In this document: positions 1-64,000 of the stretch, piece by piece
Layout: every line of letters starts with the position of its first letter
Position numbering within the stretch: the stretch's first letter is position 1
Assembly (NCBI GenBank): GCA_008632985.1
Contig: QPGO01000117.1
Coordinates: 62,001-126,000 of the forward strand
Direction: 5' to 3'
From: Psammoneis japonica
Taxonomy: Eukaryota
Length of the DNA: 64,000 nt
Program-made: the position numbers and the translations under genes
The notes under the pieces: generated by a model
The model's input: the letters and a program-made list of their open reading frames with translations, nothing else
Told to the model about the DNA's origin: nothing
Database searches by the model: none

Positions 1-118
1 CTCCCTAAAAACACTTTCAACTCAATCAATGTATCAAAGACGGTATGAACTAGCAGAATCGAGTACCACGACACCTGTGTAAATACGGATGTAGTGTTAG
101 AAGTCCATGTCGAGAAAG

Positions 119-1254
119 TCACAAAATACAAATTGCAGCAACGGGTTTGTTTACCATTGGCATAGTTCCTTCTGGTCTTTCAAGTGTTTCATCCTCTGTA
201 GACTTCTCTTCAGAAAGGTCGTCGTCTTCATTCGAGTAGACGGACGACGAATCTTCAATGAACTCTGTACTATCTTCACGATCCGAGAGGTATCCACTAA
301 CTCCAGTTCGTGATATTACATCTTGATGACCATTGAGATCCATCAATGAGCCAACACTTGGGTGACTTGGTAGAGAAGCTGGTTTTTGTATCAAATTCTT
401 TCCACCGAATTCATCCAGAAAGTGAACAGCTAGAATTACAAGCACGAATGCTCCCCAAACACACCAAATGTATGACTCGTGAACACCATGGCCACCATCC
501 GTTTCTTGGTGATCCATCAAGCCACCAAATGTCAGCGGAGAAAATAATACCCGACAGACAGCCCCAGCACCATCTTCGACCTCTACCTTAAAGGCCGACA
601 TGTCACTTGACCAGCAATGTGCAAACAAGAAACAGACACCGGCAGAACACAGAGCAGAAGTCCGTACAAGTTTACGAAAGGGTCGTTGAAATGCAACCAT
701 GACGGGTCGCTTCTTTTTTCTGTGAGGATAATCTTTCAGCTCATTTCTTTGCTTGATTTCATCATAGGCATAGTACATGACACGTATAATCAGCCGTCCA
801 AAGACAAGAGCAGCAATCGTGGCAAACATCATGGGGAAAAAGAGAGCTGCCGCCGTGATTTCATTGTAGTGAGAAGAAAAGTGCGGAATCACAGTCAAAG
901 CGGTTGCCGATAAGACCCATCCGTAAAGAAGAATTGTCATGTGTGTATAAGTGGATGCCGAACGCCGCTCACGCTGAGAAAGCAACAGAGAACACACAAC
1001 ACACGAGATTGTTGGAATAGAGCCTCAAGAAAAAAGAAAGTTAGAAGCACACTACCGCATCGCAACCTTACCAATGGATTGATAAAAGCTGATGCACTCG
1101 ATCGGAAAAACAGAACCAATAATAATAACATTGTCACAGAAATCCAAGACATAAACTGCTCTTCCGTCTTGACACCAGAAAAGTCAAAGTAGGACGGCAT
1201 TGTCGTATTCCTCGCCGCTGGAACCTTTCGTTCAACTTTAATCATTGGCGACAT
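119..1254 (-). CDS. Hypothetical multi-pass membrane protein, 2 exons (1254-1072, 973-119)
   Basis: ORFs 937..1266 and 119..997 join in phase 0 over a GTAAGG...TTCTCAG intron (1071-974): ...FINPL|RERRSAS...; several hydrophobic helices and an acidic C-tail. Confidence 0.6.
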
Positions 1255-1756
1255 TTTCAATAGCAATCATATAAAGCAATCGATGATCCTTTCCTTCATA
1301 GGACGCCTTGTCGTTTGAAAACAATGCTTTGTTCTCATTCAAAAAAGGCCGTGACAAGTGTCGAAGTGTGTGATGTCGACTTCACGTGCTGGAGCTGGGA
1401 ACCCGCCAGAATGTTGAAGTGTGGCCGATTGACACGGGAAACCCGGATATTACTTGTCAGTACTATCAGCGTAGAAACCTACGGTGAGTCAGTGACTCAG
1501 TCGTGTTTTTCGAAACCGCGAACACGTAACCCACGACTGCCTCGCCATGTACTTTTGATTATTCCGATCGTTCGCGTCGCGGTCCTTCGTCCGGACCTCA
1601 TCACCGTCCCGAACTGGAACGAGTTTGAAGTTGTATGTTGCATGTTGCATCGGCCACTCTGTCACCATATGATACTTCACTTTATCATCTCTTTTGAGTG
1701 TGGCCGTTTAGCTTAGAGCCGAAAACCATAGTTTTGAGATTCAAAAGCACGCATCA

Positions 1757-2412
1757 ATGAAGAATCGCGTTGAATATCGAGGGATCAGAAGACTAACGAG
1801 TTCCGCACGCCTGAATCATCATTGCCGGTCAACACTCGTTGCAGCATCATGTCGTTTTCTTTCCGTCGGGAGTAGAGACTTCAAAATATATGGCACCATT
1901 CCAAAGCATGGCAAGGGTGTTGAAATCTCACAGTATGCAGAGGTAAAGGTCGCTTGAACTTTGATCTGCGTTCCTGTACGTAGCCGAGATTGATTCTCAA
2001 AATAGCATGCATTTTGCTCTGCTCACATGCAGGTTCAAAGAATATTCACTGCTAACGATGTCCATCAGTATGCCCATCTATTGGTGATTCGAATCCCATT
2101 CACCAAAGTACAGATGACGATCCTTCACAAGATGCTCCAATCGTTCACGGAATGCTAGTTGCATCTCTATTCTCATGCATCTTTGGCACGTTGATTCCTG
2201 GATGTATTTATCGATCACAAACCTTGCGTTTTGTGCTCCCGTGTATTTGAACGAGTTGGTGGTTGGTAGAGTCGATGTGACTCGGTAAAGGAACTCCGTG
2301 GAGGCGGGGTGTGATGGTAACGTGCGACACAAGCGTAAGTCGACACGAGGACAATGAACTTTGCATATCGGGAAAAGCAACCGTTTGGTTACCAGGTGGC
2401 ACAACAAGATAA
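1757..2412 (+). CDS. MaoC-like (R)-hydratase / hot-dog fold protein; intron 1943-2032; three apparent 1-bp frameshifts
   Basis: Manual translation across frames: QYAE|VQRIFTANDVHQYAHL-IGDSNPIH...PIVHGMLVASLFSCIFGTLIPGCIYRSQTLRFCAPVY...CISGKATVWLP*. GDxNPIH and HGML are MaoC motifs. Frame breaks near 2079, 2285 and 2308, so it is absent from the ORF track. Confidence 0.8.
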
Positions 2413-2488
2413 CAAAAGAGCTGTATCCGCAATCGTTATTGTTATTATCCAAGATACGCAACGTTGGCCTTGTTTATAATCTCCCCAT

Positions 2489-4326
2489 TTACCTTTTTCC
2501 TTTCTTATTCATAATCAAATCTCGTACTCGCCTTGGCAATTTCTTGATACGCTTTCCCGTCAGCTTGACCGACAGCAGAATTTGTTGCCGAAAACTCGTT
2601 TCATAGTTATCAATTTGACGCTCACGCTCTTTCAAGACCGTCTCCAAGGAACTCACATTATCGCGCAGCTCATAAATGACACCGTTTCGTTGTGCCACGG
2701 TATCAATGAATCGCTTTTCCATTTGTTGCGTATCTGCCATGGCGGCTTGCTTTTGTCCCTTGAAATCTTCCATTGTTTGGCTGTTTTACGAATTTCCTCA
2801 TTGGCGGCATCCAGATTGGATTGCATTTCGGCAATCGTCATGTCCTTATCGGCAAGTTTGGCTTCATACTTTTCCGTCAGACGCCGCTTTTCTTTTCTGG
2901 CATTATTCTTGGTGGCCACCAGCATGCTTGTCATTTCTTCTCGAATCTTGTGAAAGCGTTTATTCATTTGGCTCGCCTTGAGTTTGCGCAGCCGCACACC
3001 TTCGGCGATTTGTTCTTGCAACTCCTCCTTTTCTCGTTCGAACCGTTGCGTTTCATTGGCAAGCTCCGTTTCGACTTGAGCGATACGACTCTTCTCTTCC
3101 TCGATCCGATCCAACAGTGTCGCCTTTTCCGCCAAGAATCGTTCTTGTTCTCTCTCGAGAGTTTCCACCATGTCGTTCAATTTTCCCTTTTCGATTTGAA
3201 TCTCTCCCTCCAATTCAGCCTTTTCCGTTTGAAACCTTACCAATTCCGAAGCGAGTTTGTTGCTGGCCTCGACAAGTTTAGCTTTTTCCTGCTCAATAAT
3301 AATTCCCAAATCGGCCTTGTCTTTTAAAAGCTTGTCCTTTTCCGCCTTCCATCTCGACTCGGTCCGCGCCACGGAATCGGCTTGTTTTTGAATCTTGTCT
3401 TCTAGCGCCAATTTCTCCCGCTGAAAGGTTTGCTGTTCCGATTGAAGCTGTTGCGTCATTTTGTCAAGCTTGTCGGCTTCGGTTTGAATCTTTTTTTCTA
3501 ATTCCTTGCGTTCCTCTTGAAATTTGGCCTGCTCCTTTTCAAAGTCCCGTTCCACCTGTTTCAATCGAGCCTTTTCGTCCTCGATGCGCTGTCCGAGATT
3601 GTTCTTTTCCTTTTCAAATTCCATTTGTTCAAACTCCAGCATGTCTTCGGCATTGAGCAAACGCGTCTTTATATCTTGCGCACCCTGACGCTCTTCTGCT
3701 AAAATTTCATTCGCCTTTTCCAAAGCCAACTTCAAATCATCCACTTGCTCTTGCAATTCCGCTTGACGCGCTTGCGCCTCTTCTTGTGCTTGTCGTTTCG
3801 CTTCTTCAATTTCTTGATCCTTATCTTGGAGAGACGATGTAAATTCGGCAATACGAGCGGCAAGCGTTGCCTTTTCTGCGGCCCACACGTCACGACCCGA
3901 TTTGAGCAAGCGTTCCTTTTCTTTCAGTTCGACTTGAGCGTTTTGCAACGCGTCTTCAATGGCTTCGACACGCTTTTTCGCATACACGGCACGCTCGTTG
4001 GCTTGTTGCGCACTGTTTTTTAATTCGTACACTGTCGCTTTCAATACGTCCATGGTGCCTTGCTCTTCCTCTTCTTCCTCGTCAGTAGCATTTTCTTCAG
4101 TGGCTACAAAAAAATCATTGGGATCGGCAGCAGTCGTCGGCTTGTCGTTCTTTGCACCTTCTTGGGGATCCCAATTAAAGAGGGATCTGCGTGCTGTTGT
4201 AAGACTTGTTGGCGCTGTTGGTGGGTTGAATACATTGACAAAAGAGCGGCCACTGCTACCAGTGGTAAAGGCATCACTCCCTGTTGCCGCCACGAGCAGC
4301 ACAAGGGCCGACGGGTGAATCCTCAT
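2489..4326 (-). CDS. Long coiled-coil protein with probable bipartite plastid-targeting presequence; one apparent frameshift near 2775
   Basis: MRIHPSALVLLVAATGSDAF (signal peptide ending in an ASAF-like site) then a S/T-rich transit-like segment and an E/K/Q heptad region; the coiled coil continues in ORF 2489..2773 after a missing base. Confidence 0.75.
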
Positions 4327-4842
4327 GGTGCTAATATTGAAAAAATTGTTGGAGGGAAAGGAACGCGGAAGATCTGTGGGCCGAAGTGACGTACGTAAAT
4401 TCATACCACAACATGCGTACGTAGAATGCCACGTACGATTTTTTCAAAAAATGATTCGCTCAATTTCCGGGTGTCTTCTGCAACTGCCACACAACAAACA
4501 ATAAAGGAGCATGGATTCATTTGAAGGACAATCAGGAGTTTTTTTAAAGGTGCGGGGGAAAATGTACATAAAAGGTGCAAGCTGTGTACTCATTGCTCAT
4601 TGCTCATGCTGCGATTGACTCTGAACTCCCTGCCTTTCGAAGGTGCGCGGATTCAAAGCGCCTCGCGCGTGCGCGCAATTGCGTCACGACAACCCGGATT
4701 CCGGAGATTCGCATTTTTTGAGATTTGAGATTGATGTTGAATGTGGAGCATCCGCATGCAAATGGGACGCCATCATGAACGTCGATTGAACTGTCTACCC
4801 ATTCTGTGTGATAAACATTCTAGCGAGGTTTCCTGCGAGAAA

Positions 4843-6966
4843 ATGAAAAAGATGTGGCGTTGCCGTTCAAAGACAAGTCTGCTGTTTCTCATGGTATCTT
4901 TTCTTCGAGAAAGATACCCCTGCTCTTGTGCCGCGACTGCGGCCTTTGTCTCGCACAAACATACTTTCGAACCGAGATCATTTAGGCGCAGAGCCTTCTA
5001 TGGGTCATATTTTCTTTTCTCAACAACGAGTAAAGTTGAAAAATCATCGCAGGCAAAGGAAGCGAACAAACCGCATAATCCCTGGGCAGCAAACGATGGA
5101 GATTTACTTCGCCGAGTCTACTCCAAGAAACGAGTCAACAGCCTCGACAGAACCCCAGATTATATTGTCATTGGGAGCGGCATTGGAGGCTTGTGGCTGG
5201 CTGCCGCACTCGCCAAATTCAATCGAACTTGTCTGGTGTTGGAACAGCACTACACGGCCGGCGGACTCCAGCATACATTTCAACGCGGTGGCTACGAATT
5301 TGTCCCGGGCCTACATTACATTGCCAACTTGCCTCTGTGTGCACCACTTTATCAAATGGTGGCGGACAATAGCACAACAAACATTGTGTACAAGCGAGCA
5401 GGAGATTCTGTTCCGGCAGATGAGCACGCCTTGTCCTCGCACGACTTGAAAATTGGAGACTTGCCCATTATGCATGTACGCGAGGGTGTTTCGAATGCTC
5501 GAGAGGAGCTGTGTAAACACTTTCCAGAGGAATCGTCTGCTATAGATGAGTTTCTCCGAATTATGGAACGAGCCAAGTGGCAGGCCGGGCAGTACAGCAC
5601 ATTTAAAATATTTCCTCGTTGGCTGCAGTTTATCATGAGTCAGCTTGTTTGTAGCACCTATATCCGGTATGCAAGTATGACAACGGAGGAAGCTCTTTCC
5701 GAATTGACAAGCGACGGCAGACTCAAGACGGTACTGAGTGCATTTGGAGGGGATCTCGGTGAGAGCATCACAGAAGGATCATTTGCAATGCAAGCTGCCG
5801 TACTTGGACACGTGCTTGAAGGCTGCTCATACCCCGAAGGTGGGCCGCCCCAGTTTGCGCGAGGTCTTGTGCCGCCGATTCGCCGCGTTGGTGGCGACGT
5901 GCTTGTCAAAGCTCGAGTCGACCAGATACTGATTGAAAACGGCCGGGCAACTGGAGTCAGAATGACCAACGGGGACGTTCTTCGAAGCAAACTTGGTGTG
6001 GTGAGTGATGCTGGAATGGGAACTACTTTGTTCAAGCTTCTACCAAAGAACATAGTACAAGGACCACTGAAAAACTTGGCAGCTTCGGTGAAGCGATCGA
6101 GTGGTGGAATCAGTCACGTTTTCACCTTTGTTGGTTTCAATGCGACCAATGAAGAGCTTGGACTCCGTTCTTCTAGTTTCTACTACATTCCATGCAGCAC
6201 AAGCAAGGATATGGACGCCTCTGCGATTCAAGACTTTTATAGAGATACTCTACTCGATCCCAATGTCCCTGATGTCTCAGCTGGTATTGTCTTTGCTTCT
6301 GCCAAGGATCCATACTATTCGTCCGTTACCATGCCGTCCAAGTCAACTGCTATTATTTTCTCCGAAGCAAGAGATAGCGACTTTGCCGATCTTCTGGAGA
6401 AGGATGAAGGGTGGCACCATTGTGGTGCAGGACGGCGAAACAAGCGAACCGATCGGTACTTGGAAGCGAAGAAAGTGATTCAAGACAAAATGATGCGTTC
6501 GCTTCTGCTCAACTTCCCTCAGGTCGAGCCGCATGTGGAGGTGGTTGAAGTGGCAACTCCATTGACCATGCTGGATTACACGCTTCGGACGGATACACTG
6601 GGGTTGAGACATACGCCGGACCGCATGTGTGACATGGAGCTTCGTCCTGACTGCAACGTGCCTGGACTCTACTTCACGGGACAAGATGTTAGCTTTGCGG
6701 GATGGGCAGGTGCGTTGACAGGGGCGATGGTTACAACGCAAAAGTTGCTCGGCTATACATTGTTTGATTTCATGAATAAGAAAACTCTCATGCGAGATCT
6801 TGGTGGTGGGGATGTGGAAGACATGATTCAGAGCAAGGTGGCAGCCGGCGTTGCGAGTACTCCACTCGAAGTGTGTTTTGAAGTGTTATTGAATGCCCGA
6901 CGACATCTTGCACTACGCTCAAGTAGTTCTAATGCGAGCAGAAACCAAAGCAATAAACCCGAATGA
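4843..6966 (+). CDS. FAD-dependent oxidoreductase, retinol saturase / phytoene desaturase-carotenoid isomerase family (start uncertain)
   Basis: DYIVIGSGIGGL...LVLEQHYTAGG Rossmann motif, YPEGG, and C-terminal VPGLYFTGQD...GALTGA typical of RETSAT-like proteins. Confidence 0.85.
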   Translation: MKKMWRCRSKTSLLFLMVSFLRERYPCSCAATAAFVSHKHTFEPRSFRRRAFYGSYFLFSTTSKVEKSSQAKEANKPHNPWAANDGDLLRRVYSKKRVNSLDRTPDYIVIGSGIGGLWLAAALAKFNRTCLVLEQHYTAGGLQHTFQRGGYEFVPGLHYIANLPLCAPLYQMVADNSTTNIVYKRAGDSVPADEHALSSHDLKIGDLPIMHVREGVSNAREELCKHFPEESSAIDEFLRIMERAKWQAGQYSTFKIFPRWLQFIMSQLVCSTYIRYASMTTEEALSELTSDGRLKTVLSAFGGDLGESITEGSFAMQAAVLGHVLEGCSYPEGGPPQFARGLVPPIRRVGGDVLVKARVDQILIENGRATGVRMTNGDVLRSKLGVVSDAGMGTTLFKLLPKNIVQGPLKNLAASVKRSSGGISHVFTFVGFNATNEELGLRSSSFYYIPCSTSKDMDASAIQDFYRDTLLDPNVPDVSAGIVFASAKDPYYSSVTMPSKSTAIIFSEARDSDFADLLEKDEGWHHCGAGRRNKRTDRYLEAKKVIQDKMMRSLLLNFPQVEPHVEVVEVATPLTMLDYTLRTDTLGLRHTPDRMCDMELRPDCNVPGLYFTGQDVSFAGWAGALTGAMVTTQKLLGYTLFDFMNKKTLMRDLGGGDVEDMIQSKVAAGVASTPLEVCFEVLLNARRHLALRSSSSNASRNQSNKPE

Positions 6967-6984
6967 ACGAAGGAACCTCTCCTC

Positions 6985-7157
6985 GTGCCCTACCGGCGAT
7001 GAGGGGCAAGCTCAGGCTGCTGGTAACCGTGTGTTCGCGCTTCAGTAGACATAGCGGTTGAGCGGGTCGGGTTAGGCCATTAAGTCCTACCTATCCCCGA
7101 ACGAGTCTCCGAGGGGAATCCATTATGCCTAAGGACTTCGACCAGCACCAGCTTAAC
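6985..7157 (-). ncRNA. Structured ncRNA, candidate telomerase RNA
   Basis: Minus-strand CCUAACCC (7076-7069) complementary to TTAGGG repeats; upstream stem 7132-7138/7082-7088; downstream pseudoknot-compatible stems; enclosing helix 7141-7154/7008-7024; 3' hairpin TGCCC/GGGCA (6986-6990/7004-7008). Confidence 0.5.
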
Positions 7158-7360
7158 ACAAAGAAACCCAGACTATTCGTATGCATACAACAATACGTTC
7201 AACAGCATCGATGCTTGGGGTCGACGATAGTTGCTGTGACCCACGAAGAAAGCAAAACATTAGATCGCACATAAAAAGGGGGGTTGAAGTAAACAATAAG
7301 TGCACATTCGTGTCCAGAGATTTCTTACATTCTCGGCTTAATCACTTTTGCCCGACACCA

Positions 7361-8946
7361 CTACCAATACCGAAGTTTCACTGATTTCTCCTCGCCGTCA
7401 TTCGAATTCAGCTCGTCGTACAAGCCACCCAAAGTGTGCTTCTCGAGCTCTGTCGTATTGTCCTTGACCCGATTCCAGTATTCAGGGTAGCCATGATTCA
7501 TGCGGTACCCTTTTGCACACAACCCGAGAGTTAGAACGAAGCACAGCGCACTCATTATAACGACAAGCACGCGTGCTGCGACCTTGGCCCAGTCGCTCCA
7601 TAGAGTGCGGCAATACGTGGGCCTTGGGTTGGCGTGGACAAAGACACAGCTTTTGCTGGCGTAGAGAACTAATCCAATGCCAACATGACGAAATATCTTA
7701 TGCTGCGTAAACATTAAGAAAAACAAAGGACAGACGAGATCAGGTGGCAACAGCATTAACGGATCCCGCGGGACCACTGTCACTGGATCCATGTCGTTGG
7801 CGACCCGAAGTAAGCGAAGGTGGCCCGAATCCTCCAGGAACTGTGCACAACAAGAAATGTGGTGTTAAGTTCGCATTAGTTCGCAATGAGTGGAAAACTG
7901 GTTGGATCTCTTTCGTTACATACCTGTAGAGCAGCGCGAAAGGACAGGTTCCCAATCTTGGGCGACGCAAAACTAATGGCGGTGACTCGTTTGGAGAGTT
8001 CACTTGCCGCAAAGAATGAAAAGAGGGTGCATAGTGCCCCTCCCAAGCTATGGCCTGTGATCCATAAACTATAATCATCATATTGCTCCATGAGGGAACG
8101 CAAGTTCTCCATAATCACTGCATACTTGCCTCTGGGCTTGGCCGTCTCTTCTTTGTTGTATTCCGCGTCGAACAAATAGTCATAAAAGCCCTTGTGCAGT
8201 GTAATTATAGGTTTGACACGACTCTTCACCTTTGGGTCGGCAGACTCAAAGTCACTTCTTTTAACAACAGGATTGTCAACTTTGAATGGGACAGCTTTTG
8301 CATCTGCAATAAAATCTTGGGACGTGATGGACCCACGAAAGCTCAACACGATGCGTTTACGAGCATGGTCCAGACGAATGGCATACACCAGTTCTGTTTC
8401 CGATCGTTCGTCGTCAAAGAGAACAATTTCTCCAGCCGTTGGATTTCCTTCTTCGTCGTTGCCTGGCAATTTCTCGTGGTACGAGGCCAAGTACTCCAAA
8501 TGTGCATCGTGTCGACGTTCACCATGCAGCGTTTTCAGCTCGTCCGCGTGATCAAGAACGATCTTTTCCACAGACGCAGTTTCAAGCGGCATTTGCAATA
8601 AGGTCCTGCTTGCTTCTTCATCCTTGTCGAAAAGAGTCAGCGGAAGTTTGTTTCCTCGTTGTAGGCAAACATCTCTTAATTCTGACAGAAGGTACATCAT
8701 AATCGCGTCTGCAAGAAGTACACGCACATCATCATGGACAGTGGGCTCAACCAACGACGGCACCTCGCTCTGTGCTCCCGTAAACACTTCCTCTGCGGCT
8801 TTGACCGGGTGTTGCGCGATCTCTGCCGCTTTGGCTGGGGTTTCTCTGACAACTCCACGGATGCTATCTCTCGCGCCTTGCATCGCTCTGACGGGTCGCG
8901 GAGGAGCCTTTCCGGCGGCGGTTGGATCCAGTTTGCGTTGCTTCAT
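7361..8946 (-). CDS. Class 3 lipase, 2 exons (8946-7924, 7840-7361)
   Basis: IVLSFRGS, LHKGFYDYL, WITGHSLGGAL, SFASPKIGN; GTATGT...CACAG intron 7923-7841 joins to FLEDSGHLRLLRVANDMDPVTVVP. Confidence 0.9.
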
Positions 8947-9483
8947 GGTTTTTTAAAATACATAAACCAAGAAGTTCTCGTCCGTCTCGACTTTCCTAAT
9001 GTCGTTATGAAACACCGAAGCACAACAATCGACAATCAATCATCCCATCGTCGTTTCAAGGGCATGTTGGGCATGATCGATGATCGACGCAGAAAGATAT
9101 TCCCGGTTTTTTTCTGGCATGTTGATGTTGCGGGGCTTCATGAAATCACGCGCTTACTCTCATGATGACGTCACGAGCTCAAAACCCATTGCCTCATGAT
9201 GTTTGGTCGTGATCCGCGATCAATCAAGTCGTTTGGATCAAATCTGGATAAACCCGGAGGTGTGTCATCGTCTGACGATGACGACGCGCCGCCGGCCGTC
9301 GCTCGCTCACTTCTCACTCTCATTGTTGCCGTGGACTTGTGCTGTGGATGAGGAGGAAACTAGCCCTAGCTACTGACATTGCTGTTGAGGTACCTGTTGA
9401 TTGGTTGAGAGTTCCGGTTTGTCGTTGCAGAGAAGAGCAGAGTCGATAGATTTTTGGGAACGGATTCCGGATCTTCTCACAAC

Positions 9484-12400
9484 ATGAGTGACACGGAGGA
9501 ATCCGACTTGCTTCTCCCATTAAACAATGGCGATTCTGACTTGGAACAGGGTGATGACTTTGACAGCGATTATGATTTTGAATTTGCATCAGGCGATCCC
9601 AACGGTTTGTCGCAACAAGGGCGAGCAGATCATCTTCAGACGCTCCTCATGACGCGAAAGACGACCGTCAAGTACCTTGACCGCAAAATGCGAGATGACT
9701 CCTCTTCAGCATCATCTGAATTCTTGACGGGTCAAGCCTATCTCTCCGAGACGACGAAGCAACGAGCTCGACATGAACATGTTGTTCTCCAGAGAGTAGA
9801 GCAGTACCTAAGAGAACTCAAGCGGTACTTTGACCTTGACGCAAACACTGTTGAAATTCACATGAAGGAGTTTTGCTATTCTGCAAAGGTGAATCCTTCC
9901 ACACAGACGATACACACTGTTTATAATAGAGGAATATGCTACAAACTGTCCAAGTGGCTGGAACGACGACGAAGTGGAATACCGACACGGATAGAAAAGG
10001 TTGACAAAGTGATTCTCGACAAGATTAACCTTGTTCTCAAGCCCTCCAAAATGTACTTGGTGCTTGGTCCGCCTGGCAGTGGCAAGACCAGTTTATTGAA
10101 ATCCATAGCTGGAAGGCTCCCCATGTCGAATGGTGAAACGACAGAGGGATCTGTTACGTACAATGGTCTATCCTTGGAGGACAAATCCGACGTACACATT
10201 GAGAATGCGATATCGTTCATCGGTCAGAGTGATGATCATCATTCTCGACTCACTGTGGAGGAGACGTTTGAGTTTGCTTGGGAGTGTAGGACGGGAGCAA
10301 CGCATGCTGCCAAGGAATACGTTCTTGGCACGTCGGCGGAAAAGCTTATTCGGAAACTCGACGCGGAAAAGGCCGACGTGAAAGCAAAGCTCGACGCCTT
10401 GGACTTGGGACATGTTGCACACACGTTTGTCGGTGACTCGGAAGTACGAGGTGTCAGTGGTGGACAGAGACGTCGCGTGTCGGTAGGAGAAATGATGCCA
10501 CTGACGACCGCACCCGTACTTTGCGGCGATGAGATCACTACCGGGCTGGATGCAAATTCGGCATATCAGCTACTTTTCTTGTTGATGCATTACACCCGGC
10601 TCCACAAAATGACAAGAATCATTTCACTGCTTCAACCCACTCCTGAAACGGTGTCGTTATTTGACGATGTTATTCTGCTGGCGGAAGGAAAAATACTGTA
10701 CACTGGTCCAATTGGGAATGTCGAAAGTTACTTTGCCTCTTTGGGTTATCACCCACCGGATCAGATGGACATTGCTGATTTTCTTCAAATGATTCCCACA
10801 CCGGATGGCGAGCAGCTGTTTAATCCTTCTCCAGAACAGAGGGCAGTCCGCGACAGGCCGTACAGTATTGATGAGCTTGCTGAGAAATTTCGGGAGAGCT
10901 ATCACTTCAAACGAATTGCGGCAGAGTTGGCAAAGGACAAGGAAAGCTACCAGCATCAATGGAAGGATGTCATTGCGGGAGGTGGTTGGTCACGAGCAAT
11001 AATGCAAACGAGTTTGAAGAGGAAGTATGCCAACTCGTTCTTCTGGTCGGCGTGGTTGCTGTTCAAAAGGAACATAATTTTGTGGCTTCGCGACCGACGT
11101 TTCCTCATTGTGAACTTTATCAAGAACGTAATAATGGGCCTCAGCGTTGGCGGTGTCTTTTTCCATACAGAAGCAATCTCCTCCATTTACGGCGCTTTGT
11201 TCCAGCTTAACCTTTTCATCATGCTTGGGGCAATGGTCGTTGTTCCCGATCAAGTTGCGCATCGAAGTATCTTCTACAAGCATTTGGAAGCCAATTTTTA
11301 CGGGGCGTTCCCTTACGTGTTGGGTCGGGCGCTTGCGCTGCTTCCTCAGGTACGACCTTGTGGTAAAAATTCACATTCACTGCAATTTGCCTTCCACGGT
11401 GATTCTGAGAAGATTTCGTTCAACCCTACCTTCTAATTCGAATTGCTTTTGCCTCTTTGTTACTCAGACGTTTATTGATATCATGATTTTTGGCTCTATC
11501 ATTTACTGGATGGTGGGTCTGGCTCCGACGGGTCAGCATTTCTTCATCTACATTGCTATTCTTTTTATTTTCTCGCTTGTCATGAATCAGATGCTTTCGA
11601 TCTTTGCCACGATCGCAAAGACAAAGATGGGAGTACAAGGTGCCGGTTCGTGTGTTCTTCTGCTGCTTATTTTGACGTGTGGGTTCATTGTGACGCCCGA
11701 CAACATCCCGGCCTACTACAAGTGGATCTACTGGTGTAATCCCTTGGCATGGGCCTATCGAGGACTCCTTGTCAATGAATTTTCCTATTCAGGGTACGAC
11801 ATCGTCAGCCCAATAACTGGACGGCGCATTGGAGATGACATTCTCGTGACCACCGGATTTGTCGATGGGTTTGGCGACCCGTTTCGGCAAGATTGGATTG
11901 CGTACTCCTTTGCCTTCATGGTTCCCTTTTGGACTGTCTGTACCATCATTTCAGGGCTGTGTCTCAAGTTCATTCGAGTTGAAGGCGTGAGCAGCAACGT
12001 CACTTCAATGCATGTTTCAACTGATAGTTCGGGTAAAACCAACGGCCATTCCTCGAGCGATGAACTTGCGGGGAAAACAGATCGTGGTACCGAGCTGACG
12101 ATTCCATTCAAACCAGTCACTCTAAGCTTTCAAAACGTTTGCTATGAAGTGACTGCCTCGAAGAGAACGGAAACTCTGAGACTACTCAACAACGTCGACG
12201 GATTGTTTCAGTCCGGTAAAATGATCGCATTGATGGGAAGCAGTGGTAGCGGGAAGACTACCCTATTGGTAAGTGGTTTTCTCTGACCGTACCCAAAGGG
12301 TTTGAAATCGCTTTCACTGACGCTTTTGGCTTGTAGGACGTTCTTGCGATGAGGAAGAACATTGGAAGAATCACAGGTGATGTCCGCGTCAATGGGTTCC

Positions 12401-14233
12401 GGCAGGATGCGAAATCGTTCCGTCGCTGCTCAGGCTACGTCGAGCAGTTCGATGTACAAGCCCCAGAATTAACAGTACGAGAGACGGTACTGTTTTCGGC
12501 TAGACTGCGTCTGGATTCAGACAACCCAGCCGTCGCATCCGATGCAGACAAGGTCCATTTTGTCGACCAAGTCCTTCGGACTCTCGAGCTTGAATCTCTT
12601 GCAGATTGTTTAGTTGGCGATAGTGACAGCGGGCTCAGTTTCGAGCAGCGAAAAAGACTCTCCATCGCAGTAGAGCTAGCAGCTTCGCCGTCCATTCTTT
12701 TCTTGGATGAGGTGAGTAGAGCTTGGAAACCTCGACTGTTATCTCTTCTTTCTCTGACAGTTCGTCTCTCGTGTCCGTAATACAGCCAACGTCAGGATTG
12801 GAAGCACGTGCAGCACTACTAGTCGTCGAAACTCTGAGACGAATCGCAGATGAGGGACGCACCATTATTTCGACGATTCACCAGCCATCTTACGCTGTCT
12901 TTCGGTTGTTTGTAAGTGGGGACGTACTCTCTAGATCGTTTCTTTGCACAACGTCTCATCTAACTCGGTTCCTCACGGTTCACCATCTCGTTCCTATCTC
13001 GTTCAGGACGATTTGTTGCTTTTGAAGAAAGGAGGGCATGTCGTCTTCTTTGGTGAGCTTGGACCGAATTGTTCTAACCTTGTAACGTATTTCGAAAGTA
13101 TTGGGGCACATGCCATCGACAGAGGTGAAAATCCAGCCTCCTGGATGCTTTCCGTCGTTGGAGCAGAGACAAAGGCTCGTTTGACCTTTATTGATTTTGC
13201 CCAAGAGTATCGAGCATCTCATCTCTACTCTCACTTGCAAAAGAAACTTCTCGAGCTCGACTACAAGAAGGAGCTCTCACAAAGAATTTACTACGAGAAT
13301 GAGTTTGCTGCCGACACCTTGACGAGACGTTTCCTGATCAACACTCGACTTCGCACTATCTACTGGAGATCCCCGGCATACAATAGACTGCGCATGGTTA
13401 TTTACGCCTTGATTGCATTGATTCTTGGCTCCATTTTCTTACCCATCACAGTGTCTACTCCCGTGTATTGGGCACCGACCTATTACTCCGAAACCCTCAT
13501 GACTAGCTTGCTCTCAACAACGTTCATATCATTCATCATCACGGGCGTACTTGCTATCAACTCGGTGCTCCCTGTGATGCTCAAGATTCGCGACAGCTTC
13601 TACAGACAACGGCAATCAGGATTGGTAGACGATGTTTCCTTTTCCATGGCACTTGGAGTGGCAGAAAAGTGGTTCATTGTCATTTCCTCCTTTTTATTTT
13701 GCGTCGTCTTTCTCCCATGCGCAGGGATTGGAGTTCAGCCTGGACGAGCGATTAGTTTCTGGGGTGTCTTTTGCTTCAACACGGCCATTTATTCGTATGC
13801 GGGACAAGCCTTCATGAGTTTGGTTCCCGGCATGCCGCAAGCGCAGATTCTTGCCAGCATTTTCATCGGATTGAACAACTTCTTTTCCGGTCTCATCGTT
13901 AGACCTCAGTTTCTGACGGGTTTCTTTGCTATTCCCTTTTGGATAACTCCTGGGCATTATGTCTACGAGGGTCTCGTGGTTTCGTTGTTTTACAATGTAA
14001 CGACACCCGTCATTGCGACTGAAGGCTCCCCATTCTACTATGAACTGGGATGTTCTGATGACAATCCAGTGCTGTGTGTTGGCACCGTGTGGGAGTACGT
14101 GGATTCCTTCTTTGGTGGGAGGTTCCAACGATCGCACCTTTACTACGACATTCTTGTACTTGGCTTTTACTTGACCACGGCCAGAGTGGTGACTTATGTC
14201 GCCCTCAAGCACTTTAACTTTACCGCAAGCTAA
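9484..14233 (+). CDS. Full-size ABCG (PDR-type) transporter, 5 exons
   Basis: Walker A GPPGSGKT and GSSGSGKT, signatures GVSGGQRRRV and LSFEQRKRL, DEPTSGL, two TMDs; GT-AG introns 11350-11467, 12269-12336, 12712-12785 and 12912-13006 keep the frame. Confidence 0.93.
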
Positions 14234-14492
14234 TACTACTAGGTAAAGCTAGACTACACATTGTAGAAATTCACAACCAGAGCAACGCTCACTATCCATA
14301 CTACAAGTAGTGAAACAACTACGACGCAGAATCACATAGAAACAAATTGCCTCGCCAAAAGAATCAGATGTATTCTTTCATTCTGCCGGTGACTATCATC
14401 TGACAAAGTGTGATCCGATTGATTTGGACGGAACAATGGGTTCGAAATCTTGAGCAGCATCCATTCACGTTCAATCCCCTACGGTAGCAAAT

Positions 14493-14583
14493 ATCAAAAA
14501 TCGGCTTTCGTCACGCACTCCAGTACTGTAGGGCTCTACTGTATGAGGTTCCTGATAGTGCGTGACGAAAGCCGATTTTCGAT
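14493..14583. repeat. Inverted repeat: perfect 23-bp arms, 37-nt spacer
   Basis: AAAATCGGCTTTCGTCACGCACT (14497-14519) vs AGTGCGTGACGAAAGCCGATTTT (14557-14579), between two convergent gene ends. Confidence 0.9.
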
Positions 14584-14592
14584 TCTTTTCTT

Positions 14593-16029
14593 TCATTCTT
14601 GAGATTTTGCGCTCGCAAAATAGAGTGCGTAAAATTTTTCAACGGTACGGTACTCATCGCCGACCTGCTTGCAATCTACTTCTATGGGTTCTAGCCTTCT
14701 CGGGTTTGCGGCATGGCGTACATTTTGAAGTGCTGCTAGTTTCTTACAATCATTTTTATGACCTGCCTCCCAGTGGTTTGCCTGAAAAAAAGATACATAA
14801 CGAGAGTCAGATCGTGGCCAGTTGTTTTCGTTTGTTCTTGGCGGATAACAAGAGCAACGTACCTGACATGCTTTGCTGCAGTAGCTGACGCTCTTGCATC
14901 TTCCACAACGCTTTGTACACTGACCGTGTTTCCCCTTTCTATGTGCTCGTAGACAAGGAGGGTTGGCACAAATGTAATCGACGTTGGATGGTTTCTCGTA
15001 CTTACTACCATCCAACAACCCCTTCTTGTGCATGGCCGCAACCATACCGGCCGCCTGGCGATAGCACAATTCAAAATCCTCCTCTTCTTCCCCGAAACAG
15101 TCCTTATAGAGCTCTAAGGCTTCGACTCCGCGTTGAAAGAGTTCCCGTGTCTCGAAACAGAAGCCGGGATGACGCCGTTCAATGCTGTCAAGGGCCTCTT
15201 CACCATATCCTTTCATTTGTGCGTTGCGTTGCAAAAGGAACATGCAAGCACGGTGTACGAGCCAATGCCCAGTAGGAGCAAGCTTCAAATAACAACGGAG
15301 GTAGTCGATGCCCTTTTGCATGAACGTCGTTGCTTGTAATTGTGCGAAACTGCCAGGTATCTTGGGTTTCTCTACGTTCACACAGTTGTAGTAGATGTTG
15401 GAGAGGGCATAGTAAGACCCAAAACTCGATTCTTCGTCTAGTTTGACTGCCTTTTCGAAGTGTTTTGTTGCGTCTTGAAAGAAACCATTTATCATCAGCC
15501 AGTTTCCAAACACAGCATGGGTGGAAGCATCGTCTGCTCGTGCCTCGATGCATGCTTCCATACGGTGCAAATAGACGACATTACGGCGATCCTTGCCTAG
15601 TGAAGGGTTGATTTTCTCCATCATGAAAACGACAAAGCTGTAGGTAATCATTGCATGATATTGTGCGTCGGTCCAAGGAAGCTTTGAGTAATTTTTCGGT
15701 ATTCGTTTCGCTGCCGCTTCAAAAAAGACGCGTTTTGTTATTAGCACACTATTGAAGAAGCGCGATGCCGGATTGCGATAATAACAACTGACAATCTCAC
15801 AGAGCTCATCAGCAACACTATCACTCATGTCTTTGACTGAAGTCCCACTGGCCTCCATGTCTTTTAGGATTTGACGTGCCCGGAAAAGGAGTTCTCCGGC
15901 TTCCTGAATCGACGCTAAAACTGGCGACTCTGCCAGGTGCCGATCGCCATCTACAATCAAACCGCACTTCCAGCCATCGGACTGTCCCTCCAATGGCTTG
16001 TACATAGCATCGATACGTTCCTCCTCCAT
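14593..16029 (-). CDS. TPR-like + MYND zinc finger protein; probable in-frame intron 14862-14782
   Basis: CANPPC...KRCGRCKSVSYCSKACQ|ANHWEAGHKNDC MYND motif restored by removing an 81-nt GTACGT...TTTCAG intron; TPR-like ATKHFEKAVKLD. Confidence 0.85.
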   Translation of the reverse strand: MEEERIDAMYKPLEGQSDGWKCGLIVDGDRHLAESPVLASIQEAGELLFRARQILKDMEASGTSVKDMSDSVADELCEIVSCYYRNPASRFFNSVLITKRVFFEAAAKRIPKNYSKLPWTDAQYHAMITYSFVVFMMEKINPSLGKDRRNVVYLHRMEACIEARADDASTHAVFGNWLMINGFFQDATKHFEKAVKLDEESSFGSYYALSNIYYNCVNVEKPKIPGSFAQLQATTFMQKGIDYLRCYLKLAPTGHWLVHRACMFLLQRNAQMKGYGEEALDSIERRHPGFCFETRELFQRGVEALELYKDCFGEEEEDFELCYRQAAGMVAAMHKKGLLDGSKYEKPSNVDYICANPPCLRAHRKGKHGQCTKRCGRCKSVSYCSKACQVRCSCYPPRTNENNWPRSDSRYVSFFQANHWEAGHKNDCKKLAALQNVRHAANPRRLEPIEVDCKQVGDEYRTVEKFYALYFASAKSQE

Positions 16030-16507
16030 GGCTTGTTGAGAATCAGTGCCGTATTGTATAGTGCAGAGCAAGTTGCGCCGCAGGGCAGTCTTCAGTCCTC
16101 ATCGTGTCCTCGCGCTCATACCATATATATGTATGAAATATTCAATATCATCGCTCATCGCACGTACGTACGTCGCACCATCACCGTTGAATCATTCGAC
16201 TACCATTTTCGCCACCACGACCTGACCACGACTCAACGGTTGCAAATCCGAATGATTTTATCAGACCACGAATGTTTTAAGTCCCAGAAATCCAACGCAA
16301 GCCGCGAACACCATGTTGGCTGGATGGACGACTCAACGATGACAAAAAAAAAGCCGGTGGTGCGACCACGATGTCCTCTTAGGTCTATCAATGCCTTGTG
16401 TATGTATCTGATGGCGCTGAAGATATTTTTTGTTTCGCGACCATTTCTGATCTGCTGACTGTCAGTGTCCATCTCCAAGTCAGATCCCTTTGCTTTGCTC
16501 ACGCATC

Positions 16508-17782
16508 ATGTTGCAGGCTGCCGCGAAAAGGAACCCAAAGCTGAAGCACAGTATCATAAGGGGATTCATAGCGATTCTAGTTATTGAAGCTCTCATGACT
16601 TTGTCGACAGAAATGGCAAAGTTACAAAGCGACGGGAATGATTTTGACAAAGCATTGCCGACTTATGAACGAAGCGTAAGTCGCACTCACGATCTCCAAC
16701 CAGAAACGCTTGTGCCCGCCGGAAATTTGACAGGACCGAGTCCTGTAAATTCGGCGACAATTCAATTTCGCCGACATACCAAATCCATTTTTTGTGCCCC
16801 TCTCAAACAAGCCTTCTCTAACGATTCTTCCATGCACAATGAAATGAGACGGGTTGTTTACGTTGAGAACAAATGTGAAGATAGAAGACTTGGAAACAAA
16901 ATTCCTCGACTTTACATGGCGTGGTTGTTAGCCAAGGCATCCAGAGCTTCATTCGAGTTTGAATGCAACAATGAGGGACATGCAGTCACGAACGATTCGT
17001 TTCTTTCTCTTTTGAAAGATCATGTTTCGTTTGACGAGGCGGAGAGATTGATTGAGATTGAAAGTTTGCCATCATTTGAAACAATGTGCAATGAGTGCGA
17101 CACGGCTTTTCCTCATGAATGCCTTTCTTCAGGTATAAATCTTGCGACCAACGTCATTCGGAGTCACTACAAACTCCTTGCCAAAAAGATTCAAGATGCT
17201 GCTCCATCAGATGTCGCAATTCATTATCGCTGTGGAGATGTCTTGACGACAGACAATGAATTGTACGGCCTATTGCCACATGAAGCTTACGCTCAACAAA
17301 TTATGAAGGGACTCAAAAATGATACTGACGCTGCTGTGTCTATTGCAATCGTCACCCAGCCATTCGAGCGGTCTCAATTACGGGACAGCGACGGTGAGAA
17401 CAATTCACGATGCCGGTTAATCGTTGAAGATCTCATAAAGTATCTCCAGAATCGATTTCACAACGCCGTAACTACAATTTACAACTGCCCGGATACAGAG
17501 ACAATACCACGGACCATTGCTCGTCTCGTCACGGCAAGGCTCGCAACCGTTTGTGGCGCGTCAACGTTTTGCAATCTTGCTACCATGTCATCCGAGGGGA
17601 ACGGATACATTCTCAACTCACCTTTACATCCTTGGATGAATGGTGTAGCGGACCACTATGATGATGTTTACGTATTCAACTCCCCAATGTTGGGATGGGC
17701 GTCTCTTGGACACGCAGTGGCAGACTTGTCCGATCAAGTCATTTTGGAATGGCTGAATGGTGTGCAACAACAGCTATTGTAA
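16508..17782 (+). CDS. Type II membrane protein, putative glycosyltransferase (fucosyltransferase-like)
   Basis: N-terminal TM helix, RLGN motif and DVAIHYRCGD resembling the VxIHxRxGD nucleotide-sugar motif, plus STF near the C-terminus. Confidence 0.6.
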   Translation: MLQAAAKRNPKLKHSIIRGFIAILVIEALMTLSTEMAKLQSDGNDFDKALPTYERSVSRTHDLQPETLVPAGNLTGPSPVNSATIQFRRHTKSIFCAPLKQAFSNDSSMHNEMRRVVYVENKCEDRRLGNKIPRLYMAWLLAKASRASFEFECNNEGHAVTNDSFLSLLKDHVSFDEAERLIEIESLPSFETMCNECDTAFPHECLSSGINLATNVIRSHYKLLAKKIQDAAPSDVAIHYRCGDVLTTDNELYGLLPHEAYAQQIMKGLKNDTDAAVSIAIVTQPFERSQLRDSDGENNSRCRLIVEDLIKYLQNRFHNAVTTIYNCPDTETIPRTIARLVTARLATVCGASTFCNLATMSSEGNGYILNSPLHPWMNGVADHYDDVYVFNSPMLGWASLGHAVADLSDQVILEWLNGVQQQLL

Positions 17783-17829
17783 TACAAGTACTAGAGAACG
17801 ATTTTCACAAATGACATTACTTGGCCAAT

Positions 17830-18100
17830 TCCTCAGAAGACGAGCCCTCTCTACTGTACTAGCTGTGGTACTTACTACCGTACTGCTCTCTCTACTAGAG
17901 CTAGAGTAGCTAAGTACCGGTAGAGCAGAGAGAGAGAGTAGAGGGCCTAATACAAGATCGATAGTAGTGCTCTCTACTCTCTAGCTAGAGATAGAGTAGA
18001 GACTCTCTACTCTATGTAGCTACTAGCTAGCTAGCTAGCTATCTACTAGAGTAGAGAGAGAGTAGAGTAGAAGTAGAGAGAGAGAGTGGAGAGAGTAGAG
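17830..18100. repeat. TA-rich low-complexity island (CTAG/AGCT/GTAG/AGAG words)
   Basis: For example ctactagagctagagtagc and gctactagctagctagctagctatctactagag; almost no TG/CA. Confidence 0.9.
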
Positions 18101-18195
18101 TGCAACGCAAGCAGACAGACGGCACGGAAAATAAAAAACTCTTATCTTGCGTCGCGTCAACAAGTGCCCATGATCCATGATGCCCTGTCGTTGTC

Positions 18196-19443
18196 ATGGT
18201 TCGTCGGCACCTTGTCTCCAACTCGTCTTCTCGACGTTTATCGTCCATTGTGAACCCCGACGTGCTCCATGATGTGACGTTTCACGTGACGGACGAGTTT
18301 TCAAGGAGCACGCAGACGCGGCGTCATTCCATTGCGACCGCTCTTCCCGGCATTCGTGGAATTCCCTCTCTGAAACAGAGAGCGGCATCCGAAAGACTAC
18401 ACATCTCCAAGGCGGATCGGAACGAGTTATTGGAAGGAGAAAGTGATGTACCCGAGAGAGATTTGATTCTGGAGGACGAGGAGCCTTCGCTGTCGTTGTC
18501 GGGTCGCGTCAGCATACCGGTGCTTGGCCTCTTTTTCGGGTATCTGCTTTCGAGTGTTGCACTCCAAAAGCTAAACAGTCTTCGCCCGGGATGTGGTCAG
18601 CTGGTAACCTTGCTTCAGTATCTTGCAACGATTGCAGAAAAGTCGCCACAGGCTCGAAAATATGTGTATTCACCCGTCCTTCCGTGGTACATGCACGCTG
18701 CCTTTGTATTGCTCATGTTTGTTTCCGTACAAATGGGAAATGCATCCTTAAAAAGGGGTTTGCCCTTTGGGCTCTTTCTTGTCATTAAGAATACCAACTT
18801 GGCATGGAGCTTGTTGCTCGGTCTCGGCGCTGGAAAATCATTTACTGCCGGCCAAATACTCAGCATTGCTATTGTTATGGCCGGAATCACTGTCTGCGTC
18901 TTTGCTCAGCAGGGCGGGGATGATGTGACAAGCAAGGAGGAACTCCAAGATGGAGGAGGAGGCCTGTTTGTTTCCAGTCTCTTGTGCACTGCCTCCACAT
19001 TTTGCATGGCGGCGTTGGGCTTTTTTCAACAGGTTGTCTTTGCACGCTACAATAACGGCCAAGAGGCAAACGAATCGCTCTTCTTTACTCACCTGCTTGG
19101 CCTACCCCTGTTTGCCAGCGAGCTTACTGCCATGCGAGACGACATTGCACACCTTGCCTTGACGCCACAAATGTCCATTTCCATGTTGGCGCTCAACATC
19201 ATATTCACTCTTGCCGTCAAACAGTCCTTTGTCCAATTGTTGGAGCGAGGCGAGTCCGTGACAGCATCCTTTACACTTGCCGTTGCCAGAATGACTGGTG
19301 TGATAATATCGCAACTGTTGGAATCAATCGGATCGTCCGGTGGATCACCTGCAACTCTCCACTTTTGGATGGGGGCCTTGTTGGTTGCAATCGGTTCGAT
19401 ATCCTACGCAACGGGAGGGAGGTTGTCCTGTAAAAGGTCTTGA
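18196..19443 (+). CDS. UAA-family nucleotide-sugar transporter (SLC35B4/YEA4-like)
   Basis: About 10 TM helices; RPGCGQLVTLLQY and ESLFFTHLLGLPLF resemble SLC35B4 motifs. Confidence 0.75.
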   Translation: MVRRHLVSNSSSRRLSSIVNPDVLHDVTFHVTDEFSRSTQTRRHSIATALPGIRGIPSLKQRAASERLHISKADRNELLEGESDVPERDLILEDEEPSLSLSGRVSIPVLGLFFGYLLSSVALQKLNSLRPGCGQLVTLLQYLATIAEKSPQARKYVYSPVLPWYMHAAFVLLMFVSVQMGNASLKRGLPFGLFLVIKNTNLAWSLLLGLGAGKSFTAGQILSIAIVMAGITVCVFAQQGGDDVTSKEELQDGGGGLFVSSLLCTASTFCMAALGFFQQVVFARYNNGQEANESLFFTHLLGLPLFASELTAMRDDIAHLALTPQMSISMLALNIIFTLAVKQSFVQLLERGESVTASFTLAVARMTGVIISQLLESIGSSGGSPATLHFWMGALLVAIGSISYATGGRLSCKRS

Positions 19444-19569
19444 CATTTTTGACGCGGTTGGATATCAGGAGTATTCCTACTCTCCACGAAGAGCTCTTTC
19501 GAAGGTGTTGCTTTTGTCCCTAATTCCGGCAATAGGTGGCTCGCCCATGACGTTCTTTGCACTGCCGCA

Positions 19570-20035
19570 TATCGGAACAGAAACCCGCTGCCATTGAAGT
19601 ACGCTTCCTCATGGCAGCTCAAGTGAAGCACTCCAAATCGGAATCGATTGTTTGTTTTCAGTCCTATGGCACAAAACACGGAAGCGACCCTGATCAACAA
19701 CATTGTTTACGCCCATTACAACTATGCTCATTACAACGCTACATCTTACTTCCGTGAACCAAGAACGACGAGAAGGATCCTTGAAAGCGTTGCGCTCTGT
19801 CGAGCCCTTCGTCCTGCCCCCCACCCCAACGAACGCAAGATGTTTTACGGGGCCTCGAAAATTCCCCATGATAGCAAGAGTGCTGACGGGAGTATAAGGA
19901 GAACGGCCCGCAAGTACATGAAGGCCTATGGACCTGGAGCCATGGTATATTCGTTTGGATGTGTAGTGATGTTCTGGCACGCCAGTTGCTCGACATTGGC
20001 GTCTGTTCTTTAGATGCGGAGCCTTTGGATCTTCG
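19570..20035 (+). pseudogene. Fragment resembling a TPD-domain (CDIN1/C15orf41-like) protein
   Basis: KMFYGASKIPHDSKSADGSIRRTARKYMKAYGPGAMVYSFGC resembles the TPD C-terminal FGPGxVxY motif; no clean start and a broken frame. Confidence 0.35.
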
Positions 20036-20185
20036 ACACACATGGAGCAACATAGAGAATGGAGCAACATAGAGAACGGAACGAAACAAGGGACAAAGAA
20101 TAGTAGTATCTACTCTACTAGTAATTGTATCAAACTAGAATGCACCTACTGCATCCAAAACCATCCCTCCCGATTCAAATTGCAA

Positions 20186-21915
20186 CTACATCATACCGGG
20201 AGCCCCAGCAGGAGGCTTTCCCGTTTGCTTTCCCGCTCTCATAACTTCATCTACCAGCAAGAGCTGGTTAGCAAGGACGGTTGCAAGATACAAGCACTGC
20301 CTCTTGACACGGACATTATCCCAGACTCCCTCGTCCGCGGGAAGCATGGGGTCGCCCGTCTTGCAGTCCAAACCCACGGGCAATCCCGAGGATTCACGCT
20401 CGTCTTGCAACTGCAAGATGCTCTCTTGTACATCAAATCCCGAATTCTCCGCAAGAGTCTTGGGAATAATCAAGAGTGCTTCGGCAAAGGCTTCTACACC
20501 GAGCTTTGCTCGTCCCTTTGTCGCCTTGACGATTTCTTGCCTGAGATGCATGGATGCGGCTACTTCAAAAGCCCCGGCTCCTGGAACGACAGCCCCGTCC
20601 TCAATGGCATTCTTGACCGCACGAAGCCCGTCACGAACGGCATCCTTGATCTGGTCAATCGTGTGCTTGTTGGGGCCCTGCAGAAGGAGAGTGCAGCTCT
20701 TGGGATGACGGCATTCCTCAACAAAGGTAAACTTATCGTCCCCCAGAGTAACTTCGCTGACCTTTCCAGCCCATCCGAGCTGTTCCTTATCCATGTCTTC
20801 GACCGAATGAATAGGAGAACCTCCGCACGCAAGAGTAAGACGTTCCATGTTGCGTCGCTTGGCACGACGCAAGCACAGAATACCTTCCTTGGCAAAAATG
20901 TCGAGCGACAGCGGATCAATTCCCTTTTGGTTAATCATGACAAAGCTCTGCGTATATGTGTGATATTATGGATTGGTATATCATGGGCATAATGAGCAAC
21001 GACACGACACTGAGAATTCCAACCAGTTCTGTCTGTACTCACCTCTCCTTCTTTGCAGACCGACCGCTTAAAGTCCACCACCAGACGACAACGTTCATCG
21101 AGCCACTTGCGTTCACTCTCCACTAGTTTCTCTCGTTCTTCTGCGTTACTGTAAAAGAATCCCGACTGCACTTCGGTCTTTTCATACTCAAACGTGACAT
21201 TGCACGTCATGACATGACAATTGTGAAGCGTCTTTGGCATGTCGGGGTGACGTCCTCCGTGATCCAACACGAGCCCATTGACGAATCGTGAGTCCGTTCC
21301 CATCTTTCTCTCCATAGTCATGACTTCGATACGATTCAAATCCAACGGAGCGTCCTCTTCCGTCTTGATACACTGAATGGAGTCCACCACAGCGTCTGTC
21401 ATTTGTTCTGCTAGCTTATGATCGAGTTTCGTGTGCAACGAGGTCGACGCCACCGAGTGCAGTAGGTCCCGGTCCGCGGCAATATCATCCTTGGTGACTT
21501 TGAACTCATCGAGAAACTTGAGCGTGGCTTCTCGTCCAGCCTCGAGACCGTCCACAAGCACTCGGGGATGCAGCCCCTCGGTAGCAAAGCGATCTGCCTG
21601 TCGCAGCAATTCTCCGCATAGCAAAACAGTCGAGGTTGTACCGTCGCCAGTGACATCATCTTGAGCGGTCGCTGCTCGGGCCACCATCATGGCGGTGGGA
21701 TGCTGGATTTGCATCTCGTGCAAGAGCACATTGCCGTCTTTGGTGAGCTTGATTTGTCCCGCGCCGCCCACGAGCATCTTGAGCGTGCCCCGTGGTCCGA
21801 GGTTGCTCTTGAGGACGTTCAGCAGTCCCACCGACGCCGCCACGTTGACTGCGCGGGCTTCTGCCTTTGACACGATTTCGGCGTTGGGGTTGAGTTCTTG
21901 AAGACGAGACGTCAT
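20186..21915 (-). CDS. CCT6: T-complex protein 1 subunit zeta, 2 exons (intron 21042-20948)
   Basis: [67 protein letters not shown]. Confidence 0.97.
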
Positions 21916-22709
21916 GGTTGCAAGTTGTTGGCAGCTCCGCTGTTGTACTTTAGAGTGTGTTGAGTGTGAGAAATGGCAATCTCGGCGGTGTGCGGTGTGC
22001 GGTGTGCGGTGTTCGCAAGATTCTGCTCTCACCACAAAAGAAATTCTGCTCTCACCACAACGTAGCAACGTACCGAGCTCCTTCGTAGAAAAAGTGCATT
22101 CTTTACCGAAACGGAATCTCACTATCAAGGTTTTTGTGCAAACGCCTCTCGACGAGGTCGCAAAGGTTTATTTACTCTGTGTATTGTGTATTGAGAAGAG
22201 CGCCTGAACGCAGCATTGTGCATTGTGGTTTTTGATCCCATGCCGTTGGCCGCATCGTTTATACTTTGCGGATGCGGCTTCATCCGTTGTCTTTCATGGC
22301 TCGGATCGTTTGTTTATTGTATTGAGAAGAGCGCCTGATTGTTGCATTGTTGTGGGGAGTGTTGTCATCGCATCAAAAAGGCGTTTTTGCGACACTGCTT
22401 TCGTCATTGTGGTCGTGCTTGGAACTGACGGCATTTTTTGTTTTTGTTGTTGCTTTGAACAGCTTGGTCAGAGGACACATTTACCATGAGTGAGTGACCA
22501 TGTCGAAAGCGAACACCATCAGCTGCAGCAGCATTGTCAGAGGACAATGACATCGACGTGAAGAAAGCAAGAGCAGAGCGCTCCGAGAAACAGGGCAACA
22601 GGAAGGAACTGCCACCTGAAGATGACAGTTCCTCTAGTTCCTCGAGTGGATCTGTCCAAGACATGCCTCACCATTGCTTCAAAGATTCCGAGGGTAGAAG
22701 AAGAAGCAA

Positions 22710-22915
22710 ATCAAATGCTGTCTAGCGTGTCGCATCGAGTGCAGCATCGCGTCGGATGCTGTGCATCCCGTCGGACCGTCCACAGCATTGTGTCGGATGC
22801 CAGCCACAGCACTGCATGCAATGCCATCTGCAGCATCATGTCGGGTGCTGGCTGTTGCATTGCATTGAATGCTGTCTGCATTGTCATGTTGAATGCTGTC
22901 TGTTGAATGCTGTCA
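22710..22915. repeat. Degenerate tandem repeat, about 24-bp unit (gaatgctgtctgcagcattg-like)
   Basis: Recurrent aatgctgtc / ggatgctg / gcagcat units. Confidence 0.55.
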
Positions 22916-23037
22916 ATCGCGTTGCACCAGAAGCCATCTGTCGAGTCTCGTCGAAAACTGAGTGACTCGGAGGGAGTGACTCACTTGCAACCAGTTTTAG
23001 ATTGGATGATTCCATGCCACTCAGTGCTTTAGTTTCT

Positions 23038-23202
23038 TTGTTCGATGCCATTCTAGATTCCACACCGGCACTGCTCTAGGTTGTTTGTTCAATGCCACCC
23101 TAGATCAGACACCACTCTGGGATCTTTGTTCAACACAACTCTAGATTCGACACTGCTCCAGGTTCGTTGTTCAATGCCACTCTAGATTCGACAATGCTCT
23201 GG
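23038..23202. repeat. Tandem repeat, 4 copies of an about 41-bp unit
   Basis: ttgttcaatgccactctagattcgacactgctc... starting at 23038, 23085, 23126 and 23167. Confidence 0.85.
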
Positions 23203-23318
23203 CACCAATGCAATCATGCAGTGGCATTGTTGACTCTAGAGCATCTGTTTTTTTCCACATTGCTGGTGTCCATCCCAATGAAGATCCACACACAATGGCG
23301 CAGTGCAAATGCCGTCCC

Positions 23319-24011
23319 TCATGGTGCGCCATTCCTCTTGCAATTTTCAAACTCCTGGACAGAAGCTTGCCATTCATCAAGCTTCTTCTTGTTCCTCTGT
23401 GCAACATTTCGATTTTTGTTTGGCTCATCCACAGAAAAATGTCCACATCGAACACATTGACAGCGCGCTTGGTCATCTGGCAGGTGTCCGCCGACAAGAA
23501 ACTTCCCATCGTGCTCTTCGGCCGTCAGGGGCACGACCACAGCCTGATCTTGATGCAAAGCAGTGTGATGAGCTGCATTTCTTGCTGACAATGCAATGTC
23601 CCTTGCTTGGCTGACAGCCTTTGTGATTGGGTCCGCCTGCCCGGCACGAGTGGCGCACTGCAGTTCTCCTTGCTTCCGCGCACGATCAAGCACATCATTC
23701 AAATCTGGCAATGCCGTTGCCATGGGCACTGCTCCAAAACTGGTCTCATTTAGCACAGCAACGGTGGAAGGAATGCATTTCCTGAACGCTTTGATGTCGT
23801 GGGTGTTCTCCACACCAATCCTGTTCTCAACTTCCGCCTTGTTTGTCATGAAGATCTCGATGACCTTCTTCTTCTCTGCCACCGCACCACAACTCGGTTC
23901 CCCCAGCTTGTCCAGCATTTTATCCCTCGTGGGACCATCCACATTGTCATGCTCGACAGTGTCACGTGGAGTTTCGGCATTTGATTCCCGTGCATGGACA
24001 CGGTTGTGCAC
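23319..24011 (-). pseudogene. Decayed ORF carried inside the MULE
   Basis: 230-aa protein-like ORF with a CxxCGH motif, no Tyr, no ATG start, TA-depleted. Confidence 0.45.
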
Positions 24012-24387
24012 AGCGTTTGCTTGCCATGGTCGACAAGAGACCTCGAGTGTGTTTCATGCGTCTCGGCGTCGGAGAGGTCGATCGAGATTCCGTTTTGGTG
24101 AAGAATGCTTTTATTCTACAAAGGAGCTCGGTGCGCTTCTACGTTGTGGTGAGAGCAGAATTTCTTTTGTGGTGATGGCAGAATCTTGCACGGTGTTCAG
24201 GCGCAGATCTTTCCACTGTGCGCACAAGCTTCGTGAGAAATTTGTGCACCAAAACAAATGCAAGCCAGCCGAGCCCAAAATTTCTCGCACCACACACTCA
24301 GCCACGCAGCGCATGGCCTGCACATTAACAAATTCAGTGGGAAACAGAGGACAGAGGGGAGGCATCTGTCACCATGTTGGGTGAACA

Positions 24388-24390
<3 letters not shown>

Positions 24391-24419
<29 letters not shown>
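24391..24419. repeat. (TGA)n microsatellite
   Basis: tgatgatgat... about 10 units. Confidence 0.95.
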
Positions 24420-24420
<1 letters not shown>

Positions 24421-25672
24421 CTGTGGAGATCTTTCTGCCAAGCAGGACGAGATGCTGCAGCAGTGACCTCAGCAAAGCCACAGTGTGCCACACAATCGCG
24501 GGATCACCTGCAGCTTGCAGCTCCAGCTTTGCAGGTGCAAGTGCAAAACAACCAAGGCATCCATTGAGGACATGCAACCTCCTCCCTTGCTTCAGCTGCT
24601 GCTGCAGACTGGGAGGGAAAAGAGAGCCCACTCTTGAAGCAGCACAACAAGCTGGCAGAAGAGGTGGGCTCTTGTGCAAATTTGACCAAGCAAGCATGAC
24701 CACAGAAACCACATTTTGCACATGCCTGTGTGCAATGTGTCCTCTTGTTCAATTTTCCATTTTCTCTCTAAAAATGATTTCTGTTGTGGATGTGGTGGCA
24801 GAAGTCAACAGCAGCAGCACAGGTCATGGCGGGGGTGGCAGACACACGTGCCAGCTGTGCTTTGCTTCTTGCACCCCCTCTCCTTTGTTGAACTGCATTC
24901 TCCTGAGCCAGGTGAGAATTGGCAACCCCAACATTGCTTTGTGAGTGCCTCCTGTGAACAATGAGTTGAAAGTTCATCCCAACACTGAGCCTGCTGTCAG
25001 CACCAGCCTCTTTGCCGCACAGCTCCTGATTGTGAAATGGCAGCCTTTTGCATCCCCCACCAGCCCATTGACAAGGACCAAGCTCATCTTGTCACACACT
25101 GGGGTTCCAAGGGGGCAAAATTTGCCTTGACCCTGTGCCCCATGGAGCCATGTTGGAAAAGGCATGAACAATGTCATGGGCAACACTTTGGTGTGGCTGA
25201 CTTGGCAAATGTTGAGTGCTGGAGAGCCCATTCTTTCTCATGGTGCAAATGCAATGACACCCTTTGAGAGCCTTCTTGTTTTCTGTGCCCATGTGCTTGC
25301 AAGACAGTTTCCACAGTTTGCAGCTGAAACAGTCTGCCCTCTCCTGTGTGTCAGTGCACACAGAATGCAGAGCACAATGTTCAACAGAGCCATCACAACA
25401 AAGACAGTCCCAGCAGTTGTTTCAACTTCTGCTTGCGTTGGCTTCTTGCATTGCAAATCCTTTGCATCATGGGTCGCAACCGCCCACATGGCGTCTGCAA
25501 AGGAGGGTCTGGACACCACTTCGATCAAATCGGCACAAATGGCGTCTTCGCTCAACTGTCGTTGAGCATCATTTACAAAGTAAGTGGGACTGGTGTTATC
25601 GCACTCTTCTTTCCAACACAGTGCACAAAAAGTCTGCAATGTTCCATAGAAGTCTTTTTGGACGTGTTCCAC
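24420..25672 (-). pseudogene. Decayed gene whose 5' end has normal composition and whose body is TA-depleted
   Basis: ORF 25238..25672 begins with Tyr-containing sequence (DFYGTL, PTYFV) then becomes Tyr-free and Cys-rich, and breaks. Confidence 0.4.
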
Positions 25673-25792
25673 CCGATTGATTTACCGGTGCGCTCGGACC
25701 GAGAGAACATTAAAATCCAGAAAGCAAAACATTTTATAATAATAGATCTAAAAATATTTCACGCCAGGATGGGAATTGCATTGAATTTATCT

Positions 25793-28700
25793 CTAGAAGT
25801 GCAAGTTACTGCCAAATTCTCCCCCCAATTCGTAGGATTCTGATCCGGGTCCACGTAGATGGTCAAACACTTCACTGGGGGCAACCGTGACAATCCACTT
25901 TCGTTCAGAAGGCGTTGTCCCCTCCATGCGGCGAAATCCCTTTCGAGTAATCGTATCTTCATCCAAATGTGCATCGTAAAAGTCGGATCCCAATGGGTTG
26001 TCAAAGTAAAAAACATACTCCACTCGTTGGTTTGCCTCCTCGATGGTATCAAACGACGAATTGAATTCCTTCTCCGGTCCGCCCTCGTAGGCATCATAAT
26101 TATATGAGCTCCATACGGTATATTTCAGCTTCTTCTTTGGGTTCAAATGTCGTTGTGACGGTTTGCAAATTTGCTTCCCGACGCGCTCCAGGACGTCCTC
26201 TGGTTCGGGCGTTTCGTTGTATCCCATGCCGTAGCTCCCGCGTTCGGTCTTGTTGGATTCTTCGTCCTCAAGATAGTCAATGACCTCACTGGGAATAACC
26301 GAAACGGTCCACCTCTGGCTGTCAGGGGGCGCCACTTCCATATAACGGAAGCCTTTCTCACTGACCGTATCTTCGTCACAGTTCATTTCGTCAAAATCAA
26401 GTCCCCACGGATTGTCAAAATAGAAAACATATTCCACGCGGCGGTTCGCTTCCTCCATCGTATCAGACGACGAATTGAATTCCATGTCCGGCGGACCCTC
26501 GTAAGAATGCCAGCCATCATTATCGTAGCCACAGGAGGACCAAACGGTGAATTTCACTTTTTTGTTTCTGTCCACGTGGCGACTGGGTGGCGCACGTACG
26601 TTTTGTCTAAAGCGTCTCAACTGAGAGGCATTCCTTCGTTCAAACTCTTCCTTTGCTCGGAGGGCTTGCTGTTCCTGTCTTTCTCTTGCTGCTCTCTGTT
26701 CCGCTTCATACTGACGCTGGAGGGCGGCATCTCGTTCGGCCATTTCGGTGTAGCGTTTGTCAAGCTCTTCCGCTTTCTGCTCGGAATCCATTGACTCCAG
26801 TTCAAAGCATCCACGGCAAAGATCAAAATTGCACTCTTCACAGGTAAGGTATGGTGTGCGACTGCACCAGTTTGCATAAATATGCGGGCACTCGCACGTG
26901 GCGACGTTGCTACGTTTTTTCCGAGTCCCTTGTGCCGGAAGACATCGGAGCTTTGAGGAGTGCGCCAAGGGGTGGCAGTGAGCATTCGGGCACACAACAT
27001 TATGCAGTAACTTTGCTTCGAGGTCACGAGCTTGGATGACTTCTGAATGAGCCTCCCACGCCGTTCCAACCCCAAGGTGTGCCAAAAGATCCGCCAACTT
27101 CATCTTGGAGAGTCCTATGAATGAAGGGTCACGAGTGCGGACTTCTTCTTTCAGCTGAAGTACTGTCAAGGCGGGCGATATAGCAGGAAGGCCATCTTTG
27201 GTCCTCAACATCTCCTTCTTCTTTTTCTTCGGAGGTATCATGGGAACTACATCTGGTACCTCGATCCGTCCTGAAGCAAAGGCTCCTATACCGTGAGTCG
27301 ATAGTTCAGAATCTTGCACAGACAATACTCCACGATCGTTGTTCTCTGTCTTGGAACCTACCGCTTTTCGTGCTACCTTAGGGTCACTCTCAACTTTGAT
27401 CGGTCTAGGACCAGTGGCGGCCATGGGTGCAGACTTCCTTGCTGCTTTCGTCGCAAACTCATGCTTGATAGACTTTTCGGCTTTGGACGCAGGCTTCTTT
27501 GCAGCACTATCAACTTTGATCGGTTTTGGCCCCGCAACGGCAGATGACTTCCTTTCTAACTTCGTGGCCTTGTCAGGCTTGGTCGGTTTTCCTACTGGAG
27601 ACTTTGCTTTGACAGGGATCTTCTGTCTTTTTTTGGTTGACTGTACGGCGGGTGGTTTGGATGAAGCATTCTTCTTCGCGGCCTTTGTATCATTCTTCGT
27701 AGGCTTTGACAACGTTTTGGCCTTGCTGGAAGCCGAAGCAGTTTTCGTCTTGTTGGGCATCGCCGGCGGCGGTTTCGGTTTGGAGCCAGAAGCAGCCATC
27801 GACATGCATACAGAACCGCGTCCCAAATGGCCAATGAAAAAGTCCTTGTTTTTGTTGGAAAGACCTTTCATACCAGGATCGCGAGCAAGGCATTCAGCGG
27901 ACAGCTGCGCCAGTGTCATGGAAGAGGAAACTGTAGGAACTCCTGTAAAATCGAACGACTGCCACTCTGGTGCCGTCATCCAGATCGATCCAACACCAAG
28001 TGCTTCCAAGAAAAAGCCTTTGTTCTTGTTCGACAGTCCTTTAGTGTCGGGATTACGAGACAAGAGCTCACAGCTGAGCTGGTCGCGGGACATGGAAGAG
28101 GAAACAAGAGGAAGACTTGCAAGTTGAAGCGAAGCCGACGAGGACTTCCCTGGTCCCTCTCTACGACTAGATGCGTCCTTCTTGGGACTTTTTCTACTGG
28201 AACTGACATTTGTCTTGCTTTCCGCGCTGCGCTTCTTGACGATGAGACTCGCTGCCGGTTTCTTAGTACTGGAAGAGGCATTCGGCTTCGCCGAAGTTCC
28301 AGCTGCCTTGATCCAAACGGAGCCGACTTTCAGGTGATCCAGCAACGCGTCCTTGTTCATGCTAGAGATACCCTTCATAGCAGGATCACGAGCCAAGCAC
28401 TCCTCACGGAGTTGTGCGACTGTCATATCACTCGTCACACGAGGGAGCGCGGCCTTGTTGCTTTTGCTGGGAGACGGCGAAGGGGAAGGGAAGGCAGCCT
28501 TTTTGCCTGGCTTACTATTCTTGCTTTTCGCCAGCCATTTTTTGAATTTCGTGGTTGATACGTTTCTAGGAACATACCAGCGTTTCACTGGGGCATCCCA
28601 TTTTGCCCCTAAGCTCTTAGCTTCATCCTTCTCGTCAAAGGAGCAATCCAGATACGTGCGATGAAGCCAGCGATTAAAAGAAGATACGGAACGAATGTTG

Positions 28701-28805
28701 TCTGGGACATACCACTTGCGCTCCGTGGCGTCCCAACATGCGCCCAGCCTTTTGGCTTCGTCTTTTTCTTCAAATAATGGGCAATCCAGATAGAGGCGGG
28801 ATAGT
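25793..28805 (-). CDS. Large repeat-containing protein: 2x DUF5710-like, 4x ~45-aa helical repeat, ZZ-like Zn finger, 2x C-terminal repeat (start codon unresolved)
   Basis: The frame stays open upstream of ORF 25793..28588: RLYLDCPLFEEKDEAKRLGACWDATERKWYVP...RTYLDCSFDEKDEAKSLGAKWDAPVKRWYVP. Also LPxVSSSMTxAQLxxExLxRxP repeats, CEECNFDLCRGCF, and two KxTVWSS...EFNSSxDTxEEANxRVEYVFYFDNPxG units. Confidence 0.8.
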
Positions 28806-28911
28806 CCTAGACTTTACCGATTACAAGACAACAAGCATTCATTCGACTGAAAAGAAAATGAAAAAAATCGCCAATCATCTCAAATGTATCAAATTTTATC
28901 TCAAACGTCTA

Positions 28912-31900
28912 AAAACAAATCGCAATCCATCATCATTTTTGACGTGAATGTTCATCGAAACAACAAAATCGCCAATCCTTTTCAATTCAGCGACACACCG
29001 TTGCCTCAAGGGATCGCGCATCCCAACCTCTCAGATCAGCTCCAGGCGTCCCCAGTGGGAAGATGGCGCGGGTCTGTCACTTCACAAGTGCTGAAGGGCC
29101 ACAGTCAAGTCTGACTCCTTCTCCCCAGACAGTGTGCTGCACTTTGCCCCATGCCATTGCCAAAAGAGCACCGCCAAGATGACAGTGGTGGAAACGGCAC
29201 CAGATTCCATCAACCACACAGTGTCCATTTTCTCATTCTAAAAAATTCATCTCAAACATCTCAAAAAAGAAAATCACCACTCGGACTGGCATTTTTTCGT
29301 CGACATTCTTCTCCATGATGTGCACATGTGACATGAACAGCAGCGACATCTTCGCACAAATTTGTTGCACAAATTGTTCTCTGTGTGTTGGTGTGGTGGC
29401 AGGCAGCATGTTCCAGCCAGGGGGGGTAGCTCAAAACAACTTTGTGTGGAACCTGGAGTCACGCACACATGTGTTGTCATTTGTGCAGCTCAGCAAAGAA
29501 GACATGCTCCAGCTCTGGGTGGGGTCTCACACTGCGGAACTGTGACATTGTTGTTTCGCTGACCAATGACCAACCTGTGGGCAAGTGGTTGAGAAGTTTT
29601 TTGTGTGCACTCATGTGCGCGTGTGTGCAAGTGTGTCACCCTCAAAAACCATTGAAAAAATGTGTGCAGATTGTGCAAAATCTGCGTTGTTGTTGGAAGC
29701 TTGCACGTGGTGATGTGCAGCAGGGGCTCCAGCAATGACTCACTCAAGAGTTCTGATGGGGTCAGGAACTCACAAAATGGCTCTTCCTGTGGAAAGGATG
29801 GAACTTTGTGCTGTCAGTTGTGACATTTTGCCTTCCTCCATTCATGAATGCTGTGGACAATGTGCAGCAACATTGTCAGCACATGTCAACTGCCACTTGG
29901 CTTGCATCATCATTTTCAGAGCATTTCTCAAGTTTCACATGTGTGCACATGCCTGACAGCATGGGATGTTGCACTGAGCAGTGGACAGTGCCTCCCCCCC
30001 AAAGGGCTCATTTTTGAGTTGTGCCACATGTCATGCACGTGCATTTCCATGTGACTTTGGTGGTGTTTTGCAGCATTTTGCAGTGCAACTGTTGGGCTCC
30101 TGTCTGTTTGGCAACTTTCAATATTTTTTGTGCAGTGCAGTTCTCAAATGTCTGAAGAATTGTGAGGTGCAGGTGGATTTCAAAAACAGCAAGCACATTG
30201 AGAGGCGCAATTGCACCACAAACTCGGTTGTGCGTTTGGACATCAAGGGCAAATTTGCCCATCAACCAACATGTTGAGCTGTGGAGCTTTGGTGCATGAA
30301 GAATTCTGTGGGCCCATGTCATGTAGAGTCCTGCCTGGGTGGGGCTGGAGGAACATGCCCAAATCAGCCACAGGGGTGCACTCACAACACTGCAGTGATC
30401 AGCAACGGCACAAATCATGCTGCTCCCACACCAAAAGCATTTTTGTTTTGTCAGTGCTCTGATGATCATGCCACTTCCTTGTGTGATGACACCAGCCAAA
30501 CAACTCTCACATTGATGAGTGCAAGAAGTGCAGCTTGGTTGGCACAGTTTGATTGTCACATGCATTTTGACAACAAGGGGCAGGACAAAACTGTGGTCTT
30601 TTGTTCTTGAAGTCTGGAAAATGTCACGGCTCTTGTTCAGAATTCACACTTGCTTGACAAGAATCCTGTGTTCTTAACAAGCACCAATCAATTGTGCACA
30701 AAGCAATTTTGACAATCTTTCCAACCTTCCAAGTGGGGCTCAATGCTCAAAACAAAAAATGGCCCTAATTCTCCATGTTTGATCTTGACAACAAGATTGC
30801 AGCCACAATGATTTTGAAATGATTCAGCTCATGTCTGCAATTAAAGTGACCTTCTAAACAGGAAATGATGGTCAATGAAATGTCTTGACAAGGGTGCAAT
30901 TGTGACTGCTTTCCAACATTGCTCATTTCTGACAATGACAACATTCATTCATCTCATTGAGACGCTTGCACATTGGCTGTGTGCAGCTTGCAATGTGATT
31001 TGTGCTGGCCATTTTTTATCATTTCCACAGTGAACATGTTTTTGCTTCCTGTTTCCTGCTCTTCCCTCTTTGGCTTTGTCCTGTCTCTCTGTCTCCTGCC
31101 AGTGCTCCCATGCTGCAGTGATGGTGTGATGTTTCACTGAGTGCACTGCCCCTTGCGGCTGCTCTTGCTCACCACAACCACGTTGTTTGTTCCATGTCAT
31201 GACCTTGTCTTTTTTGCTCATCACACCAGATTGCCAAAGCTTTGGCTCTGCAAAGAAGAGAAAAGAGCTTGCAACAGATCAGAGCATTGCATGTGTTTTG
31301 TTTCAACTGGGCTTGGCTTGGTGCAAACAGCATTTCTGCTCACCTTTGCATGCAACCTTGTCTCTTTTGTGTTTTGCACTGGTTTGCCAAAGCATTGCCT
31401 GCAAAGAAGAGAAAAGAGTGTGCAACAGATGAGAGCATTGTGTGTGTTTTGTTTTGAATGTGCTTGGTGCAAATGCTGTTTCTGCTCACCTTTGTGTGGC
31501 CCCTGCAGGGCTTTCTTCCCTTCTGGCTCCCCTTGCATGTCAACATGTCATTTGCTTGAAATCTCACGGCTGTGGCCCAACCACATCTGGTGCAGAAGCA
31601 AGCCATCAAAACAATGTGAGCGGCATGTTGCATGGGCTGAACATCACAGCCTGCACCACAATGAGCAAGAGTCCAGTTTGCAAGTGAGTGCATTTTCTCC
31701 AAAAAGCAAAACATCATTTTTCGGACAAACAACAAAAACAACAGCTGTGCTGCAAGAAAAAGAGTGTCATGGCAATGACAACAAGATGCGCATGTGATGG
31801 GAACATTTGACAACATGCAATGAATGTCATGTGTCAGCGCCAACTGAAAAAGTGATGATTTTCGGCTCATTCAGTTTTGGACAGAAATGAACAAAACAGT

Positions 31901-34800
31901 CATCATTTTTTTGCTCTGGTGGCACAGTGTGCTTCTGTGCCAAGAAGTTTGGCCACAGAAGCTGTTGGGTGGTGCAAGGCTCTGTGGCATTGATGATGTG
32001 GTGTGATGCAATCAACCATCATGTGATCAGCATCTTTTCTGGTGTGTTTTGTGTGGAAATCTCTGCAGAGCATGTGCCGTGGACAATGAGAGGGTTGTCA
32101 GAGCCATTTGTTGTTGCCAGAATCATCCATCATCCCAGCCCAGCCCGCCAGCTCACAAGAATCTCTGCAGCACAGGAGCCTGCTTGCCACAATGCCATGT
32201 GAGAAAGGGGCACATCACACATGAAGTTGCTTGTGTCATTGCAAGCTTGTGTCTTGCAGATTTTAGTGTCTTCCTGCATTCACACACATGTGCATGCAGC
32301 TGGAATGTTGTGTGCTGTGATGTGTGCAGACCACTGCACAATGCCCATCCCAGAGGTGCACAAATTGCATCTGTTGTTGCTCAGACTTCTGTCCTTTGTG
32401 TCTGAGGGGTCCATGCCAATTTCACTTGTGCGCTGCAGTGAGCTCACATCTTTCAAAAACAAGTCAAGACAGCAGCATTGTTGATGGAAACAGGTTGGGA
32501 AATCCTGGCAAAAGTGGGTCAAGCAAAATTTGGCACAAATGCCAAAAGCAAAGAGTGCAAACAGGGTCCCATGAATCACCAGAAAACTGTGCCAAAACTC
32601 CAAGTGTGAGCTGGCAATGGTGTGCACCAGTGGGCCGCTGGTTGCTGTTCTTGTCCCAATGGACAAAAAACATTGTCTGTGTGTGCCACAAACTCTTTCA
32701 ATGACACAGAAAGACAAAGACCTCAGAATGCAATGCCATCTCCAGCAGAAGTGGTGGTCTTGCCTTGAGAGTGTTTCTTTTGTTTTCATTTCATTGCTTT
32801 GCTTTTCCTGGCAGTGTTTGCTTTCTGCAAATTGCCAAAAATCTTGGGTCACAAAATTTGCCATTTTCCCACCTCAAAAACTGATGAAACACATTCATTG
32901 CATGACAACAACTCTGCATGGTTGCCACTCAAACCCATTTTCCTTTTAAGAGGTGCAAATCCCACCAGTTGAGAGGGGGGGCATCATGACATCATGATGA
33001 TGGCAAAGTGTTGTGGCTCATCTGGTTTGCCAGTTGTTCAGGCAGACAGTTGTTCAGGCAAACAGTTGATTGCCGGTTGTGCTCAATGACTCATGAGCTG
33101 CAGTCATGGGCAACACAGGCTCCGCTGCTGGCACAACAAACATGCACTGCATTGTTGGTGCCTGATGCAGCAGCAAGCAAAAGCAGGAAAACCAAAGCCA
33201 AGCTGCACCACAGAAACTGACAGACCCATTTCTGGCTTGATGCTTCTGAACATCTCCAAGTGACACACTGGGTTGATTGAGGGTCACTTGGAAATGTCTT
33301 TTTTCACATCAGAGCAGCTTCAGCAGCAACAACAAGCTGGAGAAGCAGACTCAGCATTGGGTCCATGCTGCACAGGAGCCATTTTGGCTTCCAACCAAGT
33401 TCTTGGCATGCCACATGCCAACCTTCATCTGCCATTTGCAACAATCAAGTGTTGGCTCAAAACAGCATCACTTGCAGGCCACTTGTTGCTGTTCCCACTG
33501 CAGACCTTGCACAGCCAGCCTGCTCAGATTTGAGGGCAATGGGCAAACAACTTAAATGAAAAAATTGCCTCATTTTGTGTGCTCCCTGTGGGATCCAGAG
33601 TGTGCAGCACATTTCAAATTCTGAGCTGCATTTTGCACTCTGTCTGCCTCTGTTTTGCCCGTTCCTTTTGTTTCTTTGATCTCTGCTCAAGTGTGCTTTG
33701 GGCTGGGAATCAGGGGCAACTGTGCTGCTTCCTGGCTTGCCACAAGCTAACATGGAAACATGTCCATGTGCAGCCATTCTTCCATTTGCTTTTCACATCT
33801 TCTGCTTGCTTGCACTTGGTGGCTTGAGGGCACTGGATGTGGGTGTCATGCTCACAAAAGATGGGATGGCTGATTTTGGCACATGGTTGTCTCTGTGTTT
33901 GTTGTTCAGAGTGAGTTGCTGTTTTGCTTTTGTGCTGCCATGCAGTGCTCCAAATTGCCCAGCTTGCAGGATTGGCTTGTCTTGGAAAGGAATGGCAGGC
34001 TGCAACTAGGCTCGCAAACCTGCTGACAGAGGCTTTCTCACAAGACAATGTTGGTTCCAACTCCAACAACATGCAGCACCCAGCAAAAAGACTTCTGGGT
34101 CCACTGGTGGTGTGCTGGTGAGCTGAGTGGCCCCTTGAATGATTGCCAGCAGGAGCTGCACCAGAGAAAACATCATGACAGCAGGGCCTTCAACAAGAAA
34201 CCAAGACTGCAGCTCTGCTGATGGACATTCTGGCTTCACTGTCATCCAACACTCAAGGTGTTGACTCACAAGCCCCCCAGCACCTCCTCACCTTTGCAGA
34301 CTGCACAGTGCACAGTCACTGCCACAGTCATCCTTGCCACCCAATCTTCCAACATTTTGTCCTTCTGTCTGTGAAGAAATGCACATGGTGGAGATGGAAC
34401 CTGAGCTCCTGTGTGGCTCAAGTTGGCTGCACCAAAGATGCAAAATTGTGAGCCAGTTGACAGCACTGTTGGATCATCAAATCCAGACAACTTTGGGTTG
34501 AACTTTGTTGTTGTGTGGTGATTCCAGGCTCAGATGGTGCTGGCAGTGCAGGAGCAGCAAGCCAAGTGATTCTGTCTGCACCATTTGATGAACCAACTGT
34601 GTTGGCTGAAACACCTCATCATGCTTGGCAGGTCAGTGTGCAACACACCATGCCTCACAGCAGCACAACATGTCTGAGAGTCCTCCCTCCATTGCCTTGA
34701 AAGTTGCCATGGCAAATGCCACCATGGGTGACTTGTTCCAGACTTGGGTGCACTCACGCGCGAAAAAATGACCCTTTTTGCATGAAACGCGCGGTCCACA
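28912..34800. other. TpA- and CpG-depleted block B with decayed gene/TE remnants
   Basis: No TA found in 31021-32263; about 14 TA in the whole 5.9 kb; CpG also rare; only fragmentary Cys/His-rich ORFs. Confidence 0.92.
31231..31498 (+). repeat. Direct duplication, about 118-bp units, 153-bp period
   Basis: ttgccaaagc...tgcaaagaagagaaaagag...tttctgctcacctttg at 31231 and 31384. Confidence 0.85.
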
Positions 34801-35640
34801 CTTGCGGTACCATTTTCGACAGTAAAAACATAACAATTTACAAATAATGTGTTGTTATGGGTACATACAGAATTGTCTTGTGCGTGTACCCATGTATTCG
34901 AAACTGTTGATGGACTCAGTTGTTAGTCGCTAAATTGTACCGTAAGTTGAGAGCTCGAATTTTCCGATGAGCGATTTATATATGCCTAAATGTAACAAGA
35001 AACATATAAAATATTATTAATATATATAAATTAAGTCTTTAACATAGCATAATTAATATTTTGTTTATATACGCAAATACGAGTTACACTCAACGGATCG
35101 AATAAAGCATACGTTGATTGATAAGTTTAGGACGACGTGAGAAGAAGTGTAGCTCAGCCCACGCAATGGCGTCGACTTCGGACCATTTTTCACGGTTTAA
35201 AAGGCATAAACGATTGATACACTTGAATCAGTCGAATATATTGAGGAAATATACATGGTAATAGAAAAGAAATGGTCCTTAGAGGCAAATTGTGAGTGAA
35301 TAGAGGCTCAATTGTTGTTGCTGACAGATTTAGCATTATTGTGCCGCGCTGCAGCCTTCAACAAGCATTTTCACTATTGTTGTTGATGACACAGACTATA
35401 TCAAATACGTAGATCCTGGTCATGACATTCAATTTTCCATAAGGCTGAAAAAAGTGGGCCGTCATGGTCACTGAAAGCCATGGCCGGTTTGGCTGTTTGT
35501 TTGTTCGAGTTTATTCTGTTTATTTTACTTAGAAGCCATTGATATGATCAATTTTATTAAATATGTACGGTGTTCAATAAAGCATTAAAAAATTATTTTT
35601 TCTGCGAAAAGGGGCATGTGCCCTAAGTCTGGAACAAGTC
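34730..35640. mobile_element. AT-rich non-autonomous TIR element (MITE-like), 911 bp, 4-bp TSD GGGT
   Basis: GACTTGTTCCAGACTTGGG (34730-34748) vs CCTAAGTCTGGAACAAGTC (35622-35640), 18/19 inverted match; GGGT at 34726-34729 and 35641-35644; similar subterminal motif; no ORF. Confidence 0.8.
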
Positions 35641-35682
35641 GGGTGATGCAGGCCATGTCACTTGATTCTTGCTGCAAGGCCA

Positions 35683-35959
35683 TGACAGGATTTGAATAGG
35701 ATTTGGGTGCGCGCGAAGTATCGCGCGCTGTTTAGTTTACCGCACACAGTTTTGTGTGCTTTAGTTCCGCGCGTTCACGCGCGATGTAGTTTGCTTTCGA
35801 GCCACAAGGCTCACAAGAATAATAACAGTAGCCCGATTATACCGACTTACACGTCTTTCGGCTCCTGTAACGGTCTCTGAGCGGAGACTCATCTGCTATT
35901 TAGACAGCAGCAAGGAGTTGTTGTTTTGAATTCTTGCCATTTGCCTTCAATTTCTGTCA
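35683..35959 (+). repeat. 5' LTR (277 bp)
   Basis: Direct repeat of 42507-42782; retains 15 TA sites. Confidence 0.97.
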
Positions 35960-36898
35960 GATTGACAGTCTTGCTCATTGTCAACCCATTGAGCAACCGC
36001 CATCGTCGTCGTTGATTTACCAACGACGCTATTTCAATCCCACGTGGACCTCCGTATGTGTTCTACATACATCGGCAAGTCTGCGCGCATTCAACACCAG
36101 GGCATCGGCAGGAAGTTAACGTCACCGTCAAGTCTCCTTGCCGCTGGATGTCTGGATTGATCACACTGCCTTTGATCGCTGAAGACACACATTCAACAGT
36201 CACATCCAAGTCTGTCCTTGATCAACATCCCTTGACACACCCATTCCTCGGTTAACGGTCAAGAACCCTGCATGTTCAAGGATCTCAGTCGCTGAAGACA
36301 TGCACACACACACACATCTTCACGGCCAAGAACCTTTGCCCACTCTTCGGACTGCGGTTTTGCCACCACTCTACAAGCACACCAAGTCCATTGCACCTGA
36401 TCTACCCCGGACTGCTGGTGCTCCACAGTTCTGCTGGGTCCACGAGGACGACTGTGAGAGCAAGTGGCCGTGATTGCAGCCTGCGTTGGGGCGAGGGTGC
36501 TTTCCCGCGTTTGTTCGTTCGTCCACAGCACCTGACGCCTGCGTCAACTGGCCAGCCTGATCGGGAAATCCAACCGATGTAAAATGAGAACGGTTCGGGG
36601 GTCTTGTCCACCTCTGGTCAGCTCACCCGCAGGGGTTTGCAACCCGCCACTCCGCTCGCAAGCAACCCAAAGCGCCGCCAGCTGCGGGTTCGGACGTGCC
36701 GGCACAACTCTGCGGACCGGATGGGAAGTTTGGCACTTGACAACGAACGGGATGGCAAAGCCCGGCGACTTCTGATTTTAAGACAGTTCAAGATTTCAAG
36801 TCAAGTCTGTTTCAAGTCAAGTCCATTCTCACCCAAGTTTCGAGTCTACCTTCGCTTCCCAACCAGAATTGATTGTCCTGACACCACTTTTGTCCACC

Positions 36899-39800
36899 AT
36901 GGTTCTCACTCGTCAGCAACAAACCGATGGTTTCGAGCACGTTGTTGGAACCGTGCTTGCCCAAGGTGCTGGGAGTCCTCTTCGTTTGGCTTTGGCCCAA
37001 GACGGCACGGACTCGCATCAGGAACTGTTCACGTTCATGCCGTCCCAAATCGACTCGCTTGAGTGCGACAACGGCACTGATGTGATCCCTTTGCCCCGTG
37101 GTTATAAGAACATGTTAGCAGCACTGGTCAGTCTGTGCGTTGTCAAAGCACACAAAGGTCTTGACGTTGCCAACGACCCCTCTTTGTTCACGCATGACGA
37201 GTTCCTTGCCTGCCGCCTCAGCCCCGACTGCATGTCTTCTGTGTCCATCGGCAGCTCACCCCTTGCACCTCCGCATGTCACCAACCCGACCAAGGCACGC
37301 GACCCGGTGCGGGACTTCAAGCGAGGCATCAAGCGTGATCCCACCGCTTTCACGGCTCTCAAATCCGACAAGCAGTGGCACACCTCACTTGTGGCACAAG
37401 TCCATGCCCAAGACGTCGAGTGCATTCTAGACTCGTCGTACAAACCGACCAGCCCCGAAGACAAACTGCTCTTTGCTGAACAGCAAAAGTGCATGTTCGC
37501 CGTCTTCGAACGCATCCTTCTCACCGACAAGGGCAAGGCTCTCATTCGCGAAAATGTGGGGTCTTCTGACGCACAGACCGTCTACCGCGCCTTGTCTGAG
37601 TGCGCGCTTGCCTCCACCTGAGCATCCATCGAGTCCTCCACCCTGCTCACGCACCTCACCACCGCACGTCTTGGTGATGGTGCTTGGAAAGGTCCGACCC
37701 ACGGGTTCATCCTTCATTGGCAAGATCAGTTGCGCAAGTACGAGGCACTCATCCCGGCCAGTGACCACTTCTCTGAAGGACAGAAGCGCGTCATGCTCGA
37801 GAATGCCGTGCACCCTGTCGAGGAACTCCGTGCTGTCAAGAACCAAGCTGATCAGCATCGTACGCAGAGTGGCAAGAGCCTCACATACGATCAATGCTGT
37901 GGCTTGCTCCTCTCCGCGGCAGCTCAGTGCAACAGTGCGTTTCAACCCAAGACGACACCTCGAGCTCCCCGACGCGCCACACACGCACACGACGTCTGCT
38001 CCGGGGAACCGTCCGACGATGTGTTCTACGACATTGACAGCGACATTGACGTCCTTCAGGCCAATGCTGCCTGCACCCGCGGTCCCAGCCTCACTGGTGA
38101 CCAATGGAGACGTCTCCCTCCCGACCACCAACGGCTCTGGGATTCGTTGCCCGATTCCTCCAAGGTGATCATCCTTGAGCATTCTCGTCCGCCTCCCCGC
38201 AACCCACGAGCCAGCCACTGCCATGAGTCTGTTACGGCCAACCTTCACGACCAACGCCTTGGGAGTGACGGTGATGTCAACTTGTCCAACACGACTCCTG
38301 CTGACTCTGGTGACTCCGCTCCACATGTGGACGCCACTTCGGACAATCCCATCCTGGCGCACCTCACCAAGCGCAAGCCACTGCCACCCGGTGATCTGCA
38401 ACGTCTGTTGTCTCCTAACCAAGCCCCCAATGCCAGTCGACCGGGGCCATCCGCCGCTTCCTCTACCCCGCCAGCTTCTGCAGATGACACAGAACTTGGC
38501 GGCCGCACTCACCGCCGCATCAACAACCACAATGTCATTTGCTCTGCCTCTGCTCATCGCTCCACACGCACTGGCGCTCTAGTCGATCGTGGGGCCAACG
38601 GCGGCATTGCTGGCGACGACGTTCGCGTCATTGCACGCACCTCTCGCCAAGTCGATGTTCAGGGCATTGACGATCATCAATTGGTGGACATCCCCATTGT
38701 CACCGCTGGTGCCGTCATTGAGACCCAGCGTGGTCCCGTCATCGCCATCCTCCATCAGTGCGCATGCACGGGCAAGGGCAAGACCATCCATTCCTGCGGC
38801 CAGCTCGAATGGTGCAAACAGGATGTCAACGATCGCTCTGTCAAGGTGCCCAACGGCTTGCAACGCATTGCCACTCCTGATGGCTGTGTCATCCCCATTG
38901 ACATCAAGGCTGGCCTGCCTTGTGTTGCCATGCGACCTTACACTGATGCCGAATGGGACACCCTGCCCCATGTCATCCTCACCGGTGATGACACATGGGA
39001 CCCTTCCGTCCTCGATCACTCTGTCACTGACGACGACCAGTGGTGCGACGCGATCTCTGACCTGCAGGACGATCCCACTGCCAACCTGTTTGACGAATGC
39101 GGCAACTGCCGTCATCGTGTCGTTGTCAACGAGACCATCTTGTCCGCTTCCTTGTCTGCCGATCACGCGTCCGCCCTCGATGATCACCTCATTCCGAACG
39201 ACGACGTGTTCTACGAGTGTCATCTGCATGCGATTGACCCCAAGGGCGATGACGTTCCACCTCCGGAGCGCACTGCACAGCCCAAGGACCCCCCCTTCGA
39301 GTCTCTTCGGCCTCACTTTGGCTTCCTACCTGCCGACACGGTCCGTCGTACTTTTGACTGCACCACGCAGTGCACCCGCATGCCCGCCGGTGCACACCTT
39401 CGCAAGGCCTGCAAATCACCCAACCCCGCCCTTGATGTGCACCGCCGCAACGAGCCCATCGCCACTGACACCGTTTGTGCCGACACCCCGGCCGTCGACT
39501 CTGGTTGCACCAGCGCCCAACTGTTTGTTGGCACCGAGTCTACTGTCACTGACGTCTGCGGCACTAAGACGGACAAAGAGTTTGTCAACACACTCGAGGA
39601 TCAGATCCGTGAACGTGGTGCCCCATCCAAACTCATTGGCGACCGTGCTCAAGTTGAGATCAGCAACAAAGTGCTCGGGATCCTACGCGCCCTCTTCATC
39701 TCCAGCTGGCAAAGTGAGCCTCACCAGCAACACCAAAACTTTGCCGAGCGTCGATGCCAGACCGTGAAGCGCATGGCGAACACTGTCATGGATCGTTTTG

Positions 39801-42559
39801 GTTCGCCCGCCCACACATGGCTGCTGGCACTCATGTGCGTGTGCTTCACACTCAACCATGCAGCGTCCCCATGTCTCCACTGGCGCACGCCCCTCGAGAC
39901 TCTCACTGGATCCACCCCGGACATCAGCCCATTGCTTCGCTTTCACTGGTGGGAACCCGTGTGCTTCCACCTCGATGACTCCGATTGGCCGTCCGAATCC
40001 CGTGAGTTGCGTGGACGCTTCGTTGGCATTGCTGAGCACGTCGGCCACCAGATGACCTTCAAGATTCTATCTGACGAGACTCAGAAGATCCTCCACCGGT
40101 CCAACGTCCGCTCCGCCACCCCCGATCCTGCCGTTCGAAACCTGCGTCTTGATCCTCCTGATGGGGAGCCACCTGAACCCATCATCAAATCTTGCCATGA
40201 CGACAACCCCGTCGATTCTCCTGATGGGGAGATCAGGACACCCAAGATGCCAGTTTTCGATCCGCAAGACATCATTGGACGCACCTTCCTCATGCAGCCA
40301 CAAGAGGACGGACAACGCCACAGAGCTCGCATCGTCAAGGCCGTCGAAGACCACGAATGGAAAGTGAACGGCAATCCCGAGCTCACTAAGTTCGTCTGCT
40401 CTGTCAACAATGACGAATGCGAGGAAGTCCTTGCCTGCAATGACATCATGAATCACATTGAGCAAGAAGATGAAGACACCACCATTTGGAAATTTCGACG
40501 CATCGTGTCACACGAAGGACCTCTGAAGCCTCACGACCCAACCTGGAAAGGCTCAAGCTACAACATCATGCTTGAATGGGAAAGTGGGGAGATCACGTCC
40601 GAGCCTCTTGCCATCATCGCCAAGGACGACCCCGTCACCTGTGCCATCTATGCACGAGAGAACGGACTCCTCGACACGGATGGCTGGAAGCGGTTCCGCA
40701 CCATCGCGAGGCGCCAAAAGAAGCTGTTTCGCATGGCCAACCAAGCCAAGCTTCGCTCCTTCCGCACTGCACCTCGCCACAAGTGCGGATGCGAAGTTCC
40801 CCAGAACTGCAAACACGCCATGTCACTAGACGAACGCAACGGCAACCGCAAGTGGGGAGACGCAACTGATCTCGAGATGGACCAACTCGACGAATACGAA
40901 GTCTTCCATGACTGCGGGCCCTTCAAGTCTTCCACTCCTCCTGCGGGACACAAGAAGATCCGAGTGCACCTGGTGTGCGATGTGAAACACGACGGTCGCC
41001 ACAAGGCACGACTCGTAGCCGACGGGCACCTCACGGACGTACCTGTCGACAGTGTCTACTCCGGAGCAGTCTCCCTCCGTGGCCTTCGGCTGATGATTTT
41101 CCTGGCCGAACTCAACGAGTTGGAGACATGGGCCACCGACATTGGCAATGCCCACCTTGAAGCCACCACCAAGGAGAAGCTTTACATTGTAGCTGGACCC
41201 GAATTTGGCAAACTCGAAGGACACATCCTTGTCATCCACAAGGCACTGTATGGACTGCGCAGCTCCGGTCTCCGCTGGCACGAGCACTTCGCCGACTGCC
41301 TGCGAGCTGAAGGCTTCTTCCCCTGCCGCGCCGAACCCGACATTTGGATGCGCAGGAACGGCGACCACTGTGAATGCATTGCCGTTTATGTGGATGACCT
41401 CGCCATTGCCATGAAGGACCCTCAATCTTTTGTCGACACTCTCACGGAAAAGTGCAAGTTCAAGCTCAAGGGTGCGGGACCCATTGAGTTCCATCTGGGT
41501 TGCGACTTTTCCCGGGACCCCGACGGAACCTTGTGCCTGTCTCCGCGCAAGTGCATCGAGCGCATGGTTGACAGCTGTGCCCAACTGTTTGGGGAGAAAC
41601 CTGCCACCAATGCCCTGTCACCTCTAGAGAAGGGTGACCACCCCGAACTGGACACTTCCGAACTGCTGGGACCCGATGGCATTCACAAGTTCCAGTCTCT
41701 TGTTGGTTCACTCCAATGGGCAGTGTCCCTTGGTCGAATTGACATTGCCACGGCCGTCATGTCACTCTCTAGCTTCCGAGCTGCGCCCCGTCAAGGCCAC
41801 TTGGATCGTGCCAAACGCATCTGTGGGTGCCTCTCCAAGATGCAACACGGTGCTCTCCGCGTTCGCACGGAAGAGCCCGACTGTTTGGATCTCCCTGCTC
41901 TGGCCTGTGAATGGATGCATTCCGTGCATGGTGAAGCAGAAGAGATGATCCCGAAGGACGCTCCACCGCCCCTTGGCAAGTTCGTCACTGCCACCCACTA
42001 CGTCGATGCAAACTTGTGCCATTGCATGCTCACCGGACGCTCTGTCATGGGAATGCTCCACTTCCTCAACAAATTCCCGGCTGATTGGTTCTCTAAGAAA
42101 CAAGCCACCGTGGAGACTGCGACCTGCGGGTCTGAATTTGTTGCCGCAAGGACTTGTGTTGAGCAGATTGTCAACCTGCACATCACCCTGCGCCACCTTG
42201 GCGTCCCGATCCGCAATGTCAGTTACATGTTCGGTGACAACAAGTCAGTTGTAGACAGTGCCACCATCCCGCACTCCAAGTTACACAAGCGACACACCGC
42301 ACTGTCGTTCCACCGTGTGCGTGAGGCAATTGCCTCTGGTTGCCTTGAGCTCCACTTCATCGAAGGCTCCCGCAACCCTGCTGACATTCTCAGCAAGCAT
42401 TGGGGTTGCTCCCAAATCTGGGACCTTCTCCGCCCCCTCATGTTCTGGAACTTCATTCCATCCAAAGTCGAATCTGTTTCTGTGGCTCCTCAAGCAAACT
42501 GGGGAGTGACAGGATTTGAATGGGATTTGGGTGCGCGCGAAGTGTCGCGCGCTGTTTAG
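36899..42559 (+). pseudogene. gag-pol polyprotein, one frame with a single internal TGA (37619-37621) and many Tyr->Cys/His substitutions
   Basis: ATG 36899 (MVLTRQ); protease LVDRGANGG; integrase ...SEPHQQHQNFAERR; RT KARLVADGH, KALYGLRSSG, YVDD; RNase H DNKSV, NPADILSK. ORFs 36869..37621 and 37730..42559 share a frame. Confidence 0.93.
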
Positions 42560-42782
42560 TTTGCCGCACACAGTTTTGTGTGCTTTAGTTCCACGCGTTC
42601 ACGCGCATGCAGTTTGCTTTCGAGCCACAAGGCTCACAAGAATGATGACAGCAGCCCGGTTGTGCCGACTTACACGTCTTTCGGCTCCTGTGACGGTCTC
42701 TGAGCGGAGACTCATCTGCCATTTAGACAGCAGCAAGGAGTCATTGTTTTGAATTCTTGCCATTTGCCTTCAATTTCTGTCA
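42507..42782 (+). repeat. 3' LTR (276 bp)
   Basis: Direct repeat of the 5' LTR; only 4 TA sites left. Confidence 0.97.
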
Positions 42783-44545
42783 GGCCAAAGCACCCAAAGT
42801 GTTTGTGGCTTGGTCAGAGTTGGTCCAGCAGACCCCAAGGAGTGCTTTTTTGCCTGACCCACAACTTTTGCAAAAGGGAGGGTTGCTTTTTTTATTGCTT
42901 GCAGGTGGATTTGACATGGTGCTGTGTGCACTTGCCAGCCCAGCTGCAAAGTCAAGTGCAGTTGGCATGGAGTGGTGCCCACCTGCCCCCACTCTCTCCT
43001 GATGCCTCATCCACTGCAATTTGAAACCAAGCAACATGCTTTTGACTCAGGATCAACAAGCATTGCCAGAAAAACATTGTGGTGTGAGCATTGCCAACAG
43101 CAGACAAGAGCACACTGGAGAAACTTGAAGCCACAGGTGAGCATGCTCTGGGTGAGTTTTCCCCTCCTGCAGAGTTTGCCCCCCTTGTGTGTGTGCAGTT
43201 TTGTGACACATTTCCTCTCTCACCTCCACTCTTGGTCTCAATGCCAAATTGAGACACATGGCTCCAGAGGTCATTTGGCAAGTGCTTCATTTAAGAAATG
43301 TCAACACACGCAGCTTTGGGGAGCCCTCTTAAACCAGCTGATTTCAAGAGAGATTCTGTTCTTGACACTCACACACTGAGGCTCTAATGATGCATGTGGC
43401 ACAACACGCAGCTGCAGAAGGTGTTGGGTGACACAAGATTGCAGTTTTCCTCTCCCAAAGAATTCAGGAGATCATTGCATTGTGCTGGCATCAGGACATT
43501 GCAGTGGCTCTGGCTGACACAGCCAGTGTCATCTTGTGCTGTTTTTTTTAGTTTGGTGTGGTTCCAGCATGTCTGTTGTGGCATCCTGTTCATGATTTTT
43601 CTTTTTGAAATGTCCTTGACGACATTCTCAAACATGTGTGTGTGCACACTCCAGCCATTCAACAGCTCTTCTTGACCAGCACCAAGGTGGGTGCATGTGT
43701 CACAATCAACTGACAATGTGCGCAACAGAGCCCATGCATGGGACTTGCTGGCAAAGTGCAAACAGACTGTTTGGCACTGGCGTGGCAAAGTTGCACAATT
43801 GACTTGTTTGGTGCAAGCTTCAAAGGATGGGTGCAGGTGTCAGGCACGTGTCTTTGACATTGTCATTGCAACTTGTTTTGTTTGGCTGCTGCATGCACAC
43901 TTCAGCAATCTCCTCTGGAGAAAGGTCTTTTTGGAGCATGGTGTGGCAGCATCTGCAGAAATTGTGCGGTGTGCCATTGCTGGACTGTGGTCACCTCTTT
44001 TCTGGAAGCTGCCTGCCCATCTCTCAACAGCAAAAGCAAGCCATGTTTGGTGCCTTTTCTGCAGAGCAGGTGTCACAAGTTGTGAAGTTGTCTGGTTTGG
44101 CAAATTTGCATTTTTTGTCAAATTTTCCACCAGGTCCCCCAGTTGTGCAGCTTCTGTGCTGATCAACCATGCACATGTTTTGTCTGTCTGTTCACTTGTC
44201 TTGTGCACACACTTGCTGGCATGGAGCAGCTGGGTCTCTTGAGAGCTTCATTGCCATGTGGTGAAGAACAATGGCAGCTGGAGAGGAGCATGGTGCTTTC
44301 ACTCTTGGTGACAGATGTCAGCATGTTCTGCAGAAAGTGGCAGCTGTTTGATCCACACATGTTGCCCAAAGTTGAGTCAGAATCTTTGCCTTGAGCACAG
44401 AAGAATGAGGCACTCACCACTTTAGCTTCCCCCAGAACTTTCTCTGTTTTTATGAACACACCTTTGTGCAAAGGACAGAGGCTTGCCAGTGACCCAATGA
44501 CACAGGTTGGCAGTCTCAGTCACACAAGATGTGGCTGTGTGGAGA

Positions 44546-44853
44546 GACTGGGTTGCACCAGCCACAGAGCTGCAGATCTCTGTTGTCCTCTGTGGTGCCT
44601 GGGTTGCACCAGCCACAGAGTCTTCTGTGGTGATTGGGTTGCACCAGTCACAGTGTCTTTTCTGCACTCTCAACTCTGTGCTGGTGACTGGGTTGCACAC
44701 TGGTTGCAGGATCTTCTGCATTCTGCGGAGACTGGGTTGCACAAGGTGCAGTCTCATCTGATCATTTGCTGTGCAAATGCATGAAATGAATGCTTTTGCA
44801 TCCCTTTCAAATGTTCTGGTTTCTACAGCAACTGGGCTGCACCAGTCACAGTC
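44546..44853 (+). repeat. Six dispersed copies of a ~22-bp quasi-palindrome GACTGGGTTGCACCAGTCACAG
   Basis: Copies near 44546, 44597, 44631, 44685, 44728 and 44829 with irregular spacing. Confidence 0.8.
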
Positions 44854-45609
44854 TCTTTTTGACATGTGCAAATGCTGCCAAAGAAATGATCTGGAATGTT
44901 TTTTTTTCAATTTTGAATTTTTCCACATGCTGTGGGTGGGGATGTTGCAGAAACGATGAAGAAACAAATTTCCTCAAATGAAAATGAGAGTTGTCTTGTT
45001 CAACAGAGGGTGTTCAGAGGTGCTTGGAATGGGGTGCAACCTTTTCATTGGCACTGCATCATTTGTCCAGATCAAGAGAGCAATGATGAAGTGACAGCCA
45101 TTTTTTCATGCTTCACTGTGCATCATGACTGAAAATTGTTGATTTGTTGCACGATGACTCACTTGCAGTTTTGGAGTGTCATTGCAGTTTTTATGATGCC
45201 AACAGTTGCCAACATCAAAAGCAGAAGCTCTCACATCTCCAACCATTCATCTGCCATGTCAACTGACTCTTCAGTTGGAGAGAACATGAAACAGCATTTG
45301 TCTCAGCTTTGCCACACTTCACCCCACAAAAATCAGCTGAGCACAAAAATGCATGCCTTTTTTGTGGCAAAACTGTGGTCACATCCAACAAGCACAAATT
45401 GAACCACACATTTTTTGTCCTTCTTCCTGTTGTCTTTTCCATGCTCAGAATTTCCCAGCACCCCCTTGGAACAGCAACCCATTTCATCCCATGCTGCAAG
45501 GAAAAAGAGAGCTGCCAGGAAACTGCCCAAATGGCCCCATCAGGCAATGCATCCATCTCCCACAAACTCTGGACTGTGCATTTCTTGGAGCCCCCCAATT
45601 GCTGTTGTG

Positions 45610-46150
45610 AGACAACTCGAGATGAAGCAAGATGAGCAGACATGAGATGACACCACTCGACCACTCAAGACAAGACCACACCACTGCAGATGAGACAAGA
45701 TGACTCAAGACAAGATGGTGCCACTCAAGATGAGAAGACACCACTTGAAACAAGATTGTGCACTGCTCTGGACAAGATGAGATGACACCACTTGAGAGAA
45801 GCAAGCTTGAAGCAAGAGGATGACTTGAGACATGACAACAACACTGGAGATGCAATGACACCACTCAATTCAGGATGAGATGACTCAAGACAGGATGGCA
45901 TCACTCAACATCAAAAGAGCTCCAGATGCTGCGATGCCACCTGAGACAAGATGGCACCACCTGAGACAGAAGCAACAAACTCCTTGAGAAATGAGACAAC
46001 TCAAGACATGAGCGACAACAACGCGGGATGCAACAACAACACTTGAGATTGGATGAGATGACTCGAGACATGATGACATCACTCAAGGTGCAATGAAACC
46101 ACTCAGACGTGGCAACAAGCCACATGAGACAAATCAAGACACAATGTTGC
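45610..46150 (+). repeat. Degenerate satellite (gagatgacaccactcaagacaagat-like)
   Basis: Recurrent gagatga / caccactcaaga / gacaagat words over about 540 bp. Confidence 0.75.
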
Positions 46151-46483
46151 ACGACACAACAACAACACACTGGGGCAGCATGGGCGGTGCACGCATGCAC
46201 GCATGCATGCATGCACTCTGCTGCATTGCAGTGTCCATCCATCTCACCCATGCAAACCACACCATTGCTCACATCGTCGCACTTCTTTTGTTCCTTGTTC
46301 TGCTGCAAAATGTAAAAGAAGATGACTCACACATCCACAATGGCAAGCAATGAGTTTGCCTTCCAGTTGCAAGAAACATTTGCTGCATTCAACAAAGAAA
46401 GTGTTGGATTTGTGGGCTGTTCATTGCAAAGAAGCACAGCAACTTGTCATTGAGATTGTCCAAAATGCTGCCCCCGTTGATTG

Positions 46484-47525
46484 TCACACATTGGTGAGTG
46501 CAAGGGTGCCAGGAAAACCACGCTGCTCCACCCAGTCCTTGAGGCTCAGATCTTTCTCCTCTTCTGAATTGTCAGTGCCAGATGGCACAGAGGATGAGGC
46601 CAGCAGCACGGAGACAGCAAGGTCCTCCAGTTTGATTGTTGGAATTGGTTGTCCCTCGGCTTTGGCCTGTGCTTTGAGATGTGCCTTGTACACTTCCACA
46701 ATGACAGCCACATCCTTCATTCCTGTGACACTGTTGATGATGGGCAAAACATTTGGGCTCATGTGTTCAAGGTTGCGCAACATCATCAACAGAACATGGT
46801 CAAAGAGAGCTTGAGCATCTGGCTCCAAAACCTTGTCCATTTTGCTGAGCATGTCTTGCACCATCATTCAAGTCTTGATGCATGAATGGGGAGCATCTTC
46901 CAGACATCTTCACTCAGAGCAAGGTGCTTGCAGAAGGCCTCCTCAATGGCAGCGGGGTCACTGAGAGCAGTTGGCTCCGCATCAACCCGGCTGTCCCTGA
47001 ACCAAAATCTGCAACATTTGATCTTTGCACTTCTTTCATCGAACACACTGCATGAAGTGGACACTGCTTCCAATGAGGAGGTTTTGTTGGACCATTGTCA
47101 TGCTGAAGAGGACAGGCTTTTGCTGGACTTTTCAAGTCCACCATTGGGCTGTGCACAGCTCCACTGATCAAGTTGTTTTCCTGACAGTGAGTGCTGCTGT
47201 TGCTGCACACATGCGCTGCCACATGCCCATCGATTTGTTTTCTGAGAAGGCATCAGGTTCTTTGTGTCCCTTTGGATTAGTTGCTCAAGATCACAGTGCT
47301 TTGCATCATCAAGTGCCGACACTGTTTGCAATGACACTTTGGTTGTGCCAGGCAGCAGGGGGAAAGCTTCTTGACCTCCTCATTCAATGTTCGACAGTCA
47401 CCACTTTTGACTTCTTTTTCATCTAAAATATTTTCCAGAGAAGCATCATTCAAAGGCTGAGGACCCAGTTTGAAAAAGGCAGTGGTTTGGACAACGGACA
47501 TGGCTGATAAGATGAGCTGCTCCAC
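46484..47525 (-). pseudogene. Decayed protein-coding gene of unknown family
   Basis: Consecutive protein-like fragments (47277..47525, 46864..47073, 46484..46867) broken by stops and frameshifts; nearly Tyr-free. Confidence 0.5.
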
Positions 47526-47830
47526 TTAGGGCCTAGTCTATTCTACGTGTGGTGCTGGTCGAAATTTTGGATTTTCGTTCCCCAACAACACCAACCACGC
47601 CGAGAGAACACGATGCTACTGGCTTGCGTAGAATCTACGACAGTGTCTGGTTCACGATGTGGCATATTTTAAACATACGAATATGCAAATTCATTAATGA
47701 AGGCTCAATAAAACTTGAAGCACTAAGTAATTTCCGTTGAGTGAGCCCTCCGACAAGACGAACGGAAAAGGAAGAAGTTCTTAAAAAACGACATGCATGT
47801 ACAGTACACCCAATTTCGTCATCCACGACA

Positions 47831-48784
47831 ATGAGATTTTTGACGGTGTCTTTTCTTCCGCTTGTGGCAATCTTCTCCTTTTGCCCGGTCACACCCACCA
47901 ATGCTAGCAAAATTGTTGACGTCCTCGACCGAGGCTTTTGGAAGGGTCTCGGCAAAGCCGCACCTTCGCTTGCCTGTTTTTTGCGACTGGGCTTGTTGCA
48001 ATACGACCCGGTTGATTACGATCGTTTCTCGGACTTTTTTCGTTCGGATTCCACATGGAGACTCGCCGAAACGGGATCCTTCAAAGGTCCCGATGAGATT
48101 AAAGAGTACAATATAGCGGGTGCCGGATCGTCCGCCTACTATTTGCAAGATCCAATTATTGAGAATTTGCAATTCTCCTTTACAAGGTTCGACAAGGACA
48201 GTCGAGTTTGTGAATTTTCGGCCACGGCCATATCAACGCTAACGTCCGATCCGACCGTGACGGGTGCCAATGTTCAATTTAGATCTGGCACCTTTACAAA
48301 GATTTACGTGGATTTGGTGGAAGGATACGTGAAGGATGCCCGGGTTTTTCTTGATAGAGGCTTTTGGAATGAAGCCTTGCCGCTGGTACAAGACACACCG
48401 GAAACAAAACAGTACGTCTGCAAGGTCATGACGGTGGATTGTTCTGGTATTCTACCAACCCAAACCTTGGACGAGTGTTTGGAGCAATTGGAAGATTTGC
48501 CCTTCAATACCGTGGATGGGGATATTTTCCGATACCAAAAGGATTCCGTGAGTTGTCGGACGCTTCATGCTAACTTTGCTCCTACGTCTCCCACAATTCA
48601 TTGTCCCCATCTTGCCTTTGATGGAATGCCTGATCCCATGGGTTTGATAAAATGTCAAGACGACGTTGATAATGGTGATTTGACCTTTGAGGATCTGTTC
48701 ACAGAGAAAGAATTGGAAGATTTCCGGAGGTACCAACTCGACAACGGACTGGGGGAATCTGGTACAGTGATTGTTAACCTGTGA
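47831..48784 (+). CDS. Secreted hypothetical protein
   Basis: Signal peptide MRFLTVSFLPLVAIFSFC...; Cys-containing C-terminal CRTLHANFAP...HCPHLAF...GLIKC; single clean ORF. Confidence 0.75.
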   Translation: MRFLTVSFLPLVAIFSFCPVTPTNASKIVDVLDRGFWKGLGKAAPSLACFLRLGLLQYDPVDYDRFSDFFRSDSTWRLAETGSFKGPDEIKEYNIAGAGSSAYYLQDPIIENLQFSFTRFDKDSRVCEFSATAISTLTSDPTVTGANVQFRSGTFTKIYVDLVEGYVKDARVFLDRGFWNEALPLVQDTPETKQYVCKVMTVDCSGILPTQTLDECLEQLEDLPFNTVDGDIFRYQKDSVSCRTLHANFAPTSPTIHCPHLAFDGMPDPMGLIKCQDDVDNGDLTFEDLFTEKELEDFRRYQLDNGLGESGTVIVNL

Positions 48785-49065
48785 ACGAAAAGAAAAAATT
48801 CACCATAGCATATGCTTTGACATGACGGATCTAGGATGACACAACAACAGATGGATTCGACTTCTTCTGAATACTGTAAACGAAATCGAATCAACGTCGT
48901 GCAGTGGTGCGTCGCAGATTTGTCAAGTATTGCCAAGCTCGTTAAAGCTGAAGATTGTTAGAACTGAACTCATTTCATAGCCTAACATGATGCTACCATG
49001 TTTCTTTATTCTCCTCTTCTGACCACTGCGTTTCTCAAGGGACTCAACTTTTGTACGGTAACAAT

Positions 49066-50298
49066 TCACGCATGTTCAGATGTTGATGCTGTTTCTCCAA
49101 TGAATTCGTCATTTATAATGCTGAATCGATAGATAGTGCTACCATGGGCTGGTAATGGTGGAACTTGAAACTTCAAGAGGTTGCCAAACGTGTATATTCC
49201 CACCTCCTCGTTGGTCCACAAGTCCGTGACCTTCACGGTTTCGGACGATGCGGGAATGACACCAATCTCTTGTGCTTGAAACACAATGGGCTCATTTCCA
49301 GGCTTATCGGCCCAATGGATCACCATGGCAACTACGTCTCCACCCGTGACGGTCGTGGCATAAATGGAATAGGTTGCGTTCCGATCGCTGCATCCAATAT
49401 AACAAAGCGCTTGTTTGGAATTGACATCTTGATTAATGGCAATCAAATTCTCATTGGTAACAATTGTCAGTGTCTCGCTTGTCACCGTGTCGAGATCCAT
49501 GCCCAAAATCAAGGGCGCCTTGGCCATGGCCCACATTGCAAAGTGTGACTTTTGCTCTTCCAGCGTCAAGTGGCCATTGCCCAGCTCGAGCATGTCTGGA
49601 TCAGCCCAAGCGCCCGGTCCGGTATGAGGCGCACAAGCTTGACTCTGTAAGAAATTGCGCTTGATGGAATCCCATTCGGGTTCAATGTCCCCCGTGGTTC
49701 GCCACACGTTGCCCACTTGGCCTGCCCAGTTGCACGTGTTTTCTGCTCCCCATTGACAGAGAGAATACAAAATGGGCCGGCCTGTTTTAGCCAGAGCGTC
49801 GCGCATTTTGGGATACCGCTCCAAAGACGAAATACCCTGATTGTAACAATTGTCATACTTTAAATAATCGACACCCCACGAGGCAAATGTGGCGGCGTCT
49901 TGGTCTTCCCGACCCAGACTTGCCGGCAAGCGCTGACACGTCATGGTGCCGGCCGATGTGTAAATGCCGTACTTTAAACCCTTGGCGTGAATGTAGTCAC
50001 CAACTGCCTTCATACCGTCGGGAAACTTGTATGGGTCTGCTTGATACGTGCCGTCTAGTGTGCGATTTTTTGACATCCAACAATCGTCGATGTTGACATA
50101 CGTGTATCCCGCATCTTTCAAGCCCAACTCCACGACCTTGTTTGCAGCTTGTTTAATGACTGTCTGATTAATGTCGCAGAAGAACTTGTTCCAAGAGTTC
50201 CAACCCATGGGGGGGACTCTTGCCAAGCCATTGTCGAGAGCAAGAGTAGTAATGGGTAGTACATGTAGCAGCGACGCAAACAACGGGAGCTTCAGCAT
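49066..50298 (-). CDS. Alpha-galactosidase, glycoside hydrolase family 27 (secreted)
   Basis: LDNGLARVPPMGWNSWN, YVNIDDCW, WGVDYLKYDNC, WRTTGDI, WADPDMLELGN. Confidence 0.96.
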   Translation of the reverse strand: MLKLPLFASLLHVLPITTLALDNGLARVPPMGWNSWNKFFCDINQTVIKQAANKVVELGLKDAGYTYVNIDDCWMSKNRTLDGTYQADPYKFPDGMKAVGDYIHAKGLKYGIYTSAGTMTCQRLPASLGREDQDAATFASWGVDYLKYDNCYNQGISSLERYPKMRDALAKTGRPILYSLCQWGAENTCNWAGQVGNVWRTTGDIEPEWDSIKRNFLQSQACAPHTGPGAWADPDMLELGNGHLTLEEQKSHFAMWAMAKAPLILGMDLDTVTSETLTIVTNENLIAINQDVNSKQALCYIGCSDRNATYSIYATTVTGGDVVAMVIHWADKPGNEPIVFQAQEIGVIPASSETVKVTDLWTNEEVGIYTFGNLLKFQVPPLPAHGSTIYRFSIINDEFIGETASTSEHA

Positions 50299-51768
50299 GG
50301 TGCTTTCTGTTCTTGTCAAATTGAAAAATCTAAAAAGCGGAGACATGTGAGATTATCTGTTTGTCTGTAAACATTTGAATTGGTTTTCGTTTGTAGAGAT
50401 GCTGTGGCAGTTCTTGGCAAAATTTGAACAAAAATGGCGCACGCCAAAAATTGAAAATCTGGCAACCTGCTCTCTAGAGAGTCTAGCCTGAAACCCAATC
50501 ATCATCATCATCGCCATGCCGGATCGTTTTTTGCATACCACATGGACGATTCGTACCATTAGCCCGTTTGCGGTTCCCTCTCTAATTCCATTAAAGCACT
50601 GGAAGAATCACTGACGAGGCATCTGAGAAGCGTCGCTAGTTCAGAAGAAGAATGGGCATGTGGAGGTACTTATGTTTCAGCGTCGTGTATTGAATTACAC
50701 AGTCGTACAAACAATCACAAGCGCAAGAGACCTAGTAGTCGGCATTTTCATTTGGATATATACGAACAAGACGCTCCGACTGCGAAAATTATATTGTGCT
50801 TTGCCAATCACAACAACCATACAGACGAGAACGCTGCGACTGTGAATTCGTTTTCGTTCTTACTATCTCGAGGCAATTGCGACACAATTTTTCAATGGTT
50901 TGAATCCAATTGTGCCTGTATTGTCGGATTGCAACCCTATTCCCGACGCCTACAAATGTCGTGTCGGCCTTGACCACGTGGACCAAACTCATGGACCATG
51001 ACAGCGACACCAGCAACAAGCCGTTGCACTTGTCTTTTGCTGTGCCCCAAAACAAAAATCTAAACAAAATTTCCTTTTCCATTCCACCGCTGTCCTTGAC
51101 GAGGCTGTGTCGAAAATTGGAGCCAAAATCAAAGAAAGTAAAAGGATCGAATGATTCTACTGGCGAAACTAGTGATAATGAGGGGGAGACGGCTGAACAA
51201 GTCAGAAAGGACTCATCTGGGGAGAAGGCTCTTGTGGAGACGACTCGAGTTCAGCAGCAGTCGCCAAGGCACAACAGCAGTCGAGCGATGCAGCTTCGCT
51301 CATTGATGATGACGAAAACAAGGAGAATGAGCTAACAAGCTCAAGTCTCTTGAAGGCCATTTACCAATTCGCATGGGAGCCTTTCATATGAATATCGAGT
51401 CCTTTCCTCTCATACGAGCTTCTTCCGCCGTTGCGGTGTTGGCGTGTGATGGCCGTTGTCGATTCTTGGACGAAGCACATTTGGATTTTCTCTTGGAGGA
51501 ACTATCAAGCATGATTTTTAATCAAGTACTATCCACAACAACGCAAGCAGAAAACACGAGAGAGAATGATACTGTACCTAGAAACTAGTTACGGATATCC
51601 ACAATAGCTGCTTATTATGATTATTATCTATTCTCCGAAAGACTTTCCTATCTCGAAGCATTCGACCCAGAAGTTGTAACACTCCATTGACCTACGCAAC
51701 ATCTTCTCCGCCTGCGCTATTGAGCTGTTGGTGCGACATGTTTATCCAGCACCGTTGCCTCGACAACG

Positions 51769-54453
51769 TCATGTTGCGCCTCTGAGTTTGGAAGCTAGGC
51801 TCTCACGGGAAGATAATGATTCTCCTTCTGAGATGTTTGACGAGCTGAGGGTGGCGCTACATTGTAGTTCGGGCCCTGGTTCTTTCAAATCTTTCTTTTC
51901 CGCCATTTGCGTACAAACACCGTCGCGATCTTCGATCCATTCACAAACAGGTCGAGTTGAATCGCCATTCCCTACCTTGCGCGCCTGTGAAGAATCGTGT
52001 CTCGAATCTTCTAGAATACTCCAACCACGCGATCTTGCTTCCAAGGAAAGAAGTGACGATTTGATCCTGGCTTCATCTAAAAGGCTCATCTTTTCAGCCT
52101 GCTGCTTTGTTAAACTTGGTACATCCCAGATGTTGCTATCACCAGAGGCAGCATTGCATTCGCATTGTTGCTTCAAGACTGCCATTAGGAGTGGCAAGTG
52201 GCAAATGCTATGGTCAGTGCTTTGATCGAATGTCGGATGTTTCCCGTCATCATGAATGGCTATCCCTGAAGATTCGCTGCTCGCCACTATGGGAACTTCT
52301 TCACATTGCGACAAGACGACGGTAGACAAATCGTCATCATCTGAAGAATTATCACCACCTCCAGATGGTTCCGGCGTAGCAAAGTCAAACACTTGGGCTT
52401 TTGATGATGTTGTATCAGGTACGCTCGTACTGCTTTGGGTTTCCGATGCGCTTGAGGAGCTCGCAACAATCTCATTGTCGGAAGACAGGGACGAAAAGTT
52501 GGTTGCTACTCGAACGGTGTTCTTTGATACCGTTGGCATGGGTTTTGCTACACTTTTGACAGTGATGGCTGCAGCGGCTGTCTTGGCTTGTTTCTTTTCT
52601 ATCTCGCTATCAGTAGCATCATTTGTGGGTCCCTCACGACACTTAGAATCCCCACTATCCTCGATGCCTTTTCTTATATTGGCTGAGCGCATCAATTCCT
52701 TATGGATTGTAACAGTGCCAACGCTGGCATTCATGTTCTCCGCACAATCATCAAACAAAGAAGAAGAAGAAGTGTTGAGTTTTGATACGTCGGCTTTGTT
52801 CTCGACTGCAAAGCCTCTCGCCATGTTGGTTTTCTGGTCGATCTCCTTGCCATGGGGAGCGCAGAGAATTTGCCGGGAGCAAGCAAAGCCACGGAGAAAT
52901 TCCATAACTGTTACTTCCTCCCGAAGTGAAGATCTGCTATGCGACAGCTCGTGGTTTGACAAAGTGTCGATACGGAAGCTATTTGAACCTGCCGTCTCCG
53001 CCTCTTCCAAGCTGGTGTCTTCAACTTCTGATCCATCCTGTTTCAGTTCTTTGCCGTTTGGACCTCTGTGCCCACCTCTTAATTCTTCACTATCAAGTGG
53101 AAGAAAAAAATTGGCGAAATTGAAACATTGTATACCAATATCAACAGGCTCGTAGTCGCAGCCACTGACTTGAGAGTCTTCGACAATCGCAATAGGTTCT
53201 TGAAATCTAACCTTCTTCTCTTTTACTGGAATTTCTGTGGCTGGAGTGGCTTCCTTCTCGGTGATTTCAAAGTTGCCACCTTCATCGGTATAGATTGTCA
53301 AGAGTGGTTTATCTAAATCTTTGGAATGCTCTCCTTCACGTTGAGATGAGAAGCTATTGCTTTTACTAGCCGCCTCCAACGTATCTTTCGATTCATTGCG
53401 CAGGATTTCGTCGTTTTTCACTCGTTCCTCGTTCTCTGTCTCCTTCGAACGAGAATCGGTAATTGGCACGCTTTCGCTCACTCCATCGCTGTCTCTGTCA
53501 TCTTGAGCGCCACTTTGTTCCGATATCGAGGAACTTTCAAACAATATCTCTTGCACGAGTACCATATCGCCATCTTGGCGTTCGCAGGATGCGCCATTCA
53601 CATTTTGAGTTCCTTGGGTGGAATCGTCACTGTCCTCCGTATGCGTACCGAAATCTCCAGTCATGTCACTCACATGGTTGCTTTCGAAGTAGATGTTAGG
53701 ACTAAAATCATTAACTTCATTTGCGCCCTCAGTTGCATCGTGATTGTCGTCCGTCATGATGCCGTCGTATTTCATAGCTTCTTCAAGATTCGGTTCTTGC
53801 TCATCAATGTCGATGGCCGATAGTGCACTAATTGCCCAGTTCAGGTCGTTGATAAGCTTCTTTTCTTTTGACCCGTTGAGAACTATGGCGGCCCGCCCCA
53901 TAATGGTCATTATCTTGTCCTTCGTGGACAGGTGGTCTCCGATTCCTGCACTATGACAATTTAAATTTCCTGCGCAGCCACCACTTTTAACTTCCAACCC
54001 CTTGATTTCTTTTTCAAATTCGTAATTCATTTCATGATTTAGGTCTGTAATCAACCCATCGACTCTTGTCATGAGGTCGAAGGTTGAAGCGACTTTCAAT
54101 GGAAACCCATCTCCTTCTGAATGTTGCATGATTGTGCCGGAGAATGCAGAGCTATCGATTGTGTCGGTGGTTTCAACTTCCAAACTCTGCTGTCTGGTGG
54201 ATGTAATCATCTCTTTCTCAAAGCTTTGGATAAATTGCGTGATATTTCGACGACTTTTGGGTGTCGTCGATGTGCTACTCCGCGCGGGTGATGATGATTC
54301 TTCGACCTGACTGACCTGGCAAGCAGCATCTCGTTCCTCGTTTCCATCTTGATGGCTGACAGATGCGCTGCCACATTGGACAGCGGATATTACCTTGTCC
54401 TCTGAGATGAAATCAGGAGGTTCATCCTCCCTTTGCTCCGCTGTCTTCGTCAT
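51769..54453 (-). CDS. Hypothetical acidic/Ser-rich, largely disordered protein (894 aa)
   Basis: 2.7-kb uninterrupted ORF with ATG; no recognised domain. Confidence 0.7.
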   Translation of the reverse strand: MTKTAEQREDEPPDFISEDKVISAVQCGSASVSHQDGNEERDAACQVSQVEESSSPARSSTSTTPKSRRNITQFIQSFEKEMITSTRQQSLEVETTDTIDSSAFSGTIMQHSEGDGFPLKVASTFDLMTRVDGLITDLNHEMNYEFEKEIKGLEVKSGGCAGNLNCHSAGIGDHLSTKDKIMTIMGRAAIVLNGSKEKKLINDLNWAISALSAIDIDEQEPNLEEAMKYDGIMTDDNHDATEGANEVNDFSPNIYFESNHVSDMTGDFGTHTEDSDDSTQGTQNVNGASCERQDGDMVLVQEILFESSSISEQSGAQDDRDSDGVSESVPITDSRSKETENEERVKNDEILRNESKDTLEAASKSNSFSSQREGEHSKDLDKPLLTIYTDEGGNFEITEKEATPATEIPVKEKKVRFQEPIAIVEDSQVSGCDYEPVDIGIQCFNFANFFLPLDSEELRGGHRGPNGKELKQDGSEVEDTSLEEAETAGSNSFRIDTLSNHELSHSRSSLREEVTVMEFLRGFACSRQILCAPHGKEIDQKTNMARGFAVENKADVSKLNTSSSSLFDDCAENMNASVGTVTIHKELMRSANIRKGIEDSGDSKCREGPTNDATDSEIEKKQAKTAAAAITVKSVAKPMPTVSKNTVRVATNFSSLSSDNEIVASSSSASETQSSTSVPDTTSSKAQVFDFATPEPSGGGDNSSDDDDLSTVVLSQCEEVPIVASSESSGIAIHDDGKHPTFDQSTDHSICHLPLLMAVLKQQCECNAASGDSNIWDVPSLTKQQAEKMSLLDEARIKSSLLSLEARSRGWSILEDSRHDSSQARKVGNGDSTRPVCEWIEDRDGVCTQMAEKKDLKEPGPELQCSATLSSSNISEGESLSSRESLASKLRGAT

Positions 54454-54674
54454 GGTTGGGGTTATTGACGAAACAAGCCAGAAAGAAGAAAATGTGAGGA
54501 AACCCTTTTTCGGCGAAGCGCGTTGTCACATTCCATTTAAATTTACTTATTCGTACATTTATGAATTATAAATATGATCAAATACAGTTGTGAAAGCGAT
54601 CAATTCAAACGACACACTCAACGTCTTGTTGGGATTGTACCATACAGGCGCATGTGCTTCCCACGATCGAAAAT

Positions 54675-55000
54675 CGAGCTAGCTACCGGTAGCTACAGGG
54701 TTAGCTCTACAGGAGCTCTACTCTCTCTCTACTCTCTAGAGAGCTATGTCTACTCTCTAGAGAGTAGTAGCTACTCTCTAGTAGCTAGCAGTGGAGTAGC
54801 TCAGAGTAGAGTACAGTAGTAGTAGTAGATAGCTCTACTCTCTACTCTAGCTAGAGTAGCTAGAGCTTCAAGCTAGTAGAGTAGATAGTAGAAGTAGCTC
54901 TCTAAGCTACTCTTTACTCTAGATGGCCTATTCATATAGCTACTAGAGCTACTTCACTAGCTAGAGAGAGAGCACCGGTAGCTCTACAGTAGCTATGAGC
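54675..55000. repeat. TA-rich low-complexity island (CTAG/AGCT/GTAG/AGAG words)
   Basis: For example gagctagctaccggtagctac and ctctactctctagagagctatgtctactctctagagagtagtagctac. Confidence 0.9.
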
Positions 55001-55427
55001 ACTGGACATACATGGGAGGCATATTCACGATTTTTGTTCAATAAGAAGGTTTGGACTATTGATTCCATGTATGTACAGAGTGATTCAAGAAATTAGTGTG
55101 CTTTTTGCTATCTCCCGGTCGGCCCGTGAGCACAACAAAGAAAGCAAAGACTACAAAAACAGGTCGCGAGGCATCAAGCATGGTGGAATCGGAGTCTTGC
55201 TTTTCTCAAGACTCATCAAGAACATACGCCTGTTTCTTCTCTAAGCACATCTATAACATGTAGGTCTACTCTAGAGACTACTCACTCCATCGCATCAAGG
55301 ACACAGATACGAGGATTTTCACAAAACTTCTGACCTTAATTCGGTCGAGAAAGAGACGGAGATAATAGCGGCAAAGGATTAGAAACGTACTGACCTGTAC
55401 GTTGCAGTAGGCGCCATCTTGGTCTCT

Positions 55428-56624
55428 TCAAGGGTACGAACTCGAGAATTCCACTTCATGGATAAGAGACAATTTCCGGAGTTTGCAGCAGATGCACATG
55501 TGTTGCGTTGGTAGTGCTCGCGGCAACGATGGGTTTGCTTCTGGGGTAACAATCGCGTCGTTTGACGATGACTGATCAGGAGAGCTCAGGCCTTGTTGGA
55601 TGACGGTTGGCAGCAACGAGCTTTCAATCCTGGCACGCGAAGACACCACCGGCATGAGTGGAGGCAGAGGAATGTCGCCCGTATTCGACGTGCTGGCACC
55701 ATCATGCGGAGTTCGGTCTTGCAACGAGGAGGGTGAAGAGGGGTCAGTTTCTGGTGTCACAACCGCACTGGTAGACGATGACTGTTGCGGGGTTGGCAAC
55801 AACGAGCGATCAACCAAAGTGCGCGAAGACACGTTGGGGATTGGTGGAGGCGGCGGAGTATGACCTGCTCGCGTCTCGTCATTCTTGGGTAGAGCCTTTT
55901 GCTTCTTCCGGCTCGCTTGCCGGGTAGTTTTCTTCTTCCTCTTCGACCTGTCGCTCTGGTCGTTGTAGATATTTTTCTCAATTTCTTCGTGCGTCGCCTC
56001 AAGAACGCCGTACTTGATCCAGCACTTGAAATCCTCGTACTTGTCCGGTACACCAAGTACCGCTTCTTCAAGTGGAGGTAGTCCCTTACCCGTGACGCCC
56101 TTGATCTTCTTGCCACGTAAGTAGAGATAAAAGTTCGTTTTGTAGAACTCAACGTCGGTCTTGGGTATCTTTAGTGAATGCTTCACGTAGTGACGAAACT
56201 TGGTCCATTCTTCTGATACTCGATTGCGAGTGTTTCTCGATCTGAGCATCCAAGTTCCGGGAGGGGGAGTTTTAGAAGCTGGTCGGGAGGTCTTCTGCGT
56301 AGTGTTCGCAGCGTCTTCCTCGAGGGCCATCAGGAAATGTGTCCATTCCCCGGGGGATCCATAAGGAGTCGTGTCCAATTGCGTCTCGCCAGGAATCTGA
56401 AGATAATCATTCTCTTGATTCTCTTTTTCGCTATCATTCTTCTGTTTCAAGTGTCGCCACTGCTGAAGCACGCGCCTATGCTGCTCGTCGTCGTTGCCTG
56501 CAGTGTTTCTTGAGAGGAACTCGAATTCAAATTCGGATAACGACACGATTTGTTCCAAAGTGCGACCCACTTCTTTGCAAAGAAAGTCGAGCGGGCTGTT
56601 TGGAATCGGTGTAAAGTTCGACAT
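55428..56624 (-). CDS. Hypothetical protein with an internal ~45-aa duplication; 3' end possibly spliced
   Basis: Long ORF from ATG 56624; PPIPNVSSRTLVDRSLLPT...VVTPE repeated as PLMPVVSSRARIESSLLPT...IVTPE; basic NLS-like tract. Confidence 0.6.
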   Translation of the reverse strand: MSNFTPIPNSPLDFLCKEVGRTLEQIVSLSEFEFEFLSRNTAGNDDEQHRRVLQQWRHLKQKNDSEKENQENDYLQIPGETQLDTTPYGSPGEWTHFLMALEEDAANTTQKTSRPASKTPPPGTWMLRSRNTRNRVSEEWTKFRHYVKHSLKIPKTDVEFYKTNFYLYLRGKKIKGVTGKGLPPLEEAVLGVPDKYEDFKCWIKYGVLEATHEEIEKNIYNDQSDRSKRKKKTTRQASRKKQKALPKNDETRAGHTPPPPPIPNVSSRTLVDRSLLPTPQQSSSTSAVVTPETDPSSPSSLQDRTPHDGASTSNTGDIPLPPLMPVVSSRARIESSLLPTVIQQGLSSPDQSSSNDAIVTPEANPSLPRALPTQHMCICCKLRKLSLIHEVEFSSSYP

Positions 56625-57125
56625 GGCGTTGGCGAGTTGCACTGTGCCAATCAAATTGGCATGTACAACTCACCTCTCACTCACCACCTAGTGTTGGATT
56701 GTGGGAAGCTTCTTGAGTTGGAAGCGACACGGTAAACCGCAGAAAGTGTCATTTCGCGTTCAATGCTGACAGATTGCATTCCGATGTTCCGTACCGTTTA
56801 GAGAGTAGAACCCAACGTGCTGTTCCGTGCCAACAACGCGCCGCAGACATATGAGACTCTACGGCATTTCCTCGTAGCAGAAAGTTCCTGTTTTTGGCGC
56901 AGAAGTTGCTTGTCACGCACAACGTCACAAACGTCACAGCGGTGCGCGCCGAAACTGCAGCAGGTGGGAGGTGTCAAAAAACCGGGCGTCACCAAAAGCA
57001 CCGACAGGGACCAAACGAGTCGAGGCAGATCAAAAAGGGACAAGGCGGGAAACGCGACTCAATATCATCATCATGTCATACAGAATTCTTAGAAGAAAGG
57101 AGAAGCAGGACGAAATTCGAGCACA

Positions 57126-57674
57126 ATGGTCGCTTTTTCTCCGCTCGCTGTTGATGCATTGGAAACAGCCACGGACGATGGAAAAATGGAAGATACGGTT
57201 TTGTCGCCCTGTCTCTCATTTGATTCCCTATCCGAAACTCTTTTGCAAGGAGAGCCTTATTTCGACTTTGATAGTGATACCGAAGCACTCTTCCAAGAAC
57301 CCCAAAACCAAACGAACGAGGAAGTTGTGGTTCCCAAGTTCTCCCCAAGCAAAGTGAACCGCATTTACATCGAAGAACCGTCGAGCAATGACATTCTGGT
57401 TGGAAGAGGTGGAAAATCGAATAACCACAAGGGAAACAAGATATTTCGCCGCACAATCCTCAACAAGCGCCGCGAATGTCCCAACTACAAGCGAATGGAA
57501 AAGGTGCAAAAGACGCGCCTGACTTACGAGATGACACGTGACCTTGCACTGCGTGTCGGACGCTTTGTCAAGAAGGAGACAACGTCGGACCGCTACTATC
57601 TGCTTACACTCTCGGAGGCCAGGAGGAAAGTCGCTCAGGCAATGCGGGAGCAGAGGACGCCCAAGTTGATTTAG
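57126..57674 (+). CDS. DUF6824-domain protein (diatom-expanded family)
   Basis: NDILVGRGGKSNNHKGNKIFR...GRFVKK...EARRKVAQAMRE. Confidence 0.85.
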   Translation: MVAFSPLAVDALETATDDGKMEDTVLSPCLSFDSLSETLLQGEPYFDFDSDTEALFQEPQNQTNEEVVVPKFSPSKVNRIYIEEPSSNDILVGRGGKSNNHKGNKIFRRTILNKRRECPNYKRMEKVQKTRLTYEMTRDLALRVGRFVKKETTSDRYYLLTLSEARRKVAQAMREQRTPKLI

Positions 57675-58302
57675 AGTCGCCCGAAGAGGACATGGGACAG
57701 CACGTGTTTTCACATGCAGTAGAAAAGAATTAGACGACTCCATCTGCTACCTGATAGATCTGAATGGTGGCGTTTGGAGCTTTTGATTACATCAGATACA
57801 TATATAATAAATACATACAATAAAAACAGGTGTGGATGCGGTTTGTAAATGCTTCGAGAAAGGTGATTGCTGTACAGTAGAGCTTTTTTGTTTTACTTAA
57901 TGAGTTATAATAGACACCCGCCAGCGAATGTGGCTTCTCCAACCCTCCTATCGCTTTTATGGCTTGCTAAAATAGGTTTTCCAGTTGGAAGTCGTAGACG
58001 AGAGACGATCGCAAGAAAACGGGACAACACCGGCCGGAAGCGTCATAATTAATGAGCGGATGTGCTATCCAAAATTTCAAAAAGCTGTATAGGATTGTAC
58101 GGAGGAACTTAGTATTGATGCTCATCTATTGCCCCCGTGCGTCATCCGTCTGGACGGCGCCCGAGATTCGATTGATTTTCAGAAAGCCGAAAAAAAGACG
58201 TTGGCAACAAAATGAGCGCAAAGCATCGTTCACTTCGGTCAAAAGGAGTTGCCGTTGTTTCGATTCAGCCCCCACTTATCTTTACCACCATATTCTATTA
58301 CT

Positions 58303-61300
58303 ATGGATGAAGAGATAAAGATGAAGGAGCCGGGAAAGACGCGAGTGCTCCTGAGCAACAGGCAGCGTTGCTAGCTCGACCTCCATCACAACATACCTCA
58401 ACCAAGACGACACCCAAAGACGGTACTCTTACGCCTACCGAATCTTCTGTCCCACCTGATACACCACTAGATTGGGTCCCAAAGCTTCAGACGCTGAATG
58501 CTCAAGATTCGACAGTGGCTGCTATTGAAATTGCCGAAAGGCCAGTGCCTGCTGCATCCAAGCACCGAGCTCCTCCCGCTGCTGCTGCAGGTCCATCTAA
58601 ATTAAAGCTTCACAAGCGCATGTCGAGCGCTGTTGCTCCGGTCATTCCGGCGGCTGCGGATATCATTGACGAGCAGGCAGGAACGCGTATTCAATTGGGT
58701 ATTTGTGCCATGGATAAGAAGCCAGGTCCAAACCCATGGCAGAGATTCTCAGTCGTCTGGACGAAACTCTGTTTCACGTTGTCTTTTTCGGAGACGATGT
58801 GATTTTGAATAAGGACGTGGAAGAGTGGCCCAAAGTGGATGTTCTTATTGCTTTTTACAGCTCGGGTTATCCTCTTGAGAAAGCTCAAAGATACATGGAG
58901 CTTCACAAGAACGCCAAGCCTCTGGTCTGAATGATTTGGAAATGCAAAACACCCTCAAGGACCGACGGAAAGTATATGATTTGTTGGAAGCTAGTGGGAT
59001 TGACGTGCCTCGACACGCATACCTAAGTCGTGACGGCTACATCTCGAACGGCACAGGTGCTGGGAATGGCAATCACGAGGCTGACCTGGTGGAACACGAT
59101 GATCACATTGAAATCAACGGTATTGTGATTCACAAGCCATTTGTTGAGAAACCCGTCGATGCAGATGACCACAACATTGCCATTTATTACCCAGCAGCTG
59201 CTGGCGGTGGGTGCAAAAAGCTCTTTCGAAAGATTGGCGACCGCTCCTCCGAGTTTTATCCCGACATTAACGAGGTAAGGAGGGACGGCTCCTACATTTA
59301 CGAAGAGTTTGTCGAAACCCAAGGCACCGACGTGAAGATGTACACAGTGGGACCCGAGTACGGACACGCGGAAGCCCGCAAAAGTCCCACGGTAGATGGA
59401 AAGGTCGAACGTAATGCAGATGGCAAAGAAGTGCGCTTCCCTGTCATTTTGACATTCCGCGAAAAGGAAATCGCCAGAAGAATTGTTCTTGGATTCAAGC
59501 AATGGGTATGTGGCTTTGACTTACTCCGAGTGCAGGAGGGTGACTCCCTGGTTTCCTACGTTTGCGATGTGAACGGATGGTCCTTTGTCAAGAACAGCCG
59601 CAAGTACTATGATGACTGTGCACAGATTCTCACGGAGCACATGTGAGTAGATCGAATGATCCTTTTGCTTTTTTTCTTACGTTGACTGATGAATCCCTGT
59701 TTTTGCCTCTCAGGCTAGCTGCCGTGAAGCCTAACGCGCTCTCTTGTTACTCCACGCTTCAGCCATTGATTGTGGATGATCTTGACACAATCCCCGAGGC
59801 TCCGGCGAGGAAAACGACCTCGGCTCTTTTGCACATATCAAGAATGCTGGGAATTGATGCTCTAAAGAAAGGTCCAGAAGAATCACCCAAACCGTTGCCA
59901 GTTCAAGAAGAACATGCAGACTCGAGCGATGCTGATGATAAAGTGGACCCTGTTTCTGCAGCCACCACCTTGGAGGAAGGCGCGATACCTGTACGAGAAA
60001 TTCCGGACAAACTCACTCAAGAACCTGCGTCGATGAATAGCTCCGTCCATAGTGCAGTGAACGGAAATGAGAAGCGCGCGGACCGTCTCCTACGAAGTTT
60101 TGTGGATCCCCATCAAGAGGAGTTGCGTTGTGTTATTGCTATTGTCCGTCATGGAGACAGAACGCCGAAACAAAAGCTCAAGGTGAACATTGCGGAACCT
60201 CACGTTCTCGATTATTTTCATAGGCACACAAGCGACTGCCGTAAGGATCTGAAGGTCAAGGCGAAAAAGCCGATGCTTGAGTTTCTGCAGAAGATTAGGA
60301 TAATGATCAAAGAGAAGGAGCAAGACAAGGCTACGGTCGATAAGGATATGCTTTCAAAGTTGAAGCACATGCGAGATGTGATGGAACGCTGGAAGATTGT
60401 TGGTCTCAATCGAAAACTTCAGATCAAGCCAAAGCAATGGGAGGAGTTTGTTAACGACAAGGGGGATGCAGGTATTCGATGCACAAAGGTCCAGCTCATT
60501 TTTAAATGGGGTGGTAACCTAACAAAACTCGGAGAGAAGCAATCCATCAATTTGGGTCAGCGTCTTCGTCATGACCTTTATCCCGACCATACAGGAGGTG
60601 GCATTTTGAGACTTCATTCTACCTTTCGCCACGACCTCAAAATCAAGACCAGTGATGAAGGTAGAGTAATGAAGACAGCGGCGGCTTGTGCCAAAGGCCT
60701 TCTGGAGTTGGAGGGTGAAATTCCTCCCATCTTGGTTTCCCTAGTGCACAAGGAGAAAGACAGCGTCCACATGCTTGACCCGAGTGGTAACAAAGAAGTC
60801 AAGATGGAGCTAGAGCAGTGCAAGAAGAAAATCAACGTCAACCTTCAGAAGGATTTAGAGATAATTGCTAAAGCAACAGAGGAGGAGGCGGAGGAGATCG
60901 TGGGCCCGGCAGCCATGACATCGCTCCACACGGCATTGAGGCATGTAGGCAACCCTCGACAAAGGTTGTTCCAGATTCGTGGTCTCATGGGGGAACTGAT
61001 TGAGCAGCTGGAGGACATGCTAAACATGATGGCATCTGGCGACGAGCTTAGGATCGAGGGCGGAGAAGGCCTCAAAGGCGAGGATGAAAACGACATGGCC
61101 CTAAGTGGCGTTAAACTCTACAAGGGCGAAACGTTGCTTGAGCTCACCGAGAGATGGCGATTTCTGTACAGGCGCCTCTATGACGAAGAAGAAGAAGAGT
61201 TTGACCTGTCTAGAGTTCCTGATGTTCACGATAATGTACGATTCGAGTAAGTATTTCACCACCTCTTATTGTCTCGTGCGACGGATTTTTCGTTTCGTGG

Positions 61301-62831
61301 CTCCCACTCATAGTGTCGTTTCTCCTTCCTTTTGTTTGCTTACCACATGTAGCATGTTGCACAATCCCCACCTTGGCTTGACAAGCACCTTGGAGAAACT
61401 TTATGAGTCGGCAAAGATCATGGCAGATTGTGTCGTCCCGCAAGAATACGGTAGTACGATTGCAGAAAAGCGAAGTATCGGGAGCAAGATGTGTAGGGCT
61501 CTGCTCGAAAAGATAAAGTAAGTCACCGCGGATTGTTCAATAGCCTGCTGAACGTTTACCCAAACAATCCCTGAACTCAGTCTTCTTCTCTTACTCTCGT
61601 AGGTATGATCTTACAATCGCCAAGACAGATGAATTCGTTGACATGCGCTACGTGAGTACTAAATCCTTACCACGGACAGATGTTTTTTTAAGGATGTTTG
61701 ACAAAACTCACCGCCTGTTCGCTATTTTCTTCTCTTTAGATGATTAACATGGACTATTCGGCTGACCTACCTATCAACACCATGGGTAGAAGGGTCAGGA
61801 CTCGTCTTTATTTCACATCGGAATCCCATCTTCACACATTGCTCAACGTGCTTCGTTTTGGTGCTTCCGATGACTCGAACTCAGTGCTGTCGCCTCGTGG
61901 CCTAGCACTTATCAATGATACCCCTGAGCTCTGTTACTTAACTCAGGTTGTCATCCGTCTTTTTGAAGACCCTCGACGAGACGCCGACGATCCGAGGAGG
62001 TTCCGCTTGGAACTCATGTTCAGTCCAGGCGCTACAGGGACTCCGATGCACATGAGTGAGCTTGTTAGAGATCTCGACAGTACGCGCTTTGACACTAGTG
62101 GGCTAGAGGATATCGGGAAAGATGGATTGACTTGCGAAGAATTAGTGGAGGCTTTTGATGAGTCGATTCAGGCCGGCGTAACCGAGTGTGATGATGAAGA
62201 GGATGCACTCGCAGTCGACGACAATACGAAAGGGGATCCCATAGTTGACAAGAAGGCCGCAGCAGCGAATGACAAGGAGTCTGTCCCTCCAGCACCGAAC
62301 GCACCCTTGTTGAATTCTGAAGCTGAAGAAGGAGGTGGGGAAAGGAACCCATCAGTGCGAGAGCTAGACACTGTTGAGACACCTGAACAAGCGTTACTCT
62401 CCAGAAAGGTGTCGCATTCTTCTTCAAAAGGAAATGGCATTGTCGGGGTGACAAAATCTGCTCTTCGAGTGAAAGAAGATGAAAGCAAACAAGAAACTTC
62501 TGACAAAAGCGTCTCTTGGTCAACCTCTGAGGTTCTGTCGTCGAAGCACGACTCTGAAGTTAATTCTCCGTCTGAAAAAACGGAGGAATCACGAAGCGAT
62601 GATCGAAAGCTACTTAGTAAAGATGATCAAGAGGTCCAACGCAGTGGAAAAGAGACAGAAGATTACGAGAGCGAGGAGGAGCGCATCGAGCGATTAGCAA
62701 GAGTTCTCGCCAGACAATACTTCTGGAGGTCGGTTGCTGTTGTGAGTTTCGTTGCAGGACTCGGCTTTCTCTTTCTAGCGCGAAACATCGCCGAGCCCCC
62801 AAGATATGCCCGACGGGGTACACGTAGGTAG
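58303..62831 (+). CDS. VIP1: Inositol hexakisphosphate / diphosphoinositol-pentakisphosphate kinase (PPIP5K/Vip1), 5 exons, about 3 apparent 1-bp frameshifts
   Basis: [82 protein letters not shown]; introns 59643-59713, 61247-61352, 61518-61602, 61652-61739; frame breaks near 58313, 58721 and 58927. Confidence 0.93.
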
Positions 62832-63041
62832 ACCTAGATCAGAGCGGATGTGCCATGACCATTTGTAAAGTCGAGTCAAAGAAAGTCTGTCGAGTTATTT
62901 GTTTTGTGCGTGGCATCACCCTACAGCAATCGTTTTTTAAAAATCACATGTACTACAAAATAACACAGTGTGCTCATCGACACTATCAGTCGTCGTCGCC
63001 ACCGCACCATCATCCATGTTTTCATCTTCATGAGTGTAGTC

Positions 63042-64000
63042 TTAAAATGGGGCTTCCTCGACATCTGGCTCATCAAAACTGAGCTGAACGGGTAGTTTTT
63101 TGTCGTCATTTTCGGGAGATTCGTCGATGCTCAATTCGGACATCACCCACACGAGGGACCTCGCATTCTCGGCCGCCATCTCGACCGATTGACAGGTGAC
63201 AATCATAAGGAGGTACGTGAGGCTTCCAGCTTCTCGACCTTCTTCAACACGTGCCAATACAATGTAGATCAAAATTGCCGCCGGAGTACCCACCAAAATC
63301 CCGTTCAAGAGTATTGCACAAAAATTGAAGCATACGACCATGGTTGCCACATTGCATACTGTGAGGCAGCATACAACCAGAAGAAACCCTTGCGAAACCA
63401 CTTGAAGGATTATTGATATTCGCAGAAACTTCCCATTCTGTGGAGAAAACGCAGAGGGCGCAAAATAGTCCGTTTCCCAGTTCGCTTTGGAGAAAGCGAT
63501 TATCGGCAGAATACCAACAAGAATTATGGCGACCACCAAAGACTTGCCATAGCTGCACTTTGCGTTTTTCTTTGTCAGTGCTAACTTTTTCCGAATCGCC
63601 CGAGCCTTTTCCAAATCATTGTCATCATCGGCCTTCTTTGCCTTCTTTTTCATGTTCTTGTACTCCCGGACAGTTTGGAATGTGAGCACCAAATCAAGGA
63701 TCTCCAGAATGCAAGCCATGCAGAACGAGAGAAGAAAGGTAAGCCTGTCATCCTCATACTGGACAGCGGCGTCCACGGTGTAGTCATTGATAACAAACAA
63801 TGCGAGGGCGAGGCCTGAGCAAACAAACTCAAGGAAGGCAAAGAAGACGTGCCAATTGGAGTATGTTCCACAAGCCATCATCGACTTCAATACGCTCAGT
63901 CCAGAGGATATCAGAATAAGAGCATCCTGAGCATTGGTTTGAATGATGAAACTGTTGTCCGAAGGGATCCCATCAGTCGGCAAATTTGATTGAGCATTCG
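63042..64000 (-). CDS. Multi-pass membrane protein, 5' end probably outside the window
   Basis: 313-aa ORF with about 6 hydrophobic helices running to the window edge. Confidence 0.65.
   Translation of the reverse strand, partial: NAQSNLPTDGIPSDNSFIIQTNAQDALILISSGLSVLKSMMACGTYSNWHVFFAFLEFVCSGLALALFVINDYTVDAAVQYEDDRLTFLLSFCMACILEILDLVLTFQTVREYKNMKKKAKKADDDNDLEKARAIRKKLALTKKNAKCSYGKSLVVAIILVGILPIIAFSKANWETDYFAPSAFSPQNGKFLRISIILQVVSQGFLLVVCCLTVCNVATMVVCFNFCAILLNGILVGTPAAILIYIVLARVEEGREAGSLTYLLMIVTCQSVEMAAENARSLVWVMSELSIDESPENDDKKLPVQLSFDEPDVEEAPF

Follow-up and report, generated by a model that had tools for sequence, protein, structure and literature searches.

A candidate TpA-specific transition hypermutation of transposon-derived and relic DNA in Psammoneis japonica

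To our knowledge, the described systems that hypermutate mobile DNA, namely repeat-induced point mutation (RIP) in filamentous fungi, APOBEC/AID activity and the decay of methylated CpG, all remove C:G pairs. RIP recognizes duplicated length and hits all copies above a length threshold; it requires a homologue of the RID-type DNA methyltransferases and takes place before meiosis. ADAR editing changes A to G at the RNA level only, with a neighbour preference for U or A on the 5' side and G on the 3' side. The TadA/ADAT tRNA adenosine deaminases and the base editors derived from them favour an A preceded by T or U. We know of no other deaminase family with this context, and of no natural TadA/ADAT member that mutates chromosomal DNA. 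Published work describes the C:G to T:A change of RIP, typically CpA to TpA, by which TpA is created and AT-rich DNA is made (the RIPCAL paper, PMC2621366, and others), a diatom DNMT4 that is reportedly related to RID and has no known function (PMC9998398) and the APOBEC editing of LTR retrotransposons (PMC4866542).

The window analyzed here, a stretch of 64,000 nucleotides of P. japonica (assembly GCA_008632985.1, contig QPGO01000117.1, positions 62,001 to 126,000 of the forward strand; coordinates below are those of the window), resembles RIP in its dense, transition-only and dinucleotide-specific hypermutation, found in transposon-rich DNA beside intact genes and ending at sharp borders. 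In contrast to RIP, TpA is destroyed and G:C gained, which is the opposite direction; one of the two LTRs of a retrotransposon is spared, and two of the affected blocks, B and C2, exist in a single copy. The preliminary description called the change repeat-targeted, a term that finds no support in an equally repeated 5' LTR that is spared and in single-copy blocks without a recognizable transposon protein. We favour, with a probability of roughly 0.55, a TpA-specific transition hypermutation of transposon-derived or relic DNA that spares the adjoining genes and is superimposed on a slower decay of CpG to TpG/CpA. In the literature searched, no description of a TpA-erasing hypermutation of DNA was found.

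TA and CpG content of the blocks and their neighbours

The observed/expected ratio (o/e) of TA, the expectation being taken from base composition, was 0.11 in 22340-25600 (block A), 0.04 in 28900-34800 (block B, placed at 28900-34754), 0.16 in 36100-42500 (the Copia part) and 0.05 in 42500-47500 (block C2, placed at 42788-47400), as against 0.52-0.56 in the flanks and the gene at 25700-28800. The same four intervals contained 19, 14, 47 and 12 TA where 101, 217, 159 and 173 were expected at the flank level. TG and CA reached o/e values of 1.3-2.0 and, in blocks A, B and C2, which carry no strand assignment, were about equally frequent. In 200-nt bins the borders fell at about 22400, 25400-25600, 28800-29000, 34800, 36100-36200 and 47400 and were approximately 200 bp wide. 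These values bear out the TA-poor, sharply bordered blocks of the preliminary description, and the absence of TA that it noted at 31021-32263 extends over 31017-32264 (1247 nt). The span that it flagged (22340-47500) does contain these blocks, but 34755-36150, the 5' LTR included, is an unmutated island within it. The first part of the island (island Z, 34755-35677, also without strand) is AT-rich (GC 0.37), with TA o/e of 0.83 and CG o/e of 1.21, and is moderately repeated in sequencing run X1.

CpG was depleted as well, a loss overlooked in the preliminary description. CpG o/e was 0.17 in block B, 0.20 in block C2 and 0.51 in block A, where the loss peaks at 24400-25400; depletion was strong in the relic blocks, the young Copia element (0.88) being excepted. 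In blocks A, B and C2 the losses of TA and CpG end at common borders, and since CpG is depleted there, part of the TG/CA excess is ordinary-looking CG to TG/CA change. Such change, with CG o/e of 0.17-0.20 in B and C2, resembles the decay of methylated CpG, as does a CGA to TGA stop among the changes private to the Copia copy. However, TA loss is separable from it, being present in Copia at a CG o/e of 0.88 and absent in relatives at 0.01. CpG decay is frequent among environmental relatives of the element, and extreme CpG loss occurs with normal TA in L001 (CG 0.01, TA 0.49), L017 (CG 0.02, TA 0.67) and L010 (CG 0.08, TA 0.67). Decay of methylated CpG would explain the CpG half of the signature only.

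The neighbouring genes were ordinary, as had been stated. Host genes beside the blocks have normal TA at silent positions, and TA is likewise normal, silent positions included, in a spared ORF of 1006 aa with two DUF5710 domains (25793-28813, reverse strand) between blocks A and B. A Pfam search of the 105 ORFs of at least 75 aa in blocks A, B and C2 and the island yielded none that reached the cutoff; no protein family was recognized in block A and no retroelement or other transposon protein in the blocks, and the claim that DNA transposons were hit was not upheld. The transposon origin of blocks A, B and C2 is thus putative, and this counts against the reading favoured here. The satellites reported earlier are tandem arrays that do exist but are short (2-4 copies); block C2 has degenerate 20-nt tandem units at 45660-46106. 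As for gene remnants, a host gene piece is indeed affected, but it is just an inverted 106-nt copy of the CCT-zeta 5' region (24084-24189, forward strand; source 22015-22120), with 11 differences: 2 TA to TG, 2 CG to TG/CA, 4 transversions and 3 other transitions. When only longer proteins were searched, the closest named matches of CCT-zeta were from oomycetes (61% identity).

Local duplicates inside the blocks differed by 16 TG/CA doublets in 500 aligned nt, whereas duplicates within the gene had none over 242 nt. Both strands are therefore hit in the blocks, in agreement with the preliminary description. A runs test revealed no strand-coordinated tracts (z = 0.28 in A, -2.65 in B, 1.52 in C1 and 0.77 in C2).

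The Copia element and the direction of change

The sequence at 35683-42782 is a Ty1/copia LTR retrotransposon with TG..CA LTR ends, a 5-bp target duplication and an RVT_2 reverse transcriptase, and it aligns full-length to Copia polyproteins. On the forward strand it comprises a 5' LTR (35683-35959, ends TGACAG...CTGTCA), a leader whose first 191 nt (35960-36150) are TA-normal with 6 TA, a TA-poor interior (36151-42506; TA o/e about 0.16, CG o/e 0.88) and a 3' LTR (42507-42782), flanked by the duplication GGCCA at 35678-35682 and 42783-42787. The polyprotein frame (36782-42559) is open save for one TGA at 37619-37621, which is CGA in the rest of the Copia family. The 5' LTR is unmutated, with 15 TA (o/e 0.80) and 20 CG, compared with 4 TA and 18 CG in the 3' LTR. 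Eleven of the 15 TA sites were changed in the 3' LTR, to TG at 8 and CA at 3, and these account for 11 of the 19 differing columns of the alignment, 3 of which lie outside the LTR. The per-site rate at TA in the 3' LTR was about two orders of magnitude above background and about 10 times the CpG rate. GGCCA is intact on both sides of this single insertion with discordant LTRs. The composition of the two flanks switches sharply exactly at the insertion site; short of a rearrangement after insertion or a join made in assembly, this coincidence is unexplained.

Ten of the 40 conserved Tyr columns of Copia Pol are kept, 9 of them within the RT/RNase H half; 20 became Cys, 7 His and 3 Phe. Among 64 single-step Pol replacements 36 are TpA transitions (28 A to G after T and 8 T to C before A), and A to G after A, C or G accounts for 3, only one of these after A. 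The LTR pair and Pol agree on the direction first proposed, TA to TG or CA, i.e. A:T to G:C, and a T on the 5' side of the changed A is strictly required. Transversions at TA are few. TA survival was 0.02-0.03 at ATAT, ATAC and ATAG and 0.31-0.41 at TTAA, CTAG and CTAA, RTAY sites being nearly erased and YTAR sites surviving best; an additive one-flank model accounts for these figures.

Clustered transitions fixed in retroelement copies, a strand bias and a context motif recall APOBEC and ADAR editing. However, APOBEC/AID changes are G to A and C to T, whereas the TA component here is A to G and T to C. ADAR-type editing would give A to G on one strand with both LTRs alike, whereas here the LTRs differ and the blocks are hit on both strands; moreover, a 5' T is obligatory and survival is highest where a purine follows. 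TadA/ADAT resembles the TpA change in motif only.

The common borders of TA and CpG loss in the blocks could also reflect a side effect of DNA repair in methylated regions, in which the frequent processing of deaminated 5-methylcytosine leads to long-patch error-prone synthesis, an eta/iota-like polymerase mis-pairs at T:A and A:T to G:C changes pile up where CpG methylation is dense. In agreement with this, the Copia copy of the window has at least 8 private CG to TG/CA changes where the family has CG, and the second phase of antibody hypermutation also shows strand bias at A:T pairs. On the other hand, a WA-type polymerase would also hit AA, which does not agree with the single A to G change after A beside the 28 after T; the scarcity of transversions at TA, the loss of Copia TA at a CG o/e of 0.88 and the normal TA of the CpG-poor relatives L001, L017 and L010 also make this explanation unlikely.

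Selection on composition was considered too, under which transposon RNA would avoid UpA and CpG, like the RNA of many RNA viruses, in addition to ordinary CpG decay. The relative L002, a contig from an unrelated metagenome, is the only one of 45 environmental Copia relatives with the TA-loss signature, which it has in a selection-filtered form; as an independent occurrence it favours TpA-specific hypermutation. TA per 1000 codons at positions 1-2, 2-3 and 3|1 was 21.2, 0.0 and 5.6 in L002, compared with 33-45, 10-54 and 43-81 in normal relatives; Tyr codons are kept while silent TA is almost gone, the Tyr losses are to His or Phe and never to Cys, and the loss is confined to the coding part, the LTR and leader being normal. 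Selection on dinucleotides would likewise retain Tyr codons and remove silent TA. For the window this explanation is largely refuted by disruptive, non-selected changes, that is, Tyr to Cys at 20 of 40 conserved columns, hits at non-coding LTR sites, a TA o/e of 0.04 in blocks without coding capacity and TG/CA doublets between paralogous sites, and we regard it as highly improbable. The pattern in L002 points to an arms race: elements that still work would escape by shedding the dinucleotide that is attacked.

Read evidence and the stage at which TA is lost

X1 is a public sequencing run whose platform is not on record and which is possibly the assembly's own sample. Its contigs were built from 31-letter words, and a depth of 61-67x needs accurate reads. 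They reproduced the TA-free blocks at 61-67x word depth, equal to that of the adjacent gene. One contig (6555 nt, depth 61.4) runs from 25800 to 30944, differs from the window at 5 letters and crosses the border between the gene and block B; others, at a depth of 60-67, extend over B and C2 and have 0-2 differences apiece, and both blocks are single copy in X1 at 90% likeness or more. The TA loss is present in accurate reads, which answers the check called for in the preliminary description and speaks against a basecalling artefact.

An artefact in the wider sense (modified-base basecalling, polishing of unique regions only or a chimeric assembly) would draw on the unrecorded platform, the possibly common sample and the junction near 36150, which sits in a repeat of over 1000 copy-equivalents, a setting in which mis-joins arise easily. 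It is nevertheless very improbable, since the X1 contigs reproduce the TA-free blocks across the gene border, the unrelated contig L002 has the signature and the sequences behave as evolved ones, with family-wide sharing and selection filtering in L002. A mis-join near 36150, if real, would remove the LTR argument and leave the blocks unaffected. X1 also contains a joint from 36736 to 34730 that hints at another arrangement.

The Copia family is very large, 3840 of 13400 compared contigs being at least 99% like the window, and most of the interior TA loss is common to the family majority. Over 37144-37979 the majority contig of run X3 had 19 differences from the window, at none of which the majority has TA and the window TG or CA. 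The interior losses common to the family majority thus predate the insertion in the window and are no proof of change in place. Copia also shows a sense-strand bias, with 36 A to G against 11 T to C (about 23% on the other strand) and 16 against 4 among non-Tyr events. The preliminary description had dismissed RNA or retro-copied editing because a strand bias would be expected; the bias and the family-shared loss weaken that argument.

These results would be accounted for by editing confined to the retrotransposition cycle, with A-to-I at UA in genomic RNA, or a lesion in single-stranded cDNA, fixed by reverse transcription. Elements would then arrive TA-poor, borders would be insertion borders, genes would be untouched, blocks A, B and C2 would go back to ancient elements of this kind and the LTR discordance would come from later recombination, conversion or an assembly join. 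The position of 9 of the 10 retained Tyr in the RT/RNase H half, the selection-filtered loss in the coding part only of L002, the composition border exactly at the insertion site and the odd X1 joint agree with it, and for Copia retrotransposition-stage editing is a serious rival. As an explanation for the whole signature it is doubtful. LTRs should be identical at integration, but 11 TA sites differ beside an intact 5-bp duplication, and the opposite strand carries about 23% of the events. TG equals CA approximately in blocks that lack a recognizable retroelement protein and whose local duplicates differ by TG/CA doublets; a 106-nt host-gene 5' fragment is affected; and YTAR survives best, unlike the 3' G preference of ADAR. 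In addition, the assembly and X1 differ by a TA/TG change and a doublet at single-copy depth. These are among 9 positions that differ over about 11.5 kb of single-copy sequence, some 3 kb of it normal gene; the 7 listed all lie in B and C2 (1 TA/TG, 2 forming a TG/CA doublet and 1 CG/TG).

Change in place is indicated by the discordant LTRs with intact duplication, the TG/CA doublets and the X1 differences, evidence that outside the LTR consists of small numbers only. The DNA-level process of the preliminary description keeps these small lines in its favour, but loses most of the Copia interior, where the loss is largely family-shared and the 36:11 bias fits RNA editing too. Along the lineage the LTR, with U3 inherited via the 3' LTR, stayed TA-rich as the interior was eroded, and a simple in-place model leaves this unexplained.

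A possible mechanism and its consequences

Under TpA-specific hypermutation, the relic blocks and the 3' LTR would have been changed in place on chromosomal DNA, and the interiors of Copia lineages would have been eroded by TpA pressure over many generations. The target domain may be marked not by the length or copy number of repeats but by another feature, plausibly silent chromatin or silencing-flagged transcripts. The chemistry would probably be enzymatic and take place on DNA that is briefly single-stranded or being transcribed: either adenine is deaminated in 5'-TA or, to the same effect, its partner thymine suffers a lesion that is read as C. In a working lineage such as L002 selection would filter the TpA damage; the Copia family of the window would lack such filtering, presumably since it is mobilized in trans. 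Hit elements keep long open frames because TA to TG/CA cannot make an in-frame stop.

Tentatively, a dedicated DNA-level mutator, an adenine deaminase or thymine modifier, might change A:T to G:C at TpA in silenced transposon domains, as a defence with polarity opposite to RIP that disables proteins, creates no stops and drives transposon lineages to purge coding TA. No TadA/ADAT-type deaminase gene is present in the window. Removal of TpA at about 100 times background would be a mutational chemistry new to the genome defence of eukaryotes, and such a mutator, if real, might provide a natural source of enzymes that edit adenine in DNA. Relic blocks of this kind defeat homology searches, and RIP-style indices point the wrong way on TpA-erased DNA. 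Since long ORFs are kept where no stops are created, gene callers will mistake dead transposons for protein-coding genes.

Extent and content of the TA-poor blocks

TA depletion was measured by a sliding profile and by 200-nt counts. Block A (22340-25600) showed a TA observed/expected ratio (o/e) of 0.11, with 19 TA against 101 at flank-level expectation; the corresponding values were 0.04 and 14 against 217 for block B (28900-34800), 0.16 and 47 against 159 for C1 (36100-42500), and 0.05 and 12 against 173 for C2 (42500-47500). Both flanks and the gene at 25700-28800 gave 0.52-0.56. The o/e of TG and CA in the depleted blocks reached 1.3-2.0, the longest TA-free stretch was 1247 nt (31017-32264), and block borders were resolved to one to two bins of 200 nt. 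These results bear out the TA-poor, TG/CA-rich blocks with sharp borders of the preliminary description, which overlooked the accompanying loss of CpG in A, B and C2 (CG o/e 0.51, 0.17 and 0.20; 0.88 in C1) and an unmutated island, 34755-36150, within the span that it flagged.

The blocks are present in sequencing reads. The public run X1 contained 0.90 of 1060 words sampled from 25800-35799. No RNA run was listed among those containing the sequence. Over 25800-45799, the X1 contigs include one of 6555 nt (word depth 61.4) that crosses from the normal gene 2 kb deep into block B and differs from the window in 5 letters; contigs at depth 60-67 cover 31520-34758 (1 difference), 42758-44348 (2), 44330-44577 (0), 44552-45028 (1) and 45005-45799 (0). 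X1, whose platform is off record and which may be the same sample as the window assembly, thus reproduces blocks B and C2, the check proposed earlier against a basecalling artefact. Since 31-letter words at this depth need accurate reads, nanopore-type miscalling of modified bases is very unlikely to be the source of the TA loss; an artefact in general has specific evidence against it and is highly improbable.

Blocks A, B and C2 contain short degenerate tandem arrays, and in block A the 5' region of the neighbouring CCT-zeta gene recurs as an inverted copy of 106 nt (11 differences, a sample too small to weigh). None of the 105 ORFs of at least 75 aa in the island and in blocks A, B and C2 exceeded the curated Pfam cutoffs, all matches being at chance level; Pfam had also been run on 12 larger ORFs. 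In tblastn, five homologs of the Copia together with two proteins from the window located no additional Copia fragments within the blocks. A transposon origin of A, B and C2 is therefore unsupported, there being neither a protein family nor Copia similarity. The claim that DNA transposons, satellites and gene remnants are hit comes down to the CCT-zeta copy for gene remnants and to short tandem arrays for satellites, and lacks any transposon protein among the 105 ORFs. Self-comparison of the window gave no further copies fit for polarising changes, and tRNA and Rfam scans of the whole window gave no hits.

The genes of the flanks are ordinary housekeeping genes, none of which encodes a deaminase, dioxygenase or methyltransferase. 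In a search covering longer proteins only, the nearest named relatives of CCT-zeta were from oomycetes (61% identity), suggesting that the host is likely a stramenopile; the diatom host of the preliminary description was not supported by these relatives.

Between blocks A and B, an intron-less 1006-aa ORF at 25793-28813 (minus strand) stands untouched. It carries two N-terminal DUF5710 domains and an internal duplication (25952-26089 and 26366-26503), and a PDB sequence search with it gave no match. The TA-normal, AT-rich (GC 0.37) part of the island directly upstream of Copia, 34755-35677, has no protein family and is moderately repeated in X1 (word depth about 400-2000). At 2500-4500, over a 596-aa ORF without a Pfam family (2653-4443, minus strand), TA o/e dips to 0.24-0.38 with an AT skew of -0.27; the retention of CG (o/e 1.2-1.4) sets this dip apart from the hypermutated blocks. 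The window maximum of TA o/e, about 1.0-1.14, lies at 54000-55500 (CG o/e 0.73-0.76).

Direction, context and strand of the changes

C1 is a Ty1/copia LTR retrotransposon, with LTRs at 35683-35959 and 42507-42782 that have TGACAG...CTGTCA ends, a purine tract before the 3' LTR and GGCCA duplicated on both sides. It carries an RVT_2 domain, and its polyprotein frame aligns with public Copia proteins over about 1890 residues, the sole stop being a TGA (37619-37621) that is CGA in the rest of the family.

Pol was aligned with 30 homologs, and the window copy differed at 85 of the 723 columns conserved at 80% or more. One base change accounts for 64 of these differences, the other 21 needing at least two. 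The single-step changes fell into A>G after T (28 cases), T>C before A (8), transversions (17), G>A following C (5), C>T preceding G (2) and T>C preceding another T (1), with a single A>G for each of A, C and G as the 5' neighbour. A T is thus required directly 5' of the changed A, and the hypermutation is neither a general A>G nor a WA process. At 40 conserved Tyr columns, 10 Tyr were kept, 20 had become Cys (TAY to TGY), 7 His (TAY to CAY) and 3 Phe.

The LTR pair differed at 19 of 281 columns compared (3 of the 281 just outside the LTR), and at 11 of them TA in the 5' LTR corresponded to TG (8) or CA (3) in the 3' LTR. The 5' LTR has 15 TA and 20 CG, against 4 and 18 in the 3' LTR, and about 3 substitutions remain without TA and CG sites. 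Computed from these counts, a TA site in the 3' LTR was lost roughly a hundred times as readily as background sites changed and about ten times as readily as CpG. A change of TA to TG or CA never makes an in-frame stop, which accounts for the abundance of long ORFs in every frame; among stop codons in the blocks only TGA is still common.

Survival of TA (96 in 20,004 nt of depleted against 1533 in 41,402 nt of normal sequence) depended on the flanking bases. Relative to normal sequence and strand-symmetrised, it was 0.02 for ATAT and ATAG/CTAT, 0.03 for ATAC/GTAT, 0.09-0.10 for GTAC, ATAA/TTAT and GTAA/TTAC, 0.18 for CTAC/GTAG, 0.31 for TTAA, 0.36 for CTAG and 0.41 for CTAA/TTAG. An additive per-strand hazard with one flanking base fits these values (A 1.88, G 1.20, T 0.59, C 0.51) and fails to predict the strand hit. 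The 47 polarised Copia events comprised 36 A>G and 11 T>C on the sense strand (16 and 4 outside Tyr codons), with a log-likelihood of -25.6 for a 3:1 strand bias versus -32.6 for 50:50; two flank models of strand choice both fitted more poorly than the plain 3:1 bias.

Evidence on change in place and on change before insertion

Several observations argue for change in place. The two LTRs of one Copia insertion are discordant. Local duplicates within blocks show 16 TG<->CA doublets in 500 aligned nt (32 of 101 mismatches), as opposed to no doublet among the 55 mismatches of duplicates within the gene (242 nt); the doublets in the blocks show that an ancestral TA or CG was struck independently on one strand or the other. 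TG alternates with CA, and strand-coordinated tracts are absent (runs-test z of 0.28 in A, -2.65 in B, 1.52 in C1 and 0.77 in C2; about -1.4 in the flanks). Over about 11.5 kb of single-copy sequence, some 3 kb of it normal gene, X1 and the window disagree at 9 positions, and the 7 differences listed, all in blocks B and C2, include TA/TG at 29428, a TG/CA doublet at 29874-5 and CG/TG at 44954.

The Copia sense-strand bias of 36:11 is evidence against a purely in-place account of this element, as are the interior TA losses common to the family majority and the TA-rich 5' LTR, both described below. The main rival explanation, editing during retrotransposition, fits that bias, the sharing of TA loss across the family and the relative L002 described below. 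It is at odds with the discordant LTRs, with the strikes on both strands and with the single-copy differences, and we consider it unlikely, though less so than the other alternatives.

The Copia family is large. Summed word depth in X1 was 45,000-120,000 over the Copia bins (window 35138-43141), compared with about 61 for single-copy sequence, and of 13,400 contigs 3840 were at least 99%, 4563 95-99% and 4997 90-95% like the window; the family therefore amounts to the order of a thousand copy-equivalents. Runs X2 and X3 contribute little besides the family-majority contigs of X3, and the differences listed come from 40 of 223 rows. Among the rows listed, 19 positions distinguish the window from the majority contig for 37144-37979: 3 with window TA and majority TG, 8 in four TG/CA doublets, 4 with window CG changed to TG or CA and 1 with majority CG changed to CA. 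None of these 19 has TG or CA in the window against TA in the majority. The Tyr to Cys/His changes at 37652, 37895 and 37928 are absent from the differences and so are common to the majority. Most TA loss in the Copia interior is therefore older than this insertion, and the remaining differences point to more independent strikes after insertion in both the window and majority lineages.

The U3 of a 5' LTR descends from the 3' LTR of the parent. The TA-rich 5' LTR, followed by TA sites at 36018-36117 in the leader and few beyond, therefore indicates that erosion along the lineage passed over the LTR and the leader's first 190 nt. This sparing of U3 along Copia lineages is a puzzle, as is the sharp difference in composition, exactly at the insertion site, between flanks that were contiguous beforehand. 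A third puzzle is an X1 contig at single-copy depth 60 in which 36736 is linked to 34730 through 9 other letters, suggesting another arrangement of these sequences elsewhere in the genome or at the locus.

In host genes, TA per 1000 codons is 15-38 at positions 2-3 and 24-56 across the 3|1 junction; the Copia values are 6.8 and 6.2. Silent-site TA in host genes is thus normal, indicating no genome-wide pressure, and this too counts in favour of change in place. Compositional selection, with specific evidence against it, is a very improbable explanation.

Relatives and candidate mechanism

None of the 120 best public homologs was Tyr-poor (minimum 2.86%, against 0.85% in the window). The environmental relatives comprised 23 in metagenome contigs and 22 in genome contigs, the latter being eukaryotic contigs inside MAGs; L002 (1-3516) alone was TA-poor, with none among the 22. 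Its first 800 nt are TA-normal (9, 10, 10 and 6 per 200 nt), with 0-4 per 200 nt from the polyprotein start at 821 and almost no TA outside Tyr codons in the coding part. TA per 1000 codons at positions 1-2, 2-3 and 3|1 was 21.2, 0.0 and 5.6 in L002, 33-45, 10-54 and 43-81 in normal relatives, and 9.1, 7.0 and 5.9 in the window Copia. At the Tyr columns of the Copia protein homolog P0008, L002 has 15 kept, 0 Cys, 5 His and 7 Phe, and the window 12 kept, 30 Cys and 10 His. From its codon positions and Tyr residues, L002 thus seems to be a working lineage that evolved while exposed to this same pressure, its damage filtered by selection; the window's family looks to have taken the damage unfiltered. 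The 22 genome-contig relatives (L024-L045) are eukaryotic-type Copia polyprotein genes in records labelled bacterial or archaeal MAGs, probably eukaryotic contamination of the bins.

Five relatives with normal TA (o/e 0.49-0.67 over whole loci) were extremely CpG-poor, with CG o/e of 0.01 (L001), 0.02 (L017), 0.08 (L010), 0.09 (L012) and 0.10 (L043). CpG decay is thus frequent and can be separated from TA loss; in these elements, hypermutation or decay at CpG looks widespread across their hosts. Repair-polymerase errors secondary to methyl-CpG processing, as a source of the TA loss, have specific evidence against them and are a doubtful explanation.

The most likely account, to which we give a probability of roughly 0.55, is a TpA-specific mutator acting at the DNA level and confined to transposon or relic domains. 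Its chemistry could be adenine deamination at 5'-TA or a lesion on thymine that is read as C, and the substrate would most plausibly be transiently single-stranded or transcribed DNA. A transcribed substrate would give strand bias in the one-way-transcribed Copia but not in relic DNA. In its action the pattern resembles RIP or deaminase restriction of mobile DNA, but its polarity is reversed and it departs from the defining features of each. No description of TpA to TpG/CpA hypermutation was found in the full-text literature searched, whose coverage excludes most subscription journals, nor in the matching passages of two diatom papers (PMC2806351, PMC9998398). Diatom DNMT4 enzymes, of unknown function, are related to fungal RID according to PMC9998398, and DNMT4 may serve as a lead for the CpG component only.

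Follow-up and report, generated by a model that had tools for sequence, protein, structure and literature searches.

The window, a stretch of 64 kb that was analysed as a whole, contains a young diatom LTR retrotransposon of the Ty1/copia type, the parts of which are listed in Table 1 together with features of the surrounding DNA. Assignment to Ty1/copia was indicated by direct TG...CA LTRs (277 and 276 bp) with a 5-bp target-site duplication (TSD) and by a Copia-type reverse transcriptase, the domain for which was present in 120 of 120 listed homologs. No integrase family was found by Pfam search of pol, even at E ≤ 1; the approximately 1100 residues upstream of the reverse transcriptase aligned full-length with 60 homologs of 1800–2000 aa. 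The gag-like ORF is ended by an in-frame TGA at 37619–37621, a position at which Lys is found in 41 of 60 homologs. Searches of the window for further copies or relics by blastn, tblastn and purine/pyrimidine-collapsed blastn gave only chance matches of 24–33 letters, and two loci found in metagenome contigs with a 20-nt LTR word were dismissed as chance hits because no alignment extended beyond that word. In read contigs, the summed word depth of the element was 67,000–119,000 as opposed to 60–67 for the flanks. These contigs represent one sample that is possibly the source of this assembly and therefore do not provide independent support for the window; no weight was given to stretches that contigs of runs X2–X4 left uncovered.

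Table 1. Positions of the element, its parts and the neighbouring domains in the window.
Feature	Position	Strand	Remarks
Second non-genic domain	22300..25500		TA-poor with CG kept, 22.5–24.4 kb; no TA/CG, 24.4–25.5 kb
Left flanking domain, nearly free of TA and CG	28900..34755		Begins ~100 bp from ORF 25793–28813
AT-rich repeated insert, unconverted	34756..35650		Word depth ~4800 vs 60–67 in flanks
TSD GGCCA, left copy	35678..35682		Identical 5-mer at right end
5' LTR	35683..35959	+	277 bp, TG..CA ends; 15 TA kept; only 35919–20 (TG) looks converted
5' edge interval of conversion tract	35897..35920	+	Between last unconverted and first converted site
Leader	35960..36781	+	From 36041 onward, CA/TG here where other family copies read TA
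gag-like ORF	36782..37618	+	279 aa
pol ORF	37622..42559	+	1645 aa; same frame as gag
RVT_2 (Copia-type RT) in pol	40940..41569	+	aa 1107–1316; PF07727, E = 2e-25
3' LTR	42507..42782	+	276 bp; 4 TA remain, all TTA; 11 converted (8 TG, 3 CA)
TSD GGCCA, right copy	42783..42787		Identical to left copy
Right flanking domain, nearly free of TA and CG	42788..47450		Mostly single copy; read contigs word depth 60–67

The element lies in a unique non-genic domain of roughly 10 kb that is almost without TA and CG. Dinucleotide fractions in genic parts of the window were 0.037 for TA and 0.057 for CG as opposed to 0.0024 and 0.006, respectively, in the converted domains (10,540 bp), and CA plus TG rose from 0.142 to 0.240 between the same two classes with mononucleotide composition unchanged. 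The converted domains reach 0 TA and 0–2 CG per 100 bp over kilobases, and their limits are abrupt (about 100 bp or less) and close to gene ends; that on the right stops about 300 bp short of the next gene (ORF 47741–48784). Among 118 stop-to-stop ORFs of at least 70 aa from the TA/CG-free domains, none reached the Pfam curated cut-off. The AT-rich insert, which has inverted-repeat ends (about 34703–34760 and 35615–35668), and the U3 portion of the 5' LTR jointly form an unconverted island within the converted domain. Signs of conversion were also seen in duplicated sequence outside the element. Thus, in a pair of inverted-repeat arms (22015–22120 and 24084–24189), the arm inside the second non-genic domain carries CA at two sites where the other arm has TA and at one site where the other arm has CG, and a local duplicate in a converted domain shows eight CA-versus-TG double differences. 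A TA-rich stretch at 54680–54990 (TA/AT index of 2.41) was considered as a possible product of RIP but proved to be a low-complexity CTAG/TAGC repeat.

Alignment of 35683–35959 with 42507–42782 reproduced the 15 substituted positions and one 1-bp indel that the first-pass annotation had reported for the LTR pair, as well as its statements that transversions are absent (15 of 15 substitutions were transitions) and that the TSD is perfect, with GGCCA at both ends. The breakdown of differences given there was recovered in full: at 11 sites TA in the 5' LTR is opposed by TG (n = 8) or CA (n = 3) in the 3' LTR, and the others are CG versus CA at 35769, A versus G outside TA at 35836 and a double difference, TG versus CA, at 35919–20. 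The example string quoted in that annotation was likewise correct and sits at 35817–35843 in the 5' LTR and 42640–42666 in the 3' LTR. The indel is a G at 35783 that is missing from the 3' LTR; the G missing at 42606 is present in other copies (read contigs, depth 840/1494). Apart from its converted TA sites and the CA of the double difference, the 3' LTR carries one CG to CA change, one A to G change and the loss of one G.

These differences were strongly concentrated in TA. Twelve of the 15 substituted positions fall inside the 30 TA-dinucleotide positions (Fisher odds ratio 54, p = 1e-10), whereas outside TA and CG the LTR pair changed at 1 position in roughly 207. The TG/CA double is best explained by a single ancestral TA, converted independently in each LTR; if it is counted as one change per LTR, one LTR holds 14 of the 15 derived changes (binomial p = 0.001). 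On the same count, the share of 16 inferred ancestral TA that were converted is 12/16 for the 3' LTR and 1/16 for the 5' LTR (Fisher p = 0.0002). The earlier description of the 3' LTR as hit and the 5' LTR as spared was borne out in its first half and needs correction in its second, the 5' LTR being not wholly spared in view of 35919–20. The four TA common to both LTRs are all in TTA (chance 0.019). Within the 3' LTR, TA fell from 15 to 4 while CG fell from 20 to 18.

In the 5' LTR, the state of TA sites switches sharply, within 23 bp. Position 35897 is the last TA that is kept in the 5' LTR yet converted in the 3' LTR, and 35919–20 is the first converted 5'-LTR site. A TATTTAG motif occurs at 35897–35903, and the tract edge lies near the expected transcript start, with which it may coincide. 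Such a sharp change of state might also arise by gene conversion or recombination, with the 5' U3 overwritten from an unconverted copy or the remainder of the element from a converted copy, and the word depth of the element indicates that donors are abundant. However, the perfect TSD excludes an inter-locus crossover, and the absence of transversions between the LTRs, together with the presence of only one substitution outside TA and CG, is hard to reconcile with donors of this kind, as other copies show transversions nearby (36224, 36225 and 36247); about a quarter of 15,683 run X1 contigs (3840) are at least 99% alike, which also counts against it. We regard this explanation as improbable.

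The direction of change was determined from conserved coding sites. Across gag-pol read through 36782–42559, Tyr is shared by at least 80% of 60 outgroup Copia homologs at 39 columns. At these columns this copy has Tyr in 9, Cys (TGY) in 22, His (CAY) in 5, Phe in 2 and Trp in 1, i.e., 27 of 39 conserved Tyr codons are now TGY or CAY. The reverse change was absent, as none of 7 conserved Cys and 29 conserved His columns became Tyr. In keeping with a slower change at CG than at TA, no conserved Arg was replaced by Cys, His, Gln or Trp. Among 120 homologs, the number of Cys plus His residues at the Tyr columns was 0 in 90, 1 in 21, 2 in 7 and 3 in 2, compared with 27 in the query. The converted share was alike in the 3' LTR (11/15) and the body (27/39), amounting to about 73% of TA sites across both. 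The claim of rapid mutation in the first-pass annotation can be upheld in a relative sense, against the background rate outside TA and CG noted above.

Variation among other copies of the family was consistent with the same direction. Of 681 variants, 40 were listed, with 33 inside the element and none in the LTRs, and among these 33 there were 20 single and two double sites with CA or TG here and TA elsewhere. At several leader sites, T made up only 16–37% of other-copy depth, so that a consensus by plain majority would show CA. This low share is read as a probable family-wide conversion of these non-coding sites. At position 37740, this copy keeps TAC whereas all other contigs have TGC, and Tyr is found in 59 of 60 outgroups. 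Polarisation of the LTR differences with the family consensus, the check proposed in the first-pass annotation, is unsafe for this family because most copies can themselves be converted; thus, a family's majority consensus can itself represent the mutated state. Because a single template gives rise to both LTRs of an insertion, the LTR differences post-date integration, and the Tyr columns, the TA of other copies in the leader and the restriction of shared TA to TTA support change from TA to TG or CA. The earlier proposal that the mutations arose in place after integration is therefore supported.

An opposite, RIP-like history would start from an ancestral LTR with TG and CA, in which the 5' LTR gained 11 TA through C to T change at CpA on either strand. 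By themselves, the 11 differences fit both directions, most other-copy depth has the CA of this copy at several leader sites, and contig letters suggest that at least one other copy is in the TG..TG..CA state of the 3' LTR. The body, however, went the opposite way at the conserved Tyr columns, because of which two opposite processes would have to meet at the LTR edge; in addition, the CG/CA, GA/GG and TG/CA differences would be left unexplained and the occurrence of all four shared TA in TTA would be a coincidence. This history is very unlikely.

Following the second jump of reverse transcription, minus-strand U3-R-U5 is single-stranded again. A deaminase acting before integration could exploit this renewed exposure: once plus-strand strong-stop DNA has been copied, it would attack the minus-strand cDNA that is to become the 3' LTR and so produce edits specific to that LTR. 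Deamination of minus-strand adenine, however, gives only T to C on the plus strand, whereas 8 of 12 3'-LTR changes are A to G on the plus strand, and the same conversions are carried by single-copy, non-retroelement flanks and by an inverted-repeat arm, which leaves little credence for such editing. An artefact, in which heterochromatic TpA and CpG with modified bases were mis-called as TG or CA, is the least credible explanation: the domains look almost too clean and the sole read set found comes from one sample, but exact-word read contigs reproduce the TA/CG-free flanks at an even depth of 60–67 with 1–6 other letters per 1.6–3.2 kb, strand-specific mis-calling would make the strands conflict rather than yield clean TG or CA, and partial site-by-site mosaics vary among copies.

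The direction of change, its timing after integration, its one-sidedness, its dinucleotide specificity, the resistance of TTA and TAA, its restriction to domains and the separate rates for TA and CG point to a process of DNA mutation so far not described, which depends on position and affects both mobile and non-genic DNA. Our main reading, to which we give a probability of roughly 0.7, is that a DNA-level process, targeted in cis by position, converts TpA to TpG or CpA after integration and explains both the element and the domains. The change would be an A:T to G:C transition at the adenine of either strand, with about three quarters of TA converted from the last 40–60 bp or so of the 5' LTR through the leader, the ORFs and the end of the 3' LTR, and the first 215 bp or so (U3) of the 5' LTR left untouched. 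The comparison of LTRs within a pair separates homology-guided from position-guided targeting; as the two LTRs were identical in sequence, targeting cannot rest on sequence homology alone. Position must instead be the cue in cis, set either by the transcription unit (between the R regions of the two LTRs) or by chromatin state. Transcription alone cannot be the trigger because ordinary transcribed genes next door are unconverted. The surrounding old non-genic DNA probably represents the same process run to completion, together with a much slower loss of CpG (CG to TG or CA).

Effects of sequence context and strand bear on the possible chemistry. TTA and TAA contexts resist conversion: of the 25 TA that survive in the converted flanks, 20 lie in these contexts compared with 37% expected (p = 2e-5). 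Similar comparisons within the element showed trends only, both for Tyr codons preceded by T (4 of 14 kept, 3 of 34 converted, p = 0.17) and for the LTR (p = 0.10). Strand outcomes were 27 TG to 7 CA for Tyr codons of the ORFs and 7 TG to 15 CA for the leader, a choice of strand that does not agree with a simple displaced-strand model. The order of CA and TG was examined by runs tests in the element, in four domains (three converted and one TA-poor with CG retained) and in three normal regions, all with |z| ≤ 2.1, and in an ordered series of 69 inferred conversions strand coordination was weak (permutation p = 0.04). Our best guess for the chemistry is enzymatic adenine deamination at TpA, cis-acting and limited by transcription unit or chromatin; the agent could be, for example, a TadA/ADAT-like deaminase acting on DNA exposed while silenced elements are transcribed. 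ADAR, fungal ADAT2/3-derived editors and TadA base editors all have an A to G outcome and prefer a 5' U or T neighbour. Natural A-to-I editors act on RNA, although engineered base editors demonstrate that dA in displaced single-stranded DNA is open to deamination by a TadA-type enzyme.

Among known systems, RIP of ascomycete fungi resembles the present pattern in being a dense, transition-only, dinucleotide-specific mutation of transposons in place, which destroys the coding potential of the elements and results in domains of distinct composition next to intact genes. In contrast, RIP changes C:G to T:A at CpA and makes TpA, which is destroyed here by A:T to G:C change; it mutates both copies of a duplicate and is triggered by duplication, whereas here identical LTRs were treated differently and single-copy DNA was also converted; it creates stop codons, whereas here TAA and TAG are removed and long open frames remain; and it occurs in fungi, whereas the present host is a diatom. 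Thus, neither the CpA to TpA direction nor mutation of both copies was found. RIP also acts before meiosis and requires a RID-type methyltransferase. Decay of 5-methylcytosine at CpG would account for the CG to TG or CA half of the old domains, where alone a CpG deficit with a matching excess of TpG and CpA was found, but does not explain the loss of TA, which in the LTR was far faster. With A-to-I RNA editing, edits in U3 would enter both LTRs, whereas the LTRs differ here and the changes, with both TG and CA outcomes, are fixed in DNA on both strands after integration. Like the process proposed here, APOBEC3 is a host deaminase that leaves context-specific transition clusters in retroelements, but its C to U change on minus-strand cDNA (G to A), strand-pure and prior to integration, does not fit in any of these respects. 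Excerpts of PMC9998398 describe diatom transposable elements as CpG-methylated and many diatoms as carriers of DNMT4 enzymes related to fungal RID, with function unknown. Searches of the literature yielded no report of TA to TG/CA hypermutation or of TA/CG-free domains, and a look-up of terms in PMC2806351 and in preprint 10.1101/2025.10.24.684338 gave no instance of RIP, hypermutation, deamination or dinucleotide.

A broader reading, which is tentative and on balance doubtful, is that diatoms possess a natural genome defence resembling an adenine base editor, recruited in cis to silenced transposon transcription units and heterochromatin, which would erase TpA within the time of about one ordinary substitution per LTR pair and, with CpG decay, empty non-genic DNA of TA and CG. 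If the pattern is real genome-wide, it would represent, in one of the major groups of marine algae, transposon-directed hypermutation with a chemistry opposite to that of RIP (A:T to G:C at TpA); it would also provide a readout, from sequence only, of DNA treated by the cell as silenced. The implied enzyme, which would act on adenine in DNA by a simple dinucleotide rule, would be of interest for base-editing tools. LTR-divergence dating would inflate the age of this element roughly ten-fold, as approximately 1–3 of the 15 differences are ordinary. Finally, TGA is the sole stop codon left in DNA that lacks TA, and dead elements and junk therefore show long frames that gene finders will call; the element holds 44 ORFs of at least 80 aa.

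Pairwise alignment of the two LTRs of the Ty1/copia-type element, which are real LTRs and have the same 5-mer on either side of the pair, revealed 15 substituted positions, all of them transitions, and one 1-bp indel. TA in the 5' LTR was opposed by TG (8) or CA (3) in the 3' LTR at 11 sites, CG by CA at one site (35769), A by G outside TA at one site (35836) and TG by CA at one double site (35919-20). TA dinucleotides accounted for 30 positions and held 12 of the 15 substitutions (odds ratio 54, p = 1e-10). By this alignment, the counts in the first-pass annotation were right throughout, as were its claims that transversions were lacking (15/15 transitions) and that the target-site duplication was perfect, GGCCA being identical at both ends. 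The G absent from the 3' LTR at 42606 was present in other family copies among the read contigs.

The direction of change was indicated by conserved coding sites. The read-through polyprotein was aligned with 60 full-length homologs, drawn from the 77 of 1800-2000 aa among 120 fetched, and columns were scored as conserved where at least 80% of homologs agreed. At the 39 conserved Tyr columns, the element carried Tyr at 9, Cys at 22, His at 5, Phe at 2 and Trp at 1, with TGY and CAY codons at the Cys and His positions, and the opposite change, Tyr at a conserved Cys (0/7) or His (0/29) column of the element, was not found. Cys and His together numbered 27 at these columns in this copy and, among the 120 homologs, 0 in 90, 1 in 21, 2 in 7 and 3 in 2. 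The comparison shows that both TA to TG and TA to CA changes took place in this copy, in agreement with the direction proposed from the sequence alone. No conserved Arg column had turned to Cys, His, Gln or Trp in the element, indicating that its CpG were hardly touched.

Other family copies were represented by contigs from a read set of one sample (four coded runs), which may be the assembly's own, placed on 29000-48000 at 80% likeness. Word depth was 60-67 in unique flanks versus a sum of 67,000-119,000 in the element, indicating that the family is very abundant. Variants in the read contigs were mostly transitions, namely A>G (160), T>C (158), C>T (115) and G>A (123), with 10-22 of each transversion. 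Forty of 681 variant rows were classified by script, 33 of them inside the element. These 33 included 20 single rows with CA or TG in this copy and the TA-making letter in other copies, two double sites (36679-80 and 36808-9) at which this copy had CA and the others TG, or vice versa, four rows that involved CG, five unrelated changes and one site (37740) at which the Tyr codon TAC was kept in this copy and was TGC in every other contig. The share of the TA-making letter among copies ranged from 0.16 to 0.99 by site, and at many of the sites classified the converted state was that of most copies. Thus, a majority consensus would represent the mutated state there, and polarisation with the family consensus, the test put forward in the first-pass annotation, can mislead. 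Apart from the indel at 42606, no LTR position occurred among the 40 rows classified, and a metagenome scan for LTR copies returned chance matches only.

LTR polarity was argued from four indirect lines rather than by direct family polarisation, and these lines agree on TA to TG/CA. Gain of TA in the 5' LTR, as by repeat-induced point mutation (RIP) of fungi, would need a second, opposite process limited to the 5' LTR, because the body of the element went from TA to TG/CA; this RIP-like alternative fits less well. The converted fractions of the 3' LTR (11/15) and body (27/39) were counted as equal. All four TA retained in both LTRs lay within TTA, the chance that four ordinary TA would all sit in a TTA-type context being 0.019, and residual TA in fully converted flanks was in TTA or TAA at 20 of 25 sites versus 37% expected from the window's genic parts (p = 2e-5). 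The CG to CA change and the stray A to G were both on the 3' LTR side, consistent with the same polarity. The double at 35919-20 fits one ancestral TA that would have been converted separately in each LTR. TG/CA doubles are otherwise rare but were frequent here, with eight in one 150-bp local duplicate within a converted domain.

With the double counted as ancestral TA, 1/16 sites was converted in the 5' LTR versus 12/16 in the 3' LTR (p = 0.0002). The earlier description of the 3' LTR as hit was thus upheld, and that of the 5' LTR as spared applies to 15 of 16 sites, the exception being the double. The edge of the tract was sharp: the 5' LTR retained TA at 35897, a site converted in the 3' LTR, and both LTRs were converted at the next site that was informative (35919-20). 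From 36041 onward, conversions extended through leader, ORFs and 3' LTR. The tract started 40-62 bp upstream of the 5' LTR end, directly after a TATTTAG motif, at what would be the expected U3/R junction of an LTR element; the unconverted island (34756-35918) consisted of a ~900-bp insert and the U3 of the 5' LTR. Since the two U3 copies were originally identical in sequence, the asymmetry goes beyond purely homology-guided targeting, and RIP-type pairing or free small RNAs acting alone are excluded. A cis cue is needed, which could be the nascent transcript, the transcription bubble or promoter versus body chromatin state.

The signature was specific for TpA, with TTA/TAA resistant, and included both TG and CA outcomes, so that adenine (or thymine) of either strand can change. 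TG:CA was 27:7 at Tyr codons (columns of at least 60% conservation; p = 0.0008), 8:4 in the 3' LTR and 7:15 in the leader, strand choice being patchy (leader vs rest, p = 0.001). Editing of minus-strand cDNA before integration fits less well, as it predicts changes of the CA type only whereas 8/12 were of the TG type. In the 3' LTR, 73% of TA was lost, compared with one substitution among the roughly 207 positions that belong to neither TA nor CG. The per-site rate is thus roughly two orders of magnitude over background, and the term "rapidly" used earlier applies in this relative sense only; the CG count of the 3' LTR fell only from 20 to 18. Among five events listed between read contigs and assembly in single-copy flanks, one was TA/TG and two were TG/CA doubles; these small numbers hint at allelic, separately converted sites and ongoing conversion.

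Sliding indices placed the element within a far larger TA/CG anomaly.

Features of the element and surrounding domains (window positions)
Feature	Position	Description
5' LTR	35683-35959	starts TG, ends CA; GGCCA flank
3' LTR	42507-42782	starts TG, ends CA; GGCCA flank
First ORF	interior of element	279 aa
Second ORF	interior of element	1645 aa; frame of first ORF, after single TGA
Non-genic domain	about 22.3-25.5 kb	sliding indices
Stretch almost without TA and CG	24400-25500	
Non-genic domain	28.9-34.75 kb (28900-34755)	sliding indices; two insertions separate it from right-hand part
Non-genic domain	42.79-47.45 kb (42788-47450)	sliding indices; right of element
Repeated AT-rich insert, ~900 bp	34703-35668	inverted-repeat ends, ~75-fold word depth; between left domain and 5' LTR
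Flank sites, read contigs vs assembly	29428, 29874-29875, 31224-31225	TA/TG or TG/CA double

Converted domains (10,540 bp) contained 25 TA and 63 CG, compared with 1524 and 2364 across the 41,302 bp of genic DNA, and the CA+TG share of dinucleotides rose from 0.142 to 0.240 with the same mononucleotide composition. Their borders were sharp (~100 bp) and 100-300 bp from flanking ORFs; the domains were mostly single copy by read-contig word depth, and Pfam recognised no coding content in them. At 22.5-24.4 kb, TA was lost (0-3 per 100 bp) and CG kept, as in the retrotransposon body, a pattern suggesting that TA goes first and CG later. A second internal control is an inverted repeat of which one arm (22015-22120) lies outside the domain and the other (24084-24189) within it; in the inner arm, CA stood in place of TA at two sites and of CG at one. 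The AT-rich insert, which may be a non-autonomous DNA transposon, was unconverted though inside a converted domain; its left arm had TG at two sites where the right arm had TA and CG. Two DUF5710 repeats occur in a 1006-aa ORF (25793-28813) whose own TA and CG content was normal and which has converted domains on both sides. Degenerate repeats in a 20-nt register (a 60-nt unit present six times at 62-80% likeness) lay at 45669-46106 within a TA/CG-free domain. A short intergenic CTAG/TAGC/AGTAG-rich low-complexity region (54680-54990; TA/AT index 2.41) was unconverted, so that TA loss is not genome-wide.

These results, which cover a single window, insertion and read set, demonstrate a transition process that acts on DNA after integration, is specific for TpA, is confined to certain domains and is read in cis. 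The in-place, position-dependent mutation proposed earlier is supported by the direction in the body, the unequal conversion of the LTRs and the originally identical U3 copies. Gene conversion from another copy and a base-modification artefact also fit less well, and none of the four rivals fits as well as conversion of TA to TG/CA in place. The chemistry would be adenine deamination at TpA, because hypoxanthine pairs as G and offers the only simple route from A:T to G:C; an enzyme would be needed because TA loss far outpaces loss of methylatable CG. A candidate is a TadA/ADAT-like deaminase, since enzymes of this family favour U/T on the 5' side and are able to act on displaced single-stranded DNA. 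Recruitment would probably take place during transcription within silenced DNA, given that the ordinary transcribed genes nearby show no conversion. The loss of CG from old domains would most simply be methyl-CpG decay. The closest known system is RIP, which the present process resembles in effect and from which it differs in direction and base and in dependence on duplication. Many diatoms are described as carrying enzymes of the DNMT4 type, which are related to fungal RID and have an unknown function (PMC9998398). A full-text literature search, with terms in diatom transposon papers, found no description of TA to TG/CA hypermutation or TA/CG-free domains. The process is treated here as a previously undescribed form of transposon-directed hypermutation; a bolder and less probable reading would be a defence of a new class, based on a DNA adenine deaminase.

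Pfam found RVT_2, the Copia-type RT domain, in the 1645-aa ORF and no integrase match in the element's ORFs. This ORF had 2290 relatives in the database, the best 120 of which were 50-72% identical (most 62-72%) and came nearly always from ~7-kb environmental contigs. The in-frame TGA (37619-37621) that parts the gag-like and pol ORFs, where homologs have Lys (41/60) or Arg (3/60), is possibly a CGA to TGA change. Forty-four ORFs of at least 80 aa overlapped the element (35600-42900) across all six frames. Stop codons are few in TA-poor DNA, which makes it a trap for gene finders. Adjacent genes, with few introns and tightly packed, included an ABCG-type transporter, CCT-zeta, alpha-galactosidase, a UAA transporter and others. 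The nearest named relatives of CCT-zeta were from diatoms (77-83% identity), which identifies the host as a diatom. The ABCG-type gene (9409-14233) extended across three ORFs that overlap or adjoin one another (9409-11436, 11135-12286 and 12935-14233); it is a full-size transporter that has either short introns or frame changes.
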